From the NCBI GenBank assembly GCA_038046345.1, contig JBBSWJ010000005.1:36083-100082 (forward strand): a DNA stretch of 64,000 nucleotides, in the 5' to 3' direction. Of this stretch, positions 1 through 64,000 are shown one piece after another. Within the stretch, counting starts at the first letter, position 1. Every line of letters begins with the position of its first letter. A program made the translations under genes and the position numbers. The stretch comes from Nanobdellota archaeon. Its GTDB lineage: Archaea; Nanobdellota; Nanobdellia; SCGC-AAA011-G17; JACPNG01. The notes under the pieces were generated by a model that ran no database searches, was not told where the DNA came from, and worked only from the letters and a program-made list of their open reading frames with translations.

Positions 1-321
1 CAATTTTTTAGCCAGAACCTTAAATTGAAACTAACAACTATTAAGTGAGATGAATATTCGCTTAATATTACCATTTAGGATAAAAAGCGAGATTTTAGAT
101 ATTTCTTCCCCATATAACAGACTATATGTCAGATGAGGGTAAAAGTTATTCTCCAAATCCAGAAATACAGATTAATTAGCAAATTGATCAAGAAAATAAA
201 CCTCAGAAGTTATTAAAATTAACTTAAGATATATCAATTTATTCTTTTAGAAAAGATAATCTGAAAGATTTTCGATTTTTTATGGTAGAAAAATATAAAG
301 TAGTAAAGTATAATAGTGAAT

Positions 322-828
322 ATGAAAGAAATAATCTTAATTCTGCTATTAACCTGTGGATGTGTAAGCATTCCAGAAGCTGGCATTGTAACAGAAGTAA
401 TTGATGGTGATACATTCAAATTAAGCACAGGAGAAAGAGTAAGATTATTATGCATAAACACTCCAGAAAATGGTGAACCATATTTTAAAGAAGCAAAAGA
501 TTTTTTAGAAAATTCTATATCCGGAAAAATAGTAAGATTAGAAGTAGACAAAACAAATTTAGATGATTACAGAAGATTATTACGTTATGTTTATGTTGAT
601 GACATCTTAATAAATGAAGTTATTACAAAAGAAGGTCTTGCAGAAGTATTGATAATAAAACCAAACATAAAACATTGTGACAAAATAAAGCTAGCCGAAA
701 AAATAGCACAAGAACAAAAAAAAGGTATTTGGAGTGTCAACCATGCAGGCTATCCGGAAGATACGCTAATGTTTCAAACTGCTGTGGTAACGGATAAATC
801 AAAAAGTCACCACGTTGCATTGCAGTAG
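322..828 (+). CDS. Thermonuclease (SNase-like) family lipoprotein
   Basis: VIDGDTF, VRLLCINTPE and DDYRRLLRYVYV motifs; N-terminal hydrophobic/Cys lipoprotein-like leader. ATG at 322 preferred over GTG at 316. Confidence 0.9.
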   Translation: MKEIILILLLTCGCVSIPEAGIVTEVIDGDTFKLSTGERVRLLCINTPENGEPYFKEAKDFLENSISGKIVRLEVDKTNLDDYRRLLRYVYVDDILINEVITKEGLAEVLIIKPNIKHCDKIKLAEKIAQEQKKGIWSVNHAGYPEDTLMFQTAVVTDKSKSHHVALQ

Positions 829-1414
829 TTATTCCAGAATTACCAGCACTACGCATAGCAGCTCCTACCATACCTTTCAAAACCATAACTTTTACCTGTT
901 CATCATTAATAAACTCATCCCCTTCAAAAAGTATTCTAAATTCGTCTAAAGCATTAGTAGAACGTAATATTCGTATTCTTTCACTTTTATCCAACTCGCC
1001 TTTAAATTCAGTATCATCAGGGACAACATCATCTAACCAATCAATATTTACAACTACAAGTAAAGAATAATTTCCTTTCATTGCGTTATAATCTTTTCTT
1101 GAAAAAGCTTCTTTTATTACTAAAACCTCCCCTTGTGTTAATTTAAAAGTCTCATCACTATTCAAGTCCTTTACACCGAATACAAAAGCATTATCCTTAT
1201 CATATAAGTATAACACCTTATCTGCGTTGCTTAATATTTCTTTAATCTGAGATGTTTCCTTAAGGATATTTTGAACAAAAAAACCACCAATGGATAATAC
1301 AATAACAAAAATCACAAAGATAATGCTAAGAATTTTTATAATAAACTTAGTAGTTCTAACAAACCACCAAACTAATAATATTATTAAAATTATAGGAATA
1401 ATTAGCCAGATCAT
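737..1414 (-). CDS. Hypothetical membrane-anchored protein
   Basis: 225-aa ORF with two N-terminal hydrophobic helices. Confidence 0.7.
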   Translation of the reverse strand: MIWLIIPIILIILLVWWFVRTTKFIIKILSIIFVIFVIVLSIGGFFVQNILKETSQIKEILSNADKVLYLYDKDNAFVFGVKDLNSDETFKLTQGEVLVIKEAFSRKDYNAMKGNYSLLVVVNIDWLDDVVPDDTEFKGELDKSERIRILRSTNALDEFRILFEGDEFINDEQVKVMVLKGMVGAAMRSAGNSGITTAMQRGDFLIYPLPQQFETLAYLPDSLHG

Positions 1415-1465
1415 GGCTGTTTAACACCAGCAGTGTTTTTAAATATATTTGTAGTAAATTATCAT

Positions 1466-1819
1466 ATGGCAAACAAAAAAAGCTGCCACATATTAAGAGA
1501 AAAAGGAACCGAACCACCATTCACTGGAAAGTATTTGTACAACAAACAGAATGGAGTATACAAATGCGCTGGTTGCGGGCAGGAATTATTTTCTTCCCAA
1601 AAAAAATTTGATTCCGGAACTGGATGGCCAAGTTTTACTGAAGGAAAAAACATAGAACTAAAAGAAGATACAAGTTTTGGAATTAAAAGATTAGAAGTAA
1701 TATGTAAAAAATGTAAAGGACATTTAGGTCACTTATTTAATGACGGACCAAGACCTACAAAGAAAAGATATTGCATTAACTCAGGTGCATTAAGCTTTAA
1801 CAAAATTAATAGCAGGTGA
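1466..1819 (+). CDS. msrB: Peptide-methionine (R)-S-oxide reductase MsrB
   Basis: GTEPPFTG, CxxC pairs, FDSGTGWPSF, HLGHLFNDGP, RYCINS. Confidence 0.95.
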   Translation: MANKKSCHILREKGTEPPFTGKYLYNKQNGVYKCAGCGQELFSSQKKFDSGTGWPSFTEGKNIELKEDTSFGIKRLEVICKKCKGHLGHLFNDGPRPTKKRYCINSGALSFNKINSR

Positions 1820-2173
1820 AACAACAATTGGGCGTTCAGCAATATCAACTGAAGCTGTTCTGAATGATTTTTTTAAATTTTCAAACACATTCTTCCCATC
1901 AAATTCTCCCCTGCAAGTATAAATTGAAAAGTATAAAGAATCATGTTCTGGATAAGTATGAATTGCAGCATGAGATTCAGATAACAATACTAAAATTGTA
2001 AGTCCCTGTGGTTTAAACTGATGTCTAAATACTTTAAGAATTGTAAACTTGTCAATTTTTAAAGCATACAGCAAAGATTTTTCTAAGAAATTATTATCTA
2101 ATAAAATCTTTTTTGGAACTCCATGCATTACACATGATATTTCATTTCCTACAGGACTTGATTCATACTCCAT
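1790..2173 (-). CDS. speD: S-adenosylmethionine decarboxylase proenzyme
   Basis: FKPQGLT..LLSESHAAIHTYPE motif (ES autocleavage site). Confidence 0.88.
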   Translation of the reverse strand: MEYESSPVGNEISCVMHGVPKKILLDNNFLEKSLLYALKIDKFTILKVFRHQFKPQGLTILVLLSESHAAIHTYPEHDSLYFSIYTCRGEFDGKNVFENLKKSFRTASVDIAERPIVVSPAINFVKA

Positions 2174-2347
2174 AGTGCAAATTATTAAGAATAGTTATTT
2201 AAAAAATTATTGTTTTTTAAAATATACTTCTTGTTTGTCTTAAGCATTCTAATTGCTATCTTTATCAACTGGATAAACAGGCCATCTGAACCCTCACGTG
2301 AAAACTGCCATTAATGCCTCATATGATTTATTCTTATCTACAAATGG

Positions 2348-2710
2348 TTATTTACGTAAAATCTTATCCATTACTTTACCTTTTGCTATCTCATCAACAA
2401 GCTTATCCAGATACCTTACTTGTTGTGTTAACGGGTTTTTGATTTCTTCTATACGATATCCACATATTACTCCTGTAATGAGATGAGCATTCGGAGTTAA
2501 TTTTGCTTTCTGAAAGAATATTTTAAAAGTTACTTTTTTATCAATAAGATTTTGTAGTTTCTTTTCATCAAAACCAGTTAACCACTCAATTACTTGATGC
2601 AACTCTTTCTTTGTTCTACCTTTCTTCTCCACTTTTGCTACATAGTGCGGATACACAGATGAAAATGTCATATTTGCAATACGCTCATCGTGTTCGGATG
2701 TTGTTTTCAT
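2348..2710 (-). CDS. DUF2200 family protein
   Basis: MTFSSVYPHYVAKVEKKGRT..LITGVICGYRIEEI..RYLDKLVDE signature. Confidence 0.85.
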   Translation of the reverse strand: MKTTSEHDERIANMTFSSVYPHYVAKVEKKGRTKKELHQVIEWLTGFDEKKLQNLIDKKVTFKIFFQKAKLTPNAHLITGVICGYRIEEIKNPLTQQVRYLDKLVDEIAKGKVMDKILRK

Positions 2711-3353
2711 AATTATTTTTCCTTTTTTAAATTTTTGAATTCGTGTTTCCATAGTATAAGTTAAATTAGATTTTTATATAAAGTTTGCTAGGCACCAACT
2801 CAAATTGAATATAACTTAGGCGATTAAACAAATATTTATCTGCTTTATAGCATAATATTGCAAAAAAAGCAGTTACGCAAAGTTTTCAACTATTATAACC
2901 CGAATTTTTAATGAAAATTTTTTAAAAACTCTACATGTAATAATTTAAAACTAACTCTAAAAATAAATCAATCTAATAAAAAAAGTGATATCATGTATAT
3001 TGTGTGTAAAATGGTCTCGAGCTATTGGAAAATGCAGGCTTAATTTCTCGTTGCCTTGAAACTTACACCCCACTCCCATCAAACAGATCTTCTATCTGTG
3101 CTCTCCTTCTCTTTTCAAGGTGGGTTTCGTCCTTAGATGCTTTCAGGACTTATCCCACAAGGCGTAGCTGCCCGGCCTGCCTTGTCAGACAACCGGTACA
3201 CCAGAGGCCTCGAATCCTCGTTCCTCTCGTACTAAAGGATCCTTCCCCTCAGAAGATAAACAAATCCAGTAGATATCATACAAACTGTCTCACAACGTTC
3301 TTAACCCAGCTCACGATCCCTTTTAATAAGTGAACACCTTCACCCTTGGCCGC

Positions 3354-3406
3354 AAGCAGTACGTGGAAACTGTTAATTTCGACATACCATGCTCTTTTCC
3401 GCGCAT
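3354..3406 (-). other. 53-nt BHB intron in 23S rRNA helix 91 (after about A2534)
   Basis: Central helix GCAG/CUGC, bulges AA|A and UU|G, intron stem UGCGCGGAAA/UUUCCACGUA; removal restores H91. Confidence 0.88.
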
Positions 3407-3419
3407 TTCTGCACGACCA

Positions 3420-3451
3420 CTCTACGATACAAGAATCTAATCTTTGTATCC
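3420..3451 (-). other. 32-nt BHB intron in 23S rRNA (after about C2521)
   Basis: Central helix CUAU/GUAG, bulges CC|G and AG|U, intron stem GAUACAA/UUGUAUC. Confidence 0.9.
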
Positions 3452-3495
3452 GGATAGGAAGAGCCGACATCGAGGTAGCAAGCAGCGCCGTCGAT

Positions 3496-3521
3496 AAACT
3501 CGGAATCAATTTATTGATCCT
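3496..3521 (-). other. 26-nt BHB intron in 23S rRNA helix 89 (about 2477)
   Basis: Central helix GCUC/GAGU, bulges AA|A and UU|A, intron stem GGAUCAAU/AUUGAUUCC. Confidence 0.85.
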
Positions 3522-6141
3522 TTGAGCTCTTAGGCGCTACAACTCAATTATGCCCGAGATAGCTTTTCTGTCATGTCTAGCCCCCATCAATGAGGACATA
3601 GAAGTTCGCTAGGCCATACTTTCGTACCTGAATCCCGTATTGTTTGGAATCCAGTCAAGCCAGCTTTTGCCCTTGCACTCCACAGAGAATTTCTAAATCT
3701 CTTGAGCTGACCTTTGGGCCCTACTGATATCCTTTCAGCAGGGTCCCGCCCCAGGCAAACTATCCGCCAGTAGTTGTCTTTCATTACTGAAGTAAGTAAT
3801 ATAGAATACAGAGGGTAGTATCTCACTTTTGCCTAAACGTACACTGGCGTGCACGCATCAACAGCTCCTACCTATTCTTAACACCATACTCCATACCACA
3901 GCTACAAGCTATAGTAAAGTTCTACGGGGTCTTCGCTTCCCACTGGAATTCTCTGGCCTTTGCACCAGAATAGTGTGTTCGGGAGGTTCTACGTAAAGAC
4001 AGTGGATACCTCGTTACGCCATTCATGCAAGTCGTCAATCAAACGACAAGGTATTACGCTACCTTAAGAGAATTATAGTTATTCCCGCCGTTTACACGCT
4101 CTTAGCCCCCTTGAAAAGGAGTTTAAAGTACATGCACTGGGCAGACGTCACCTCCTATACAAACCATTACTGGCTAGCAGGAAGTTTCGTTTTTGTTAAA
4201 CAGTCGGGCATCCTTAGTTATTGAATCCTGTACTCGCAACTAAAAGCTACAAGCGCAGGAACCCCTTATGCCGAAGTCACAGGGCCAATATTGCCGATTT
4301 CCTTTACGTAAATTACCCCTCTCATACCTTAGGCTACTAACCCAGGGCACCTGTGCTGGTTCTGGATACGGTTATTTATGATCCTTCCATATTGTTTTTT
4401 CACGGGCTCAAGGCATCTACCCAATCAACATACATTGACTATTCTCAGCTTTTCTCAGGTTCTCATCATGACAATTCTCCCCTGACATATGCTAATTAAC
4501 AACCATGTCTATGATTGTGGGTATAGCCCAAAGCAGCAACAATAAGGCTTTCGTCGCCGAATGTACATAAATAGTACTGGAATATTAACCAGTTTGCCTC
4601 TTCCCGCACGTCAATTTATGAGTGCAGTTAGGTCCGACTAACTCTTAGCTGAACTGCAGTGCTAAGAAAACCTTGCCCTTTCGGTATTAGAGAGTCTCAC
4701 TCTATATAGGTCCTACTACCACCGGGATTCTTATTCGTACACGGTCCATTTACTTTCACAAGTATACTTCCATCCATGCACGACACCTATCTACCACCTT
4801 GCTTTACAGCAAGTCTGAAGTATCGGTCGTCAGTTTAGCCCCGTTAATTTTCAGGGCATAATACCTTGACGGGTGAGCTATTACGCTTTCTTTAGAGGAT
4901 GGCTGCTTCTAAGCCAACCTCCCCGCTGTCTCTGGTATTACACACCATTCACCCTTTCACACTTAACTGACAGTTAGGGACCTTAACTTCAGGCTGGGAT
5001 GTTCCCCTTTTGGGACACACGCTTACCGCGCGCCCCTGCTTCCCGCCTTCTACGACGCATTGACATTTGGAGTTGAACAAGAGTGAGAGGAATTTCTTCC
5101 CTTAACATTCTAATCCGTAGCTCTACAACCAATGCTATCTCGAGCGAGACTATTCTGCGGCATATTTCGATAGGAACAGGCTATTAGCAAACTCGATTGG
5201 CTTTTCACCCCTAATCCCAAATCATAAGAGCACATGCACGTAGCACCTCTTCAGGCCTCCACCTCGTATCACCAAGGCTTCACCTTGCTCAGGATTAGAT
5301 CGTCTGCTTTCCGGTCAGACCCCCATGACTTAAGGCGCTTTCACACCTCGCTCCTCGCAAGCTGCGAGCATTTGCTTTCGCTCAGCATTCGTACTAAAAG
5401 TACTTACGCTCGCCATGAAGATCAACTCCCCGGCCCGTTATTCAAAACGTACGGTGCAACTCATGCTGCACCATTCTATAACCGTAAGGTTTCAGGAACT
5501 TTTCACACCCTATCAGAGGTACTTTTCAATGTTCCATCACTGTACTATTTGCTATCGGACTTAAAACATATTTAGCCTTAGAAGTTGATGCCTCCTAAAT
5601 TCCTGCTCAATATCCAATGAACAGTACTATGGATACTTGTAAATCTTTCACGATTATCCTACGGGGCTATCACCCTGTGTCGCATACCATTCCAGATAAC
5701 TTTAGATAAACATGTTAAGATGAAAAACAAGTCCAAACACCACATGTTGCTTCTTTTTCAAGAAGTAATTCGGTTTAGGCTATACGGATTTCGCTCGCTG
5801 TTACTCACCGCATCTCAATTGATTTCTTTTCCTGCGGGTACTAAGACGCTTCAGTTCCCCGCGTTATACATCCTCTCGGATTTAATAGGAAGTCCTATTC
5901 GGGAATCATTGGTTCGTAGGCTGCATGCGCCTCGCCAATGCATTTCGTAGCTTGCCACGCCCTTCATCTTTGTTTTTAAGCCGAATCATCCACCTTACGG
6001 CGTAATGACCTATAATTACACACAATACCTATACACGATATCATTAAATGAATATTTCATCTGTCCTAAGACTATGATATCCTTCACCCACAACAATTCA
6101 GTTTGTGAGTTGCACTATTTCATTAAAAAATGAATATGATA

Positions 6142-6249
6142 TGGACCCGTCGGGAAAATCGACGATCCAAGATGTCTAATGCAAATCGTTTTCGAACCCG
6201 AGGCCCCTACCTTGCAAGGGTAATGCTCTACCAGCTGAGCTACGGGCCC
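6142..6249 (-). tRNA. tRNA-Ala(TGC) in the 16S-23S spacer, with a 35-nt intron at 59/60 (6156-6190)
   Basis: GGGCCCG/CGGGUCC acceptor stem, A73, UUACC-CUUGCAA-GGUAG anticodon arm; mature length 73 nt after removal. Confidence 0.95.
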
Positions 6250-7042
6250 AAACAATTGGATTGACTGTACGAGATTAATTTCAGTGATTAGAATAGTAAA
6301 AAAAATAGGAGGTGATCCACCTGCAGGTTCCCCTACAGGTACCTTGTGACAACTTACCCCACCTTACTGAATCTAGGTTCGAATACACCATAAAGGTATA
6401 TGCTCACCTAAATCCTGCTCGGTTGGATTGATGGGCGGTGTGTGCAAGGCACGTTGACGTATTCACCGGACCCTGATGAGATCCGATTACTAGGAATTCT
6501 GGCTTCATGAGGGTGAATTGCAACCCTCAATCCGAACTGAGATAGGGTTTAGAGGATTGACTTCTCCTTTCGGAGTTGTAGCCCATTGTCCCTACCATTA
6601 TAACGCGCGTGTAGCCCAGAAGATTCGAGCCATACTGACCTGTCATTGCCTACACCTTCCTCCCACTTACGCGGGCAGTCTCTATAGTGTGCACAATCAT
6701 CCCGGAGGACTTGTTAGCAACTGTAGATGTAGATCTTGTTCGTTAACTGACTTAACAGTACATTTTACAACACGAACTTACGACGGCCATGCAACATCTC
6801 TCGGCTTGTTAGGTACGCCCTTCAGACGGACCTTCATCCTGCCATCGCCTCTGGTGAGGTTCTCCGCGTGGAATTGAATTAAACCGCACGTTCCACTCCT
6901 TGTAGCGCGCCCCCGCCAATTCTTTTAAGTTTCAGTCTTGCGACCGTACTACCCAGGCGGCGGATTTAACACCTTCGCTACAGCACTGCACGATCACTTA
7001 GAACATGCAATACTTAATCCGCAGAGTTTACGGCTAGGACTA

Positions 7043-7073
7043 TTCCCGGTGATATATTATTTATCACATCACT
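7043..7073 (-). other. 31-nt BHB intron in 16S rRNA (after about G800)
   Basis: Central helix CCCG/CGGG, bulges AG|A and AA|U, intron stem GUGAU/AUCAC. Confidence 0.88.
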
Positions 7074-7080
7074 CTCGGGT

Positions 7081-7112
7081 ATTTAGCAAATATTAGATAA
7101 CTAAATATTTGT
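7081..7112 (-). other. 32-nt BHB intron in 16S rRNA (after about U793)
   Basis: Central helix UUAG/CUAA, bulges AU|A and AU|A, intron stem CAAAUAUU/AAUAUUUG. Confidence 0.9.
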
Positions 7113-7365
7113 ATCTAATCCGGTTTGCTCCCCTAGCTTTCATTCCTCACCGTCAGATCCGTTCTAGACACGTGCCTTCGCCATTGGTCGTCTTCCAAGG
7201 ATTATCACATTTAACCGCTCCCCAAGGAATACGCATGTCTTCTCCCGGTCTCTAACTACAGAGTGACCCTTGCACGCTGTCATATTAATGATGACAATTT
7301 CACAAAGGACTATTGTAGTCGGCTACGAATACTTTAGGCCCAATAATCGTGATCGCCACTTGTGG

Positions 7366-7404
<39 letters not shown>

Positions 7405-8149
7405 CCACTTATTCGCCAAGCTATTTACACTTGGCAAAAGCCTACCCGGAGGTAAGCACTTAGGTTTCCCTTGTCACGCTTTCGCGCATTGCAAAGAATC
7501 CTTGCCTGCTGCACTCCTTAGAGCTAGGGCCCTTATCTCAGTGCCCTTCTCGGGGCTAAGACTCTCATCTCCCCTACTGATCTATGCCTTGGTGGGCCAT
7601 TACCTCACCAACAAGCTAATCAGCCGCAGTCCTATCCTAAGGCGTTTCCTTTCATGAAAGACACATTCCAGTTATCTTTCAATATCCAGGTTTACTCTCA
7701 ATTTCTCGAGACTATCCTGAACCTTAGGGCAAGTTAACTACGTGTTACTGAGCCTTTTGCCGGTGCTTCCGAAGAAGCCCCTTGACTTGCATGGCTTACT
7801 GAAACCTAATAGCAGCGATCTCCCGCAAGATCAACGGGAATTATTTTGGTCGCATAAAATTGGAAATTTTTGTAATACTTTACTACTCATAACCATTGCT
7901 GCTTTATCTCGTACATCATACTTAATACTTCTGATTAAGTATTCACGTATTATATCACTAAAGTGATATTTTAAGAAGATTAAAAACTATGCTCAATCTT
8001 CATTAAGTGAAACAAGTGTTGGCATCTAGCTTATAAATATTTCTGTTCATGTGCTATAGCATGATAAACGAAAAATTAGTTTGGGCCTGACTTTCAATTT
8101 CGTATAACATACGAAGTCAGGTAAAAGATATTCGTATCCAAAACTGCTT

Positions 8150-8407
8150 TCATTTCCTAGCTTTCTTTATGGCACTTTCAACATCAGCTTTGGTTATACC
8201 TTTCTCCTTGGCGAATTGCTGCGTTTTTTGAAGCAGTTTATCAAAGTTTTTGAATGAAGGCATCGTTACTTTTTTTAGTATGACTGTATCATCTTCTCCA
8301 ACAACTACAAATTTTTCCCCTTCCTTTAAGCCTAATTGCTCCCTTATATCCAAAGGTATAACTACCTGCCCTCTTGAGCTCATGCTTGTTATTTCCAATC
8401 TTTGCAT
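8150..8407 (-). CDS. AbrB/MazE/SpoVT-family DNA-binding protein
   Basis: MSSRGQVVIPLDIREQLGLKEGEKF swapped-hairpin motif; GGAGG RBS upstream. Confidence 0.9.
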   Translation of the reverse strand: MQRLEITSMSSRGQVVIPLDIREQLGLKEGEKFVVVGEDDTVILKKVTMPSFKNFDKLLQKTQQFAKEKGITKADVESAIKKARK

Positions 8408-8423
8408 TTTGTTTGCCTCCTTG

Positions 8424-8454
8424 ATAAGAATATCTTATTAGTAAGAGTATCTTA
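8424..8454. promoter_or_regulatory. Tandem palindromic operator candidates upstream of the AbrB-like gene
   Basis: ATAAGA-N3-TCTTAT (8424-8438) and TAAGA-N3-TCTTA (8442-8454). Confidence 0.55.
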
Positions 8455-8579
8455 TATGTAAATGCTGTGCTTTGGGGGATGTAGCACAATCTGTATTGGT
8501 TAGCAGGAAACTAAACCTAATTTTGTCCCTCAGCCCAATCACAAGAAATACTTATAAGTTATAAAAAATATGCATACTA

Positions 8580-9257
8580 ATGCTTACCCCAATAATCCTT
8601 GCTTGTCTTCTGTCAATAGCGCATATTTTCAGCGAAAAAATAAGTAGTGCCATTGAAGAATATCACGAAAAGATATTAAGTTTTAATTCAGGATTGTTCA
8701 TTGCGTTTTTATTTTTATTTTTAATACCTGGAGCAATTAAAGAAAGTCTAAACTTAAAAAATGTATTTTATTACATGCTTACTGGGTTAGTTGCGTTTCA
8801 TTTGGCAGAAAAATATTTGTATCAACATATTAGACATAAAAAAGAACTTATGAAAGAACTTGCATGGCTGCACATTATAGGCTTCTTTATTGATTATTTT
8901 GTTATTGGATTAGTTTTGTCATTAACGTTTATCACGGAAAAAGAACTAACTTTTTTAATATTTTTACCTTTTTTGCTGCATACAGTTTCTTCATCATTTT
9001 CCCTAGAGCACATTACTGAAAGATTTAACAATAAGCTACTAAAAATGTTATTGTCAATAGCTACAATAATAGGTGCAATTGCCGGACTTTTTTTACAGCT
9101 TACAAAAGCTATACTGCCTTTAATATATCCAGTGTCAGTTGGAATATTAATTTACATTACTATGAGGGACATGATACCCAAAGGTAAGGATAAAAACCCA
9201 TTATTATTCTTGATCGGTGTTATGATAACTGTATCAGTGTTTATAATCACTAACTAA
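8580..9257 (+). CDS. Multi-pass membrane protein, ZIP metal transporter-like
   Basis: About 7-8 TM helices, His residues in TMs, C-terminal GILIYITMRDMIP resembling the ZIP C-terminus. Confidence 0.6.
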   Translation: MLTPIILACLLSIAHIFSEKISSAIEEYHEKILSFNSGLFIAFLFLFLIPGAIKESLNLKNVFYYMLTGLVAFHLAEKYLYQHIRHKKELMKELAWLHIIGFFIDYFVIGLVLSLTFITEKELTFLIFLPFLLHTVSSSFSLEHITERFNNKLLKMLLSIATIIGAIAGLFLQLTKAILPLIYPVSVGILIYITMRDMIPKGKDKNPLLFLIGVMITVSVFIITN

Positions 9258-10308
9258 TCTTCTTAAGCGAATAAAGCACTTTTTCAAAGACAGAGTAAGC
9301 ATATTTTAGTTCTTGAACGCTGGTCAATTGGCTTATGCTTAATCTTAACGCGCTTTTAATTCGCTCCTCAGGCAAATTCATAGCTAACAGGACATGGCTT
9401 GGCTTCTGTTCTCTGGCCGAACAAGCACTCCCAGAACTAACAAAAACTTTTTTATGCGATAGATGTTGTAACATATCCATGCTTAGAACACCAAATGATA
9501 TATTTAACAATCCATGTACACTCTTTTTTGGAGTATTAACCACCCCAAGAGCCCTGAATCTTTCAAATTCTTTTAATACTTTGGAAGAAATAGGAGAATA
9601 ATTTTGAATAGCTTTTGCAAAACCAGCAATTCCAGGGACATTTTGTGTACCAGCACGTAACCCAAACTCTTGAGAACCAGCAATTAAAGATTTTGCTTTA
9701 GTAGGATCATTCACGAACACAGCACCAACTCCTTTTGGTCCGTGAATCTTATGAGCGCTAATAGTAAGAAAATCAACAGGAATCTTCTTCACGTTAAAAT
9801 CTAGCTTACAAAAACTCTGAACTATATCAGTATGAAACAGAGCTTTACAATCACGAGCCACATCATTCCAGTATTTTATATCTTGAATAGCACCTACCTC
9901 GTTATTAACATGAATAACAGATATTAATCCCGTGCCTAGCTGAGGTTCATATTCCTTAACGAAACATTCTTTATCAACGGGTAAAAGTTTATAATTGCAT
10001 TCTTTGCCTGGATCAAGTAATGACTTATGTTCAACAGCGCTCATTAAAAGTTTTTTATTTCTTGGAACTTGTTTTATAATAAAATTATTCCCTTCAGAAC
10101 CGCAAGAAGTAAAAATAATCTGATCAGCATTAGCATTAATCTTTTTTGCAACAACTTCTCTAGATCTTTCCAGAGCATCTGCTGCTACTTCACCTAAACG
10201 ATGCATTGAAGAAGGATTGCCAAACTTTTCATTGAAAAAAGGAAGCATGGATTCTACCACTGATTTTGTTACAGCAGTAGTAGAAGCACTATCAAGATAA
10301 GCTTGCAT
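9250..10308 (-). CDS. iscS: Cysteine desulfurase (IscS/NifS family)
   Basis: YLDSASTT, FGNPSSMH, SAHKIHGPKGVG (PLP Lys), SSGSACS; start corrected to ATG 10308. Confidence 0.92.
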   Translation of the reverse strand: MQAYLDSASTTAVTKSVVESMLPFFNEKFGNPSSMHRLGEVAADALERSREVVAKKINANADQIIFTSCGSEGNNFIIKQVPRNKKLLMSAVEHKSLLDPGKECNYKLLPVDKECFVKEYEPQLGTGLISVIHVNNEVGAIQDIKYWNDVARDCKALFHTDIVQSFCKLDFNVKKIPVDFLTISAHKIHGPKGVGAVFVNDPTKAKSLIAGSQEFGLRAGTQNVPGIAGFAKAIQNYSPISSKVLKEFERFRALGVVNTPKKSVHGLLNISFGVLSMDMLQHLSHKKVFVSSGSACSAREQKPSHVLLAMNLPEERIKSALRLSISQLTSVQELKYAYSVFEKVLYSLKKIS

Positions 10309-10358
10309 TTGCTTGATATAACAAATAGTATTTAAATAAGTTTCTTTTAAAAAAATCA

Positions 10359-10967
10359 ATGATGCGCGCAAAAAAACTAAGTAATGATGTGTGGGAGCTG
10401 TCCGGAGGATTACAACCAAGCTCAAATGTATATTATATTAAGTCCATGCAATTGCTAATAGACTTAGCAAGCGAAAAAAATAAAGCAGACTTATTACAGC
10501 AGCTAGAGTTCATAAATGTAAAAGTTGAAGATATTAAGATCATTATTCTAACACACTTTCACTTTGACCACATTGGCAACTCAAAACTATTTAAACACGC
10601 AAAATTCTATGCTTCAGAAGATGAAATTATTAGCTATAGATTTGCACCAAGAAAAACAACTGGTAGCACTGGAAAAGAAATAGAAGGAATAAACATAAAA
10701 AAAATACCTGAAAGAATAGGTATTCTAAAAATCATTAAAACTCCAGGGCATACTAGAGGTTCTATATGCATACTCAAAGAAGATGATAAAATATTATTTA
10801 CCGGAGATACATTATTTCGAAATGGAGCGGTTGGTTGCACCAAACTACCAACATCTGTACCAAAAAAGATGGAAGAATCATTAAAAACTTTGTTAGCTAT
10901 CCCACACAACGAATTAGGACCGGGGCACAATCTTGAAGATGGACTTATACTACAACAACATCATTAA
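10359..10967 (+). CDS. MBL-fold metallo-hydrolase
   Basis: THFHFDHIG, TPGHTRGS, FTGDTLF, GPGH. Confidence 0.92.
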   Translation: MMRAKKLSNDVWELSGGLQPSSNVYYIKSMQLLIDLASEKNKADLLQQLEFINVKVEDIKIIILTHFHFDHIGNSKLFKHAKFYASEDEIISYRFAPRKTTGSTGKEIEGINIKKIPERIGILKIIKTPGHTRGSICILKEDDKILFTGDTLFRNGAVGCTKLPTSVPKKMEESLKTLLAIPHNELGPGHNLEDGLILQQHH

Positions 10968-11391
10968 TTATAACGAATTATACGGAGAAGAACAAGAACA
11001 AAAACTTAAGATTATTAAAGAATATTTCGGAGAGTGTAAAGTACTTGACGTAGGATGCGGAACATTATTATCTAAAAAATATTTCAAAGATGTAACAGGA
11101 ATAGATCCAACTGGAATACCGCCAGCAATAAAAGGTGTTGCTGAATCGCTGCCATTTAAAGATAAAGAATTTGATTTGGTAATTTGTGTAACGGTTTTAC
11201 ACAATGTAAACAATCCTGAAAAAGCTATACAAGAATTAAAACGAGTAAGCAAGGGAAAGATAGCAATAACATTACTAAAAAAAAGCAGTAAACTTCAATG
11301 TTTAAAAGAATTAACAGAAAAGTACTTTAAAAAATTTAAAATGATAGAGGAAAAAAAAGATATCATATATCTAATCAAATATTCTGAATAG
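10939..11391 (+). CDS. Class I SAM-dependent methyltransferase
   Basis: VLDVGCGT motif I; AESLPFKDKEFDLV. Confidence 0.88.
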   Translation: MDLYYNNIINYNELYGEEQEQKLKIIKEYFGECKVLDVGCGTLLSKKYFKDVTGIDPTGIPPAIKGVAESLPFKDKEFDLVICVTVLHNVNNPEKAIQELKRVSKGKIAITLLKKSSKLQCLKELTEKYFKKFKMIEEKKDIIYLIKYSE

Positions 11392-13206
11392 CTTTCCCTT
11401 TTCATTATCTTTCTCTTCTGAGTCACGCTTGCCCATCTGTGTTTCAGACTCTTTAATTTGTTTCAGCATTTGTTCTCTATAATCTTTTAATGCCTCTTCA
11501 CGGCTAGCAAACTTGATAGAAGAAACAGGGTTTAATGCTGACTCAGCTTTTTTCTTTTTCAAAATTGAGATGTACTTAGCTTCTTTACGCATTTTCTTAT
11601 GAGCGATTATCTCTAATCTTTTCCTTCGTTTGAACATGGCAAGAAGAGCGTAAACTACTAATCCGATAACAGCTATAAACAGGATCCATGATAAAAAGCC
11701 ACTATTACTAACTGAGCTTGTCCCGTCTACATAAACAGCAGGAAAGTTTTTAACGAAATCACCGCTTACAACATCAATGTCATATACCCCCGTTACAACA
11801 TTCCTACCTAAAGGAAAAATAACCTCTTGATTTGTTGTTAAACTGGTTTTTTTGACAGCAACAATTGAGTCATCATAACTAATCCTTATTGGACGGTCAT
11901 AAACAGTATTGCCTTTGTTTATAATAACTAAATTCTGACCTGATAAAAAAATATCAAGCAATTCAAGTGTTTCAATAAAAAAACTACTTAATTTTGATAT
12001 GCCTCCCACTTCTGCTTGCACTGAAAACTCTCCTGGATTGGCATCTGCAGGCAGGGTAAATAATAAAGGTTTGTTAGCATCAACAACTTCACGGATAACC
12101 AGCTTGCTTCTAGAATCACGAAGTGAAATAGTTACTGCCTCATCAAGTGGATCACCAGCCTGGTCATATACTAATGGAGTAATCTCAATAGTTTCTCCAG
12201 GTAAGATTTGATTGGCGCTTAAATCTATAGTAAGCTCGTTTAGTTTTGCAATAACTTCCATAACAACATCAACAACACCATTATTGCCAAAATCATCTAC
12301 AATTCTAACTTCCGCTGTATGTTTGCCAGAAGCTATATCAGATGGAACTATCAGCTCATATGAATAAACTCCACCTTCAATGATAGTATTAAATGTCTCA
12401 TTCATAAAACGTATAACTACAGTACCATCTAGTATCTCTTCTTGTAATGTTGTTTTAGCATCACCAAAAATCTTTATCTTATCGCCAGGGTAAACTTGTG
12501 TTTTACTAAGGGATGCAGATGCATACAGATCACTAACAAAGGTAAAGGATGCGACATCTTCAAAATTTTTGTTATTCCCATAAATATCTCTAACATTTAA
12601 ATCAATATTATAAATTCCGGCAGGGATTCTATTTCCAACAAAAGTATAGATTAAATCACCATCAGAAAAACTAGCGACATCAACAAAGAATTTTGAGTTG
12701 TTATCAGAAAAATAAATACTAACAGCACCAGAAGTATCTAAACCATTCAGCTTGGATATTGTACCTGTTAAAACTATGCTATCCCCAGCTTGTACGATAT
12801 CTTTATCAACAAAAAAAGATCCTTGTAAATCTTTAGTTACTAAAAAATTATTTGATGCTGCAGACTCTACAACTTGGTTGCCTTCAACTAATGAAAATTC
12901 CAAAAAACATGTACCTTCCATTTCAGTACTTACAACAATTTTTGATATAGCAAAATCTTGAGGGAACGTCTTTTTTTCTCTGCCATCTAAAGAAATTGCT
13001 GTCATTGGAAGATCAAAATAAGTAGCTCCGCAATTAATGCTTGGTTTTAATACACCATCAAAATCTGTTTCTCTTGACACATAACCAGATATTTCAATTT
13101 GGTCACCAAGATTATACACACTTTGATCTGGAGCGTTTAAGCTAATTATAGCAGCTACAGATGGAATTAATATCAATAAGAACACCAACAATCCTGCTTT
13201 TTTCAT
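11371..13206 (-). CDS. Secreted beta-rich surface protein with C-terminal TM anchor and charged tail
   Basis: Signal peptide, repeated Ig-like beta segments, TM helix near residue 510. Confidence 0.75.
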   Translation of the reverse strand: MKKAGLLVFLLILIPSVAAIISLNAPDQSVYNLGDQIEISGYVSRETDFDGVLKPSINCGATYFDLPMTAISLDGREKKTFPQDFAISKIVVSTEMEGTCFLEFSLVEGNQVVESAASNNFLVTKDLQGSFFVDKDIVQAGDSIVLTGTISKLNGLDTSGAVSIYFSDNNSKFFVDVASFSDGDLIYTFVGNRIPAGIYNIDLNVRDIYGNNKNFEDVASFTFVSDLYASASLSKTQVYPGDKIKIFGDAKTTLQEEILDGTVVIRFMNETFNTIIEGGVYSYELIVPSDIASGKHTAEVRIVDDFGNNGVVDVVMEVIAKLNELTIDLSANQILPGETIEITPLVYDQAGDPLDEAVTISLRDSRSKLVIREVVDANKPLLFTLPADANPGEFSVQAEVGGISKLSSFFIETLELLDIFLSGQNLVIINKGNTVYDRPIRISYDDSIVAVKKTSLTTNQEVIFPLGRNVVTGVYDIDVVSGDFVKNFPAVYVDGTSSVSNSGFLSWILFIAVIGLVVYALLAMFKRRKRLEIIAHKKMRKEAKYISILKKKKAESALNPVSSIKFASREEALKDYREQMLKQIKESETQMGKRDSEEKDNEKGKLFRIFD

Positions 13207-13419
13207 GGGATAAAATAATTAAATACTATATAAATAGTTTACTATACTAAAATTGCTGTGAACCGATATAAAGCTAAGTTTCAGACCAGCCGAATAACCA
13301 TGTAGAACGCTTAAAGGTGCCGATCTTTTAATAAGCTAGATCAGTCAATAAAGAGGATTATTACCAAAACAGTTTTGATGCACAGGTAAGTTTAAATATT
13401 TGCTTGAAATAAAAAAATT

Positions 13420-15297
13420 ATGAGGATTATAACATTACATACTGATTATATAGAATTTGAAGTCAAAAAAAAGGCAATAAAAGATGTTCCAGATGCACCA
13501 AAAGGAAAACAGAAAATAGAAGAATGTTTAGTAGTATTAACTGCTGTTGAAAAAACTGATGAGCCAGACATTAAAAATATAGTGCAACAATTAGTAAAAG
13601 AAGTAACAAATATAGCAGGTGAAGTAAAAACAGATAAGATCGTGTTATACCCTTACGCACATTTAAGCTCTAATCTTTCCAGTCCCAAACCAGCGCAAGA
13701 AGTAATAGAGCTTGCTAGAAAAGGTTTATCAAAAAAGTTTAAAGTGTTCAGTGCGCCATTTGGTTATTACAAAAGTTTTGAATTAAAATGTAAGGGCCAT
13801 CCGCTGTCTGAACTATCAAGAGAATTTAAACCAGTAAAAGATGGAGAGAATAAAGCAGTTGCAGCAGAGAAGAAACTAAAAAGTGAATGGTATATAATTG
13901 ATACAACTGGGGCATTAAAGAAAATAAAATACGATAAAAATAAGATTATAGGATTTGATTTTAGTAAGTATAAGACTTTAGAGAAATTTGCACAATATGA
14001 GCTTGCAAAAGTAAGAGCGGTAAATCAGGAACCTCCGCATGTTAGGCTGATGAGAAAACTGGAATTAGTGGACTATGAACCAGGAAGTGATCCGGGAAAT
14101 CTAAGATATTATCCTAAGGGGAGGTTGATTAAAAGTTTGTTAGAACAATTTACCACTGAAAAAATGATAGATTACGGTGCAATGGAAATTGAGTCACCAA
14201 TAATGTATGATTATGAACATCCTTCATTAAAAAGTTATATGAACAGGTTCCCAGCAAGACAATATACAATACAAACACCTAACAAGAAGGTTTTTTTGCG
14301 ATTTGCTGCTTGCTTTGGTCAATTCTTAATGCAGAGAGATGCACAAACTTCATATAAGCATTTGCCCACAAGATTATATGAACTAACAAGATATTCCTTT
14401 AGAGCAGAACAACATGGAGAGCTAACAGGATTAAGAAGATTACGCGCATTTACAATGCCGGACTGTCATGCATTTTGCGCAGATATAGAACAAGCAAAAG
14501 AAGAGATGTTAAAGCGATTAGAAGTTTCAAGACAATTACAAGGAGAGATAGGATTTGATTTTAGAAATGACTTTGAATTTGCAATAAGGGTAACAAAAGA
14601 ATTCTATGGAAAAAATAAAGAATTTGTGAACAGTTTAGTAAAGAAATGGAATAAGCCAACTTTATTAGAAATCTGGGATAAGAAATTTTTTTATTTTATA
14701 TTAAAGTATGAATGGAATTATGTGGATAATTTAGATAAAGCTGCAACACTAACAACTGATCAAATAGATGTAGAAAATGCAAAAAGATATGGTATTACTT
14801 ATATTGATTCTAATGGTAAGAAACAATTTCCGCTTATACTGCATTTATCACCAACGGGAGCAATTGAAAGAGTATTGTATGCATTACTTGAAAGAGCGGC
14901 AAAAGAAGAAAAAGATGGAAAGGTTCCAACATTACCATTATGGTTAAGTCCTACACAAGTAAGATTAATTCCTGTTTCTTTAGAGAAACATAAAGGTATT
15001 ACAGATAAAATGATGGAACAATTTCAAGAAGCTAATATCAGAGTGGATATTGACGATAATGGGGAGAGTATTGGAAAGAGAATAAGAGAAGCAGAGCTAG
15101 AATGGGTGCCATACATCATTGTTATTGGTGACAAAGAAAAAGATGGAACTATCACTGTACGTAAAAGAGGTATAAAAGAACAAAAGGATATGAAGGTTGA
15201 AAGTTTAATTAAAGAGATAGAACGAGAAGTTAAAGGTAAACCTTTCAAAAAGCTGCCTTTACCACGGTATTTATCTAAAAGAATTAGATTTGTATGA
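13420..15297 (+). CDS. thrS: Threonine--tRNA ligase (archaeal type)
   Basis: Archaeal N-terminal editing domain (VLYPYAHLS), LRFAACFG, LRRLRAFTMPDCH, anticodon-binding domain. Confidence 0.97.
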   Translation: MRIITLHTDYIEFEVKKKAIKDVPDAPKGKQKIEECLVVLTAVEKTDEPDIKNIVQQLVKEVTNIAGEVKTDKIVLYPYAHLSSNLSSPKPAQEVIELARKGLSKKFKVFSAPFGYYKSFELKCKGHPLSELSREFKPVKDGENKAVAAEKKLKSEWYIIDTTGALKKIKYDKNKIIGFDFSKYKTLEKFAQYELAKVRAVNQEPPHVRLMRKLELVDYEPGSDPGNLRYYPKGRLIKSLLEQFTTEKMIDYGAMEIESPIMYDYEHPSLKSYMNRFPARQYTIQTPNKKVFLRFAACFGQFLMQRDAQTSYKHLPTRLYELTRYSFRAEQHGELTGLRRLRAFTMPDCHAFCADIEQAKEEMLKRLEVSRQLQGEIGFDFRNDFEFAIRVTKEFYGKNKEFVNSLVKKWNKPTLLEIWDKKFFYFILKYEWNYVDNLDKAATLTTDQIDVENAKRYGITYIDSNGKKQFPLILHLSPTGAIERVLYALLERAAKEEKDGKVPTLPLWLSPTQVRLIPVSLEKHKGITDKMMEQFQEANIRVDIDDNGESIGKRIREAELEWVPYIIVIGDKEKDGTITVRKRGIKEQKDMKVESLIKEIEREVKGKPFKKLPLPRYLSKRIRFV

Positions 15298-16010
15298 TGA
15301 AAAGATCTCTAAGAACATTATTGCTTGCTGCTTGTTTTACTGTTATCTATGATGGTGTAAACGCAATTACAGATGTTATCGACCCAAAGAGCATACCCTC
15401 TTCCAATGAGCACAAGCGTAATATAGAATGGCTCGCTCTAGTAAATGAGGAACTTGCAGATGTCATAGCTGAACATGTTAGAAAGATCTTTGAGCAGGGG
15501 TTTGCAGAGCACTTCAGTAAAAACGATTTCTATCATGGACATTTTATAGCTGCAGACCAAGAAAAATGTAAACAGCTTGAAGAAATTAAGGGTTTCACTG
15601 AGGAAGACTGGCGTAGGTTATATTTATCTGCAAAACCACATTTCCTTTATCATACATTTGAAAACACTTGGCTAAGAGATCCATACATGGGATTGCCGCG
15701 GAGTATTATTGGAACCTTGGGTGGAGAAATACAGCCAGTAAGAACAGACACTAAAAACTTTATAAGCCACGGCACAGTAAACAGTAAGGATACATTTAGA
15801 GTTGGTAATATAACCTATAGTGGCATGTGTGATGCAATATTACTCAGATCAAACAGTCATGAAGGTAGTGAGATCTTTTTTAATGACGGGAAATTTAATT
15901 ATATTCCAAATTACTCACAGTTCTACATCTTACCAACCCCAAAAGGAAGATATAAAGCTAATGGGGAGAACTTTGATATTTATTTTGATATTCATAGGCT
16001 GCCAAGATAA
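15294..16010 (+). CDS. Hypothetical secreted protein
   Basis: 238-aa ORF with signal-peptide-like N-terminus. Confidence 0.65.
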   Translation: MMKRSLRTLLLAACFTVIYDGVNAITDVIDPKSIPSSNEHKRNIEWLALVNEELADVIAEHVRKIFEQGFAEHFSKNDFYHGHFIAADQEKCKQLEEIKGFTEEDWRRLYLSAKPHFLYHTFENTWLRDPYMGLPRSIIGTLGGEIQPVRTDTKNFISHGTVNSKDTFRVGNITYSGMCDAILLRSNSHEGSEIFFNDGKFNYIPNYSQFYILPTPKGRYKANGENFDIYFDIHRLPR

Positions 16011-16072
16011 GTTTTATCCGTAACAAGTGAAAATACAACATTTTTAAAGAGCAAAAAGAAATACTTTCACTA

Positions 16073-16573
16073 ATGCTAGATCAGTTAAAAGAAGAGGTTG
16101 AAACATTAAGGTACACAAAAGAGTTCATAGACTACAAATCTAAACATTCAAATGCGTATCTTTGTGCAGGATTCAAAATAATAGATCATTTAGGTAAGAT
16201 ACCATGGCAGATTGATTTTTATTGTCCTGATAAAAAAATTATAACAACATTTATCTTTGATAAATCTTTAGAACAAAAAGAAACAGACGAAATAAGTCCA
16301 GCAGAAGAAGAAATAAAAGAATTAAACCTTGAAAATATTGATATAGACTTCTCAAAAACATTAGAGATTATTGATAAAATAATTCAAGAAAAATATCCAA
16401 CCCAAAAATCTAACAAAATTATAGTTGTACTTCAAAAAATCAACGGAATAGAAACATGGAATGTTAGTCATTTAACAGATCAGTTTAACATATTAAATGT
16501 ATGTATTAATGCCCAAACTGGTGAAGTAATTAAAGAAAAACTTCAGCAGATAATCTCCTTCAAGCAAAATTAA
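16073..16573 (+). CDS. Hypothetical protein (possibly PepSY-like)
   Basis: 166-aa ORF; W..DFY and WNV..INAQTGEVI patterns. Confidence 0.65.
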   Translation: MLDQLKEEVETLRYTKEFIDYKSKHSNAYLCAGFKIIDHLGKIPWQIDFYCPDKKIITTFIFDKSLEQKETDEISPAEEEIKELNLENIDIDFSKTLEIIDKIIQEKYPTQKSNKIIVVLQKINGIETWNVSHLTDQFNILNVCINAQTGEVIKEKLQQIISFKQN

Positions 16574-16582
16574 TTTATTATC

Positions 16583-16849
16583 ATGGAATTAACTGAAATA
16601 ATAGCAAATTTGCCAATACTACCGCCGGTTCATACTTGCAGAGAACCAGTTAGTTCACAACACTTAGCAAGGATTAAAATGAATATGCCATCACTTATTA
16701 CTTTAGAAACACATCACATTCTGGGAAGAAACGAAGCAAGCACTATGATATTCTATGGGGATAGATTTGACAAGTCAGGAAAAACAACAAGTTATCAAAG
16801 TTTATATGTACAATTCATTGAAAGTTACGAAATTCTAGACCAAGAATAA
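16583..16849 (+). CDS. Hypothetical protein
   Basis: 88-aa ORF in a co-oriented run. Confidence 0.5.
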   Translation: MELTEIIANLPILPPVHTCREPVSSQHLARIKMNMPSLITLETHHILGRNEASTMIFYGDRFDKSGKTTSYQSLYVQFIESYEILDQE

Positions 16850-16903
16850 CGGTGTGTAAACCTTTAAAAAGTATTTTAACAAATTATATTGCCGTGAGCA
16901 AAT

Positions 16904-18622
16904 ATGATAAGACAACCAGTTGTGGCATTTGTAGGGCATGTAGACCATGGAAAATCTAGTATACTTGAATTTATCAAAGAAGTTCCTATAACCAAAAAAG
17001 AGGCTGGAGGTATAACCCAGGCCATAAAAGCATATACAGTACCTTTCGAGAAAATAAAGAAAATCTGTGGTACACAGTTAGAATCTTTAAAACAAGATGT
17101 CACCATACCCGGAATATTATTTATTGATACACCGGGGCATGCAGCATTCACAAGCTTAAGGAAACGTGGCGGGAATATCTCTGACATAGCAATATTGGTC
17201 ATAGACATAAATGAAGGATTAAAACCACAAACAATTGAAGCAATAGAAATATTAAAGACATTCAAAACTCCGTTTGTTGTTGCATTAAACAAAATTGATT
17301 CAATCCAAGGATGGAGACCAAATAAAAGCAAGCCAGTCTTGCAAAATATAAAATCTCAAGCAGCAAGAACACAAACCATGCTTGATGAAAGGCTATACGA
17401 AATTTTAGGTAACCTATTTACTCACGGGATACAAAGCGAGAGATTTGACAGAGTAGAAGATTTCACAAAAACAGTTGCAATAATCCCCATAAGCGCAAAA
17501 ACCGGTGAAGGTATCCCAGAACTATTGATGATAATAACTGGGCTATGCCAAAAATACCTAGAAGACTCTTTAAAAATTGAAGTTAGCGGAACGGGAAGCG
17601 GGACATTGCTTGAGGTAAATGATGAACGTGGTCTGGGCACCACTCTTAATATGATCTTATACGATGGTACAATAAAAATAAATGATACCATAGTAATCGG
17701 TGGGGTAAATAGTCCTATTACTACAAAAGTAAGAAGTATAAGACTTTATGAAGGGAAAAAGTTTACAACACCAAAGTCAATAAGCGCTGCAGCTTCTATA
17801 AATATAATCGCACCGAGCATAAAAGATGCAGTGCCTGGCATGCCAATTAAAGTAGCAACTCCAAATAGTTTAGAAGAGATTAAAGTTAGTATACAGAAAG
17901 AAATAAGTGAATCCATTATTGAAACAGAAGAAGAAGGTATTGTACTAAAAGCAGATAGTCTTGGTGGTTTAGAAGCACTTACTAAGTTACTTAAAGAAAA
18001 AAAAGTTCCAATTAAAAAAACCGGTCTTGGTGGCATAACAAAAAAAGACATTGCAACAGCTGCTGCAGCTAAAAATGATATAAATAAAGTGATACTAGCT
18101 TTTAATATACCCACTGAAAAGGATAGTTCTATAAAAATAATACAAGCTGATGTAGTCTATAAAATAATAGAAGATTATGAACGATGGGTCTTAGAAGAAG
18201 AAAAAAAGAATACCAACAAAGAGTTCGAGGGAGTTACTAGACCAGCTAAATTAGAATTTTTACAACATTACGTTTTTAGGCAATCTAATCCAGCTATAAT
18301 CGGGGTTAGGATTATTGGGGGCAAAATAAAAGTAGGGATGATACTAATAAAGGATGGTAAGGAGCTTGCAAGAATAAAAGAGATACAGCATGAAAAAGAA
18401 AATGTAACAGACGCAGTTAAGGGGCAGGAAGTAGCAATTGCATTACCAGGGATAACAGTTAGCAGACAGATAAATGAAGGGGATATTATGTATTCTGACA
18501 TAACCGAGAACGAATACTTAAAGCTTAAAAAATTAAAAAGCTTTTTAAATCCAGAAGAAGTTGAAATTTTAAAGGAGATAGCCCAAATTAAAAGAAAAAT
18601 AAAAAAGTTATGGGGGGTATAA
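16904..18622 (+). CDS. infB: Translation initiation factor aIF5B (IF-2)
   Basis: [39 protein letters not shown]; no intein. Confidence 0.97.
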   Translation: MIRQPVVAFVGHVDHGKSSILEFIKEVPITKKEAGGITQAIKAYTVPFEKIKKICGTQLESLKQDVTIPGILFIDTPGHAAFTSLRKRGGNISDIAILVIDINEGLKPQTIEAIEILKTFKTPFVVALNKIDSIQGWRPNKSKPVLQNIKSQAARTQTMLDERLYEILGNLFTHGIQSERFDRVEDFTKTVAIIPISAKTGEGIPELLMIITGLCQKYLEDSLKIEVSGTGSGTLLEVNDERGLGTTLNMILYDGTIKINDTIVIGGVNSPITTKVRSIRLYEGKKFTTPKSISAAASINIIAPSIKDAVPGMPIKVATPNSLEEIKVSIQKEISESIIETEEEGIVLKADSLGGLEALTKLLKEKKVPIKKTGLGGITKKDIATAAAAKNDINKVILAFNIPTEKDSSIKIIQADVVYKIIEDYERWVLEEEKKNTNKEFEGVTRPAKLEFLQHYVFRQSNPAIIGVRIIGGKIKVGMILIKDGKELARIKEIQHEKENVTDAVKGQEVAIALPGITVSRQINEGDIMYSDITENEYLKLKKLKSFLNPEEVEILKEIAQIKRKIKKLWGV

Positions 18623-19036
18623 ATGGCTGAGATAAAATTTAACATAAGTAATCCTAAAACAGGAAAAAGTTATAAGAGAACAATAGAAACAAATGAATTT
18701 TTAGGAAAACAAATGAATAATACTATTAATGGCGAGCTATTAGAACTGCCAGGTTATGAACTGCAAATAACTGGTGGATCAGATAATTCTGGATTCCCAA
18801 TGCGTGCAGACATACCTGGATCAAAAAGAATAAAGGCTCTGTTATCGGGTGGTACTGGTATCCATCTTAAGATGAAGGGGTTAAGAAAAAGAAAAAGTGT
18901 GACTGGTAGAGAGATCGGATCAAGCATTGCCCAGATTAATCTAAAGATTATAAAAGCTGGTCCTAAGAGTATTGAAGAAAATTACGGGATTGAACCAAAA
19001 GTAACTGAAGAAAAACCTGTTCAGGCTGAAGAATGA
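18623..19036 (+). CDS. rps6e: 30S ribosomal protein S6e
   Basis: LQITGGSDNSGFPMR, RKRKSVTG. Confidence 0.95.
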   Translation: MAEIKFNISNPKTGKSYKRTIETNEFLGKQMNNTINGELLELPGYELQITGGSDNSGFPMRADIPGSKRIKALLSGGTGIHLKMKGLRKRKSVTGREIGSSIAQINLKIIKAGPKSIEENYGIEPKVTEEKPVQAEE

Positions 19037-19317
19037 AATATAAAACAAAAAGTGTTATAATCGGTAGAAAAAAGAAGGATAAAGAGGATGTACTTTTTAG
19101 ACCATGTTTCATAGCATTATTTGACTTAAATGACCCGCATAAAGCTAATGAAGTACCAAAAGAGATTATTGAAATAAAAAAAGCAAAACGTATTGATATC
19201 ATTGACTTTAAATTAAAGTTTATGTTGATGGGCGGTGATATTGTGATAAATGACTTAAAGTGGATTGAAGTACAAGAAGAAAATGGTAATGTAAGGATTA
19301 CTGGACAACAAGTATAA
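19033..19317 (+). CDS. Hypothetical protein
   Basis: 94-aa ORF overlapping the rps6e stop (ATGA). Confidence 0.7.
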   Translation: MKYKTKSVIIGRKKKDKEDVLFRPCFIALFDLNDPHKANEVPKEIIEIKKAKRIDIIDFKLKFMLMGGDIVINDLKWIEVQEENGNVRITGQQV

Positions 19318-19377
19318 TAATTATTTGTGTTCTTGTTGCTTAATATTTTGTAATTCTTATGGCATTATGTAAAAAGT

Positions 19378-20004
19378 CTATCTTTCCCTATCTTGATTTA
19401 TGCACACATAAGTTATACTTTCCCGCTTTAATATGCGATGAATTTGTGATAATGGTCTGATATGATGAGCTTCCATTACTACAACTAAAGGTTTTGTTGT
19501 CTTTGGTTGATATTCAACAATCCTATTACCCATTCTTCTCTCTCGATATATCACTTCAATTGGTGATTCAGTTGTACATATATATTCTGGATATTTTCTA
19601 TGTATTTCTTTTTCGACTATGTCTAATTCAGCATAGGATAAATCAATACCTATTGCAATGAAACCATATTTTTCAGCCCACGCCATCACATGTTTATCCT
19701 CTGATAATGATTTATCAGATAATTCAAAATCATCAATACAATTTACCGGAACACCTTCTAAAAAAGTATGTCTTTTTACACCAGGATCATATCTTCTTGC
19801 ACCAAGAAATTCGTGTAATAAATAATCTGGTTTAGCTTGTTCAATAATTTCTTCTTGCTCTTCATGATGTTGAAACTTAGCATATCCCTCTCCCAGAATG
19901 ATTATTAAAGGTTCATCTCCGTAGAAATGGTATCCGCATCCATTTGATATACACCATTCCCTGATAACTTTTTTTTCAAGCATCTGGAAAATAATAGTTT
20001 TCAC
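19378..20004 (-). CDS. Hypothetical protein
   Basis: 208-aa ORF with protein-like composition. Confidence 0.65.
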   Translation of the reverse strand: MKTIIFQMLEKKVIREWCISNGCGYHFYGDEPLIIILGEGYAKFQHHEEQEEIIEQAKPDYLLHEFLGARRYDPGVKRHTFLEGVPVNCIDDFELSDKSLSEDKHVMAWAEKYGFIAIGIDLSYAELDIVEKEIHRKYPEYICTTESPIEVIYRERRMGNRIVEYQPKTTKPLVVVMEAHHIRPLSQIHRILKRESITYVCINQDRER

Positions 20005-20127
20005 TTTTTAAATTTTTCTATCTGTAACCACTTTATAATAGAGTCCATATAATAATTCTACGCCATTGATGAAATTTAGACGGGCCATCCAAAAGCCATA
20101 ACACAACAATCCCCATTACAAGAAAGG

Positions 20128-20135
20128 TTTATAAA
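20128..20135 (+). promoter_or_regulatory. Archaeal BRE/TATA promoter of eif2g (probably leaderless mRNA)
   Basis: gaaagg-TTTATAAA 22 nt before ATG 20158; similar spacing is seen at thrS, the TrmB gene and fusA. Confidence 0.65.
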
Positions 20136-20157
20136 AACCTCCTTTGATTAAGCTTCT

Positions 20158-21396
20158 ATGAAAAAAACAAACGAGGTACTTCAACCAGAAATAAATATTG
20201 GACTGGTAGGTCATGTAGACCATGGGAAAACAACTATTCTTGAAAGACTATCAGGTAAATGGGCAGATACTCATTCAGAAGAAATAAAACGTGGAATCAC
20301 AATCAGACTCGGCTATGCAAACACTACAATATACCAATGCCCAAAATGCAAAGAATTACCATACACAACACAAGAAAAATGCCAAAAATGTAAGTCTAAA
20401 TCAAGCCCAGTAAGATCAATAAGCTTCATAGATGCTCCAGGTCATGAAACTTTGATGGCAACAATGCTTTCAGGAGCAGCAATAATGGACGCAGCCTTGT
20501 TGTTAATAGCAGCAAACGAAGAATGCCCGCAACCTCAAACTAAAGAACATTTAACAGCATTAAGCATGATAGGAATAAAGAACATTATTATAATCCAAAA
20601 CAAAATTGATCTTGCAACAGAAGACCAACTTAAAAAAAATTACAATCAAATAAAAAATTTTGTTAAAGGAACAATAGCTGAAAAGGCAATAATCATTCCA
20701 ATATCAGCACAACATAATGCAAATATTGATATCTTAGTCAATGCAATACAAGAAGAATTTAAAACACCAAAAAGAGATCCAAAAAAAGTACCTTTAATGC
20801 TTATAGCTAGAAGTTTTGATGTAAACAAACCGGGTACAGAAATACAGCAATTAATTGGTGGTGTAATAGGAGGAAGCTTAAAGCAAGGAGTCATAAAAAT
20901 AAAAGATAAAATAGAGATTAAACCAGGAATTAAATCAGAAAAAGATGGAAAAATAACTTATATTCCAATCCAAACAGAAGTTGTAAATATTAATAGTGGA
21001 TCAAACAAACTTAACGAAGCAAGACCCGGCGGTAGCATTGCAATATTAACAAAATTAGATCCTTCAATAGTAAAATCAGATAGTTTATCCGGAGGATTAG
21101 TAAGCCATCCTGGGGGATTACCTGAAACAAGAATAGAGCTATTATTAAAACCAGAATTACTTGAACGTGTTGTTGGCAGCGGTGAAGAAGCTAAAGTAAC
21201 TTCCATAAAAAAAGGAGAACCACTAATGCTTAATGTTAACGCAACAGCAACAATAGGAGTTGTCACCGAATTAAAAAAAGATTTAATTAGAGTTAAACTA
21301 AAAAGACCAATCTGTGCATTCAAAGAAGATAGGATTACATTATCTCGATTGCTAGGAAGTAAATTTAGGCTTATTGGTATAGGAAGCATTGCTTAA
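20158..21396 (+). CDS. eif2g: Translation initiation factor aIF2 gamma
   Basis: [32 protein letters not shown], Zn ribbon, DAPGHE. Confidence 0.97.
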   Translation: MKKTNEVLQPEINIGLVGHVDHGKTTILERLSGKWADTHSEEIKRGITIRLGYANTTIYQCPKCKELPYTTQEKCQKCKSKSSPVRSISFIDAPGHETLMATMLSGAAIMDAALLLIAANEECPQPQTKEHLTALSMIGIKNIIIIQNKIDLATEDQLKKNYNQIKNFVKGTIAEKAIIIPISAQHNANIDILVNAIQEEFKTPKRDPKKVPLMLIARSFDVNKPGTEIQQLIGGVIGGSLKQGVIKIKDKIEIKPGIKSEKDGKITYIPIQTEVVNINSGSNKLNEARPGGSIAILTKLDPSIVKSDSLSGGLVSHPGGLPETRIELLLKPELLERVVGSGEEAKVTSIKKGEPLMLNVNATATIGVVTELKKDLIRVKLKRPICAFKEDRITLSRLLGSKFRLIGIGSIA

Positions 21397-21398
21397 GA

Positions 21399-21707
21399 TC
21401 ATTCTTTCTTGTTAAAAGCATCATAAACATCATAAATAATATATCCAGCAGCTCTGCCAGGGAAAGTCAAGAAATGACCAACCGCACCACTGATTGGATG
21501 ATCTTCAGTAAACCACTCATATGTCATCTGTTCAATACTTGCTGGATCTCTCCCTAGCAGTGGCCGTATCTGAATCAACATTGCAGAATTTACCAAAAGC
21601 AAATTTATAGAAAAAAGTTTCCAATATAATCCCAGCATGCGCTTAAAGTAATTATCCTCAGAACGAATAGCACGTTTTAGTTTATCAGAGCGATTATCAT
21701 TATACAT
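21399..21707 (-). CDS. Hypothetical membrane protein
   Basis: About 102-aa ORF with one hydrophobic helix, downstream of gyrA. Confidence 0.5.
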   Translation of the reverse strand: MYNDNRSDKLKRAIRSEDNYFKRMLGLYWKLFSINLLLVNSAMLIQIRPLLGRDPASIEQMTYEWFTEDHPISGAVGHFLTFPGRAAGYIIYDVYDAFNKKE

Positions 21708-24129
21708 CTTTTGCCTCAAGATTATTCATGATAACACGTGCAATAGTAGTAAGTTTATCATTTTGGTCCAATCTCATTAGTCTAACCCCTTGAGTATTTC
21801 TGCCAACCACACCAATATCTTTTGCATTAGTACGTATGATTATACCATTTTCGCTCATTAACATAACCTCATTATTCTCTTTAACAGTTTTTATTCCAAC
21901 TACTTTTCCATTCCGCTCTGATGTTTGAATATTAATAACTCCCTTTCCACCGCGGCGAGTTAACCGATATTCACTTATTTCAGTACGTTTACCAAAGCCA
22001 TTTTCTGTAACCGTTAATAAAAAGCCAGCTGGAAGGGCAACCTCCATACCGATTACTTCATCATCACTATCAAGTTTTATACCTCTAACTCCAGAAGCAT
22101 TACGCCCTACACTAGGTACATCCTTATCACTAAAACGAACTGCCATTCCATTTTTAGATGCAAGTATAATTTCAAGATTTTTAGGTGTTAAACGTGCTTG
22201 TACTAAATTATCCCCCTCGCGAAGTTTTATGCTAGCAATCCCACCGCGGCGTGGATTTGAAAAATCAGACAGTGAAGTTTTTTTTATTACGCCTTTTTTT
22301 GTAGCAAACAGTATAAACAATGGATCACTAAAATTTTTTATAGGCAAAACAGCACTGATCATTTCACCATCAACTAACTGTAATAAGTTAACTAATGCAG
22401 TGCCAAGACCATAACGGGAAATTTCAGGAACATGGAAGACTGGTAACCAGTGCACTTTTCCAAGATTTGTAAATACCAACAGCGTATTATGATTGCTTGT
22501 TATAAACATTTGTTCAACAATATCTTCTTTTTTAGTAGCTGCACCAACAATCCCACGCCCACCACGTTTCTGTTGGCGATAAGTAACTAATGGTATTTGT
22601 TTAATGTATCCAGCTTTAGTGATTGTGATAACTACATCTGCCTCTTGTATTAGATCTTTGCTTTCTAAAATTAAGTCGGCTTCATTATCAAGCTGAATAA
22701 TTTCAGTTCTTCTGCTATCACCATATAATGTTTTCATTTCAATTGCTTCATCTTTAACAATTCCGAGTATACGTTTCGGATTATCAAGTAAACTTTTTAG
22801 TTCTGCAATAAATTTAATAAGTTCATCATGCTCAGTTTGTATTCTTTCTCGTTCAAGACCAGTAATCTTCTGCAGCTTCATATCAAGAATTGCTTGAGAC
22901 TGGATATCAGAAAGATTGTAATTAGCAGTTAATGATTGTTTTGCTACTTCAGCATTCTCAGCTTTCTTTAATAAAACAATTATTGGATCGATATTTTGAA
23001 GTGCAATACTTAAACCAGCAAGGATATGCAAACGCTTCTGAGAAACTTCCAAATCAAATTGAGTTCTTCTGGTGACAACTTCCTTTCTATGAAGAATATA
23101 ACTTTCAAGTGCTAATTTAAGCGGGAATAACACTGGGCGACTTTTATCGAGCGCCAGCATATTAACTCCAAACGTGCTTTGCAGTTGGGAATGTTTAAAT
23201 AACTGGTTTGATAGAACTTCTGGGTTTGCAGAATCCTTTAATATCAGTACTATACTCATACCGCCCCTGTCAGATTCATCTCGTATATCACGTATTCCTT
23301 CTATTACTTTGGTTCTAACAAGGTCAGCTATCTCTTCAATAATTGTTGCTTTATTTGTTTGGTAAGGTATCTCTCTGATAATTATTCTTTTATCTTTGAT
23401 CTCCGTTCTTGCACGAACAATAATCTTTCCTCTACCAGTTATGAAAGCATTTTTAATGCCATTAGTTCCAATTATTAATCCGCCAGTTGGAAAGTCTGGT
23501 CCTTTAATAAAACTCATTAATTCTTCAACTGATATGTCGGGATTATCAATCAAAGCAACTAATGCATCACATGTCTCAGTAAGATTATGCGGCGGGATAT
23601 TTGTCGCCATACCAACAGCAATACCTGAACTCCCGTTTACTAATAGATTTGGGAATTTAGACGGAAGAACAACTGGTTCTTGTGTAGATGCATCAAAATT
23701 TGGTATTAAGTTCACTGTATTTTTCTCTATGTCTGATAATAATTCCTCACCAATCTTTGCAAGTCTTGCTTCAGTATATCTCATATGCGCTGGAGTGGTA
23801 AAATCTACACTACCAAAGTTACCATGACCATTTATCAATGGGTACCTTAATGAAAAATCCTGTGCCATTCTAACAAGCGAATCATAAATTGCTGAGTCTC
23901 CATGCGGATGATACCTAAAACAATCACCTACTATCCTTGCAGATTTAACAAAGGGCTTATTATTTTTTAACCCCATGCCATGCATAGAATATAATAATCG
24001 CCTATGAACTGGTTTAAGCCCATCACGAACATCTGGTAATGCTCTCGAGGTTATCACAGACATAGCATAATTTATGTAATTAGCCTTCATCTCATCTTCG
24101 ACTAATTTTTGCTGTATTTGTTCTGGCAT
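21700..24129 (-). CDS. gyrA: DNA gyrase subunit A
   Basis: SRALPDVRDGLKPVHRR, YHPHGDS, MRYTEARL catalytic Tyr, GyrA-box QKRGGRG, beta-pinwheel repeats. Confidence 0.97.
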   Translation of the reverse strand: MPEQIQQKLVEDEMKANYINYAMSVITSRALPDVRDGLKPVHRRLLYSMHGMGLKNNKPFVKSARIVGDCFRYHPHGDSAIYDSLVRMAQDFSLRYPLINGHGNFGSVDFTTPAHMRYTEARLAKIGEELLSDIEKNTVNLIPNFDASTQEPVVLPSKFPNLLVNGSSGIAVGMATNIPPHNLTETCDALVALIDNPDISVEELMSFIKGPDFPTGGLIIGTNGIKNAFITGRGKIIVRARTEIKDKRIIIREIPYQTNKATIIEEIADLVRTKVIEGIRDIRDESDRGGMSIVLILKDSANPEVLSNQLFKHSQLQSTFGVNMLALDKSRPVLFPLKLALESYILHRKEVVTRRTQFDLEVSQKRLHILAGLSIALQNIDPIIVLLKKAENAEVAKQSLTANYNLSDIQSQAILDMKLQKITGLERERIQTEHDELIKFIAELKSLLDNPKRILGIVKDEAIEMKTLYGDSRRTEIIQLDNEADLILESKDLIQEADVVITITKAGYIKQIPLVTYRQQKRGGRGIVGAATKKEDIVEQMFITSNHNTLLVFTNLGKVHWLPVFHVPEISRYGLGTALVNLLQLVDGEMISAVLPIKNFSDPLFILFATKKGVIKKTSLSDFSNPRRGGIASIKLREGDNLVQARLTPKNLEIILASKNGMAVRFSDKDVPSVGRNASGVRGIKLDSDDEVIGMEVALPAGFLLTVTENGFGKRTEISEYRLTRRGGKGVINIQTSERNGKVVGIKTVKENNEVMLMSENGIIIRTNAKDIGVVGRNTQGVRLMRLDQNDKLTTIARVIMNNLEAKDV

Positions 24130-24130
24130 T

Positions 24131-26017
<1,887 letters not shown>

Positions 26018-26204
26018 TTACCCTTATCTATCTTTAGATAGGGCTTATTTTTAAAGTTTTCTAAATAAAAAGTGCTTAAATTTTGATACTAGACGGCTTT
26101 ACAAGCATGTTTTTGTCTTTATAACCAAGACTGTAAATTTAACTTTACTACTCAAGAATAGGTATAATACAAAGATTTAAAAAGTAGTAAAGATTTTTAA
26201 CTAT

Positions 26205-26648
26205 ATGAGCATATCATTAATACCAAGAGAGCCTAATGGAAACTTATTAATCGAGCGCGAAGATGGGCTAATATTACTACTCATTGGAGATTGTTTTATA
26301 CAGAGTGATAAAGAGGGCACGATTGTTTACGGAACTAGCTACCATGATGGATGGTGCTCTGATCAGCAGGTAAGCCCATTTAATATAGCAAGGTGTGTAA
26401 TCCCAATTAGTGATGGAAGAAGCCAACAAATGAGAACAAAAAGATTAGCAAGAGAGTTGTTGAAAAATAGGTATGGAATGGCACTTACAGCCCCGCACAT
26501 TAACAAAGCATATAATTATATGTCCAGACAATTAACAGCCCAATGTAATCTCAACCCAACACCACTTGACGAATTGGAGCAAATATTCAACTTTTATGCA
26601 GACTGGATAAAAGACAGACCAAAAAAACCACGCAAAGTAGTCAGATAG
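26205..26648 (+). CDS. Hypothetical protein
   Basis: 147-aa ORF preceded by a TATA-like element. Confidence 0.6.
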   Translation: MSISLIPREPNGNLLIEREDGLILLLIGDCFIQSDKEGTIVYGTSYHDGWCSDQQVSPFNIARCVIPISDGRSQQMRTKRLARELLKNRYGMALTAPHINKAYNYMSRQLTAQCNLNPTPLDELEQIFNFYADWIKDRPKKPRKVVR

Positions 26649-26728
26649 CCTATTACACCAAGTATAATAATTTACTACTTTAGAGTGTTAAAACGTAGAA
26701 AGCTTTATATACCCGCCAGTTTGTCAAA

Positions 26729-27541
26729 ATGATAGATAACATGATAGTACAAGAAGAATTTTTAAAAAAGCTAAGAGCATCATTTGATTTGAATATTTAT
26801 GAAGTAAAAGTATGGACTGCGCTCCTGTCAAGGGGATTAGCCACAGCAGGAGAACTATCTGACATAAGCAATGTGCCAAGGTCTAGAAGTTACGATGTAT
26901 TAGAATCATTAGAAAAAAAAGGTTTTGTAATAATGAAAATAGGAAAACCAATAAAGTATATCGCAGTATCCCCAGAAGAAATTCTTAAACGTGTAAAAAA
27001 AGTAATCACAATTAACGCAGGGGAACAAATAAGATCATATGATAATATAAAATCAAGTAATCTATTCAGCGAACTTGAATTATTGTACAAACAAGGAATA
27101 GACAAAGTTGAGCCAACAAGCCTTTCCGGAGCAATTCGCGGTCGTGACGCTATTTATAATCATATTGAATCACTAATGGAACAAGCCAAAAAAACAGTCA
27201 CTATTTCAACCACATATGATGGATTTCAAAGAAAAGTTATAAATTTCATAGACACCTTCAAGAAACTTAAATCAAGAGGGATAAAAATTAGGATTATGGT
27301 ATCTCCAAACAAAGAAGCAAGAAATATCGTGAAAGAATTAAAAGGTATTGCTGAAATAAGGATAAACCAGTCCGATGCCACTTCAAGATTTATTATAGTA
27401 GACAACAAAAACGTGATGTTCATGCTTTCAAATGATAAAGACGTACATGAAAGCTATGATATAGGCATATGGGTAAATACTCCTTTCTTTGCAACAGCTC
27501 TTGAGAACTTGTTTGATATAAACTGGGATAAGCTAAAATAA
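26729..27541 (+). CDS. TrmB-family transcriptional regulator
   Basis: LNIYEVKVWTALL..VPRSRSYDVLESLEKKGF HTH plus C-terminal PLD-like domain. Confidence 0.9.
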   Translation: MIDNMIVQEEFLKKLRASFDLNIYEVKVWTALLSRGLATAGELSDISNVPRSRSYDVLESLEKKGFVIMKIGKPIKYIAVSPEEILKRVKKVITINAGEQIRSYDNIKSSNLFSELELLYKQGIDKVEPTSLSGAIRGRDAIYNHIESLMEQAKKTVTISTTYDGFQRKVINFIDTFKKLKSRGIKIRIMVSPNKEARNIVKELKGIAEIRINQSDATSRFIIVDNKNVMFMLSNDKDVHESYDIGIWVNTPFFATALENLFDINWDKLK

Positions 27542-27679
27542 TCAAACATAATCTCAGGTTAATACAAGACTAGCACCAGTTATAAAAAGTTTCAAAGTAG
27601 ACCATAAAAAACTAAACAACTAATAGCTACCAACATCAACCCTTAATTTTATAAACATCTACAATCTATAACTATCCTT

Positions 27680-29191
27680 ATGAATTCAGAACTAATAGAT
27701 AGTTTACACCCATTAGAAAGAAAAATTATACCGCTCATCACCCAGAATATGAATTTTAATACATTACTAGAAAAAACAGGTATGGGCGAAGTTGAATCAT
27801 TAAGAGCATTACAATGGCTTGAAAAAAAGAAAGCTTTAATCTTACATAGAGATGTCATAGAAGTAATATCTTTAGGAAAAAACGGTAAAGAGTACCTACA
27901 ACAAGGCTTGCCAGAGAGAAAATTCTTAAAAGTTTTACTAACACCACTATTACTCACAGATGTTCAGACCAAGATAAACCTGTCAAAAGAAGAATTAAAT
28001 GTCTCACTAGGAGTATTAAAAAGAAGAAAATTAATAGACTTAGAAAAAGGAAAAGCTTCAATCACACAGCAAGGCAAAAATTTTTTTAAGAAAGATTTTC
28101 CAGAAGAGATATTCCTAAAGAGCTTACCAACAGAAACTAAAAATCTAAAAGAAGAAGAGCTTAGCATATTTAAAGAACTATTAGAAAGGAAAGACATACT
28201 TCAAGTAGATATTAGAAAAGTAAGGAAAATTGAACTAACAGATATTGGTAAACAGCTACAAGCTCAAAAATTAGATAATGTAATGAACAAACTTACACCA
28301 TCAATGTTAAAAACCGGATCTTGGAAAAACACTATTCTACGGCCATATGATCTAGAACAAGACGTTGGCAAACGACACTACGGCAAAAGACATTTTGTTA
28401 ATCAATCAATTGCTTACGCAAGGAGAGTCTGGTTAGACATGGGGTTTAAAGAAATGACCGGAACATACACACAAACTAGCTTTTGGAATTTTGATGCATT
28501 GTTCACTGCTCAAGATCACCCAGTAAGAGATTTGCAGGATACTTTTTACATAGAACATCCTTCAAATGGCAAACTACCAAACAAACAATTAGTTAATTCT
28601 ATAAAAAAAGTTCACGAATATGGGGGCAATACCAAAAGTTTAGGCTGGAGGTATAAATGGGATCCAAAAGCAGCATCAAGAAATGTTTTGAGAACTCATA
28701 CTACCTGTTTATCTGCAAAAACATTATACAGCCTAAGAAATTCTAATAGTTCAGCAAAATTTTTCGCTCTTGGTAAAAATTTTAGAAACGAAACAATTGA
28801 CTGGGGGCACTTATTTGAATTTAATCAAACTGAAGGTATTGTAATCGATCCAAGTGCTAATTTCAGAGATCTACTTGGTTATTTAAAGCAGTTCATGAAA
28901 AAGATGGGTTACAAAAAAGTCAGGTTTAGGCCTGCCTACTTTCCGTACACATTTTGTAGTACAGAGTTTGATGTTTTTCATCCAGTGCATAAGAAATGGA
29001 TTGAGCTTGGCGGTGCAGGAATGTTACGCCCAGAAGTTGTTATTCCATTATTAGGAAAAGATATTCCTGTATTAGCCTGGGGCCCTGGATTTGATAGGAT
29101 TATGACAGATTACTACAAAATTAACGATCTTAGAGACATATACAAAAATGATATTAAACAATTAAGAGAAACAAAAGTATGGTTAAAATAA
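27680..29191 (+). CDS. pheS: Phenylalanine--tRNA ligase alpha subunit
   Basis: WNFDALF..QDHP.RDLQDTFY, LRTHTT, FRNETID..H..EFNQTEG, ELGGAGMLRPEV. Confidence 0.97.
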   Translation: MNSELIDSLHPLERKIIPLITQNMNFNTLLEKTGMGEVESLRALQWLEKKKALILHRDVIEVISLGKNGKEYLQQGLPERKFLKVLLTPLLLTDVQTKINLSKEELNVSLGVLKRRKLIDLEKGKASITQQGKNFFKKDFPEEIFLKSLPTETKNLKEEELSIFKELLERKDILQVDIRKVRKIELTDIGKQLQAQKLDNVMNKLTPSMLKTGSWKNTILRPYDLEQDVGKRHYGKRHFVNQSIAYARRVWLDMGFKEMTGTYTQTSFWNFDALFTAQDHPVRDLQDTFYIEHPSNGKLPNKQLVNSIKKVHEYGGNTKSLGWRYKWDPKAASRNVLRTHTTCLSAKTLYSLRNSNSSAKFFALGKNFRNETIDWGHLFEFNQTEGIVIDPSANFRDLLGYLKQFMKKMGYKKVRFRPAYFPYTFCSTEFDVFHPVHKKWIELGGAGMLRPEVVIPLLGKDIPVLAWGPGFDRIMTDYYKINDLRDIYKNDIKQLRETKVWLK

Positions 29192-30838
29192 ATGCCCACA
29201 ATAACACTAAACAGAAAAGTATTTGAAAGGCTGGTTGGTAAGAAACTTCCAACTGAAAAGCTTAAAGATCGTATTAGTATGCTTGGCACTGATCTTGAAA
29301 AAGTTACAGACAATGAAATTATTGTTGAAGTTTTCCCTAATCGCCCGGATATGCTATCAGAACAAGGTTTTGCAAGGGCATTTAGTAGTTTTATCGGCGT
29401 TAAAAAAGGTTTAAGGAAATATAAAGTAAGAGAATCAAATGAACAAGTAATTGTACACCCGCAAGTTAAGAATATTAGACCCTTTACTGCTTGTGCTATT
29501 GTTAAAAACTTAAAGTTTACTGACGAAAGCATTCGCGAGATAGTGCAAATCCAGGAGAAATTACATATTACTTACGGGCGTAACAGGAAGCGCTGTGCTA
29601 TTGGGGTATACCCTTTAGACAAGATATCATTACCAATTCATTACACAGCAAAAAAACCATCAGAAATCAAATTCCAACCTTTAGATAAAGATAAAGAACT
29701 GAAAGCTGACGAAATTCTTAAACTGCATCCTACTGGCATAGAGTATGCTCATTTGCTTAAAGATGCTGTATTATTCCCAATTTTTCACGATTCAAGAGAT
29801 AATATTCTTTCAATGCCGCCAATAATTAATTCTGAAACAGCTGGGAAGATTACAGAAGATACTAAAGATGTATTTGTTGAATGTTCAGGGCATGATCTAA
29901 CTGTGTTAGAGATATGTTTAAACATTATTGTTACTGCACTAGCAGATATGGGCGGAGATATTTACAGCATGAAAATAAACTATGGCTCTAAGCAAGTAAT
30001 CACACCAAATCTAACACCAAGAAAAATCAAAATGGATAGTTCATATTATAATAAACTGCTTGGGCTTAATCTTTCTAACTCTCAAATTAAATCATTCTTA
30101 TTAAGGATGGGTTATGATGTCCAAGGTAGTACCATTTTAATTCCTGCTTATCGTGCAGATATCCTTCATCAAGTGGATATTGCAGGAGATATTGCTATTG
30201 CTTACGGATATGAAAATTTTAAAGAAAAAATACCTGATGTAGCAACAATTGCTGAAGAGGATAGTTTGGAAAATTTTAAAGAAAAAGTAATCACTATATT
30301 ATTAGGCTTAGGATTTTTAGAGACAAGCACTTATCATATCACTAGCGAAACAATTCAAAATGAAAAGATGAATAATAAATTTCCATTAATCAAACTAAGT
30401 AACGCACTAAGCCAGGAATTTACTGTTATCCGTTCAAAGATGCTGCCCTGTTTAATGCAGGTTCTTTCAGAAAATTTACATCATGAATACCCTCAAAATC
30501 TGTGTGAGATTGGTAGAGTCTTTAAAGAAGAGAAAACTACTGAGACTGGAATTAATGAAAATGAGAATCTAGCCATAGTAATAGCTCATGGTAACTCTGA
30601 TTTTTCAGAATTAAAAAAAGTATTATCCACATTGATGTCTGCTTTGAGTATTAAATACATCATAAAACCAACAGTTCACAATTCTTTTATCAAAGGTCGT
30701 GTTGGAAATATTATAATCAACAAAAAAGAACTTGGTTATATTGGTGAGTTACATCCGCAAGTCTTAACTAATTTTAACTTAGGAGTTCCAGTTGCAGCTT
30801 TAGAATTAAATATTAATGAATTATTTAAACTTGTATAA
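29192..30838 (+). CDS. pheT: Phenylalanine--tRNA ligase beta subunit
   Basis: PNRPDMLS, MPPIINS, YRADILHQVD. Confidence 0.96.
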   Translation: MPTITLNRKVFERLVGKKLPTEKLKDRISMLGTDLEKVTDNEIIVEVFPNRPDMLSEQGFARAFSSFIGVKKGLRKYKVRESNEQVIVHPQVKNIRPFTACAIVKNLKFTDESIREIVQIQEKLHITYGRNRKRCAIGVYPLDKISLPIHYTAKKPSEIKFQPLDKDKELKADEILKLHPTGIEYAHLLKDAVLFPIFHDSRDNILSMPPIINSETAGKITEDTKDVFVECSGHDLTVLEICLNIIVTALADMGGDIYSMKINYGSKQVITPNLTPRKIKMDSSYYNKLLGLNLSNSQIKSFLLRMGYDVQGSTILIPAYRADILHQVDIAGDIAIAYGYENFKEKIPDVATIAEEDSLENFKEKVITILLGLGFLETSTYHITSETIQNEKMNNKFPLIKLSNALSQEFTVIRSKMLPCLMQVLSENLHHEYPQNLCEIGRVFKEEKTTETGINENENLAIVIAHGNSDFSELKKVLSTLMSALSIKYIIKPTVHNSFIKGRVGNIIINKKELGYIGELHPQVLTNFNLGVPVAALELNINELFKLV

Positions 30839-31129
30839 AACCTTAGAAAATTCATAAATTTTATCACCATCAAACTGAATTCCTTCTTTTTGTAACAATT
30901 TCTTTTTATTTTTACTTCCATAAACAAATCCACCAATTTTTCCGCTTGAGTTTACTGCTCTATGGCATGGAACTTCTTGGCAACGATTTTTATTCAAGGC
31001 ACTTCCAACTGCCCTGTAAGCTGTAGTGCCTAATTTTTCTGCTACTATCTTGTACGTAGATACTTTACCGGATGGTATTTCTTTAACAACGGTCCATACT
31101 CTTTTATTTAAAGATATTTTTTCAGCCAT
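30821..31129 (-). CDS. ogt: Methylated-DNA--protein-cysteine methyltransferase (MGMT family)
   Basis: IPSGKVSTY, RAVGSAL, VPCHRAV active-site motif. Confidence 0.88.
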   Translation of the reverse strand: MAEKISLNKRVWTVVKEIPSGKVSTYKIVAEKLGTTAYRAVGSALNKNRCQEVPCHRAVNSSGKIGGFVYGSKNKKKLLQKEGIQFDGDKIYEFSKVLYKFK

Positions 31130-31731
31130 TCTTTTATTTTATTTATTAATGCTTTATCGAGCATATTTACCCCGTGTAATTTATTATGTAATTCTAGTAG
31201 TTCCTTTTCCTCGTTAGGAATGCTTCCATAAATAGTACTGGAAGTTTCAGTGCTGTATCCATCACCATCACCAACAACTATCAAGGTAGGTATATTTAAC
31301 ATTGCGGAATTCTCATCAATGTCTATACCACGATAGTTAAGCCCAGGAGACAGCGCAACTACTGTTTTTAAATTATGATCCACTCCGTATTTTATTGCTA
31401 AATTTGCGCCTATGCTTGCACCGATTATACCGATTTCAGTAACTTTTTTTTCTTTTAAGTATTTCTCTGCAGCTTCTATATCATTTATCATATTATTAAA
31501 ATCTTTATCATTAAAACTTCCCCATTCTAAATCTGATGCACCATGCCCTCTTAGGTCAATAGCAATCATATGATACTCTGTTAGCTCATTAATCAGTTTA
31601 TTCCAGGATTCTTTTGATGAAGCTAACTGGTGTAAAAATATTATTCCTTTTGTTGATTCACCTTTAAAATAACTAGCAGCAATACTTATCCCGTCTGTTG
31701 TGATTAGCTCTACATTTTGTTCCATGGTCAT
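31108..31731 (-). CDS. Alpha/beta hydrolase
   Basis: AIDLRGHG, GASIG nucleophile elbow, GDGD, LHG. Confidence 0.88.
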   Translation of the reverse strand: MTMEQNVELITTDGISIAASYFKGESTKGIIFLHQLASSKESWNKLINELTEYHMIAIDLRGHGASDLEWGSFNDKDFNNMINDIEAAEKYLKEKKVTEIGIIGASIGANLAIKYGVDHNLKTVVALSPGLNYRGIDIDENSAMLNIPTLIVVGDGDGYSTETSSTIYGSIPNEEKELLELHNKLHGVNMLDKALINKIKEWLKKYL

Positions 31732-31777
31732 ATTGCTTTACAATAAAACTTTTAAATGTTTTGATACACCAACTGTT

Positions 31778-32026
31778 ATGGTTGATTACGATTTAGAAAT
31801 TGAGGAAGCAGTTCAAATTATAAGCTCAGAAAAAGCCAAAACTGTGCTAGTCCAATTACCTGACGGACTAAAAAAAGAAGCTACTTTAATTTCAAGTATT
31901 CTAAAAGAAAAAACTGGTGCAGAAATTATTATTTGGGCAGAATCTACATTTGGAGCATGCGACATCCCAGACCTACCAGTAGACATAGTTATACAGTGGG
32001 GGCATACTCAATGGACAACCAAATAA
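31778..32026 (+). CDS. Short (82-aa) Dph2-like diphthamide synthesis protein, N-terminal domain only
   Basis: VLVQLPDGLK, STFGACD, IQWGH match the Dph2 N-terminus. Confidence 0.8.
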   Translation: MVDYDLEIEEAVQIISSEKAKTVLVQLPDGLKKEATLISSILKEKTGAEIIIWAESTFGACDIPDLPVDIVIQWGHTQWTTK

Positions 32027-32601
32027 GAGTAGTAATAGCTGGTGGGCCATATTGTGGTAAAACAACAGTAATAAATGAATTAAGCACACAGGGCTTTAGG
32101 ACAATAAACGAAGCAACAACGGAGATTATTAAAAAGGAACAAGAAGCAGGTAATAACGAACCATGGTTAGAAAGAGAAAAATTTCAGAAAAAAATCATGG
32201 ATCTTCAAATTCAACAGTTTAATTCAGCAAAAAATAATGTAATTACTTTTTATGATCGGGGTTTAGTTGATGGATTAGCATACTATCATTTAGATGGCAT
32301 TGACCCACCAAAAGAACTAACAGAACATGCCTCAAAAAAAAGGTATAATCTTGTTTTCATTCCGGATCTTATTGAAGGATTCAAACCTGACAAAACTCGT
32401 GGTGAATCACTTGAAGAACGTAAGCTAGTTCATGAGCTTATCAGAAAATGTTATTCTGATCATGGTTATAATGTAATTAATATACCAAGCATAAGCGTTT
32501 CTGAACGTGTATTGTTTATTAAAAAGAAGATTAGCGAGCATAAACTACTTTTAAAAGATAATATACGCCGAGAGCAGGATTTGAACCTGCATATCCGTTA
32601 G
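32011..32601 (+). CDS. AAA_28 / NadR-like P-loop kinase-ATPase
   Basis: GGPYCGKTT, FYDRGLVDGLAY, RYNLVF; 3' end overlaps tRNA-Ser antisense. Confidence 0.85.
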   Translation: MDNQIRVVIAGGPYCGKTTVINELSTQGFRTINEATTEIIKKEQEAGNNEPWLEREKFQKKIMDLQIQQFNSAKNNVITFYDRGLVDGLAYYHLDGIDPPKELTEHASKKRYNLVFIPDLIEGFKPDKTRGESLEERKLVHELIRKCYSDHGYNVINIPSISVSERVLFIKKKISEHKLLLKDNIRREQDLNLHIR

Positions 32602-32661
32602 GAAACAAGCTTACTGGTATAATTTCCAGGCTTGCGCAATACCAAGTTATGCGATCTCGGC
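32566..32661 (-). tRNA. tRNA-Ser(GGA) with a 12-nt canonical 37/38 intron (32612-32623)
   Basis: GCCGAGA/UCUCGGC, G73, long variable arm, CAAGC/GCUUG stem; splice helix CUGG/CCAG with AA|A and UA|A bulges. Confidence 0.92.
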
Positions 32662-32733
32662 ATGTTATTGAAATAGGTATGTCATTAAAAAATGTTTTGT
32701 TAAGAGAATATTTATAATGTTTCATATACCATC

Positions 32734-33579
32734 GTGATTATGCCATTTAGTAAAAAGAGGGCGGCTATGCTTAGCATGTTTACAGCGCTTGCTATTTCTA
32801 CATCTCCAGCTGTATTTACAGAAAAGCTTTCAACGAGCAGTGGCCAAGTACACATAAGCCAAGAGACTGTAACCCCCGGCACAAATCGCGTCCCAAAAAT
32901 TAGGGCTTATACTCATAAAAGAGTAGTCCAACCTTTACTTTCAAGAAGTATTGATAGCATACTAACTGATCCAGAATCTTATGGAATAATGCCAGCACTC
33001 ATTTATGGAGAAGAAAAACTAATTTATATTCCAGCTTCAGAGTATTTATCATTCAAAGCTAGGCCACATGAGATGAAAAGATGGAGTGATTATCTGAATT
33101 TTTTAACTCCAGAAAACATGACAATAGCAGCACTTGGACAATTATTTACTTTCAGCAGAGACCAAAAAAATGGAACAAAGATTGAAAATACAAAAGCTGA
33201 GCAAGCAGCAGAGGTAGTAAGATTTGTCCAAAACAATGTGTTATATGATGCGATTATTGAAACAGAACAAGACTATATAAGATTCCCAGTTGAAACCTTA
33301 TTTGAAAGAAACGGAGATTGTGAAGACCTAGCCATTCTTGCAGCATCAATAATGCAGTCTATCGGTATCAAAATTGCTATCATAGTATTGCCACCAATAA
33401 ATACCAAGGAAGAAAAGCCTCATGCCGCTCTGGGAGTAACAGGCAATTTTGAAGGAAAATACTACGACGTTGGTAATGAAAGATATTATTATACTGAACT
33501 CAATGGTAAAACAAGAAAGATTGGTAGTTCACAATCAAGGTATAGATATCGAGACGTTATTTTGTATATCCCAGAATAA
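32734..33579 (+). CDS. Secreted transglutaminase-like cysteine protease-family protein
   Basis: Signal peptide; PVETL..GDCEDLAIL, HAALGV, YYYTE. Confidence 0.82.
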   Translation: MIMPFSKKRAAMLSMFTALAISTSPAVFTEKLSTSSGQVHISQETVTPGTNRVPKIRAYTHKRVVQPLLSRSIDSILTDPESYGIMPALIYGEEKLIYIPASEYLSFKARPHEMKRWSDYLNFLTPENMTIAALGQLFTFSRDQKNGTKIENTKAEQAAEVVRFVQNNVLYDAIIETEQDYIRFPVETLFERNGDCEDLAILAASIMQSIGIKIAIIVLPPINTKEEKPHAALGVTGNFEGKYYDVGNERYYYTELNGKTRKIGSSQSRYRYRDVILYIPE

Positions 33580-33580
33580 T

Positions 33581-33889
33581 TTACTTCTGTAGGCGTATAA
33601 ATATTTGTACCCACTCAGGTATTGGCAGTCTCATTATCAGCCTTAAGGCCCGTTCATCATCATCTAAATCTATAAGCCTCTTATGTATCCTCATTTCAAA
33701 ATTATCAAAACTAGCTTTTCCATCACCGCATGGGCTTCTTCGTGTAGTAATCTTCAGTTTCTGTGTAGGTAAAGGTATTGGTCCATATACTTTTACTTTA
33801 GTTTTTTTAGCAATACCAACAATAGCAGAACTTATTTCATTCATTGCATCTATATTCGGGCTAGATAGATTTATTCTTGCTTTTTGCAT
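33581..33889 (-). CDS. rpsJ: 30S ribosomal protein S10 (uS10)
   Basis: GPIPLPT, RRSPCGDG, MRIHKRLIDL. Confidence 0.96.
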   Translation of the reverse strand: MQKARINLSSPNIDAMNEISSAIVGIAKKTKVKVYGPIPLPTQKLKITTRRSPCGDGKASFDNFEMRIHKRLIDLDDDERALRLIMRLPIPEWVQIFIRLQK

Positions 33890-33990
33890 ACTGATATCAT
33901 TTTTATTAGGTTTATAAATATTACCATGATAAAAATTCCATTAAAATAGTCCATAATAATATTTATTAAGATTATAAGCACGCTATAGTT

Positions 33991-35397
33991 ATGGCAATAA
34001 AGATGGGGTTAACATTTGATGATGTTTTACTTGTTCCAAAATTCTCAAATATAACTTCCAGAAAAGATGTAGACACAAGTAGTTATTTAACAAAAAATAT
34101 TAAACTTCATGTCCCTATAGTTAGCGCTAATATGGATGTTGTTACCGAATCTCGTATGGCTATATCCATGGCCCGGATTGGTGGTATTGGCTTTCTTCAT
34201 CGTTTTATGTCTATAGAAGAAGAGACAGACCGTGTCTTTCGTGTTAAACGCGCAGAAACTATAACCGTTGAGAAGCCATTCACTTTAACTCCTGACAAAA
34301 CCTTAAAAGACGCAAAAAAGCTTATGCAGGAACATGGTGTTACTGGAATTCTTATCACGAACAACCAAAACAAGCTTATGGGTATTCTCACATCGCGTGA
34401 TATCCGATTTGAAACAGATGATTCCAGGATTATAAAAAGTATTATGACAACAGACTTAATTACCGCCCCGGCCAAGACTTCTTTAGACTCTGCCAAAAAT
34501 ATTTTAAACAAGAACAAGATAGAAAAACTTCCTTTAGTTGATTCTTCCAATCATTTAACCGGATTAATCACATCAAGAGATATTCTTAAAAGAAAAGAAT
34601 TTCCAAATGCCTCTAAAGACAAAAAAGGCAGGCTGATGGTTGGTGCAGCAATTGGAGTTAAGCCGGGCGAACTAGAGCGTGCTAAGTCATTGGTTAATGC
34701 TGATGTTGATTTATTGGTTATTGACATAGCTCATGGGCATTCTTTATCAGTAATCAAAATGTTAAGAACTTTAAGAAAGAAATTTGATATAGATATTGTT
34801 GCAGGCAATGTAGCAACAATGGACGGTGTTAGAGATCTAACTAAAGCCGGTGCTGACGGTATCAAAGTAGGCATTGGCGGGGGATCAATCTGCACTACAA
34901 GGATTGTTACCGGCTCAGGTGTACCACAGCTAAGTGCAATTATGGCCTGTTCTAAAGCTGCAGCTGGTAAAGTACCAATCAATGCAGATGGTGGTATTAG
35001 AAATAGCGGTGATATCACTAAAGCTTTAGCTAGTGGAGCTAGCACAGTTATGCTTGGTTCATTATTAGCTGGGACTGATGAAAGCCCTGGAATTCATATT
35101 ACTAAAGATGGTAAAAAATATAAAATGACTCGGGGTATGGCTTCTATAAGCGCGCGTACTTCCGTTTCAAAGGATACAAATGATATCCAAGAATACGTTG
35201 CTGAAGGTATTGATGGGCTTGTTCATTATCGTGGTAGTGTTAATGACATCATTCAACAATTAGTTGGTGGATTACGCTCAGGTATGAGTTATTGCGGTGC
35301 ATCATCCATAATCAACTTACAAAAAAATGCTGAATTTGTTAGAATAAGTCATGCTGGATTAACTGAATCAAAATCACATGACATAGAAAAGATGTAA
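33991..35397 (+). CDS. guaB: IMPDH/GMP reductase family protein with CBS pair
   Basis: LTFDDVLLVP, CBS domains, IDIAHGH, GSICTTR catalytic Cys, ADGGI; flap lacks the RY dyad. Confidence 0.9.
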   Translation: MAIKMGLTFDDVLLVPKFSNITSRKDVDTSSYLTKNIKLHVPIVSANMDVVTESRMAISMARIGGIGFLHRFMSIEEETDRVFRVKRAETITVEKPFTLTPDKTLKDAKKLMQEHGVTGILITNNQNKLMGILTSRDIRFETDDSRIIKSIMTTDLITAPAKTSLDSAKNILNKNKIEKLPLVDSSNHLTGLITSRDILKRKEFPNASKDKKGRLMVGAAIGVKPGELERAKSLVNADVDLLVIDIAHGHSLSVIKMLRTLRKKFDIDIVAGNVATMDGVRDLTKAGADGIKVGIGGGSICTTRIVTGSGVPQLSAIMACSKAAAGKVPINADGGIRNSGDITKALASGASTVMLGSLLAGTDESPGIHITKDGKKYKMTRGMASISARTSVSKDTNDIQEYVAEGIDGLVHYRGSVNDIIQQLVGGLRSGMSYCGASSIINLQKNAEFVRISHAGLTESKSHDIEKM

Positions 35398-35398
35398 C

Positions 35399-36679
35399 TT
35401 ATTTCTTAACTATTTCTAAGCACACACCTGCAGCTACAGTTGCTCCAGCGTCCCTAATAGCAAAACTTGCCATTTGTGGAATAACAGATTGTTTTTCTAT
35501 TATTAATGGCTTTGTTGGTTTTATTTTTACTTCAGCAACGTCATCATTTTTTATAAAATCAGGATTTCGTTGAGCTATTTGACCTGTGGTTGGATCAAGT
35601 TTTCCAACTAATTCAGTAAACTGACATGCTACTTGAGCTGTGTGTATATGGAATACTGGTGTATATCCAACGGTTATAACAGTTGGATGATTGATAACAG
35701 CTATTCTAGCAGTAAACTCACTCACTACTGTTGGCGGATTTGTTTCATGGCCTAGTACATCTCCCCTTGCAATATCTTTTTTGCCTATGCCTCTTACATT
35801 AATCCCTATATTATCGCCAGGTTCTGCCATTGGCACTTGTTCATGGTGCATTTCAATACTTTTTACTTCCCCTCTGACTCCGGTTCCTTCCCTTGCTGGT
35901 AAGATCATTATTTTATCTCCAACCTTCATAACTCCAGTTTCTATTCTAACAACTGGCACAACTCCTATACCGGTTATGTTATAAACATCTTGTATTGGCA
36001 TTCTTAATGGTAACTCGGTTGGTTTTTCGGGTGGTTTGAATAGATCTAATTGCTCCATTAATGTTGGTCCTGTATACCATTTCATATTCTCAGATTTCTT
36101 TACTATATTATCCCCTTTTAGAGAGGCTAAAGGTATGAATGGCACTTCTTCTACTTTAAATCTTGCACTTTTTAATAATACACTAACTTCATCTTTTACT
36201 TTATTGAATTTTGCTTGATCATATTGGATAACATCCATTTTATTAACAGCTACTGCTAGTTGTTTTATACCAAAAGTTTTACATAGCCACGCGTGTTCTT
36301 TTGTTTGTTCTTTTATTCCTTCTGTTGCTGCTACTACTAATATCCCTACATCTGCTTGTGAAGCTCCTGTTATCATATTTTTCACAAAGTCTTTATGTCC
36401 AGGCGCATCAATTATAGTATATTCATATTTTTTTGTAACTAATTTTTGATGAGATAAATCTATTGTGACTCCCCTCTCTCTTTCTTCTTTTAGAGTGTCC
36501 ATAACAAATGCAAATTCAAACCCAACCTTTCCTAACTCTGCTGCTTTCTCTTTCAATTTTCTCATAGCTTGTTCATCAACATTACCGCTGTCATACAACA
36601 GTCTACCTACGCTAGTGGACTTTCCATGGTCTACATGCCCAACAAATATTATGTTGATGTGTGGTTTTTCCCTTGCCAT
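35399..36679 (-). CDS. tuf: Elongation factor 1-alpha (aEF-1A)
   Basis: [31 protein letters not shown]. Confidence 0.98.
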
Positions 36680-37089
36680 TAGTTTACTCCTTTAATTTTA
36701 TTGTTTTTATTGCATTTCAGATTAAACCTACTTTATAAAGATTTCTATTTGCCAGTTTTTGCCAGATCACCTACAGCTATTAGTCGGTCGTTCTAAACAA
36801 GTTTATGCTGAAGAAAAGAACATTATAAATAAAGCTAAACAGGTATTATAGACTCCTTGGAATTTCTCAAATTCTTTTACTTTAATCTTTTTATTTTTTT
36901 TATTTATCATACTGGAAAGATACAAGCTTTCTTATATTTCTCTTCTTCCTTTCAAAAGTAGGTAAGAGCATCACAAAGGTTAAATGAGTATTCCAGATAT
37001 TGGCTCCACCACGCAGCCCAAACCAAATAGATACTCTTAAAAGGCAGTTCTGTGCTCTTATGTAAGAATGCATATATGGAGGAACCTAA

Positions 37090-37260
37090 ATGAGCTTTGA
37101 TAATAGAAACCGGGACGGTTTTCGTAACGATGGCCCTAAAGAAATGCACAAAACGAATTGTACAGATTGTGGAGCTGACTGTGAAGTACCTTTTAAGCCT
37201 ACAGTAGGAAAAGCTGTTCGTTGTGCAGAATGCTTTAGAAAAAGTAAAGACAGAAGATAA
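37090..37260 (+). CDS. CxxC-x17-CxxC zinc-finger protein (56 aa, absent from the ORF track)
   Basis: Hand translation MSFDNRNRDGFRNDGPKEMHKTNCTDCGADCEVPFKPTVGKAVRCAECFRKSKDRR; GGAGG RBS. Confidence 0.9.
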   Translation: MSFDNRNRDGFRNDGPKEMHKTNCTDCGADCEVPFKPTVGKAVRCAECFRKSKDRR

Positions 37261-37272
37261 TCTTGAATTTTT

Positions 37273-37307
37273 ATCCAAGTCTAGGCTTGGATTTTACTGT
37301 TTTTTTT
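37273..37307 (+). terminator. Hairpin plus T-tract terminator
   Basis: atccaag/cttggat stem followed by a T-rich run, 12 nt after the stop codon. Confidence 0.6.
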
Positions 37308-37395
37308 AAAAAACTTAGATACTTGATACATTTAGGATAAGCTATTCGTAAATTTTTTTTAGTTGTATTTAGCTTATTGGTTTAAGTCACCTAAT

Positions 37396-39750
37396 TTAAT
37401 CCCGTCTTTTAACATAGAAGTAACCTACTATAATTAAAACAATAACAATTATTGTTACAATCCACATAATCCTTCCAAATCCTTTCTCACTAATCTTTTC
37501 TTCAATATCTCCGCTAACAGTAGGAATTTCTTCACTTGGTGCTGATTCTTCTTCGGCTACAACCTCAAGATCTTTTAGTTTTAAAACAGTAATTGTTGCA
37601 ACCCCGTTAGTAATGCTTTCTAAAGTTACCTGTGCATTAGGTGTTCCGTCTCCGTCCATATCAACATCCTTTGTTTCTCCAACACTTAATGTTACTTCAG
37701 CTTTGTAACTTTCAATAGTAAAAGTTAAAGTATTCTCATTTACTTTAACAAAAGTGATAGTATGCGCATCAGTGCCACTTAAACTAAATACCTTAATACT
37801 GCCTTGCGATCCAACAAAAGTGGTCTTATCACTTGTACTCAGGTCTGCGTCTAATACTAGTTCCTCACCAGATCTGCTAATACCGCTCCCGCCGCCCGAG
37901 CTTGATGCATCTCCGCCGCCAGTGCTAGTGAAAACAATAAACGTTATTATACCAGTGCTAGTTGTAGTGTGCACAACTTGATCTTTTGTTGTGCATTCAA
38001 CATTATAAGTACCTGCTTCATTAGTATCAGTATTCTTAAATTCTTGATCACTGCAAGTTTCGCTGGTTTTAGTAATAGTGCTACCACCTGGTTTAGTTAT
38101 CTTAATACTACAAGTGTTCATACCACTTACACTATCAGTTCCAGAGCAGCCATATTTTATGCTGCTGAATGGATTGATATTCTTGTCTGCTGGTTCTGTA
38201 AGCGCAACAGTAGGCACCCCTCCGTCAAGAACAAAACTGCCTCTGTAATATTTTGGCCATTGAGCTACTGCAGTTGAATTTATCTTAATAATAAAATTAG
38301 TATAATTTCCATCGCTGCTATCATTTGCTACACCTTTGCCAATAGTACCGTTATATAGCGTGATATTAGTTGCTCCATAAGCACCTGTAGTTATGTTTGT
38401 TAGGTTTAAGTAACCATTCGCAGCAACCCCATTATTTTCCTCTGTTCCAAAATCTGCAGTAGTATTAAATGTAAAATAACCATAAGCATTTTTATTTCTT
38501 GTATTTGCTGCAACAGCAATTACCCCGCCACTGCCTTCGATTGTAAAGGTTAGCAATGAATTTGCCTGTAAGTACCCTACACCACTCCTTCCAGACCCTA
38601 GTTGGTTTTTATCAAAATCCAATACATTTCCTGCTTCATCAGTTATGTTTAAAGCAGTTATATTAGGCTGACCGTCAAGCCCTATAAACATAAATGGATT
38701 ATCTGTTAAGAAATTATTATCTGATGTGTCATTAATTGTAATGCTATTACCAACTGTATCATACGCTCTTATCACGAATGTTGTTGCATTCCCTTTAGTA
38801 TCCCCCTTATCATTTCCATCAGATCCAGTTCCAACACAGTCTAAATCAATAACCCCTTCGTATGTTCTATTACCAGATTGTGTATCGCTTGTTGTCATTG
38901 AAACATTTCCATACTGCCCTGTAGAAGCAGTTTCTGTAGTTGATGCAGTAGCATTGCTGCTGTTGCATACATAATAAAGGTCTACTGTATCAAAATGGGT
39001 ATCTTGAAGATCAACTTTTACTGTTGTATTTTCTATTGGCATATAAGCCCCATCATTATAAGATCCGGTTTGGAACAAAAGTGATGCCTGGCCAGTCCCA
39101 TTTGCGCGGCTAAAATTCCCTCCAACTAAACCATCAGAGATATTTATAGACATTATTTGTGGGTAGTAAGTGTCTATATAAGTGTACATAAGTGTTGAGT
39201 TTGTTGCTGATGTGCTATCAGCCATATAAATAGTTACATTCCAGTCCTGTCTGCGGCTATGTCCAATACCATCCACTTTATCTGCTGTAAGGTTTACACT
39301 GAATATATAATGACCTGGTAATGTTCCATTATCTGTATTATTCCACCAAATATTACTTAACGTCCCGTCCGTGCTGTTACCAAAGTTCCAGCTTCCTGAA
39401 CCATTTGTTGCATTTGCATGTCCATCAACACCAACAGAACCGATACCATTTGATCTATTAAAATCAAGTCCTGAAGGTTGAAAAGTAAAATTACTAGGAA
39501 TTGTTATATTAACCACTGAAAAATTTGCAGAATCTGCGCTATTAAAAATAATAGAAAAATTAAATCTTACATTTGTGTTGTTCCTTTGAACTATCCCCGA
39601 AAATGCCGTTGTTGTTGCTACTGTGTCGCTTATACTTAAATTTGATCCTGTATTTGCAGTGGTATCAAGATCTGCAATAGTAACACTAAAATGGAATAAT
39701 CCAAACAGTAACAGTACAATCATCAATTTAATTTTTGTATTCAATAACAT
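37396..39750 (-). CDS. Large Asn/Thr/Gly-rich surface glycoprotein (S-layer/adhesin-like) with C-terminal TM
   Basis: Signal peptide, many NxS/T sequons, Ig-like segments, Gly/Ser linker, TM plus KRRD tail. Confidence 0.8.
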   Translation of the reverse strand: MLLNTKIKLMIVLLLFGLFHFSVTIADLDTTANTGSNLSISDTVATTTAFSGIVQRNNTNVRFNFSIIFNSADSANFSVVNITIPSNFTFQPSGLDFNRSNGIGSVGVDGHANATNGSGSWNFGNSTDGTLSNIWWNNTDNGTLPGHYIFSVNLTADKVDGIGHSRRQDWNVTIYMADSTSATNSTLMYTYIDTYYPQIMSINISDGLVGGNFSRANGTGQASLLFQTGSYNDGAYMPIENTTVKVDLQDTHFDTVDLYYVCNSSNATASTTETASTGQYGNVSMTTSDTQSGNRTYEGVIDLDCVGTGSDGNDKGDTKGNATTFVIRAYDTVGNSITINDTSDNNFLTDNPFMFIGLDGQPNITALNITDEAGNVLDFDKNQLGSGRSGVGYLQANSLLTFTIEGSGGVIAVAANTRNKNAYGYFTFNTTADFGTEENNGVAANGYLNLTNITTGAYGATNITLYNGTIGKGVANDSSDGNYTNFIIKINSTAVAQWPKYYRGSFVLDGGVPTVALTEPADKNINPFSSIKYGCSGTDSVSGMNTCSIKITKPGGSTITKTSETCSDQEFKNTDTNEAGTYNVECTTKDQVVHTTTSTGIITFIVFTSTGGGDASSSGGGSGISRSGEELVLDADLSTSDKTTFVGSQGSIKVFSLSGTDAHTITFVKVNENTLTFTIESYKAEVTLSVGETKDVDMDGDGTPNAQVTLESITNGVATITVLKLKDLEVVAEEESAPSEEIPTVSGDIEEKISEKGFGRIMWIVTIIVIVLIIVGYFYVKRRD

Positions 39751-39816
39751 GCACCTCTATTTTTTTAATAAAATTATAATAAACCACTAACTTATAAACC
39801 TTTCTTAAAAAATTTA

Positions 39817-42603
39817 TTATAATTCTTTTATACCCTTTCTATCTTTTATTTGTTTTCTTATTTTATCTTGCAATGATTCAGGCAGCTTCTCATACATTTG
39901 GTCTACCACAAAATAGCTACCCCGGCCACCAGTAGCGGATCTTAAGTCGCTGCTTAATCCAAACATTTCACCAACAGGTAGCTTGCATTTAACGGTCATT
40001 TGTACTCCCTCTTGTTGCACTTCTAACAATTGCCCTCTTTTATTTTGTATTAATTTAGATACATCTCCTAAATAATCACTAGGCGCTCCAATATGTAATT
40101 CCTGTACTGGCTCATAAATATATGGTTTTCCTGTTAGTATAGCCTCTCTTATCCCCTCTCTTACAGCGGGGTATACCTGGGCTGGCCCACGATGTATTGC
40201 ATCTTCATGTAATTTCATATCAGTAACTCTTACTTTCATCTTCATTGTTGGTTCTTTTGCAAGTATTCCAGCATCGCAAACCTGTTCAAAACCATCTATT
40301 ACTAATTCTATTACTTCACCTATCTGAACTATACCACGAGTGTCATCAACTAATAAGTTTCCCTTGTATATATCCCTATATTTCTTCGCGTCTTTTAAGA
40401 TAACTCCTTTCTCTTCTAATTTTTTAAATGTATCAACATCCTTTTTTTTAAGCCTGCCATCAGGTATTTCTCCGTCCCTCATTAATTGATAAATCTCATC
40501 TTCTAAAGGTTCAACAATAAAAAAGAATTTATTATGTTTATTTGGGGATTTTCCTTCTTTTTCTTCAGATACCTTGGTTACCGCTTCTCTGTACACAACA
40601 ATAGGCGGGCTTGTCCTTACTTGCAAACCTTTTTCTGTTTTTATCCTATTCTCAATAACTTCTAAATGTAGTTCGCCCATTCCAGAAATTAAGTTTTCTC
40701 CTGTCTCCTCATTAATTTCGATTGTTATTGTTGGATCCTCTTTGTTTACTTGCTTTAGTACTTCAACAAGTTTTGGCAAGTCAGCAGGAGATGTTGCTTC
40801 AATACTTTTTGTAACAACCGGGTCAAATATATGTTTTATTGCTTCAAACGGTTCCATTTCTTCAGATGCAATTGTCTCTCCAGCAAACACATTTTTTAAC
40901 CCCACTAAACCTACAATATTACCAGCAACTGCTTTTTCAACGGTTACTCTTTGAGCTCCTTTGTATATCGATACCTGTTGTATTCTAATCTTTCTTTTTG
41001 CATTGATCATATATGCATCATCGCCCTGTCTTACAGTTCCAGAGAATAATCTACCAGCCGTTACTTCTCCTGCATGTTTATCAATAACAATTTTTGTTGC
41101 TACAAAAGCAGTCGGACCATTAGGATTACAGTTTACTAATGACTTTCCAATTTCAGAATCTAAATCTCCATGCCATATTTTTGGCACTCTGTATTTCTGA
41201 GCGTCTACAGGGTTTTTATGGTGTGCTATTACCATCTCGAGGACAACTTCATGCAATGGCGCTTTTTTTGCTATACCCTTCCATTCATCATTTTCATATG
41301 CTTTTATAACATCTTTAAAGCTCAGCCCATTTCTTAGCATATAAGGAGCAGATAACGCCCAATTATGAAATGCAGATCCAAATGCTACACTCCCATCTTT
41401 AACATGAACTAACCATTTTTCTTTAAATTCTTCTGGGGCTACACTCTGTATGAACTTGTTTATCTCAGTTATTATTTTCACAAATCTTTCTTGCATTGCT
41501 TCAGGTGTTAGTTTTACTTCTTTTATTAAACGATCAACTTTGTTTATGAATAATACTGGCTTGACTCTTTCTCTTAACGCTTGACGCAACACGGTTTCTG
41601 TTTGAGGCATTATACCTTCTACTGCATCACATAATACTATTGCCCCGTCTACAGCTCTCATCGCTCTTGTTACATCTCCTCCAAAGTCTACATGCCCGGG
41701 CGTGTCAATTAGATTTATTAGAAAATCTTTTCCATTAATTACGTGAACCATAGATACATTTGCTGAATCAATTGTGATCCCGCGTTCTTGTTCATCTGCG
41801 TGGAAATCCAAAGCTAATTGTTTTCCAGCTAACTCTTGTGACATCATCCCGGCTCCTGCCAATAAATTATCTGAGAATGTTGTATTATGGATCACCATTC
41901 CCTCAGCAACAAAATTATGATTGTCTGCAACTGTAAAATCGTATACCATATCTTTCTGTGTTATCTCTTTTGAATTAACCTCACAGTACATAATATCTTC
42001 ACTTAATATTTTATTCTCTTGGATTAATATTTGTCCATTATTCTCTATTTTTTCTTTATAACCACTTAATGAGATTGATATTGCATCTTTTTGGTGCGGC
42101 CAACTTTTCATGCAAACTACAAGATCCTTCAATTCTAATTCTCTTGCTTCTTTATAACAAAAGTCACGTGCGAGCCTATCCAAAACTAAATAACGATGTT
42201 CTGGTGTTGTTTCAATTGAGCTGCCATTTTTTAATTTTATTTTTATTAGTTCACCGCCAGTTAATTTCCAAGCAAGGCTGATTAGTTTCTTTTCTATTTT
42301 CCCTGAATCTTTATTTAATGATAATACCTTAACACATTGGCTTGTAACATCATAAACAACATGACCATTCTTTTTTTCAAATAGTTTTCCATTTTTTATG
42401 ATCTTATCAAATAGCTTCTCTGCCTGTATAACTGAGCTATCACCTAAAATAATTCTAGACTCACCAGAAATACATTTCCCATGATATCGTTCTATGAAGG
42501 GTTAACTCGATAGAAAATCGATATGGGCGCATATAGCTATATTTCTGATTTGTTCCGGTTCATTCATTAATTTAACAACTTTTTCTGCTATCTTATCCGC
42601 CAT
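39817..42603 (-). CDS. fusA: Elongation factor 2 (aEF-2), interrupted by a BHB intron (42484-42516) and a mini-intein (41884-42474); mature protein about 720 aa
   Basis: Exon 1 MADKIAEKVV..RNIAICAHID, then HGK, intein, TTFSDNLL..DEQERGITI..DTPGHVDFGG..NKVD..HEDAIHRGPAQ. Confidence 0.95.
41884..42474 (-). mobile_element. 197-aa mini-intein in the EF-2 P-loop (GK|T)
   Basis: Begins CISGES, block B TTPEH, ends VYDFTVADNHNFVAEGMVIHN followed by Thr; no endonuclease domain. Confidence 0.95.
42484..42516 (-). other. 33-nt BHB intron inside the fusA coding sequence
   Basis: Outer helix CCCAU/AUGGG, central helix AUCG/CGAU, bulges AU|U and AU|C, intron stem UUCUAU/AUAGAA; contains in-frame TAA. Confidence 0.92.
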
Positions 42604-42627
42604 AGCTTAACTATTCATAATGATGAC

Positions 42628-42635
42628 TTTTTAAG
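42628..42635 (-). promoter_or_regulatory. BRE/TATA promoter of fusA (near-leaderless)
   Basis: gaaaaa-CTTAAAAA on the minus strand, 24 nt before ATG 42603. Confidence 0.55.
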
Positions 42636-43015
42636 TTTTTCTGAATAACAAAATATTGCGTTGTCTTGGCTTACAGAATACTTTAGCTACTATTAGGCAT
42701 CCAACCTAATATTGCTTGAAGGCCAAAAAGATTATTGTTCATATTTAGTACAGATTTGTACATTTAATGAACTATGTAAATGTTTTGTAGAAACAATTAC
42801 TGCAGGCGTTAATGGCAAAACCAAATAACCATAAGAAGATATATTCGTTTCAAAGAGGAAAATTTTATATCTCCATAATAGGGGAGTTTCTTGCTTCAGG
42901 AAAAACTGCCACTTGCTAGTCTCTAAAATTACATTAGTTTTAAGTAAAGCAGTGGGGTAATTAGACAATACTATTTTAATTTCTAATGTCAAGAATTTAC
43001 AAAAAATCATCAGTT

Positions 43016-43312
43016 CTAAATCTTTATTCCATGTTTTAAATTTTTTTGAAAGTCTTCCACTTGATTAAGATCAACATCTACAAATATTCCTTCATACTTA
43101 CATCTCACACATCTCTTCACAGGTCTAGCAAACTGATGCCCCCATAGGATTTCAGAATTCTTTGATGAATCACCGCAATTAGGGCATAATGATATGTATA
43201 ACCATCGCATTACATCTTTGCTTCTTGTTTTACGAAAAAAAATATACCAACCTATTAAAGCAAGTATAACAGCTATAATCGCTATCATTACAACCACTTT
43301 AAGTAATTCCAT
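43016..43312 (-). CDS. Membrane-anchored Zn-ribbon protein
   Basis: N-terminal TM; CPNC and CVRC. Confidence 0.75.
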   Translation of the reverse strand: MELLKVVVMIAIIAVILALIGWYIFFRKTRSKDVMRWLYISLCPNCGDSSKNSEILWGHQFARPVKRCVRCKYEGIFVDVDLNQVEDFQKNLKHGIKI

Positions 43313-43421
43313 CGTGGCTTATTTTGTTTAACTACCTTATAAAATTAGCCAATGAATAAAGTCATTACTGGATAATAGTCAATATCAAAAGTATTAAAAA
43401 CCATGAAAACTAGAACAAACC

Positions 43422-44039
43422 ATGATAAACCGTGAAGCTGCATACTACATCAAGAGGGCTATTAGAACGGGAGGAGTATCCCCTAAGCTTGAGGAATTAA
43501 GAGGGCATCATCCTCCATCATTAGTTCATTCATTTATTGTGAGTTATACAACAGCACAAATTGGATTAATAGCAGGATACAGTCCATCAGATATAAAATT
43601 CGCTGTATTATGTGCTTTATTACATGATGTCGGCAAATACAGAATACCAGAAGCCATACTTTCAAGCCCGAAAAAACTAACCACCAAAGAAAGATATACT
43701 ATCAACCACCATCCACGTCATGGTCATAACATTCTAGTTGGCTTTGATCGAGATGTTGCAACAGTTGCTGCAGCGCATCATGAACCGTTCATAGACGGTT
43801 ACCCAAGAAAGGAAAGAAGATCAAACCAAGATGGGCTTAGACACACAATTGAATCAGTTGGTCTTGTTGATGTAATAGCAGCTCTTACAGAACCACCCAG
43901 AATCAGACCATATCGCGGGATACCATTCACCCCAACAGAAACAATAGGCTTGTTAAAAGAAAAATTTACTGGAGACCCAACACTCATAGATGTAGCAGAA
44001 CGTTTAATGGCCATGAGAAAAACAAGACTCCAACTATAA
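43422..44039 (+). CDS. HD-GYP-like phosphohydrolase
   Basis: HSFIV, LLHDVGK..IPEAIL, HP..G, HHE..DGYP. Confidence 0.82.
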   Translation: MINREAAYYIKRAIRTGGVSPKLEELRGHHPPSLVHSFIVSYTTAQIGLIAGYSPSDIKFAVLCALLHDVGKYRIPEAILSSPKKLTTKERYTINHHPRHGHNILVGFDRDVATVAAAHHEPFIDGYPRKERRSNQDGLRHTIESVGLVDVIAALTEPPRIRPYRGIPFTPTETIGLLKEKFTGDPTLIDVAERLMAMRKTRLQL

Positions 44040-45215
44040 TCTAAGACTAGTAAATTTATGTTCGTATTTCTTACAAAAATGTAACGGATCCTGAATTACC
44101 TCACCGCTATAAGGCTTTAATTCTGTTTTATCAAATTTTTCAACGTAATCTTTTGGTAATCCCGGGCATATTTTTTTTAAAGAACACTCGCTGCATGGTT
44201 TAAGATGTTTATAATAATGTAATTGCCTGTATGTTGATAACACTTCATTAAATTTTGTGTATAATCCTCTTTTATTGTAACGAGGTGCTCTAAATGGATA
44301 AACTACTAAGCCAGCTATGAACGCTCCAACAACTGGAAAAATTCCTAGATTATGTTTAATATTAAGATACGGATCCCATTCCTTATCTTCATACATCTTT
44401 TGCCACATGGTTCTTACATGTTCTTCATGGCCTTTTAGCATACAGTATGGCATCCATCTTACATTAATAACTTTAAACTGATCTTTATACTTTTGTATAG
44501 ACTTTGATAAAGCATCACCTATCTGATTATAATTTGCAAATCTTACTTTTTCATCGCTGGTGTTAGTTGCTTCTTGGGATGGATTAAAAACTAACAAATT
44601 AACTTCAGATGGGGCATATGGTTTAATTTTTTCAAATAATTTATCACAATGCTCAAAGTTAAGGTTCGTTATAGTCATGTTAAATCTTAGTTCAACCTCT
44701 TTTCTTTTTGATATGTTATCAACAGCTTTCCAAATTCGATCAAACGAACCAGAAATATTCACAAGATTTTCATGTTCTTCTTTTGTTGTTCCATGAGTTG
44801 AAAAGAGAATATCATTTAACCCTGCATCTACTAAACTGTTTGCATATTTTTCATCTGCCAATCGAATACCATTAGTAATTATGCATATTTTTACAAAACC
44901 AATATCTTTAGCATACTTTATTATTTCTAATAAGTCCGGCCTTATTGTTGGTTCACCACCAGATATGTCTACTTGATCAATTCCAAGAGACTTTGCTTCC
45001 CTGAATCTTGATTTTACTTCATTAGTTGAAAAATCTTTTGTTGTTTGGGCTTTTATTGAATCAAGATAATAACAAAAACTGCATCTTGCATTGCATGCAA
45101 ATCCCATTTGCATCACAAATCTTCTTGTGCTTCTTCTAACTATATCTTTTGTCCCATCACCGCGTATCTTTTCTATAAGTGGCACAATTTTTTGTTTTCT
45201 TTTATAGATCTTCAT
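44034..45215 (-). CDS. Radical SAM protein with C-terminal Cys cluster
   Basis: CNARCSFC, ISGGEPT, C-terminal CSECSLKKIC. Confidence 0.9.
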   Translation of the reverse strand: MKIYKRKQKIVPLIEKIRGDGTKDIVRRSTRRFVMQMGFACNARCSFCYYLDSIKAQTTKDFSTNEVKSRFREAKSLGIDQVDISGGEPTIRPDLLEIIKYAKDIGFVKICIITNGIRLADEKYANSLVDAGLNDILFSTHGTTKEEHENLVNISGSFDRIWKAVDNISKRKEVELRFNMTITNLNFEHCDKLFEKIKPYAPSEVNLLVFNPSQEATNTSDEKVRFANYNQIGDALSKSIQKYKDQFKVINVRWMPYCMLKGHEEHVRTMWQKMYEDKEWDPYLNIKHNLGIFPVVGAFIAGLVVYPFRAPRYNKRGLYTKFNEVLSTYRQLHYYKHLKPCSECSLKKICPGLPKDYVEKFDKTELKPYSGEVIQDPLHFCKKYEHKFTSLRL

Positions 45216-45265
45216 TTTGCTTGATAATACCCATTAAAGTAGTAATATAAATGTATTTCTCTTAG

Positions 45266-46078
45266 TTAATAATGTGGTGGTGGAGCACTATGTGTCTTGG
45301 TGACTGGGATAGTCTCCTGCATAGCTAAGTCTGCAAAGAAAACTATTGCCCATCTTGCTATTCCATCAGAATATGGCTTACTATTTATTTGTATAACATC
45401 ATGCCATGCTTGCGGTAGAAATCCTCCTTCAGTTGCATCAGGGAAAGTACATGCCGGCATGAATATTGCTTTTCCATCATGATGCTCTATCATTGTTTTA
45501 GGCCCATCCTTTGATCCGATTCTTAAACCAGGTGTACTTTCTGCTATTGCAATTGTTATTCCGCCACTATCAATATGATTTGTTGCAATATATTCTCCTT
45601 TAGTCTCAGGATCATAAGCAATAAATCTTAAAAAAAATCTTGGATAGATAGAATCATCATAGAATTTATCTCTGATAGCCGGATATTTAAAACTTAACGC
45701 AGATAATATCCTATTAAGTGTTATACATGATTCTTGATAAATTTGCTTAGCATGCCTTAAAAATGGATCAGCCCTGCCATCTTGTATAGCAATTTTATCT
45801 TCTAATAATGGTGAATAATGAAACAGTCTTTTGTTATCATAATGGCCCTTACGTTTTTTTCTTCTTACATAACCTATTTCTCCATTTTTGCTATCATGCG
45901 GTACATTAGGATGCCATAAAAACATATCAAAAAGTAAATGTTCAGGTATATCTAAAAAACCAATAAACGCATCTGCTGCTTTTTTTAGTTGATCACCTGG
46001 AATACCAAAATCAACCATAGCATAACATTTTTCCCTGGTTTCTTTTACAATATATTCAAAAAGCTCTCTACCCTCCAT
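45266..46078 (-). CDS. 2-oxoglutarate/Fe(II) oxygenase (IPNS-like)
   Basis: HID...H facial triad (HIDSG, WHDV) and R-x-A (RWAIVFF). Confidence 0.8.
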   Translation of the reverse strand: MEGRELFEYIVKETREKCYAMVDFGIPGDQLKKAADAFIGFLDIPEHLLFDMFLWHPNVPHDSKNGEIGYVRRKKRKGHYDNKRLFHYSPLLEDKIAIQDGRADPFLRHAKQIYQESCITLNRILSALSFKYPAIRDKFYDDSIYPRFFLRFIAYDPETKGEYIATNHIDSGGITIAIAESTPGLRIGSKDGPKTMIEHHDGKAIFMPACTFPDATEGGFLPQAWHDVIQINSKPYSDGIARWAIVFFADLAMQETIPVTKTHSAPPPHY

Positions 46079-46161
46079 AGTATTTACAAGCTGCCTTAAA
46101 GTTTATAATTATTACTACAGCCCAACTAAAAATTTATAACCATTATTCATTAATTAAAATC

Positions 46162-46725
46162 ATGAAAAAAGTATCCCAAAAATTGTTTGAAGGTGATGCC
46201 TTGGATATTGCCAGAAATATGTTAGGTAAAGTCATTGAATATGATGGTTGTTCGGGCATGATCGTTGAATCTGAAGCTTATAAATCAGATCCAGCATCAC
46301 ATGCATATAAGATTACACCTAGGAGTGAGATTATGCTTACAACTTATGGAAATATTTATGTTTACCTGATCTACGGAATGTATTTTTGTTTAAACATAAC
46401 CACTAATAAAGAAGCAATCGGGGCAGTTTTAATTCGTGCTATTGAACCACTGAGTGGCATTAAAAAGATGGAATCAAGAAGGAGAACCAAAAACATTCTC
46501 AATCTTACTTCTGGTCCAGGCAAACTATGTCAAGCATTAAATATTTCTAAGGGTTTGAATAATACTAAAGTTAATGATAGTATTAAAATTTTTAATTATA
46601 AAGAATTTAAAGATAATCAAATAACATCATCTAAGAGGATTGGTATTAGCAATGGAAAAGATTTAGACTGGAGATTTTTTGTCAGTGGTAATAAATTTGT
46701 AAGTAAAAATCACCAAAAACTTTAA
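46162..46725 (+). CDS. mpg: DNA-3-methyladenine glycosylase (MPG/Aag family)
   Basis: IVESEAY, YVYLIYGMYFCLNI, AVLIRAIEP, GPGKLCQAL, RIGIS. Confidence 0.93.
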   Translation: MKKVSQKLFEGDALDIARNMLGKVIEYDGCSGMIVESEAYKSDPASHAYKITPRSEIMLTTYGNIYVYLIYGMYFCLNITTNKEAIGAVLIRAIEPLSGIKKMESRRRTKNILNLTSGPGKLCQALNISKGLNNTKVNDSIKIFNYKEFKDNQITSSKRIGISNGKDLDWRFFVSGNKFVSKNHQKL

Positions 46726-46750
46726 TAGATGTAATTCTTGTTTATAGCTT

Positions 46751-46975
46751 ATGGGTATAACTGAGGTTCTAATCATTGCATTGGTAAGCATAATTATTTA
46801 TGAGTTCTTTAAACGAATGATTACATTTAAGCTTGTTGTTCTTGTATTACTTATGATCATTATTAGTTTTCTTATTTTAACCGGTAAGATAAGCGACTTC
46901 TTTTCAGATGTGGTGGGACCAACTTCTGCAGCAGTTATAGACACTGTTAAATATGCCCTGTCTGGATTAGTTTAA
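46751..46975 (+). CDS. Small membrane protein
   Basis: 74 aa, two hydrophobic helices. Confidence 0.65.
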   Translation: MGITEVLIIALVSIIIYEFFKRMITFKLVVLVLLMIIISFLILTGKISDFFSDVVGPTSAAVIDTVKYALSGLV

Positions 46976-47659
46976 TACTACCTTTGGGCTGCTATCTATC
47001 TCTAATTTTTTTATGGTTCCATCGATGGTTAATATTAAACTTTCCATAAACAATGAACCACTGTATCTGCTCACTCTTGTTTCTTCGCCTTCTACTTCAA
47101 AACTACCGCTTTTATCAACATCTAATGAGCCTACAGGCATAAAAGTAAAGGATTCTACATCAATTTGTGGTATCTTTAAAGTGTTTATATTAAGTATTGT
47201 TGAGATCTTTAATGTATCTAATTCTTTTGCTAATTCTCCATCATTTAACACAACATTCTGTACCTTTCCGTCCAACTGCAAAGTTCCAACCTCGCTTAGT
47301 TTTATTGGTCCATCATACCCAAATAATATTAATTTAGAATCTTTAGGAGCTCTAATATTAAAATCATCTAATAACAGATTCCCGCCGCCATTTTTTAACA
47401 TCACCTCTAATGTTATACCTTCCCCTCTTAATTCCAGCTTAGGCAATGATATTTGAGCATGCAAACCAAATGGCTCTTTATTTTCATAACTATCACCAGT
47501 TATACCAACAACCATTCCAGTGATTACATTATCACTATCTGTTATTGAAGAATACACAAACAATCCTACCACTCCTAATACTACAATTATTAAAAACACT
47601 TTAAAATCCCTTCTAAGTCTGTATCCCAATGGTACTTGATTTTGTTGAGGGTATGGCAT
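46967..47659 (-). CDS. Hypothetical membrane-anchored protein
   Basis: N-terminal TM followed by ITGMVV and a beta-rich ectodomain. Confidence 0.7.
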   Translation of the reverse strand: MPYPQQNQVPLGYRLRRDFKVFLIIVVLGVVGLFVYSSITDSDNVITGMVVGITGDSYENKEPFGLHAQISLPKLELRGEGITLEVMLKNGGGNLLLDDFNIRAPKDSKLILFGYDGPIKLSEVGTLQLDGKVQNVVLNDGELAKELDTLKISTILNINTLKIPQIDVESFTFMPVGSLDVDKSGSFEVEGEETRVSRYSGSLFMESLILTIDGTIKKLEIDSSPKVVLN

Positions 47660-47734
47660 TTAATTTCATAACAGGTTCCGTATATATAAAAACTTTCCGG
47701 TATTTTTTTAAATGTGTAACATTACTGTTTAACA

Positions 47735-48226
47735 ATGGAAAATAGGGAAGAGCTTATTTTATCAATTAAGCAGTCACGAAAAACATATTTATTTGAATAT
47801 CTAGCTGGTTTTATTATTCTTGGTATGTTACTTATTTTTTACAAGTACAACATTAAGATTAATGATAGCATATTTTATTTTTTGATTATTGTTAGTATTG
47901 CTGCTATTCTTTATCCAGAATTTGACAGAAACTTTATTATCCCAAGGTATAAAATCACTGATAAAAAGATTTCTATCATTACTGGTGTTATTAAACAATC
48001 TGTAAAAAATATTCATTTTCTTCCTTTAGGTTTTATCCCAGAGATCAACCTATCACAAGATAGGCTACCTCATCTATTGAATTATGGTACTATTTCTATC
48101 AATTCAGGTAATGATTATTTTAAGATCAAGAATATTGATAATCCGAAGAATGTTATGGGCCTTATTGAAGAGCTCATAGAATCAAATAGAATGAGTATGT
48201 CAAGTAATTCTAAAATTGAAAAATAA
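47735..48226 (+). CDS. Membrane protein with bacterial PH domain (bPH_2-like)
   Basis: Two TMs, then YKITDKKI..G..LNYGTISI. Confidence 0.75.
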   Translation: MENREELILSIKQSRKTYLFEYLAGFIILGMLLIFYKYNIKINDSIFYFLIIVSIAAILYPEFDRNFIIPRYKITDKKISIITGVIKQSVKNIHFLPLGFIPEINLSQDRLPHLLNYGTISINSGNDYFKIKNIDNPKNVMGLIEELIESNRMSMSSNSKIEK

Positions 48227-48358
48227 TAAATTATAACATTAATTAAGCTAGAATATCAGAATAATATTGTACCAACTATATGGTAACAAACAATAGGAAG
48301 GTATTTAAACAGCAAAAACGACTACTTTTCAGTGGATATCCTTATCCAGTAAAAGCTG

Positions 48359-48496
48359 ATGGAACAAAAAAACAAAAGAAAAGAAATAATCTGTGAGAAC
48401 TGCGGTGCTATTTACCTATCTGAAAACATCCCGCATAATCTACAGTGTACTTGCGAAAACACAATATTCCATTTTACAAACGAAGTACCTGCCTAA
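48359..48496 (+). CDS. Small Zn-finger protein (45 aa, absent from the ORF track)
   Basis: MEQKNKRKEIICENCGAIYLSENIPHNLQCTCENTIFHFTNEVPA. Confidence 0.6.
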   Translation: MEQKNKRKEIICENCGAIYLSENIPHNLQCTCENTIFHFTNEVPA

Positions 48497-49281
48497 AACA
48501 GTAATAAAATGCCGTATCCAACAAAACAACCAGCGGTTATAAATGGCATTGCAGGGTAATATCTTTTTTTCTTAGATATAAACAACAAGGTCAACAACCC
48601 CAACATTGCTGTGAGTGATATTATCAAACTCAAAAACCCGTAATCTACCATAAGCACCCCCGCAAATATCAAAGGAAACGCTATATCCCCCCCGCCAAGT
48701 ATAGCCATATTATTCTTGTATTTTATCAAAAATCCAGCAAATAGCTTTTCTTTAGCCTGAAACTTAGCTAAAGATACCATATGTTTGGTCTTCCTCACAG
48801 CTATAAAATCATAAGCTGATACGCCAATTAACACAAGAGAAGCTATTTCTATGCTTAATACCGGCGCAAACAATGCAGATATAGCCCCATAAACAAATAG
48901 TTCAGTAAAATTATGCACAATTACATTATTCCTAAATAGCCTTAATGCTACAAATACAATTGCTACAATAAACGCAATGGTTGAATGAAAAAATGCAGAA
49001 AAAGACACTGAAAGAGTTAGCAGTATCGCCATACTAAACCAAATCTTCCATAAGACACCTAGCTTAAGTTTTATCAGTAATAAGAGCAATATTGTAAGCA
49101 CAACTATTACTATTATTATGTACATAGTTGAACTTAATGGTTTTTCAACATTTATGCTTGGTCTTTCAAGATTATACGGTAAATCTTTATTTAAGTAAAC
49201 ACTTGTAACATACAAGCCGATTAAATGGGAAACTAAAAACAATATTAATATGATCACATTTATCTTGCTTGGGTGCTTCAT
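48493..49281 (-). CDS. Presenilin-family intramembrane aspartyl protease
   Basis: YD, LGGGD and PAMP motifs in a multi-TM protein. Confidence 0.9.
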   Translation of the reverse strand: MKHPSKINVIILILFLVSHLIGLYVTSVYLNKDLPYNLERPSINVEKPLSSTMYIIIVIVVLTILLLLLIKLKLGVLWKIWFSMAILLTLSVSFSAFFHSTIAFIVAIVFVALRLFRNNVIVHNFTELFVYGAISALFAPVLSIEIASLVLIGVSAYDFIAVRKTKHMVSLAKFQAKEKLFAGFLIKYKNNMAILGGGDIAFPLIFAGVLMVDYGFLSLIISLTAMLGLLTLLFISKKKRYYPAMPFITAGCFVGYGILLLF

Positions 49282-49545
49282 GATAATTAGTCTAAGCCTT
49301 TCCTATTTTAACTTATTGAAAACTTGAGCTGTAAAGTAAAAGTAGCTCACAACATCAGAATTTAACGAAGTCTTCATGTAGTTTGAATATTATATCCAGC
49401 TTATAGAAGAATTGAACCCAAACCAGCATTAACATCTTAGACTTTTTCTCTACTATATCTAACATCTACAAGTGAGATAGACTCACCATTGTTTAATAGT
49501 TATAATAATACAAATATTTATAAGCAATTGCCACTAAAACGGCGG

Positions 49546-50466
49546 ATGAATTACAATAAAACATTCCGTAGGGTTATATGTAGCTTAGTCTTATTATGTG
49601 GGTTATACCACAAAACTCTTGGAATAGACTCAAAAACATTACCCCTGAAGTTTCCTAACGCACAAGAAATATTTAGACCAAGAATAGCCAATAATTTAGA
49701 AACAGTAATAGAATCCAATATAACCCACGCTCATGAAAGATTTGTTAGAACTCTCAGATGGGATGAAACCATATCTAAAGCTGAAGAAAAATATAATATA
49801 GAAAAAGGTTTACTTGCGGGGTTAATCATGCAAGAAAGCATGGGCGATCCATTATCATTAAATGAAAGCAACGATGGTGGCGCTGGATTAATGATGTTTC
49901 AACCAGGAACTGCAAGAAATTATGGCCTAAAGGTAATTGGTAGCTCAAATAAGACTGGTAGAGATACAGATCATGGAAAACAACTTCGAAAGTTAGTTGA
50001 TACACAAGATCGCAACTACCAAGTACTTGCTGAAATTGATGAAAGGTTTGACGTAAACAAAAGTATAGATGCTGGAGCAAAGTATCTTCATGACCTACAT
50101 GCATCACACGACTCATGGGACATGGCACTCTCTGCTTATAACAAAGGAAAACCAGTAAGAAGACCAAATTCTACACAACACGTAAAAAGCACAAGAAGAT
50201 TTCAATGGTATTATGAAACGAACGGTGGAAAAATAGGTCAATATTACGAATATATAAGAACAAACAGCCGCGGTGAAGACATTTTTAGGTATGAAATACG
50301 CCAAAGTGACAGCCCTAGGAGTATTGCAAATAATTTTAATATATCAGATGATAGAAACAGATACAAAAAAATAAAACCATCAGATGTTGTAGATAAAAAC
50401 AGACACCTAGCAGGCAATAAACTTAGCACTGGTCAGACAGTTTTTGTAAAAGCAACACCTAATTAA
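49546..50466 (+). CDS. Secreted lytic transglycosylase (SLT) with C-terminal LysM-like domain
   Basis: IMQES catalytic Glu, [25 protein letters not shown]; [13 protein letters not shown]...LSTGQTVFV. Confidence 0.85.
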
Positions 50467-51562
50467 ACATTTTTTCAAAGAAGTTTTTCTGGGGGCTTAA
50501 TCTTTCTTTGTTTTCTTTTCCTAACTGTAATAATAATTCTTTTTCCACCTTAGTTAATTTTTGGGGAGTTTTAACATGAGCATGAACAAATTGATCTCCA
50601 TGTCCATATCCATTAATATCAGGTAAGCCCTTGCCTTTAAGTCTGAATGTGGTATTACTCTGTGTTCCTGCAGGTACTTTAATTTTGGTAGTTCCTTCCA
50701 ATGTTGGTACTTCTAGCTCAGCGCCCAATGCTGCTTGTGAAAAGCTTATTGGGAGATCAATATGAACATCTATTCCATCTCTCTCAAAAAGTTCATGCTG
50801 CCTCACTCTTACTACTACTAATAAATCACCAGAAGCACCATGTTTTACAGCTGTACCTTCTCCATGTACTCTTATTATTTGACCATCATCTATGCCGGGA
50901 GGAATTTTTACTTTTATAGTCTTTTCTTTGAATAATATTCCATCACCATCACAATGCTTACATTCATTTTTTGGTACCTGACCCTTTCCTTGACATTCAC
51001 TGCATAGAGTTTGCGCTGAAAAAATTCCAAATGGTGTTCTTTGTTGTTTGATGATTCTTCCCTTGCCATGACATTTGGAGCAATTTACCAAGTCACCATC
51101 CTCAGCACCAGTACCATCACAATGCTCACAAAGGATATTCTTTTCTAGTTTTATTGTTTTGTCTAGTCCATTGATTACATCTTCAAAGTCTATTGTTACA
51201 TCAGTTCTTATATCATTCCCTTTGGCTGCTCTTCTGTTGCCAGCACCAAAGAACGATTCAAAAATACTACCGCCAAATAAATCACCAAAAAGATCTTCGA
51301 AATTTGTTCCACGAAATATATCTTCTTGGGAATATCTCTGATCAAATCCTGCATGCCCAAACTGATCATATGCTTTTCTCTTTGATTCATCTGACAACAC
51401 TGCATAAGCTTCAGAAATCTCTTTGAATTTTTCTTCTGCGCCTTCTTCTTTTGATCGATCTGGATGGTATTTTAACGCAAGCTTCTTATAAGCTTTCTTT
51501 ATCTCTTCCTTACTAGCGCCTTTACTAACACTCAGTATTTCATAATAGTCTCCTTTAGTCAT
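50459..51562 (-). CDS. dnaJ: Chaperone DnaJ
   Basis: J domain with HPD, G/F region, four CxxCxGxG repeats. Confidence 0.97.
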
Positions 51563-51587
51563 TCAGCACCTTTGTAAGCAAGAGTTT

Positions 51588-53399
51588 TTAACTCTTTTTC
51601 TTTTTCTTTTTTTCCTCAACTACTTCAGCGTCTACAACCTGTTCTTCATTCTTTGTTTCAGAAGCTGCTTTCTTTGCAGCTTCTTCGTACATTTTAGCAC
51701 CGATCTCTTGAGTTTTCTTCTGTACTTCTTCTAATTGTCTTTTTATCTTTGCTGTATCATCTGTTTTCACTGCTTCTTTTAATGCATCAATTTCTTTTTG
51801 AACTGTTTCAACAGTCTTTTTATCAGCTTTATCACCAAATTCTTTTATCATTTTCTCAGTGCTGTAAATAAGTTGATCTGCTGAGTTTCTTACCTCGATA
51901 CCTTCTTTCTTCTTCTTGTCTTCTGATTCATGTGCTTGTGCGTTCTTCAAAAGTTCTTCTACTTTTTCCTTGCTCATTCCTGAACCGCCGGTTACAGTAA
52001 TTTTTTGCTGTTTCCCTGTAGCTCTATCCTGCGCAGACACATTTACAATTCCATTTGCATCTATATCAAATGTCACTTCAATCTGTGGCACGCCCCTAGG
52101 TGCAGGTGGTATTCCATCAAGCATAAATCTGCCCAAGCTCTTATTGTCAGCTGCCATCTCTCTTTCTCCTTGCAGTACATTGATCTCAACTCCAGGCTGA
52201 TTATCTGCTGCAGTAGAGAATACTTGCGATTTCTTAGTTGGTATTGTTGTATTCCTTTCTATCAAAGGTGTTCTTATGCCACCAAGTGTTTCTATGCCTA
52301 ATGTTAATGGTGTTACATCTAATAGCAAGACATCTTTAACCTCGCCGCCTAATATACCTGCTTGTATTGCTGCGCCTAGAGCAACTGCTTCATCAGGGTG
52401 CACACTTTTATCTGCTTCCATTTTGGTTAGATCTTTTACTATAGCTTGCACTTTTGGTATTCTTGTTGATCCGCCAACCAAGATTACATGATCAATACCG
52501 TCTATTTTTGCGTCTTTAATGGCCTGTTTCACAGGATTTTTTAGTCTGTCAAATATTGATTCATTTAATTCTTCAAACTTTGCTCTGGTCAGCTTAATAT
52601 CCAGGTGTAATGGTCCTGATTGTCCAGCAGTTATAAATGGCAGGTTTATCTGTGCTTGCAAACTGCTTGACAATTCTATTTTTGTTTTTTCTGCAGCTTC
52701 TTTTAATCTTTGCAATGCTATAGGATCTTCTCTTAGGTCTATACCATTAATTTTTCTGAATTCTTTTGCTAAATAATCTATAATCTTATCGTCTATATCG
52801 TCCCCACCAAGATGGTTGTCCCCTGATGTTGACTTTACTTCAAATACACCGCCGCCTAATTCAAGTATTGACACATCAAATGTTCCACCACCAAAGTCAA
52901 ATACTAATATAGTTTTGTCACTTGTTTTGTCTAATCCATAAGAAAGGGCTGCTGCTGTTGGTTCGTTTACTATTCTTAAAACATTTAATCCAGCTATTTT
53001 TCCTGCATTCTTTGTTGCTTGTCTTTGAGCATCATCAAAGTATGCTGGTACAGTAATTACCGCGTCAGTTACTTTAGCACCAAGGTATTCTTCTGCGTCT
53101 TTCTTTAATTTTTGAAGTATTTTAGCTGAAATTTCTTCAGGGGTATAATCCCTTCCGTCTATTGTTACTTTTTCTTTTGTGCCCATTAATCTTTTGATGG
53201 ATCTTACTGTATTCTTTGGGTTTACAATTGCCTGTCTTTTTGCTATTGCTCCTACCAGTGTCTCATTATCTTTGATGGATACAACGCTGGGTGTTGTATT
53301 AGCTCCCTCGCTGTTTGGGATTATTTTTGGTTTCCCCCCTTCCATTACTGCTACTGCTGAGAATGTTGTTCCTAAATCAATTCCTATTGTCTTTGTCAT
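51588..53399 (-). CDS. dnaK: Chaperone DnaK
   Basis: [33 protein letters not shown]. Confidence 0.98.
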
Positions 53400-53853
53400 T
53401 TTTTTTGCCTCCTGTGCTTACCACAACCTTTGTATGTCTCAGTACTTTATCATATATCATGTACCCTTTTTGTAATTCTTTGAGTATAGTGCCTTCTTTT
53501 TGCTCTGAATGTTCTTGTAATAGTGCTTCATGTAGTTCCGGGTTAAATTCTCCGTTTACTTGTATTTTTTTAACGCCCTCTTTTTCAAGTAATGAACTAA
53601 ACTTAGTATAAAGTAATTCTATTCCATTCATGAAACTGTCTGATTCTTTATTTTTAATTGCCATTTCTAAATCATCTAATATTGTTAATAACTCTTTTAT
53701 TAGCTCAATCTTTGCAAATTTGACATAATTCTCATGTTCTTTTTGCATTCTTTTTTGATAATTCTCAAACTCTGCCTGCACTCTTTGCAGTATCTCTTTG
53801 TAGTTTTCTTTTGGTTTTTTTTCAGTGTCCTTAGATTGTGATTTATCTTTCAT
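53377..53853 (-). CDS. grpE: Nucleotide exchange factor GrpE
   Basis: [30 protein letters not shown]. Confidence 0.95.
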
Positions 53854-53870
53854 TGGTAGATACGCTCCAT

Positions 53871-53905
53871 GTTGAGCTTAAATCATCAGTTGATCTAAAC
53901 TCTAC
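53871..53905. promoter_or_regulatory. Imperfect inverted repeat (operator candidate) upstream of grpE
   Basis: gttgagcttaaatca-N5-tgatctaaactctac, 12 of 15 matched. Confidence 0.45.
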
Positions 53906-53968
53906 TAATATATATAGTTTTCGGTTAATTTTAGGTAGTTTTATAAAGTACCATAGCATAACACTGCC

Positions 53969-54367
53969 ATGATCAGGCGTTTTACGAGAATTACTATCAT
54001 CAAAAAGATTATCCCAAGAGAGATGACTATTAACGAAGAATTACAAGCCTTTTCTGATGCGATAGGCTTATTTGGCGAACGTGATAAGGAAAAATCATGC
54101 TTCCGTATCTTTGTTACCCTGCTAAGAAAGGACTTCCCGCTCACATCTGATGAAATTGCAGAGTTATCAAACTTATCCAGGGGTACTGTAATTCATCACA
54201 TCAACAGGCTAATGGACGCAGGTATTGTTATAGGGATAAAGAATAAATACCAGCTAAGAACAAATAAATTCTCAAAACTTGTAGAGTATCTAGAACATGA
54301 TGTTCAAACTTACTTCCGTGAATTACGCAAGCTTGGAGAACAGATAGACGAAGACCTTATGATATAG
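53969..54367 (+). CDS. Winged-HTH transcriptional regulator (ArsR/MarR-like)
   Basis: LTSDEIAELSNLSRGTVIHHINRLMDAGIV. Confidence 0.88.
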   Translation: MIRRFTRITIIKKIIPREMTINEELQAFSDAIGLFGERDKEKSCFRIFVTLLRKDFPLTSDEIAELSNLSRGTVIHHINRLMDAGIVIGIKNKYQLRTNKFSKLVEYLEHDVQTYFRELRKLGEQIDEDLMI

Positions 54368-54409
54368 CCATCTAAACATTTAAATAGATTTACACCAAAA
54401 AATGTAACT

Positions 54410-55060
54410 GTGAATTATAAAAAAGAGAAAGAAAATTTAGTAAAGCATTGGAAACGTGAAAGAGTAGTTAACAACAAATCTGTTTTAGACGCTTTCTTAA
54501 GTGTACCAAGAGAAAACTTTGTTCTTAAAGAATATAAATCAGATGCCTATCATGACCATCCTCTGCCAATACTTTCAGGTCAAACAATTTCTCAACCAAC
54601 CACTGTTATTATCATGCTCGATCATTTAAAAGTCAATAAAGGAGATAACATCTTAGAGATTGGTGCCGGTTCAGGATATCATGCTGCATTATTGTCCATA
54701 CTTACTGGTTCAAGAGGTAAGGTTATTTCTACAGAAGTTGTTCCAGAGCTAGTTGATTACTCAAAAAAAAATCTTAAAAAATATAAAAATGTCAAAGTAA
54801 TTAAAGTTGATTCTGACTTAATAGGATTTAAAAAAAATGCTCCTTATGATAAAATCCTAGTTACTGCGGCCCTACCAGATGTTCCAGATGAGTTATATAA
54901 TCAACTAAATAATGGTGGTGTTTTAGTCCTTCCAGTCGGCGGAGAATACAGTCAAGAAATGCTCGCCATAACACGTCTGAAAGGTAATTTAAGAAATATT
55001 GAAAGGTTAGGCTTTTTTCAATTTGTTCCAGTAAGAGGAAAATTTGGATTCCTACCTTAA
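54410..55060 (+). CDS. pcm: Protein-L-isoaspartate O-methyltransferase
   Basis: VPRENF, GQTISQP, LEIGAGSGY, APYDKI, FVPVRG. Confidence 0.93.
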   Translation: MNYKKEKENLVKHWKRERVVNNKSVLDAFLSVPRENFVLKEYKSDAYHDHPLPILSGQTISQPTTVIIMLDHLKVNKGDNILEIGAGSGYHAALLSILTGSRGKVISTEVVPELVDYSKKNLKKYKNVKVIKVDSDLIGFKKNAPYDKILVTAALPDVPDELYNQLNNGGVLVLPVGGEYSQEMLAITRLKGNLRNIERLGFFQFVPVRGKFGFLP

Positions 55061-55221
55061 TGACTATATGTATATGCAGATGATGGTGAGTATCCGCCTG
55101 TATAAATTGTTCTACTTTTTTTTATAAAATTATCTGGGATATACCCCATTTCATTGATTTCTGCATCACACATACCACTTAATAGTAGTTAATTATATAT
55201 AAAGCTTTCTATAAGCAAACA

Positions 55222-55731
55222 TCACTCTATATAATACTTCCCTGGAAGTTTTGGAATTGCAGACCTCAATGCAACCCTAGCAGAAACAATATCCTTCTTG
55301 TCACATAACACACTAATAACCGCCTGGTTCTTCTTAACCTGAGCTGCAGATCCAATGGCTTTACCAAACGCCCTCTGCATACCAGTCTGCATTCTATCAG
55401 CTCCAGCACCTGTAATCATCTTGTTCTCTCTCAAGATATGATGCGGATAAACTCTTACCTTTAAATGATAATTATTCCCTAATAACTTTATTAAATTTCT
55501 ATGAATATCCTGTCTTGCACTCTCAATTGCATTATGCCTAATCTGTATTTCTTGCTTTACTCTCAAATTGACCATGCCCTCAAACTCCTTTTTTAAGTTA
55601 CCCTGATCATACTTTACAATTTTATTTGGAGGTACCGCCTTTATGTATCCCTTTCCCTTATATTTAGACCTTCTTGTATAAGCTCTTTTATGCTTTGTGT
55701 TATAACACTTTCCTTTCCTTAATCCGGCCAT
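55222..55731 (-). CDS. rplP: 50S ribosomal protein L16 (uL16/L10e)
   Basis: QIRHNAIESAR, RVYPHHILRENK, GADRMQTGMQRAFGK. Confidence 0.95.
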   Translation of the reverse strand: MAGLRKGKCYNTKHKRAYTRRSKYKGKGYIKAVPPNKIVKYDQGNLKKEFEGMVNLRVKQEIQIRHNAIESARQDIHRNLIKLLGNNYHLKVRVYPHHILRENKMITGAGADRMQTGMQRAFGKAIGSAAQVKKNQAVISVLCDKKDIVSARVALRSAIPKLPGKYYIE

Positions 55732-55732
55732 T

Positions 55733-55996
55733 CTAAAGTACCTCTACCTTTTTTCCTAATGCTTGCCCAGGTAAACCTCTTTCAAATATAGCTCTAACAG
55801 CACCCTTATTCCCATGTTCTTTAACAATCTCACCAGTTATTAGTTTACCAGAAGAGCTTTTCCATTTAACGGTTTTATGTAATAACTTTAAAGCGCTCTC
55901 TTTGTTATCAACTTTAGGTACCTTTAAAATTATATGATTTCCATACTTATACCTATTCTTTTTACTACCACGATAATGTATGATAACCGCTTCCAT
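55733..55996 (-). CDS. rpl35ae: 50S ribosomal protein L35Ae
   Basis: HGNKGAVRAIFERGLPGQALG. Confidence 0.93.
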   Translation of the reverse strand: MEAVIIHYRGSKKNRYKYGNHIILKVPKVDNKESALKLLHKTVKWKSSSGKLITGEIVKEHGNKGAVRAIFERGLPGQALGKKVEVL

Positions 55997-56094
55997 TTTA
56001 TCAGTTTACCTTATAGTTACTTTTAAAGCTTTTGTTTTAAAATCATGGGTCCACTTTCCATTAAATTTTTATATATGTTACTCCTTTCATTAAC

Positions 56095-56394
56095 ATGGGC
56101 GCAATAAGAAGTATCATCTACCATGCACTCAGTGCCGCTGTTATTGGTAGCGTTGCTTATTGTACTGTGAATACTATTACTAGCCCCACTTACGGCGCAG
56201 TAAACCAGAAATTACCTGAAGAATACACTATCCAGCAAATCTCTAAAAGATTAGTAGACGCATTTGGTATGCCAGCAAATACTCCAACAGATGATCCAAA
56301 CGATCTTAGTAATATTGTTATTCATGGATACGAAAGCATTGACAACGCATTAGAAAAAGTTATAGAAATGAACAAAAAAGAATTAGACTTATGA
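56095..56394 (+). CDS. Hypothetical exported protein
   Basis: 99 aa with N-terminal hydrophobic segment. Confidence 0.55.
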   Translation: MGAIRSIIYHALSAAVIGSVAYCTVNTITSPTYGAVNQKLPEEYTIQQISKRLVDAFGMPANTPTDDPNDLSNIVIHGYESIDNALEKVIEMNKKELDL

Positions 56395-58236
56395 ACTTAC
56401 CATTATTTCTACTTCTTTTCCAAATAGTTTTCTCAAATCTTCAAATATGCTTTCCTTGATAAATACTGCAGCGGGTATAATTGTTCCTTTTAAATAACCC
56501 TCTAGTTCCGCTGTGCTTGATTTTCTTATGTTTTTTATTTTTCCATCAACAAGATCAGCTTGCTGTATATCATCAGGGTTTCTTGTATCCGCTATCAAAA
56601 AAACCTTTTTATCCAAGAGTAATGCTTCCCCGATTACGTCATCATACTTAAACCTTATTTTTGCCTTCTCTAAGTCTCTTAATCTTATACTCTGTATAAA
56701 ATCAACAAGAACCCGCATATAGTCCTTTGACTCTCTTCTCATTTTCTCAATTTCTTGCTTAGTTATCTTCTTCTGGTCAAAATCATTCTTAGACTTTATT
56801 ACATTCTTTAGTGTTCTCAACATTTTTTCTGGTAACTTTCCTTTATCAACTAATTCTTTCTTAAACAGGCTGACCAAATTAGTTGATGTTATACCCTTGA
56901 CATTGCTCACTTCAAGTGCGTCTCTTGCTGTCTTGACTACTGTGTCATAAGTATCCTTTACAGAACTCATTTGTGAACGTTTATCAATCTGATCAAATAG
57001 CTTCCTGATTCTTTTAAGATACATGTCAGCTTCACTGAGGAAAGTATCTATTTCTTTTCCTTGAACATTTTTTATTTTATTATGTTCTATATCTTTGAAA
57101 AAACTTATTACTTTTCTTAAAATATCAACATACTTTTGTTCTAATATTTTCTCTTTTCTTACAAAAATCTCTTCCATTAAACTGGCTGCTTCTTTAGGTG
57201 TTGGGGGGCTCAAACCATAAAGCATTAAAGCAGCTTGAGCAGGATTAAGCATTGCATAGTAAAGATCATCTCCAACAATTGAGATCATCTTATGCCTTGT
57301 TCTTTCCAGTAATCTTTCTCCTAGATCCATATTCATATCAATTGCTTCAGGGCTAGGTTTAACTCTACCCATTTTTAATAATAATTTCCATGGCATGAAA
57401 ACACCACGATCGTATAATGGAACTCCATCTCTTAGAAACGTGTATATCACTGGATTTGCTTCTTTAATTAATTCCCAAAAGTCTGTTAAAATATAGGTCT
57501 GCACATGGAACTGTGCCTTTACCCCTGCAATTGCTGAAGCTTCAGCGCCCATAGTTAATATTATTGATCTTAACTTCTCTTTGAGCTCAAATCTTGACAT
57601 TCTTTTTACGTCTGTATCATCAATTACTACAAATACATCTATATCATGTGGATTAGCATCTCCACGAAATAAAGATCCTGCAGCTACATATGAAAGGACA
57701 TACCTTTCAAATCTTCTTATGCTCATACCTTTATGTATCTCAGAAACTTTTATTGCGCCTAACATCCCTTTATCATAAAGCAAAGCACTCCATCCTATCA
57801 TTTGCAGCAAATCAAATTTGCCATCAAAGCATGCTTCTTTTAGCTCCGATAATAACATTGTTTGTGGGAATAGCTTCCCATTGATATCATGTCCTATTTT
57901 ATCAATGACTGAAAACAGTTTAACTTCTAGATCTTTCCTCTGTATCTTAGTATCTATATCATCATCTACCAGCACAAACACATTGATGTTATCTTTTTCT
58001 TCTGGTTTTGCATTTCTATCTGGCGGGAATAACGCTATTCCAATTATGTGTTTATCAAATTTTTTTAAAATTTCACTAGTAAATTTATCTAAATCTTTTT
58101 TTAAGGTTTCTAGTTTTTTTTTAAGTTCTTCTGGTATTTCCTTTGGCTGGTTTATATCCAACTTTGGTTGATCCACCCCGTATGCATATGGATCACTTGA
58201 TTGATTAGATTTTTTTTCAGAGTATTTTTCTTGCAT
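56389..58236 (-). CDS. Nucleotidyltransferase-domain protein (tandem MNT-like domains plus HEPN-like region)
   Basis: AGSLFRG..DIDVFVVIDD; degenerate first copy INVFVLVDD; LYYAM..AQAALM. Confidence 0.7.
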   Translation of the reverse strand: MQEKYSEKKSNQSSDPYAYGVDQPKLDINQPKEIPEELKKKLETLKKDLDKFTSEILKKFDKHIIGIALFPPDRNAKPEEKDNINVFVLVDDDIDTKIQRKDLEVKLFSVIDKIGHDINGKLFPQTMLLSELKEACFDGKFDLLQMIGWSALLYDKGMLGAIKVSEIHKGMSIRRFERYVLSYVAAGSLFRGDANPHDIDVFVVIDDTDVKRMSRFELKEKLRSIILTMGAEASAIAGVKAQFHVQTYILTDFWELIKEANPVIYTFLRDGVPLYDRGVFMPWKLLLKMGRVKPSPEAIDMNMDLGERLLERTRHKMISIVGDDLYYAMLNPAQAALMLYGLSPPTPKEAASLMEEIFVRKEKILEQKYVDILRKVISFFKDIEHNKIKNVQGKEIDTFLSEADMYLKRIRKLFDQIDKRSQMSSVKDTYDTVVKTARDALEVSNVKGITSTNLVSLFKKELVDKGKLPEKMLRTLKNVIKSKNDFDQKKITKQEIEKMRRESKDYMRVLVDFIQSIRLRDLEKAKIRFKYDDVIGEALLLDKKVFLIADTRNPDDIQQADLVDGKIKNIRKSSTAELEGYLKGTIIPAAVFIKESIFEDLRKLFGKEVEIMVSS

Positions 58237-58367
58237 ATAATTAAGTCTGCATGTGATATATATTTAAAACTTCCGTCTAAACAAAATTAGTTTATATTTT
58301 ACCTATTAAATTTGACCACTCTTAGAAAGTAAGATTGTCTTATAAATCATTAATAAAATTAATTTCC

Positions 58368-58730
58368 ATGATCAGCCTAAGCGGATTAGCAATAGATTAT
58401 AACCCCAGCAGGCTACTGTTGGGAAGAGGTCTAAAGATTATTGTGTTTGATCACCGCGTCCATAGTTATACCCGTGGCGAACTCGATACGAGACTGAATG
58501 CTTACACAGATCACAAAGTTGAAGTGCAACATATCAACATAGCTGATATTGTCAGTGCTATCTACACTGGTATTTTAAGGATGGTTAATAATAATTTTAT
58601 GGTAGGTAACAGAAATCTAACAGCCATGTTATTACAGGAAGGATCCAACCCAGTAGGAGGTACCATCCTAACTTTTGATTGTTTAACTCCTTCTGTAGAT
58701 TCTGATATAAACCCAAACTACTTTCATTGA
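58368..58730 (+). CDS. Hypothetical protein
   Basis: Longest ORF in the gap; no motif recognised. Confidence 0.35.
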   Translation: MISLSGLAIDYNPSRLLLGRGLKIIVFDHRVHSYTRGELDTRLNAYTDHKVEVQHINIADIVSAIYTGILRMVNNNFMVGNRNLTAMLLQEGSNPVGGTILTFDCLTPSVDSDINPNYFH

Positions 58731-58819
58731 TTACTTAATAGTAATAATAATAGAAAGTTTTATAAACAACAATTGACATCGGTGACCCTTATTAACCACA
58801 CAAGCAAGGTACAAAAACA

Positions 58820-59827
58820 ATGTTTAACACAATACAAATCTATGAATTTCCAAAAATTGTTGGTCAAGAAGAAACTAAATTCCAGGTTAATTCTGCGCTG
58901 TTATCAGGTAGGAATATAATCCTAGTTGGACCGCCAGGAGTGGGAAAGACTACACTGGCAAAAAACGTAGCAGAAACACTTCCAGAGCTTACATTAAATA
59001 CATGCAGCTTCCACTGTGATCCAAACAACCCATTATGCCCTAAATGCAAAACAAAAAACCAAGAGAAAAAGATCATTAAGGGTTTTGAGAGATTTATGAG
59101 GATACAGGGATCTCCAGACTTAACTGTCGAAGATCTTTTTGGAGATATTGACCCAATAAAAGCATTACAATTTGGTCCATTATCCACAGAGGCATTCACT
59201 CCTGGAAAAATTTTCAAAGCTAACCATGGTGTGTTATTTTTTGACGAACTAAATCGTTGCCCAGAAAAATTACAAAATGCTTTACTACAAGTTCTTGAGG
59301 AGAAGAAAGTAACAATTGGGAGTTATGACATAGATTTCCCAGCAAATTTTATCTTTATTGCAACAATGAACCCCGATGATTTCACCGGTACAGAAAAACT
59401 ATCAGAGGTTTTGCTTGATCGCTTTGATATGATTTATTTAGATTATCCAAAGACTACAGAATCAGAAATAGAAATATTAAAAAAATCAGGTAAGAACCTA
59501 AACATTAATTTTCCAGAAAATCTAATGATCCATATGACTGTGTTTGTAAGATCATTAAGGGAAAATAAAGATCTTGAACGTGTTCCAAGTGTTAGAGCTA
59601 CTATAGGATTATATGAAAGAGCTCAGAGTAATGCTTTATTAGAAAATAAAAAAATTGTTTCATTAAAAAACATACAAGATGCAATATTCTCAGTATTAGT
59701 GCATCGCATTAAACTAAAACCAAGTCTTAAGTACCTAAAAACACCAGAAAATTTTATTCATAAACAGTTTAAAGATTACTGCAGAGATCATAATCTAGCC
59801 ATAAACGAACCTGGTGATGCTGGGTAA
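58820..59827 (+). CDS. AAA+ ATPase, ChlI/MoxR-like
   Basis: GPPGVGKT, KANHGVLFFDELNR, IATMNP, LLDRFD. Confidence 0.9.
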   Translation: MFNTIQIYEFPKIVGQEETKFQVNSALLSGRNIILVGPPGVGKTTLAKNVAETLPELTLNTCSFHCDPNNPLCPKCKTKNQEKKIIKGFERFMRIQGSPDLTVEDLFGDIDPIKALQFGPLSTEAFTPGKIFKANHGVLFFDELNRCPEKLQNALLQVLEEKKVTIGSYDIDFPANFIFIATMNPDDFTGTEKLSEVLLDRFDMIYLDYPKTTESEIEILKKSGKNLNINFPENLMIHMTVFVRSLRENKDLERVPSVRATIGLYERAQSNALLENKKIVSLKNIQDAIFSVLVHRIKLKPSLKYLKTPENFIHKQFKDYCRDHNLAINEPGDAG

Positions 59828-60974
59828 ACCAGACAAAGCAAGAGAGCTAGAAGAGATTCCAGGAACTTTGTCTCAACAGGAAGAAGAAGACAAATTAATG
59901 AATACAGTTATTGAAGGACAAAAAGAAAAAGAAGCAAAGATTATTATGAATGCTTTAAATCATGGAATATTTGCATTCAATCCTGACATGATGTTTGAAC
60001 AAATTGTAAATAACTATCAAGAAGCCAAAGACCTGTATGGTAATGGATTCTTAAAGTCACTTGATATATCAGAAAGAGACATAAATTTTCCTGAAGTTCA
60101 TAAAAAACTTAAAGATAAATTAATTGAGGAAATTGAGAAACTGCAAGAGGCCGGTTTTATAGATTCAGATAATAGCATCACTGAAAAAGGTTTAACCATT
60201 GCAGCATTATCAATGTATGTTGAAGAGCTTGAAAGCTTGGAATCAAGAGGATTGATCGGGATAAAAACAAATAAAAGACTTAGTCATTACGGAGATCGGG
60301 AATCAATAAGAGAATATAAACGTGGTGATCGTTATAGAGACATAGCAATTAAAAACAGTATTCATCATGCCATCAGGCACAACCATAACAAATTAAAGAA
60401 AGAAGATTTAATGGTACATTCACGTAAATCAAAAGGGGGTATAGAAATAATTTATGGAATTGATGCTTCTGGATCAATGAAAGGTAAAAAAATTGAAGCT
60501 TGCAAGAAAGCAGGAATAGCATTAGCATTCAAAGCTATTAATGAACATGACAAAGTTGGTTTAATTGTATTCGGAGCAAATATTGAGACAAGTATTTCTC
60601 CAACAAATAATTTTATTGAATTGTTGCACTCCATAACCAGAGTTCGAGCTAAAAACAAAACTAATCTCAGAGATGGAATAATGAAATGCATAGAACTTTT
60701 TTCTTCAGAAGATACAACCAAACACTTGATACTAATAACTGACGCAGTACCAACACATGGGGAAGACCCAAAAAAAGAAACACTGTTAGCAGTTGATTCT
60801 GCAAGAAACTCTGGTATTAACATTAGTGTTATAGGCATAAAACTTGATAAAGAAGGCGAAGAGTTAGCTAAAGACATAACCCGAATAGGCGATGGCAGAT
60901 TATATCTATTACACGAACTTAACGGAATTGACGAGATTGTACTAACGGATTATTATAAATCCAGCTATACTTAA
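59814..60974 (+). CDS. VWA domain protein (partner of the AAA+ ATPase)
   Basis: DASGSM MIDAS, T, ILITDAVPT. Confidence 0.9.
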   Translation: MMLGKPDKARELEEIPGTLSQQEEEDKLMNTVIEGQKEKEAKIIMNALNHGIFAFNPDMMFEQIVNNYQEAKDLYGNGFLKSLDISERDINFPEVHKKLKDKLIEEIEKLQEAGFIDSDNSITEKGLTIAALSMYVEELESLESRGLIGIKTNKRLSHYGDRESIREYKRGDRYRDIAIKNSIHHAIRHNHNKLKKEDLMVHSRKSKGGIEIIYGIDASGSMKGKKIEACKKAGIALAFKAINEHDKVGLIVFGANIETSISPTNNFIELLHSITRVRAKNKTNLRDGIMKCIELFSSEDTTKHLILITDAVPTHGEDPKKETLLAVDSARNSGINISVIGIKLDKEGEELAKDITRIGDGRLYLLHELNGIDEIVLTDYYKSSYT

Positions 60975-61022
60975 AGCGTGTTTGGTAAATTTTATAAATC
61001 AATAACCTACATCATACTGCAC

Positions 61023-61127
61023 GGGCCCGTGGTCTAGCGGCTAGGCTAACTCAATTACTGTGTTAACCCCGCAAATGACGTCTCGTTTACACCGAGGAGA
61101 TCGAGTGTTCGATTCACTCCGGGCCCA
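61023..61127 (+). tRNA. tRNA-Val(TAC) with a 32-nt D-loop intron at 20a/21 (61043-61074)
   Basis: GGGCCCG/CGGGCCC, UCUCG-UUUACAC-CGAGG; BHB central helix GCGG/CCGC with bulges CU|A and AA|A; mature length 73 nt. Confidence 0.93.
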
Positions 61128-61184
61128 TTCATTAATTCTATACTATCAACATCCTTATAAACAAAGAAGATCTTATAATCCACC

Positions 61185-61424
61185 ATGCAAATAATTATTG
61201 ACACAACAGAATCAGACGACCACTTAAAAACTGCAGTGGAACACGCATTAAAAGAACTGGAAAAAAGAACAGGCAAAGAATTTCAAGTAATAATAAAAGA
61301 AAAAGGTAATAGCCCGCCAAAACCTGCACAACCAACAAAAAGTATTGCAGCTCAAAGAGCTGACGAAATGCAGAGTATGATGAACTCTGTTGACTTAAGT
61401 ATTCTTGGTAATCCTAAAAGATAA
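61185..61424 (+). CDS. Hypothetical protein
   Basis: 79-aa ORF preceded by a TATA element. Confidence 0.65.
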   Translation: MQIIIDTTESDDHLKTAVEHALKELEKRTGKEFQVIIKEKGNSPPKPAQPTKSIAAQRADEMQSMMNSVDLSILGNPKR

Positions 61425-61428
61425 ATTC

Positions 61429-62016
61429 TTATCTGCTAGCATCAGCTTGTCTTTCTAATTCTAATTTTTTGCTTATAGCACTGCTTTTTTGGTCTATGTT
61501 TGATGCATTAATTATTTCTTCAGCCAAAGCAGTTTCAATACTTTTTTTCTTTCTAAAACTTGAATGATATGCCCCTTGTGTTATCATGCTTAATGCAATA
61601 TCAACTCTCCTCAAAGGTGAACATTCAACAGCCTGAGGATATCTAGCACCGCCATACTCTATAGTAGTAATCTCCTCCCTGGGCGCTGCATTTTCTAGAG
61701 CTTTGATAAATACCCCGATTGGATTTTGTTTAGTTTTTTTCTCAATAAGATCAAATGCATTTTCAACAATCTTATATGTTAAAGTTTTTTTCCCGCACAT
61801 ATGACCTGAGCTTATTCTATGAGTCTTTCCTTTATGCCCGGGTACCATTAGCTTATTCACTAAACGTTCTACAATATGTGTTTTACCTTTATGAAATCTT
61901 GATTTTGCATTTAATCCAGCACTTCTTGGTACTAATAATCCTGTCAGTGTGATGTATTCCTTTAATCCCATATCAATCACTGCTACATTGCTATCCCATT
62001 TATTAAATATCTTCAT
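61429..62016 (-). CDS. rpsG: 30S ribosomal protein S7
   Basis: [28 protein letters not shown]. Confidence 0.96.
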
Positions 62017-62450
62017 CTTCTTCCTTTCTCAATCTTTCCCTTTAATAAAGCATCTAAACTTTGATCATTAATTTTTATCACCTGAAATCTTACCCCGGGT
62101 ATATCTCCTTTCGCTCTTCCTTTTGTACCGCCTATAGCCTCAATCAATACCTCGTCGTGTTCATTAACTAATTTTATAGCATTATATCCTGGAACAAACG
62201 CAGTTATCTGTTTTCCATTCTTTACCAGTTGGCATTTCACGCATTTCCTCATTGCACTATTTGGTTGCTTAGCCTCCTTCTGTACTTTCTCTAAAACTAT
62301 TGCTTTTGCCTGGTGAGCACCTCGTAATATATCAGATTTTTGTTTTAGTTTAAGGACTCTTCGTTTATACCATGGATATTTCATTCTACTAACTTTACGC
62401 CTAGCCTTAAGTTTTTTTCCAGCGCCCAAGCCTCGTGATTTTTTTCCCAT
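62013..62450 (-). CDS. rpsL: 30S ribosomal protein S12
   Basis: [21 protein letters not shown]. Confidence 0.97.
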
Positions 62451-62857
62451 TATACTACTTTTACCATCACTTTATGATGTTGTGACATTATCTCCTGAAG
62501 ATGTTTTAAATTCTTTTTATCTCTGCCCAATATTATCCCTTTATCCTTACTAGTAACTGGGTCAATAACCACTGTGTTTTCATCCGATTTATAAATTTTA
62601 CTATTAGCATTCTTTGTTAAATTTTTTAAAAAGCTCACTGAATCTTCTGAATACTCTATTATGCTTACAGGTTTCTTAAATAGCCTGGATAACTTCTGAA
62701 CAATTTTAGCATTTCTTCCTATAGCTTTTCCCATATCCCCTTTTTTTACTATGAATACTAAACCAGCATTCTTATAACAATCTTTAACAGATGCATTAGT
62801 ATATTTTTCAAACGCAGATATTAATCCAATGGTTTCTTGATCAAAAGTTATCACCAT
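62450..62857 (-). CDS. nusA: Archaeal NusA-like KH protein
   Basis: [18 protein letters not shown] motifs; conserved position before rps12. Confidence 0.9.
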
Positions 62858-62859
62858 CT

Positions 62860-63108
62860 TTAAATCGATAATACTGCAATAGAATACGGTTTCTTTGCAC
62901 TAATTCCTAGCTCATCATTATTTATATCAAGATTTACTATTCTTGTTTTACTTAATTTCGCATATCTTTCTATTGTTTGCCTTGCTTCATTGGGACAATT
63001 TTTTGATACGAACACAGTGCTTACTTTACCAGCTCTTAATCTTTTTAATGTCCTTTCGGTTCCTATAACAATTCCTTTTTGTTTTACTGCTTTCTTAAGT
63101 TCATCCAT
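62860..63108 (-). CDS. rpl30e: 50S ribosomal protein L30e
   Basis: VIGTERTLK, NDELGISAKKPY. Confidence 0.88.
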   Translation of the reverse strand: MDELKKAVKQKGIVIGTERTLKRLRAGKVSTVFVSKNCPNEARQTIERYAKLSKTRIVNLDINNDELGISAKKPYSIAVLSI

Positions 63109-63431
63109 ATCAGTTTATTTCAATAACTAACTTTTAAATGTTTCTATTTAGCTTTTTTATGCATAATCAAAGGTTTTAAGCTAAAAAAATCTCAGAAAAA
63201 TTTAAATGTATCAAGAATGCTTTATTTTATCTAAGCATAAAGTAGAAGTAATACTCTACCAACATATTTTGTTAGTATCAATCTTCATGAACGGGTAAGT
63301 GTTTGAAACAGAATTGTTATCAATCAGACACCACTAGTATCAGTTGCATTCTTTGTCACAGTATGAATATATATCACCAGCCTTATGCTTTTAGCTCTAA
63401 TTATGGACAAAGTTCTTGCGGCATCGCTGTG

Positions 63432-63575
63432 TTAATCCAACGGGCTTTTTATTAGAATCATCTTTGGCCTTATTGCATGGGAATAACCAAGGGTAGTTTC
63501 AGGTCTAACATGACCTAGAAGCGATTGAACTGAAATGATATCCACACCAGCTTCAAAAAGATGAGTCGTAATAGA
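63432..63575 (-). pseudogene. C-terminal remnant of a tyrosine recombinase/integrase
   Basis: Hand translation SITTHLFEAGVDIISVQSLLGHVRPETTLGYSHAIRPKMILIKSPLD*; the upstream HxxR box is absent and an in-frame stop lies at 63600-63602. Confidence 0.8.
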
Positions 63576-63875
63576 TTTCAACAACCAGATGAACAAGTAT
63601 TAGACGATGATTTCCCAATCTTGGATGGACTTGGTGAACCACTATCAACAAATTATTTTGTATGTAAAAGTGAAGCTACAGGAGAACGAGTTTACAGATC
63701 TTCCAGGTGTGGTGATGATACATGTTGGAATAACTATTATGATTCAAAAGGTAATTTGTTAGAAGAAACTCCCGAAATTGGACCTGGAACACCAAGACAA
63801 TATGAAATTAAAACAAAAGTTACAGATTGTAAAAGAACTACTCAAGATTATTTTAAATCCAAAGTTAGTGAATAA
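63561..63875 (+). CDS. Hypothetical protein (possibly a fragment or cassette gene)
   Basis: 104-aa ORF whose ATG is antisense to the integrase remnant. Confidence 0.45.
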   Translation: MSRNRFQQPDEQVLDDDFPILDGLGEPLSTNYFVCKSEATGERVYRSSRCGDDTCWNNYYDSKGNLLEETPEIGPGTPRQYEIKTKVTDCKRTTQDYFKSKVSE

Positions 63876-64000
63876 CAGCTTTTAATTCTTCTGCCGAACC
63901 AACGACTTCTCACTTTGTTCGACCTCTAACGAGGGCAACTAACACGCATTATGTGCAATTTTGAAATTTGGAATGCTGGAAAGCCTTTTTTTATTCAGTA

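Follow-up and report, generated by a model that had tools for sequence, protein, structure and literature searches.

To our knowledge, cbf5 is the only archaeal protein gene until now shown to need tRNA-type splicing. In eukaryotes, the unconventional splicing of HAC1/XBP1 mRNA by IRE1/RtcB has a regulatory role. As proposed for the archaeal locus described here, a protein enzyme cuts a structured mRNA motif, a tRNA-type ligase joins the exons and no functional protein is made from mRNA that stays unspliced; however, the endonuclease and the motif are different in our case, and the regulatory role belongs to the IRE1 system.

The cbf5 pre-mRNA of the Sulfolobales and Desulfurococcales contains a bulge-helix-bulge (BHB) intron (Watanabe 2002; Yokobori 2009, PMC2738675) which resembles those reported here in being short, ORF-less and located in a coding gene, in its patchy gain and loss among relatives and in presumably being cut by the tRNA endonuclease. 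In contrast to that system, the hosts here are the genes for EF-2 and RNase HII (rnhB) in a DPANN (Woesearchaeota) lineage, the intron in the EF-2 P-loop lies beside an intein, and the EndA appears to be of the plain alpha4 type rather than a heterotetramer. Pre-mRNA splicing is linked to heterotetramer EndA in the work of Yoshinari et al. (2006), as it is cited in PMC5829648.

BHB introns are already known from the rRNA and tRNA of archaea. Those of Thermoproteales 16S rRNA (Jay and Inskeep 2015, PMC4496867) likewise occupy conserved positions with BHB junctions; archaeal rRNA introns are also sporadic among relatives and disrupt universal primer sites (PMC4496867, PMC6125680), and both BHB and group I introns occur in DPANN rRNA (Nawrocki 2018, PMC6125680). 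The five rRNA introns reported here differ in that all are 26–53 nt long and ORF-less, and are packed so closely that the intervening exons measure 7 and 13 nt. Non-canonical tRNA introns, several per tRNA as in our genome, have been described in Thermoproteales, ARMAN and other DPANN (Marck and Grosjean 2003; Kaneta 2018, PMC5829648). The published trend associates these with L1, L2 or L3 insertions in EndA (PMC5829648), whereas the EndA here seems to lack insertions and the motifs are canonical. A full-text search of the literature did not return EF-2 as the host of a BHB intron, and we found no published report of one that breaks this gene.

Nine inserts in rRNA, tRNA and EF-2 genes

The host genome (821 kb, 97% complete) was assembled from a metagenome and belongs to a Woesearchaeota-type (DPANN) archaeon. 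The window, by which we mean the whole 64-kb stretch of DNA that was analysed, contains nine inserts, with lengths of 53, 32 and 26 nt (23S), 31 and 32 nt (16S), 35, 12 and 32 nt (tRNAs) and 33 nt (EF-2). These candidate introns and their host genes are as follows, where H is the central helix.

3005..6017, minus strand: 23S rRNA gene, host of three introns (Rfam RF02540, 2405 bits, archaeal)
3354..3406, minus strand: 23S intron, 53 nt, near E. coli 2534/2535 (h91 loop); H GCAG/CUGC, bulges AA^A and UU^G
3420..3451, minus strand: 23S intron, 32 nt, near 2521/2522; H CUAU/GUAG, inner helix 7 bp
3496..3521, minus strand: 23S intron, 26 nt, near 2477/2478 (h89); H GCUC/GAGU, MFE fold gives the full BHB
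6142..6249, minus strand: tRNA-Ala(UGC) gene in the 16S-23S spacer, G3:U70; partial Rfam match, ARAGORN call Ala after splicing
6156..6190, minus strand: tRNA-Ala intron, 35 nt, 59/60 in the T-loop; inner helix 8 bp, outer helix the T-stem
6307..7841, minus strand: 16S rRNA gene, host of two introns (Rfam RF01959, 1342 bits, archaeal)
7043..7073, minus strand: 16S intron, 31 nt, near 800/801; H CCCG/CGGG, inner helix 8 bp, MFE fold gives the BHB
7074..7080, minus strand: 7-nt micro-exon ACCCGAG (790-loop nucleotides) between the 16S introns
7081..7112, minus strand: 16S intron, 32 nt, near 793/794; H UUAG/CUAA, bulges AU^A and AU^A, inner helix 8 bp
32565..32662, minus strand: tRNA-Ser(GGA) gene, class II, G73
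32612..32623, minus strand: tRNA-Ser intron, 12 nt, canonical 37/38; bulge-helix-loop, H CUGG/CCAG, outer helix the anticodon stem
39817..42603, minus strand: EF-2 (aEF-2/fusA) gene (Pfam GTP_EFTU, EFG_III, EFG_IV, EFG_C)
41884..42474, minus strand: mini-intein after HGK, about 197 aa, Cys1 ... His-Asn / Thr+1 (Pfam Intein_splicing)
42484..42516, minus strand: EF-2 pre-mRNA intron, 33 nt, with in-frame UAA, between Asp29 and His30 of the P-loop (AHID/HGK)
61023..61127, plus strand: tRNA-Val(UAC) gene
61043..61074, plus strand: tRNA-Val intron, 32 nt, in the D-loop after nucleotide 20; H GCGG/CCGC, flanking helices weak

All nine had been proposed in a first-pass annotation, and rRNA alignments, tRNA reading and translation of EF-2 confirm each in position and length. 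Its description was also accurate in that six of the nine are 31–35 nt long, all are ORF-less hairpins, and the 3' end of the intron supplies the partner for the upstream exon. The inserts lie, as it had noted, in conserved cores: h89–h91 of 23S, beside the peptidyl-transferase centre, the 790 loop of 16S, loops of the tRNAs and the P-loop of EF-2. The claim that EndA-type introns extend across three RNA classes (rRNA, tRNA and mRNA) is supported. Deletion of each insert restores conserved rRNA, tRNA or EF-2 sequence (9/9), and the boundaries set by homology coincide with BHB geometry at every site.

An exact 4/4 central helix of the 3-4-3 BHB core is found in register in eight inserts; in the ninth, that of tRNA-Ala, three of the four pairs form and U54 is mismatched. 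The tRNA-Ser insert is among the eight, yet its 5' splice site lies in an 8-nt loop and not in a 3-nt bulge. At a random site of the same length, H is paired 4/4 in the equivalent register with P = 0.038, and this falls to P = 0.010 when the inner helix must also have 2 bp or more. Unconstrained MFE folding recovers the full BHB for five of the nine, the 4-bp helix being missing from the MFE structure in the other four, and outer helices are absent at some of the sites. Group I and group II self-splicing introns were ruled out, as the inserts are 12–53 nt long and a ribozyme core takes hundreds of nucleotides; an Rfam search of the window gave no match to an intron family. In our view, the nine inserts are probably genuine archaeal BHB introns, cut by EndA and joined by RtcB (probability of about 0.9), because their boundaries match BHB geometry at nine of nine sites with a chance expectation of about 0.01 per site, EndA and RtcB are both present, and the EF-2 intron shows covariation.

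Standard tRNAs were called by ARAGORN once the introns had been excised. Other calls were rejected, namely 'Thr' for tRNA-Ser(GGA), which rests on a wrong intron register, the intron-mode miscall 'SeC' for tRNA-Val(UAC), and an alternative 32-nt excision in tRNA-Val after nucleotide 13, which destroys the A14/G18-G19 D-loop. A regular expression for tRNA-Ala gave no match to the gene in the rRNA spacers of the relatives, so that the intron is not scorable there. Across the genome, about 16 of the approximately 37 tRNA genes have such introns, several per tRNA, in the D-, T-, variable and anticodon regions, and the central helix is mismatched in two T-loop introns.

Splicing enzymes and proposed pathway

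The genome contains one EndA gene (180 aa), with the N-terminal and catalytic domains (PF02778 and PF01974) in one ORF, and one RtcB gene. No second EndA-like gene was detected in the whole genome by Pfam or by self-search at E values up to 10. Residues 14–180 of EndA align with M. jannaschii EndA (1A79) with one single-residue gap. None of the specificity loops (L1/CSL, L2/ASL and L3) is present relative to that enzyme, and the six-residue insert that precedes the catalytic His in N. equitans alpha is absent. Typing of the two enzymes had been suggested as a check: RtcB is present once, and EndA is predicted to be a plain alpha4 type without added specificity loops. The first-pass annotation had also put forward, as one possible route of intron gain, reverse ligation followed by reverse transcription; the genome has a stand-alone RT gene, but nothing ties it to the introns.

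The first-pass annotation had invoked a relaxed-specificity endonuclease, which is not supported by a loop-less alpha4 EndA and introns mostly with strict 3-4-3 cores. Because EndA appears to be plain alpha4 and the introns keep canonical motifs, a relaxed enzyme seems not to be needed. Since it is in position that the introns vary freely, their motif being canonical, a motif-strict enzyme would suffice. Arguments can be made for the alternative, that a broadened-specificity endonuclease is required, its breadth coming perhaps from a second subunit that escaped detection or from a novel loop: introns occupy many non-canonical positions in tRNAs, one of them is a bulge-helix-loop, the central helix is mismatched in two T-loop introns, and Kaneta et al. 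2018 (PMC5829648) linked EndA insertions to disrupted tRNA genes. We nevertheless consider this alternative unlikely, given that eight of the nine introns in the window have strict 3-4-3 cores and that the lone EndA-like protein aligns to that of M. jannaschii with one single-residue gap and is missing the N. equitans insert. With regard to the motif-strict alpha4 enzyme, mismatched H and bulge-helix-loop forms are handled poorly by alpha4 enzymes (PMC5829648), which counts against the simple model for tRNA-Ala (H mismatch) and tRNA-Ser (bulge-helix-loop). The pairing of a loop-less alpha4 EndA with many non-canonical intron positions would put to the test the published view that introns can spread only where the enzyme has been broadened.

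In the pathway that we propose, the last nucleotides of the upstream exon in the precursor RNA would pair with four nucleotides near the 3' end of the intron, giving a 4-bp helix between two 3-nt bulges. The single alpha4-type EndA would then cut each bulge behind its second nucleotide, and the exons would be joined by RtcB to yield mature 23S, 16S, tRNA-Ala, tRNA-Ser and tRNA-Val and an EF-2 mRNA reading AHIDHGK; EF-2 would additionally need protein splicing of its mini-intein. We infer that this cleavage and ligation take place in the cell.

rRNA introns

The five rRNA inserts, as well as that of EF-2, are missing in most relatives, as a presence/absence comparison suggested with the first-pass annotation has now established. 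In MAFFT alignments, the 53-nt 23S intron is absent from seven of eight relatives, the 32-nt 23S intron from all eight and the 31-nt 16S intron from all 13. Relative G015 has an 83-nt BHB insert at the site of the 53-nt 23S intron, and relative G029 has a 75-nt insert at the 793/794 16S site in which H and the bulges are identical. The 53-nt and 32-nt 23S introns are separated by a 13-nt exon.

The rRNA inserts could instead be intervening sequences that are excised without ligation, leaving fragmented rRNA, or expansion segments that are retained. Fragmented rRNAs exist in other organisms, which provides a precedent, and the central helix is missing from four of the nine MFE folds. Without ligation, however, the 7-nt and 13-nt exons of universally conserved nucleotides would be lost, and RtcB is encoded in the genome; retained inserts would leave the 790 loop and h89–h91 broken; and the exact BHB register at five of five rRNA sites argues against both possibilities, which we regard as very improbable. 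The target site of the common 806R primer is broken by the two 16S introns, and such organisms may be missed or mis-sized in amplicon surveys.

EF-2 and further mRNA introns

EF-2 is a single-copy gene, with one match in a search of the genome. Its intron forms the helices h CCCAU/AUGGG, H AUCG/CGAU and inner UUCUAU/AUAGAA, with bulges AU^U and AU^C, and without it the protein reads AHIDHGK, matching the relatives. The intein lies 9 nt downstream. P-loop BHB inserts of 28–38 nt are present in 11 of the 77 other Woesearchaeota-type species sampled (about one in seven), and most of their lengths are not multiples of three. Inserts at the same site, removal of which restores AHIDHGKTT, occur in relatives G030 and G029 and in six further species; inserts that are shifted upstream by 4 nt, or that lie in the Lys codon, occur in G027 and three further species. 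An apparent 34-nt gap in the EF-2 gene of relative G006 is a run of N and not an intron.

The helices covary. For eight same-site EF-2 introns, 103 of 120 cells are paired, compared with 30–52 of 120 when the partner is slid; pairs were counted anchored on the splice sites, as the gaps of the MAFFT alignment clashed with the stems. Three or four pair types are seen at each of inner-helix positions 1–4, and in L161 an exon change from ATC to ATT is matched by an intron change from CG to CA. The divergent intron of G029 has the same pairing and was left out of the covariation table. The insert might instead reflect decay of the gene, faulty assembly or translational bypass by the ribosome: it contains an in-frame stop, the genome is metagenome-assembled, and bypassing of about 50 nt is known in phage T4 gene 60. 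We find these readings scarcely credible, since this is the sole EF-2 gene in a 97%-complete genome with its remaining frame intact over 894 codons, and equivalent inserts with covarying BHB helices are found in independent assemblies of 12 other species. Bypass is moreover rejected on reading frame, as a ribosome that left the GAU preceding the insert and landed on the one within CGAUAU would resume in the wrong frame.

A second mRNA intron that would be removed by RNA splicing was identified in rnhB (G000:C21:13660-13689, on another contig of the same genome); it is 30 nt long, with an in-frame TAA and H CGGA/TCCG. The prediction of further hidden mRNA introns is thus upheld by rnhB, but comparison with the proteome of one relative added none. 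When the complete proteome of the order-level relative G017 was compared with the genome, using split HSPs, junction peptides, in-frame gaps with a BHB and missing N-termini, only EF-2 was recovered as interrupted; rnhB was missed, and the sensitivity is therefore low for short first exons or shared introns. The cbf5 gene of this genome is uninterrupted. The mRNA introns of the genome are few, and the suggestion that such introns colonise any transcript is not supported as stated. Structure alone cannot find introns in this AT-rich genome: when all of it was scanned for the BHB structure at two stringencies, there were 9,616 and 297,087 matches. ORF-merging filters alone were too noisy, and the apparent split of a topoisomerase gene (contig C20) is a LAGLIDADG intein.

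An essential translation factor, EF-2, and RNase HII thus appear to need tRNA-type splicing in a DPANN archaeon with what is predicted to be the simplest endonuclease type. Gene callers probably take such genes for truncated genes or pseudogenes, and these miscalls could skew completeness estimates and metabolic inferences for small archaea. It is conceivable, if doubtful, that woesearchaeal BHB mini-introns are still mobile, passing from one RNA to another within a genome and from genome to genome at conserved sites, among which the P-loop of EF-2 would be a hot spot. If so, the introns of EF-2 and rnhB might in addition tie the expression of these two genes to the RNA-splicing capacity of the cell. 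Two observations provide leads: the EF-2 introns have a common TAAG...CUUA core although their distribution over the EF-2 tree is scattered, and the 32-nt 23S and 35-nt tRNA-Ala introns are identical at 18 of 22 positions.

Bulge-helix-bulge inserts in the rRNA and tRNA genes

All nine inserts claimed in the first-pass annotation (three in 23S rRNA, two in 16S rRNA, one each in tRNA-Ala, tRNA-Ser and tRNA-Val, and one in EF-2) were confirmed by Rfam, by MAFFT, by ARAGORN after excision and by a script which scored every register yielding the identical spliced product for the bulge-helix-bulge (BHB) motif. Eight of the nine have 4/4 central pairs flanked by 3-nt bulges, and the tRNA-Ala insert has 3/4. 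At length-matched random sites 4/4 pairs occurred with P = 0.038, or P = 0.010 if the inner helix also had to span 2 bp or more, so the result for eight or nine of nine inserts far exceeds chance. Unconstrained folding with 22-nt flanks recovered the full motif in five inserts; in the remaining four the intron hairpin folds and the short central helix is outcompeted by other pairings. We infer that all nine are cleaved out and their exons ligated. The window corresponds to C5:36083-100082 of the genome, G000, and has a GC content of about 33%. Its features are as follows.

3005-6017, minus strand, archaeal 23S rRNA (Rfam)
6307-7841, minus strand, archaeal 16S rRNA (Rfam)
32565-32662, class II tRNA-Ser(GGA), 12-nt intron at 37/38
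41884-42474, minus strand, EF-2 mini-intein of about 197 aa (Cys1 ... His-Asn, Thr+1), after the P-loop HGK
61023-61127, tRNA-Val(UAC), 32-nt insert in the D-loop

BLAST alignments of the 16S gene with 30 relatives are interrupted at query positions 731 and 797-800, where the relatives' sequence is unbroken. The MAFFT alignment reads GGATTAGATA, 32 nt, CCCGAG, 31 nt, TAGTCC, and neither insert is present in 12 of 13 relatives. Alignment of the 23S gene with eight relatives gave inserts of 26, 32 and 53 nt. By our own count against the E. coli sequence, the sites are approximately 793/794 and 800/801 in 16S and 2477/2478, 2521/2522 and 2534/2535 in 23S. The two 16S introns (window 7043-7112) split the target of 806R, a primer in wide use, which the 16S sequence matches once spliced. 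The exons separating neighbouring introns are 7 nt in 16S and 13 nt in 23S, an unusually dense arrangement which forms micro-exons. Some of these rRNA sites are also occupied in relatives: at 16S 793/794, G029 carries an insert of 75 nt whose central helix and bulges are identical to those of G000, and at 23S 2534/2535 there is one of 83 nt in G015. We also note inserts of about 180-900 nt near query position 1958 in the 23S genes of G013, G017, G019, G029 and G010, a position in agreement with LSU/1923-1931, where group I introns are reported in DPANN archaea (Nawrocki et al., 2018; PMC6125680). The 16S gene of G010 is interrupted as well, by two inserts of roughly 750 and 175 nt.

Rfam gave two tRNA matches in the window, one of them truncated, and ARAGORN in default mode found no tRNA there, an early sign of interrupted tRNA genes. 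The tRNA-Ala(UGC) gene in the rRNA spacer carries its 35-nt insert at positions 59/60. In intron mode ARAGORN labelled 32565-32662 as Thr(GGU), in the wrong register; excision gives an 86-nt Ser(GGA). It labelled the tRNA-Val gene SeC. In this lineage, annotation pipelines will therefore miss some tRNAs and give others the wrong identity. Across G000 (821 kb, 35 contigs, 97% complete) there are about 35 Rfam tRNA matches, many over-long, and a heuristic census combining BHB excision with ARAGORN resolved roughly 16 interrupted genes (counts approximate). Several contain two introns, as in tRNA-Gly(UCC) (30 + 30 nt) and tRNA-Ile(GAU) (32 + 13 nt). The tRNA-Phe(GAA) gene (G000:C27:1838-1911 region) has a 32-nt T-loop intron at 59/60 which resembles that of tRNA-Ala, including central pairs of only 3/4, and the two may represent a recurrent type.

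Introns in EF-2 and other mRNAs

The most valuable part of the findings is a family of introns in EF-2. BHB introns are known from cbf5 (PMC2738675), from rRNA, including that of DPANN archaea (PMC6125680, PMC4496867), and from tRNAs (PMC5829648, PMC12397907); what is new is the hosts, not the kind. The full-text literature searched, whose scope excludes most subscription journals, contains no mention of a BHB intron in EF-2, and a 2026 Nanobdellota genome preprint names introns solely in relation to one tRNA.

The EF-2 frame of G000 runs from MADK to AHID, through 33 nt including a TAA, and then through HGK, the mini-intein and TTFSDN. Comparison of relatives' EF-2 loci (L092, L100, L103 and L095) showed inteins at the identical HGK|T site in G021, G019, G006 and G029. 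The P-loop coding region thus serves as a hot spot for both kinds of element, with the BHB introns 2-9 nt upstream of where the inteins lie. A 34-nt insertion suggested by BLAST in L103 (G006:C49, approximately 1350-1383) proved to be a run of N.

Among 30 family- and order-level relatives, G030 carries a 31-nt BHB insert at the identical phosphodiester bond, G029 a 38-nt insert at the same site together with its intein, and G027 a 32-nt BHB insert within the Lys codon, 7 nt downstream. A second sample comprised 80 species-representative EF-2 loci, from which the contigs of the carriers G030 and G027 are absent. Here 61 loci were uninterrupted, four had an intein only, ten had short inserts (10/77 of those with the N-terminal part found), three had no detectable N-terminal part and two were unresolved. 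The inserts lie at AHID|HGK in six loci (28, 30, 31, 31, 32 and 35 nt) and in L177, the record of G029 (38 nt, plus intein), 4 nt upstream in L122 and L187, and in the Lys codon in L127. The spliced product is AHIDHGKTT in every insert-bearing locus, and most insert lengths are not multiples of three, which makes read-through impossible.

A pair count anchored on the splice sites of eight same-site EF-2 introns, with the divergent intron of G029 left out, gave 103/120 paired cells, compared with 30-52/120 when the partner was slid by 1-3 nt. Each of inner-helix positions 1-4 shows three or four pair types, and in L161 the exon has changed synonymously from ATC to ATT and the intron, correspondingly, from CG to CA. 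The G029 intron pairs as do the eight tabulated. On a quick EF-2 tree, 12 state changes are needed for 13 carriers, which indicates that carriers are scattered; with 250 residues the tree is weak for the order of events.

A second interrupted coding gene in G000 is rnhB, with the spliced product GIDDSGRGP.

G000:C21:13660-13689, rnhB intron, 30 nt, in-frame TAA, central helix CGGA/UCCG, inner helix of 6 bp

The cbf5 gene of G000 is uninterrupted. Structural BHB scans of the genome by themselves were swamped by chance matches. A four-way proteome comparison with the relative G017 (complete genome, 737 kb) recovered only EF-2 as an interrupted gene; it is blind to short first exons and to introns shared with the reference, and missed rnhB. 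EF-2 and rnhB are thus the two mRNA introns known in G000, and no others were found among the approximately 600 genes common with G017, in a census that is not exhaustive. As a separate observation, the topoisomerase I gene (G000:C20:1396-5127; L191) contains a large intein in its Toprim region with a LAGLIDADG homing-endonuclease domain.

Splicing enzymes and intron mobility

G000 has one RtcB gene and a single EndA gene, no second EndA-like gene being found even at E values up to 10.

G000:C32:1525-2064, EndA, 180 aa, N-terminal and catalytic domains

Residues 14-180 align with the alpha4 EndA of M. jannaschii (1A79) with one single-residue gap, the Tyr/His/Lys positions are kept, and the six residues which precede the catalytic His in N. 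equitans alpha are absent. Heavily disrupted tRNA genes in DPANN archaea have been associated with EndA insertions (Kaneta et al., 2018; PMC5829648), and G000 does not follow this trend, though its introns keep canonical cores. The first-pass annotation had proposed that a relaxed-specificity endonuclease and a route of intron gain let minimal introns colonise any transcript. This proposal is supported in part. The rnhB intron bears out the expectation of a further mRNA intron; the EndA lacking the N. equitans insert and the canonical cores lend no support to a relaxed endonuclease, and the absence of other mRNA introns among the genes common with G017 lends none to colonisation of any transcript. 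The simplest reading is that intron position is free and the motif strict.

The 32-nt 23S intron (3420-3451) and the 35-nt tRNA-Ala intron (6156-6190) of the same operon are identical at 18 of 22 aligned positions with equal offset. The pair scores 22, as high as the best of 3,000 shuffles, and the other pairs among the 19 intron sequences compared are close to noise. The likeness may reflect the copying of one intron into a different RNA. G000 also encodes a stand-alone reverse transcriptase.

G000:C30:11705-12829 (L190:2206-3330), minus strand, reverse transcriptase, RVT_1 only, 374 aa

We regard mobility as a minority reading, because shared sites, intron likeness and a reverse transcriptase demonstrate no mechanism of gain. 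The reverse transcriptase gene on C30 is adjoined by a class II aminoacyl-tRNA synthetase gene.

Follow-up and report, generated by a model that had tools for sequence, protein, structure and literature searches.

Two probable BHB mini-introns separated by a 7-nt exon in the 790 loop of an archaeal 16S rRNA gene

The 16S rRNA gene described here is interrupted twice within the 790 loop of helix 24. We conclude, with a probability of roughly 0.8, that the two inserts are independent archaeal bulge-helix-bulge (BHB) mini-introns within a single 16S gene, located at 793/794 and 800/801. They are referred to below as intron 793 and intron 800. All 16S positions are in E. coli numbering, and the intron boundaries were set by comparison with relatives alone. 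The micro-exon between the two inserts, ACCCGAG, is 7 nt long and corresponds to E. coli 794-800.

The stretch of DNA analysed (the window) is 64 kb in length (64,000 nucleotides), and its minus strand carries a complete archaeal rRNA operon, consisting of 16S (6307-7841), a spacer tRNA(Ala) and 23S (3005-6017), as identified by Rfam. The 16S gene matches the full length of Rfam SSU_rRNA_archaea (RF01959) with a score of 1342 bits, and is present as a single copy in the host genome (one match in genome G000, 97% complete). The genome is of DPANN size, 0.82 Mb, and is a metagenome-type assembly in 35 contigs. The features are as follows, ordered from 5' to 3' on the RNA strand.

6307 to 7841, minus strand: 16S rRNA gene, host of both introns (Rfam RF01959); spliced length matching that of relatives
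7120 to 7122, minus strand: C784-G786, 5' strand of the intron 793 outer helix (3 bp) and of the native helix 24 stem; 784/798 covaries
7115 to 7118, minus strand: UUAG (788-791), exon strand of the intron 793 central helix, pairing with CUAA at 7083-7086
7113, minus strand: U793, end of the 5' exon as read on the RNA strand
7081 to 7112, minus strand: intron 793 (intron 1), 32 nt, between U793 and A794; absent from relatives, in BHB register, at a site common to 35 introns
7087 to 7111, minus strand: intron 793 inner helix, 8 bp with a 9-nt loop, 7111-7104 pairing with 7094-7087
7083 to 7086, minus strand: CUAA, intron strand of the intron 793 central helix, followed by the 3-nt 3' bulge (7082, 7081 / 7080)
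7074 to 7080, minus strand: micro-exon ACCCGAG (794-800), identical to the uninterrupted sequence of relatives
7079 to 7076, minus strand: CCCG within the micro-exon, exon strand of the intron 800 central helix
7078 to 7076, minus strand: C796-G798 within the micro-exon, 3' strand of the intron 793 outer helix and of the native helix 24 stem
7043 to 7073, minus strand: intron 800 (intron 2), 31 nt, between G800 and U801; in BHB register, with the same layout in a Micrarchaeota MAG (L060)
7072 to 7065 with 7056 to 7049, minus strand: intron 800 inner helix, 8 bp including 2 G-U pairs (predicted fold, BHB enumeration)
7048 to 7045, minus strand: CGGG, intron 800 central-helix strand, pairing with CCCG
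7042, minus strand: U801, start of the 3' exon as read on the RNA strand

Deletion of both inserts gives a 790 loop that is exactly the uninterrupted sequence of the closest relatives. A DNA search recovered the 790-loop region in 20 of 40 related genomes. The loop is uninterrupted in 19 of these 20, and seven of the 19 read identically to the host 16S minus both inserts, including L003/G005, L009, L011, L016, L017 and L018. The closest relative is L003/G005, with a 16S identity of 89.3%. The host 16S is 1535 nt long with both introns and 1472 nt without them, compared to 1471-1478 nt in relatives. The coordinates and arithmetic of the original prediction, in which removal of 7081-7112 and 7043-7073 restored the 790 loop, are correct. 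In G029/L002, a relative in another family of the same order, site 793 contains one insert of about 75 nt.

Both inserts have the exact BHB register: the central helix has 4 bp, each splice site lies in a 3-nt bulge, and the inner helix, of 8 bp, begins directly after the 5' bulge. The central helices are entirely Watson-Crick (UUAG/CUAA for intron 793 and CCCG/CGGG for intron 800), and the bulges are AU/A and AU/A for intron 793, and AG/A and AA/U for intron 800. In both introns, the splice sites fixed by comparison fall after the second bulge base, with the bulges on opposite strands. By sequence alone the boundary of intron 793 can slide by up to 2 nt because of an AC repeat, and the BHB register settles it at 793/794; the boundary of intron 800 is unique at 800/801. 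Register and relatives agree on two separate BHB introns with a 7-nt exon between them, as had been predicted.

The register was compared with composition-preserving shuffles, in which the boundaries were kept fixed and a shuffle was counted when it had a 4-bp central helix together with 8 or more bp of inner helix. The fraction reaching it was 5e-5 for intron 793 and 0/200,000 for intron 800. An exhaustive enumeration of BHB motifs over 7000-7160 gave 15 weak candidates, and an inner helix longer than 5 bp (8 bp) was found only in these two introns. A chance origin of the BHB register of both inserts is excluded. Models of catalytic introns (group I/II) gave no match, and the Rfam gathering scans show rRNA alone across the site; at 31-32 nt, the inserts are in any case far too short to be self-splicing introns of group I or II.

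The outer helices are less regular. The same enumeration over 7000-7160 found no contiguous outer pair directly after the 3' bulge in either intron: A787 is opposite C795 in intron 793, and A794 is opposite A802 in intron 800. The outer helix of intron 793 consists of 3 bp beyond the A787/C795 mismatch, and that of intron 800 has at most three weak pairs, or is a helix across a 4x2 loop. The 3' splice sites of both introns are thus in relaxed contexts, and the motifs are relaxed relative to the strict hBHBh' form.

Two of the introns carry a tandem copy of the 5' strand of their inner helix. These are intron 800 of the host (GUGAU twice, 7072-7061, minus strand) and intron 793 of the Micrarchaeota MAG (UGGCUCU twice), and the duplicates give two alternative registers in each.

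On the basis of the motif, we propose the following mechanism. Four intron bases, located 3-6 nt before the 3' end, would pair with the exon bases 3-6 nt before the 5' splice site. This central pairing would put both splice sites in 3-nt bulges flanking a 4-bp helix. EndA would then cut at the bulges and RtcB would join the exons, the product being the canonical 790 loop. The roles of EndA and RtcB are proposed from the form of the motif, the comparisons with other genomes and the presence of both enzymes. The host genome encodes one EndA of 180 residues, with PF01974 (106.9 bits) and PF02778, on contig C32 (L151:1246-1788, plus strand), and one RtcB (PF01139, 565 bits). The strict alpha4 EndA of M. 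jannaschii can be aligned to it from end to end without an insert, and a search of the host genome for a second EndA subunit or EndA-like gene found none at E values up to 10. According to PMC5829648, non-canonical motifs are cut only by (alpha-beta)2 and epsilon2 EndA. Acceptance of the relaxed 3' contexts at both sites by an alpha4-type EndA is not expected. A strict-looking single-alpha EndA coexists in this genome with relaxed rRNA motifs and with a T-loop tRNA intron (described below).

The micro-exon is so short that the two motifs overlap within it. The original prediction was that CCCG is used by both motifs, and that the two BHBs are mutually exclusive. The sharing applies to C796-G798: these bases pair with C784-G786 in the outer helix of intron 793, and they are also needed in the central helix of intron 800. 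The exclusion is partial: the full intron 793 motif excludes the intron 800 core, but the two cores use different bases and are compatible, the conflict being confined to 3 bp. These 3 bp are the native helix 24 stem, C784-G786 with C796-G798, which doubles as the outer helix of intron 793. In local folds of a 138-nt precursor, calculated at 37 C and ignoring r-proteins, co-transcriptional folding and the true growth temperature, the minimum free energy (MFE) is -31.5 kcal/mol, compared to -29.5 kcal/mol when both cores are constrained to form and -24.8 kcal/mol for the full intron 793 motif. Both cores together are therefore about 2.0 kcal/mol above the MFE in the host precursor, so that simultaneous cutting is possible. 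In BHB geometry, the central helix draws its exon strand from the bases 3-6 nt before the 5' splice site, and the outer helix starts 1 nt past the 3' site. Sharing of bases is consequently forced on every pair of BHB introns spaced by 7-8 nt, and the overlap at the micro-exon is a geometric consequence, with no special design.

This overlap suggests an order of removal. Intron 800, whose core dominates the predicted precursor ensemble, would leave first. Its removal would free C796-G798 for the native helix 24 stem, the stem would complete the motif of intron 793, and intron 793 would then be removed. The predicted pair probabilities agree with this path in the host. In the precursor, the core of intron 800 has a pair probability of about 0.99, both in the host and in the Micrarchaeota MAG, and the motif of intron 793 has at most 0.03. 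After removal of intron 800 from the host RNA, the inner, outer and central helices of intron 793 have values of 0.95, 0.70 and 0.3-0.4, respectively. The 784-786 outer stem correspondingly goes from 0.00 in the precursor to 0.70 without intron 800 and 0.83 in the mature RNA. The low value for the intron 793 motif in the host precursor is partly due to the ability of this intron to pair with the upstream exon. In the Micrarchaeota MAG, the motif of intron 793 is still disfavoured after intron 800 has been removed, which means that the thermodynamic relay is not clean in the second twin case. Ordered splicing with intron 800 first is on these models the most likely path, with odds close to but slightly short of even, and it is not compelled by structure.

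The pairing of intron 793 with its upstream exon is an observation in its own right. The 3' half of the intron (7087-7098) is antisense to the exon (7112-7128), and can form 8 bp at 787-794 and another 6 bp at AGCAAA. This duplex, with an energy of -10.6 kcal/mol (z = -2.5, which is marginal), dominates the predicted precursor fold. It was considered as a feature of the 793-intron family and rejected, since it is present only in the host, in L272 and in the L280/L283/L290 group.

A somewhat less probable reading is that both introns are real and no order is obligatory, with EndA cutting the two cores independently or at once, and the pre-ribosome and the enzymes holding the 7-nt exon until RtcB seals it. 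The small cost of forming both cores in the host, only 2.0 kcal/mol above the MFE, and the limitation of the conflict to the 3-bp outer helix are in keeping with this. Intron 793 is also transcribed before intron 800, and could fold and be cut before the strand of intron 800 exists. Against this, once all four cuts have been made, only 3 bp with C784-G786, or 4 bp with the excised intron 800, would keep the 7-mer in place. In both twin cases the intron 800 core is also strongly preferred to the intron 793 motif in the predicted ensemble, and an alpha4-like EndA is expected to need complete motifs. There are precedents for order among tRNAs. In Cyanidioschyzon merolae, ordered BHB processing that follows motif stability has been shown (PMC3728597), and in nested archaeal tRNA introns, as cited at second hand in the same paper, the last motif forms only once the others have been removed. 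The multi-intron and nested-intron pre-tRNAs of Thermoproteales and the tRNAs of C. merolae resemble the host 16S in having several BHB motifs in one small RNA (PMC3728597). In these systems the order of removal is set by which motif forms or is most stable, whereas the order in the host is only predicted; furthermore, the substrates are tRNAs, some with nested introns, rather than an rRNA with adjacent introns.

The distribution of the two sites was surveyed by pattern scans of about 186,000 species genomes (one genome per species) and of a metagenome collection. The scans covered twin inserts of 16-46 nt each, an 800 insert alone of 12-42 nt, and a 793 insert alone of 16-46 nt. Beyond the host, the species genomes contain one true case of the twin layout, in the Micrarchaeota MAG contig JBBIMI010000012.1 (L060). 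Its introns are 38 and 36 nt long, and its micro-exon and both central helices are those of the host. Its inner helices are unrelated in sequence to those of the host but are still complementary, with a compensatory difference at site 800. Two further candidates for twins, L054 and L150, were rejected as single long 793 introns with an internal ACCCNNG by chance.

An 800 mini-intron alone (12-42 nt) was not found in the species genomes. When the metagenomes were scanned for any 800 mini-intron, 28 contigs matched and none was genuine, and two looser contig scans gave 2 and 0 genuine 16S cases among the matches listed, the rest being chance. Among 400 high-quality genomes sampled from the host phylum, the 800 mini-intron occurs only in the host genome; among 30 relatives of the Micrarchaeota genome, the 793 intron occurs only in that genome itself. 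An 800 mini-intron, within the range surveyed (up to 46 nt), is rare, and is so far seen only beside a 793 intron, in two cases.

Site 793 is very different. A 793 intron alone (16-46 nt) is present in 28 of the species genomes, labelled as Asgard, Aenigm-, Micr-, Nano-, Woese-, Pace- and Parvarchaeota, Methanosarcinales and Nitrososphaerota. In all, 35 distinct introns occupy the site across many archaeal phyla, comprising Asgard, DPANN, and MAGs labelled Methanosarcinales or Nitrososphaerota. The central helix is paired at all four positions in 35/35 introns. Over the first six inner-helix pairs, 185/210 cells are paired in register, compared to 83-89/210 when the strands are slid by one, with 4-6 pair types at each position. 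The outer pair 784/798 also covaries (GC, CG, AT, TA) across the 35 intron-bearing genes. Apart from the host, 33 archaeal genomes or contigs were found to have 793 mini-introns, among them Hermodarchaeum (L269), Borrarchaeum (L279), Woesearchaeota (L294) and Aenigmatarchaeota (L283). These share with intron 793 of the host the insertion point, a central helix of the UUAG/CUAA type and the layout of the bulges. They differ in being 20-77 nt long, in having unrelated inner helices and, in all but the Micrarchaeota MAG, in lacking intron 800. Site 793 is thus well supported as a widely used BHB site with strong covariation.

Many soil and sediment metagenome contigs (L297-L324, e.g. L298 and L299) have an insert that ends just before UAGAUACCC, at about 788/789. 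These inserts would mark another place, besides 793 and 800, at which introns interrupt the 790 loop.

Other readings of the two inserts fare poorly. It is very unlikely that they are retained as expansion segments of the mature 16S, or that they fragment it. Insertions in rRNA are common in small-genome lineages, but these inserts break the loop of helix 24, which is among the best conserved and most functionally exposed regions of 16S; both have exact BHB geometry and covariation, and the host encodes EndA and RtcB. Less probable still is a single insertion of about 62-64 nt, whether an intron or an expansion segment, within which ACCCGAG would be a chance look-alike. Although cmscan aligns the region as one 62-nt insert plus two extra bases, exhaustive enumeration finds no BHB connecting the outer ends of such an insert, and its removal would leave a product that has 2 nt more than that of any relative and is not identical in sequence to that of the closest one. 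The single-intron reading was rejected on these two grounds. In addition, the 793-only introns of 33 other genomes stop exactly before ACCC, and the Micrarchaeota MAG repeats the two-intron layout with unrelated intron sequences. The least probable reading is an assembly artefact or dead gene copy, for which the metagenome-type assembly in 35 contigs might speak. Against it, this is the sole 16S copy, the operon to which it belongs (16S-tRNA(Ala)-23S) is intact and lies on a long contig, and outside the inserts the gene has its full length and is conserved. Structured inserts with the same layout also occur in the independently assembled Micrarchaeota MAG.

Returning to the reading of two mini-introns, both cases of an 800 mini-intron have a 793 intron as neighbour, the two DPANN lineages and their intron sequences being unrelated, and no 800 mini-intron was found alone in the roughly 186,000 species genomes or in the metagenome collection. 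This raises the idea that intron 800 is a dependent satellite of intron 793. The pair might then act as a built-in relay, in which intron 800 keeps C795-G798 out of helix 24 and its removal, by allowing the native stem to form, licenses removal of intron 793. We regard this as improbable; if it were true, completion of the 790 loop would be a late, ordered step in the assembly of the small subunit. It was also considered whether intron 793 supplies the outer helix of intron 800, since in both twin cases U801-U804 are able to pair with the 3' end of intron 793. This candidate was rejected, and does not explain the co-occurrence of the two introns, because the exon gives an equivalent helix once intron 793 is gone.

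The published catalogue of 16S introns (Jay & Inskeep 2015; PMC4496867) lists 13 loci: 374, 548, 722, 781, 803, 901, 908, 919, 978, 1093, 1205, 1213 and 1391. It had been predicted that the present sites are not among the common positions in Thermoproteota. This is correct in that 793 and 800 are absent from these 13 loci, the nearest being 781 and 803, but the host is not a member of the Thermoproteota, and 793 is common in other archaeal phyla. A search of the literature for 793 or 800 introns in DPANN archaea found no paper.

A close parallel is in Pyrobaculum oguniense. As related at second hand in PMC4496867 (citing Nakayama et al. 2003), Pog.S1205, a short hairpin, and Pog.S1213, which encodes I-PogI, are 8 nt apart and are co-converted by I-PogI. 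There too, a single 16S gene has two BHB introns with a micro-exon (8 nt) between them, one partner is an ORF-less hairpin of less than 50 nt, and the rarer partner is found with its neighbour. The differences are the sites (1205/1213 rather than 793/800), the phylum, and the presence of a homing endonuclease in one intron of P. oguniense, whereas no ORF is possible in the introns of the host (31-32 nt) or of the Micrarchaeota MAG (38/36 nt). By analogy, the 793/800 pair may have undergone co-conversion in the past, which is only a guess.

Loci 901 (hairpin only) and 908 of Thermoproteales and Desulfurococcales 16S are 7 nt apart (PMC4496867). They resemble 793/800 in having the identical spacing, which would force the same sharing of micro-exon bases, and a position in a conserved primer site; they differ in 16S position and in lineage. 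In two relatives of the host, L004 (G009) and L010 (G010), the conserved 16S sequence CUGAAACUUAAA is broken after CUGAA(A), near E. coli 906, which suggests that introns near the catalogued loci 901/908 occur in the order of the host too.

Thermoproteales 16S genes also contain short (less than 50 nt) hairpin BHB introns, termed HP (PMC4496867), which are of the same size class and architecture as the host introns. In Desulfurococcales, locus 803 interrupts the primers Ab789F and 806R, and its three sequences are partial, remnant or uncharacterised (PMC4496867). A distance of 3 nt separates this locus from site 800, the primers interrupted are the same, and the two could be one and the same site. 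What is new here is thus the sites 793/800 and the host group; the type of element, its size class, the tight pairing and the idea of a structure-dependent order are known.

Several other RNAs in the window appear to be interrupted. The T-loop of the spacer tRNA-Ala(UGC) at 6142-6249 (minus strand) is enlarged by an insert of about 35 nt, and Rfam covers just 57 nt of this tRNA. ARAGORN found no tRNA in the 64-kb window and Rfam found two, both interrupted, the second being at 32566-32661 (96 nt). In domain V of 23S (minus strand), near the peptidyl-transferase region, 3349-3449 has 101 nt compared to 16 in the model, and about 3495-3522 has 28 nt compared to 2. These extra stretches are consistent with further mini-introns.

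There are practical consequences. The two introns split the site of primers 806R, 785F and 805R (787-806) into three pieces. Standard V4 and V3-V4 amplicon surveys will fail to detect the host and the roughly 35 lineages found to carry a 793 intron. Annotation by covariance models mis-draws the twin-intron site as a single insert. The region would also make a compact synthetic substrate, about 140 nt long, for asking whether an alpha4-like EndA handles relaxed, competing motifs, and in which order. More generally, the finding adds position 793 as a widely used intron site outside the 2015 catalogue, and extends closely spaced pairs of BHB introns from the hyperthermophilic Thermoproteales to small-genome archaea of the DPANN type.
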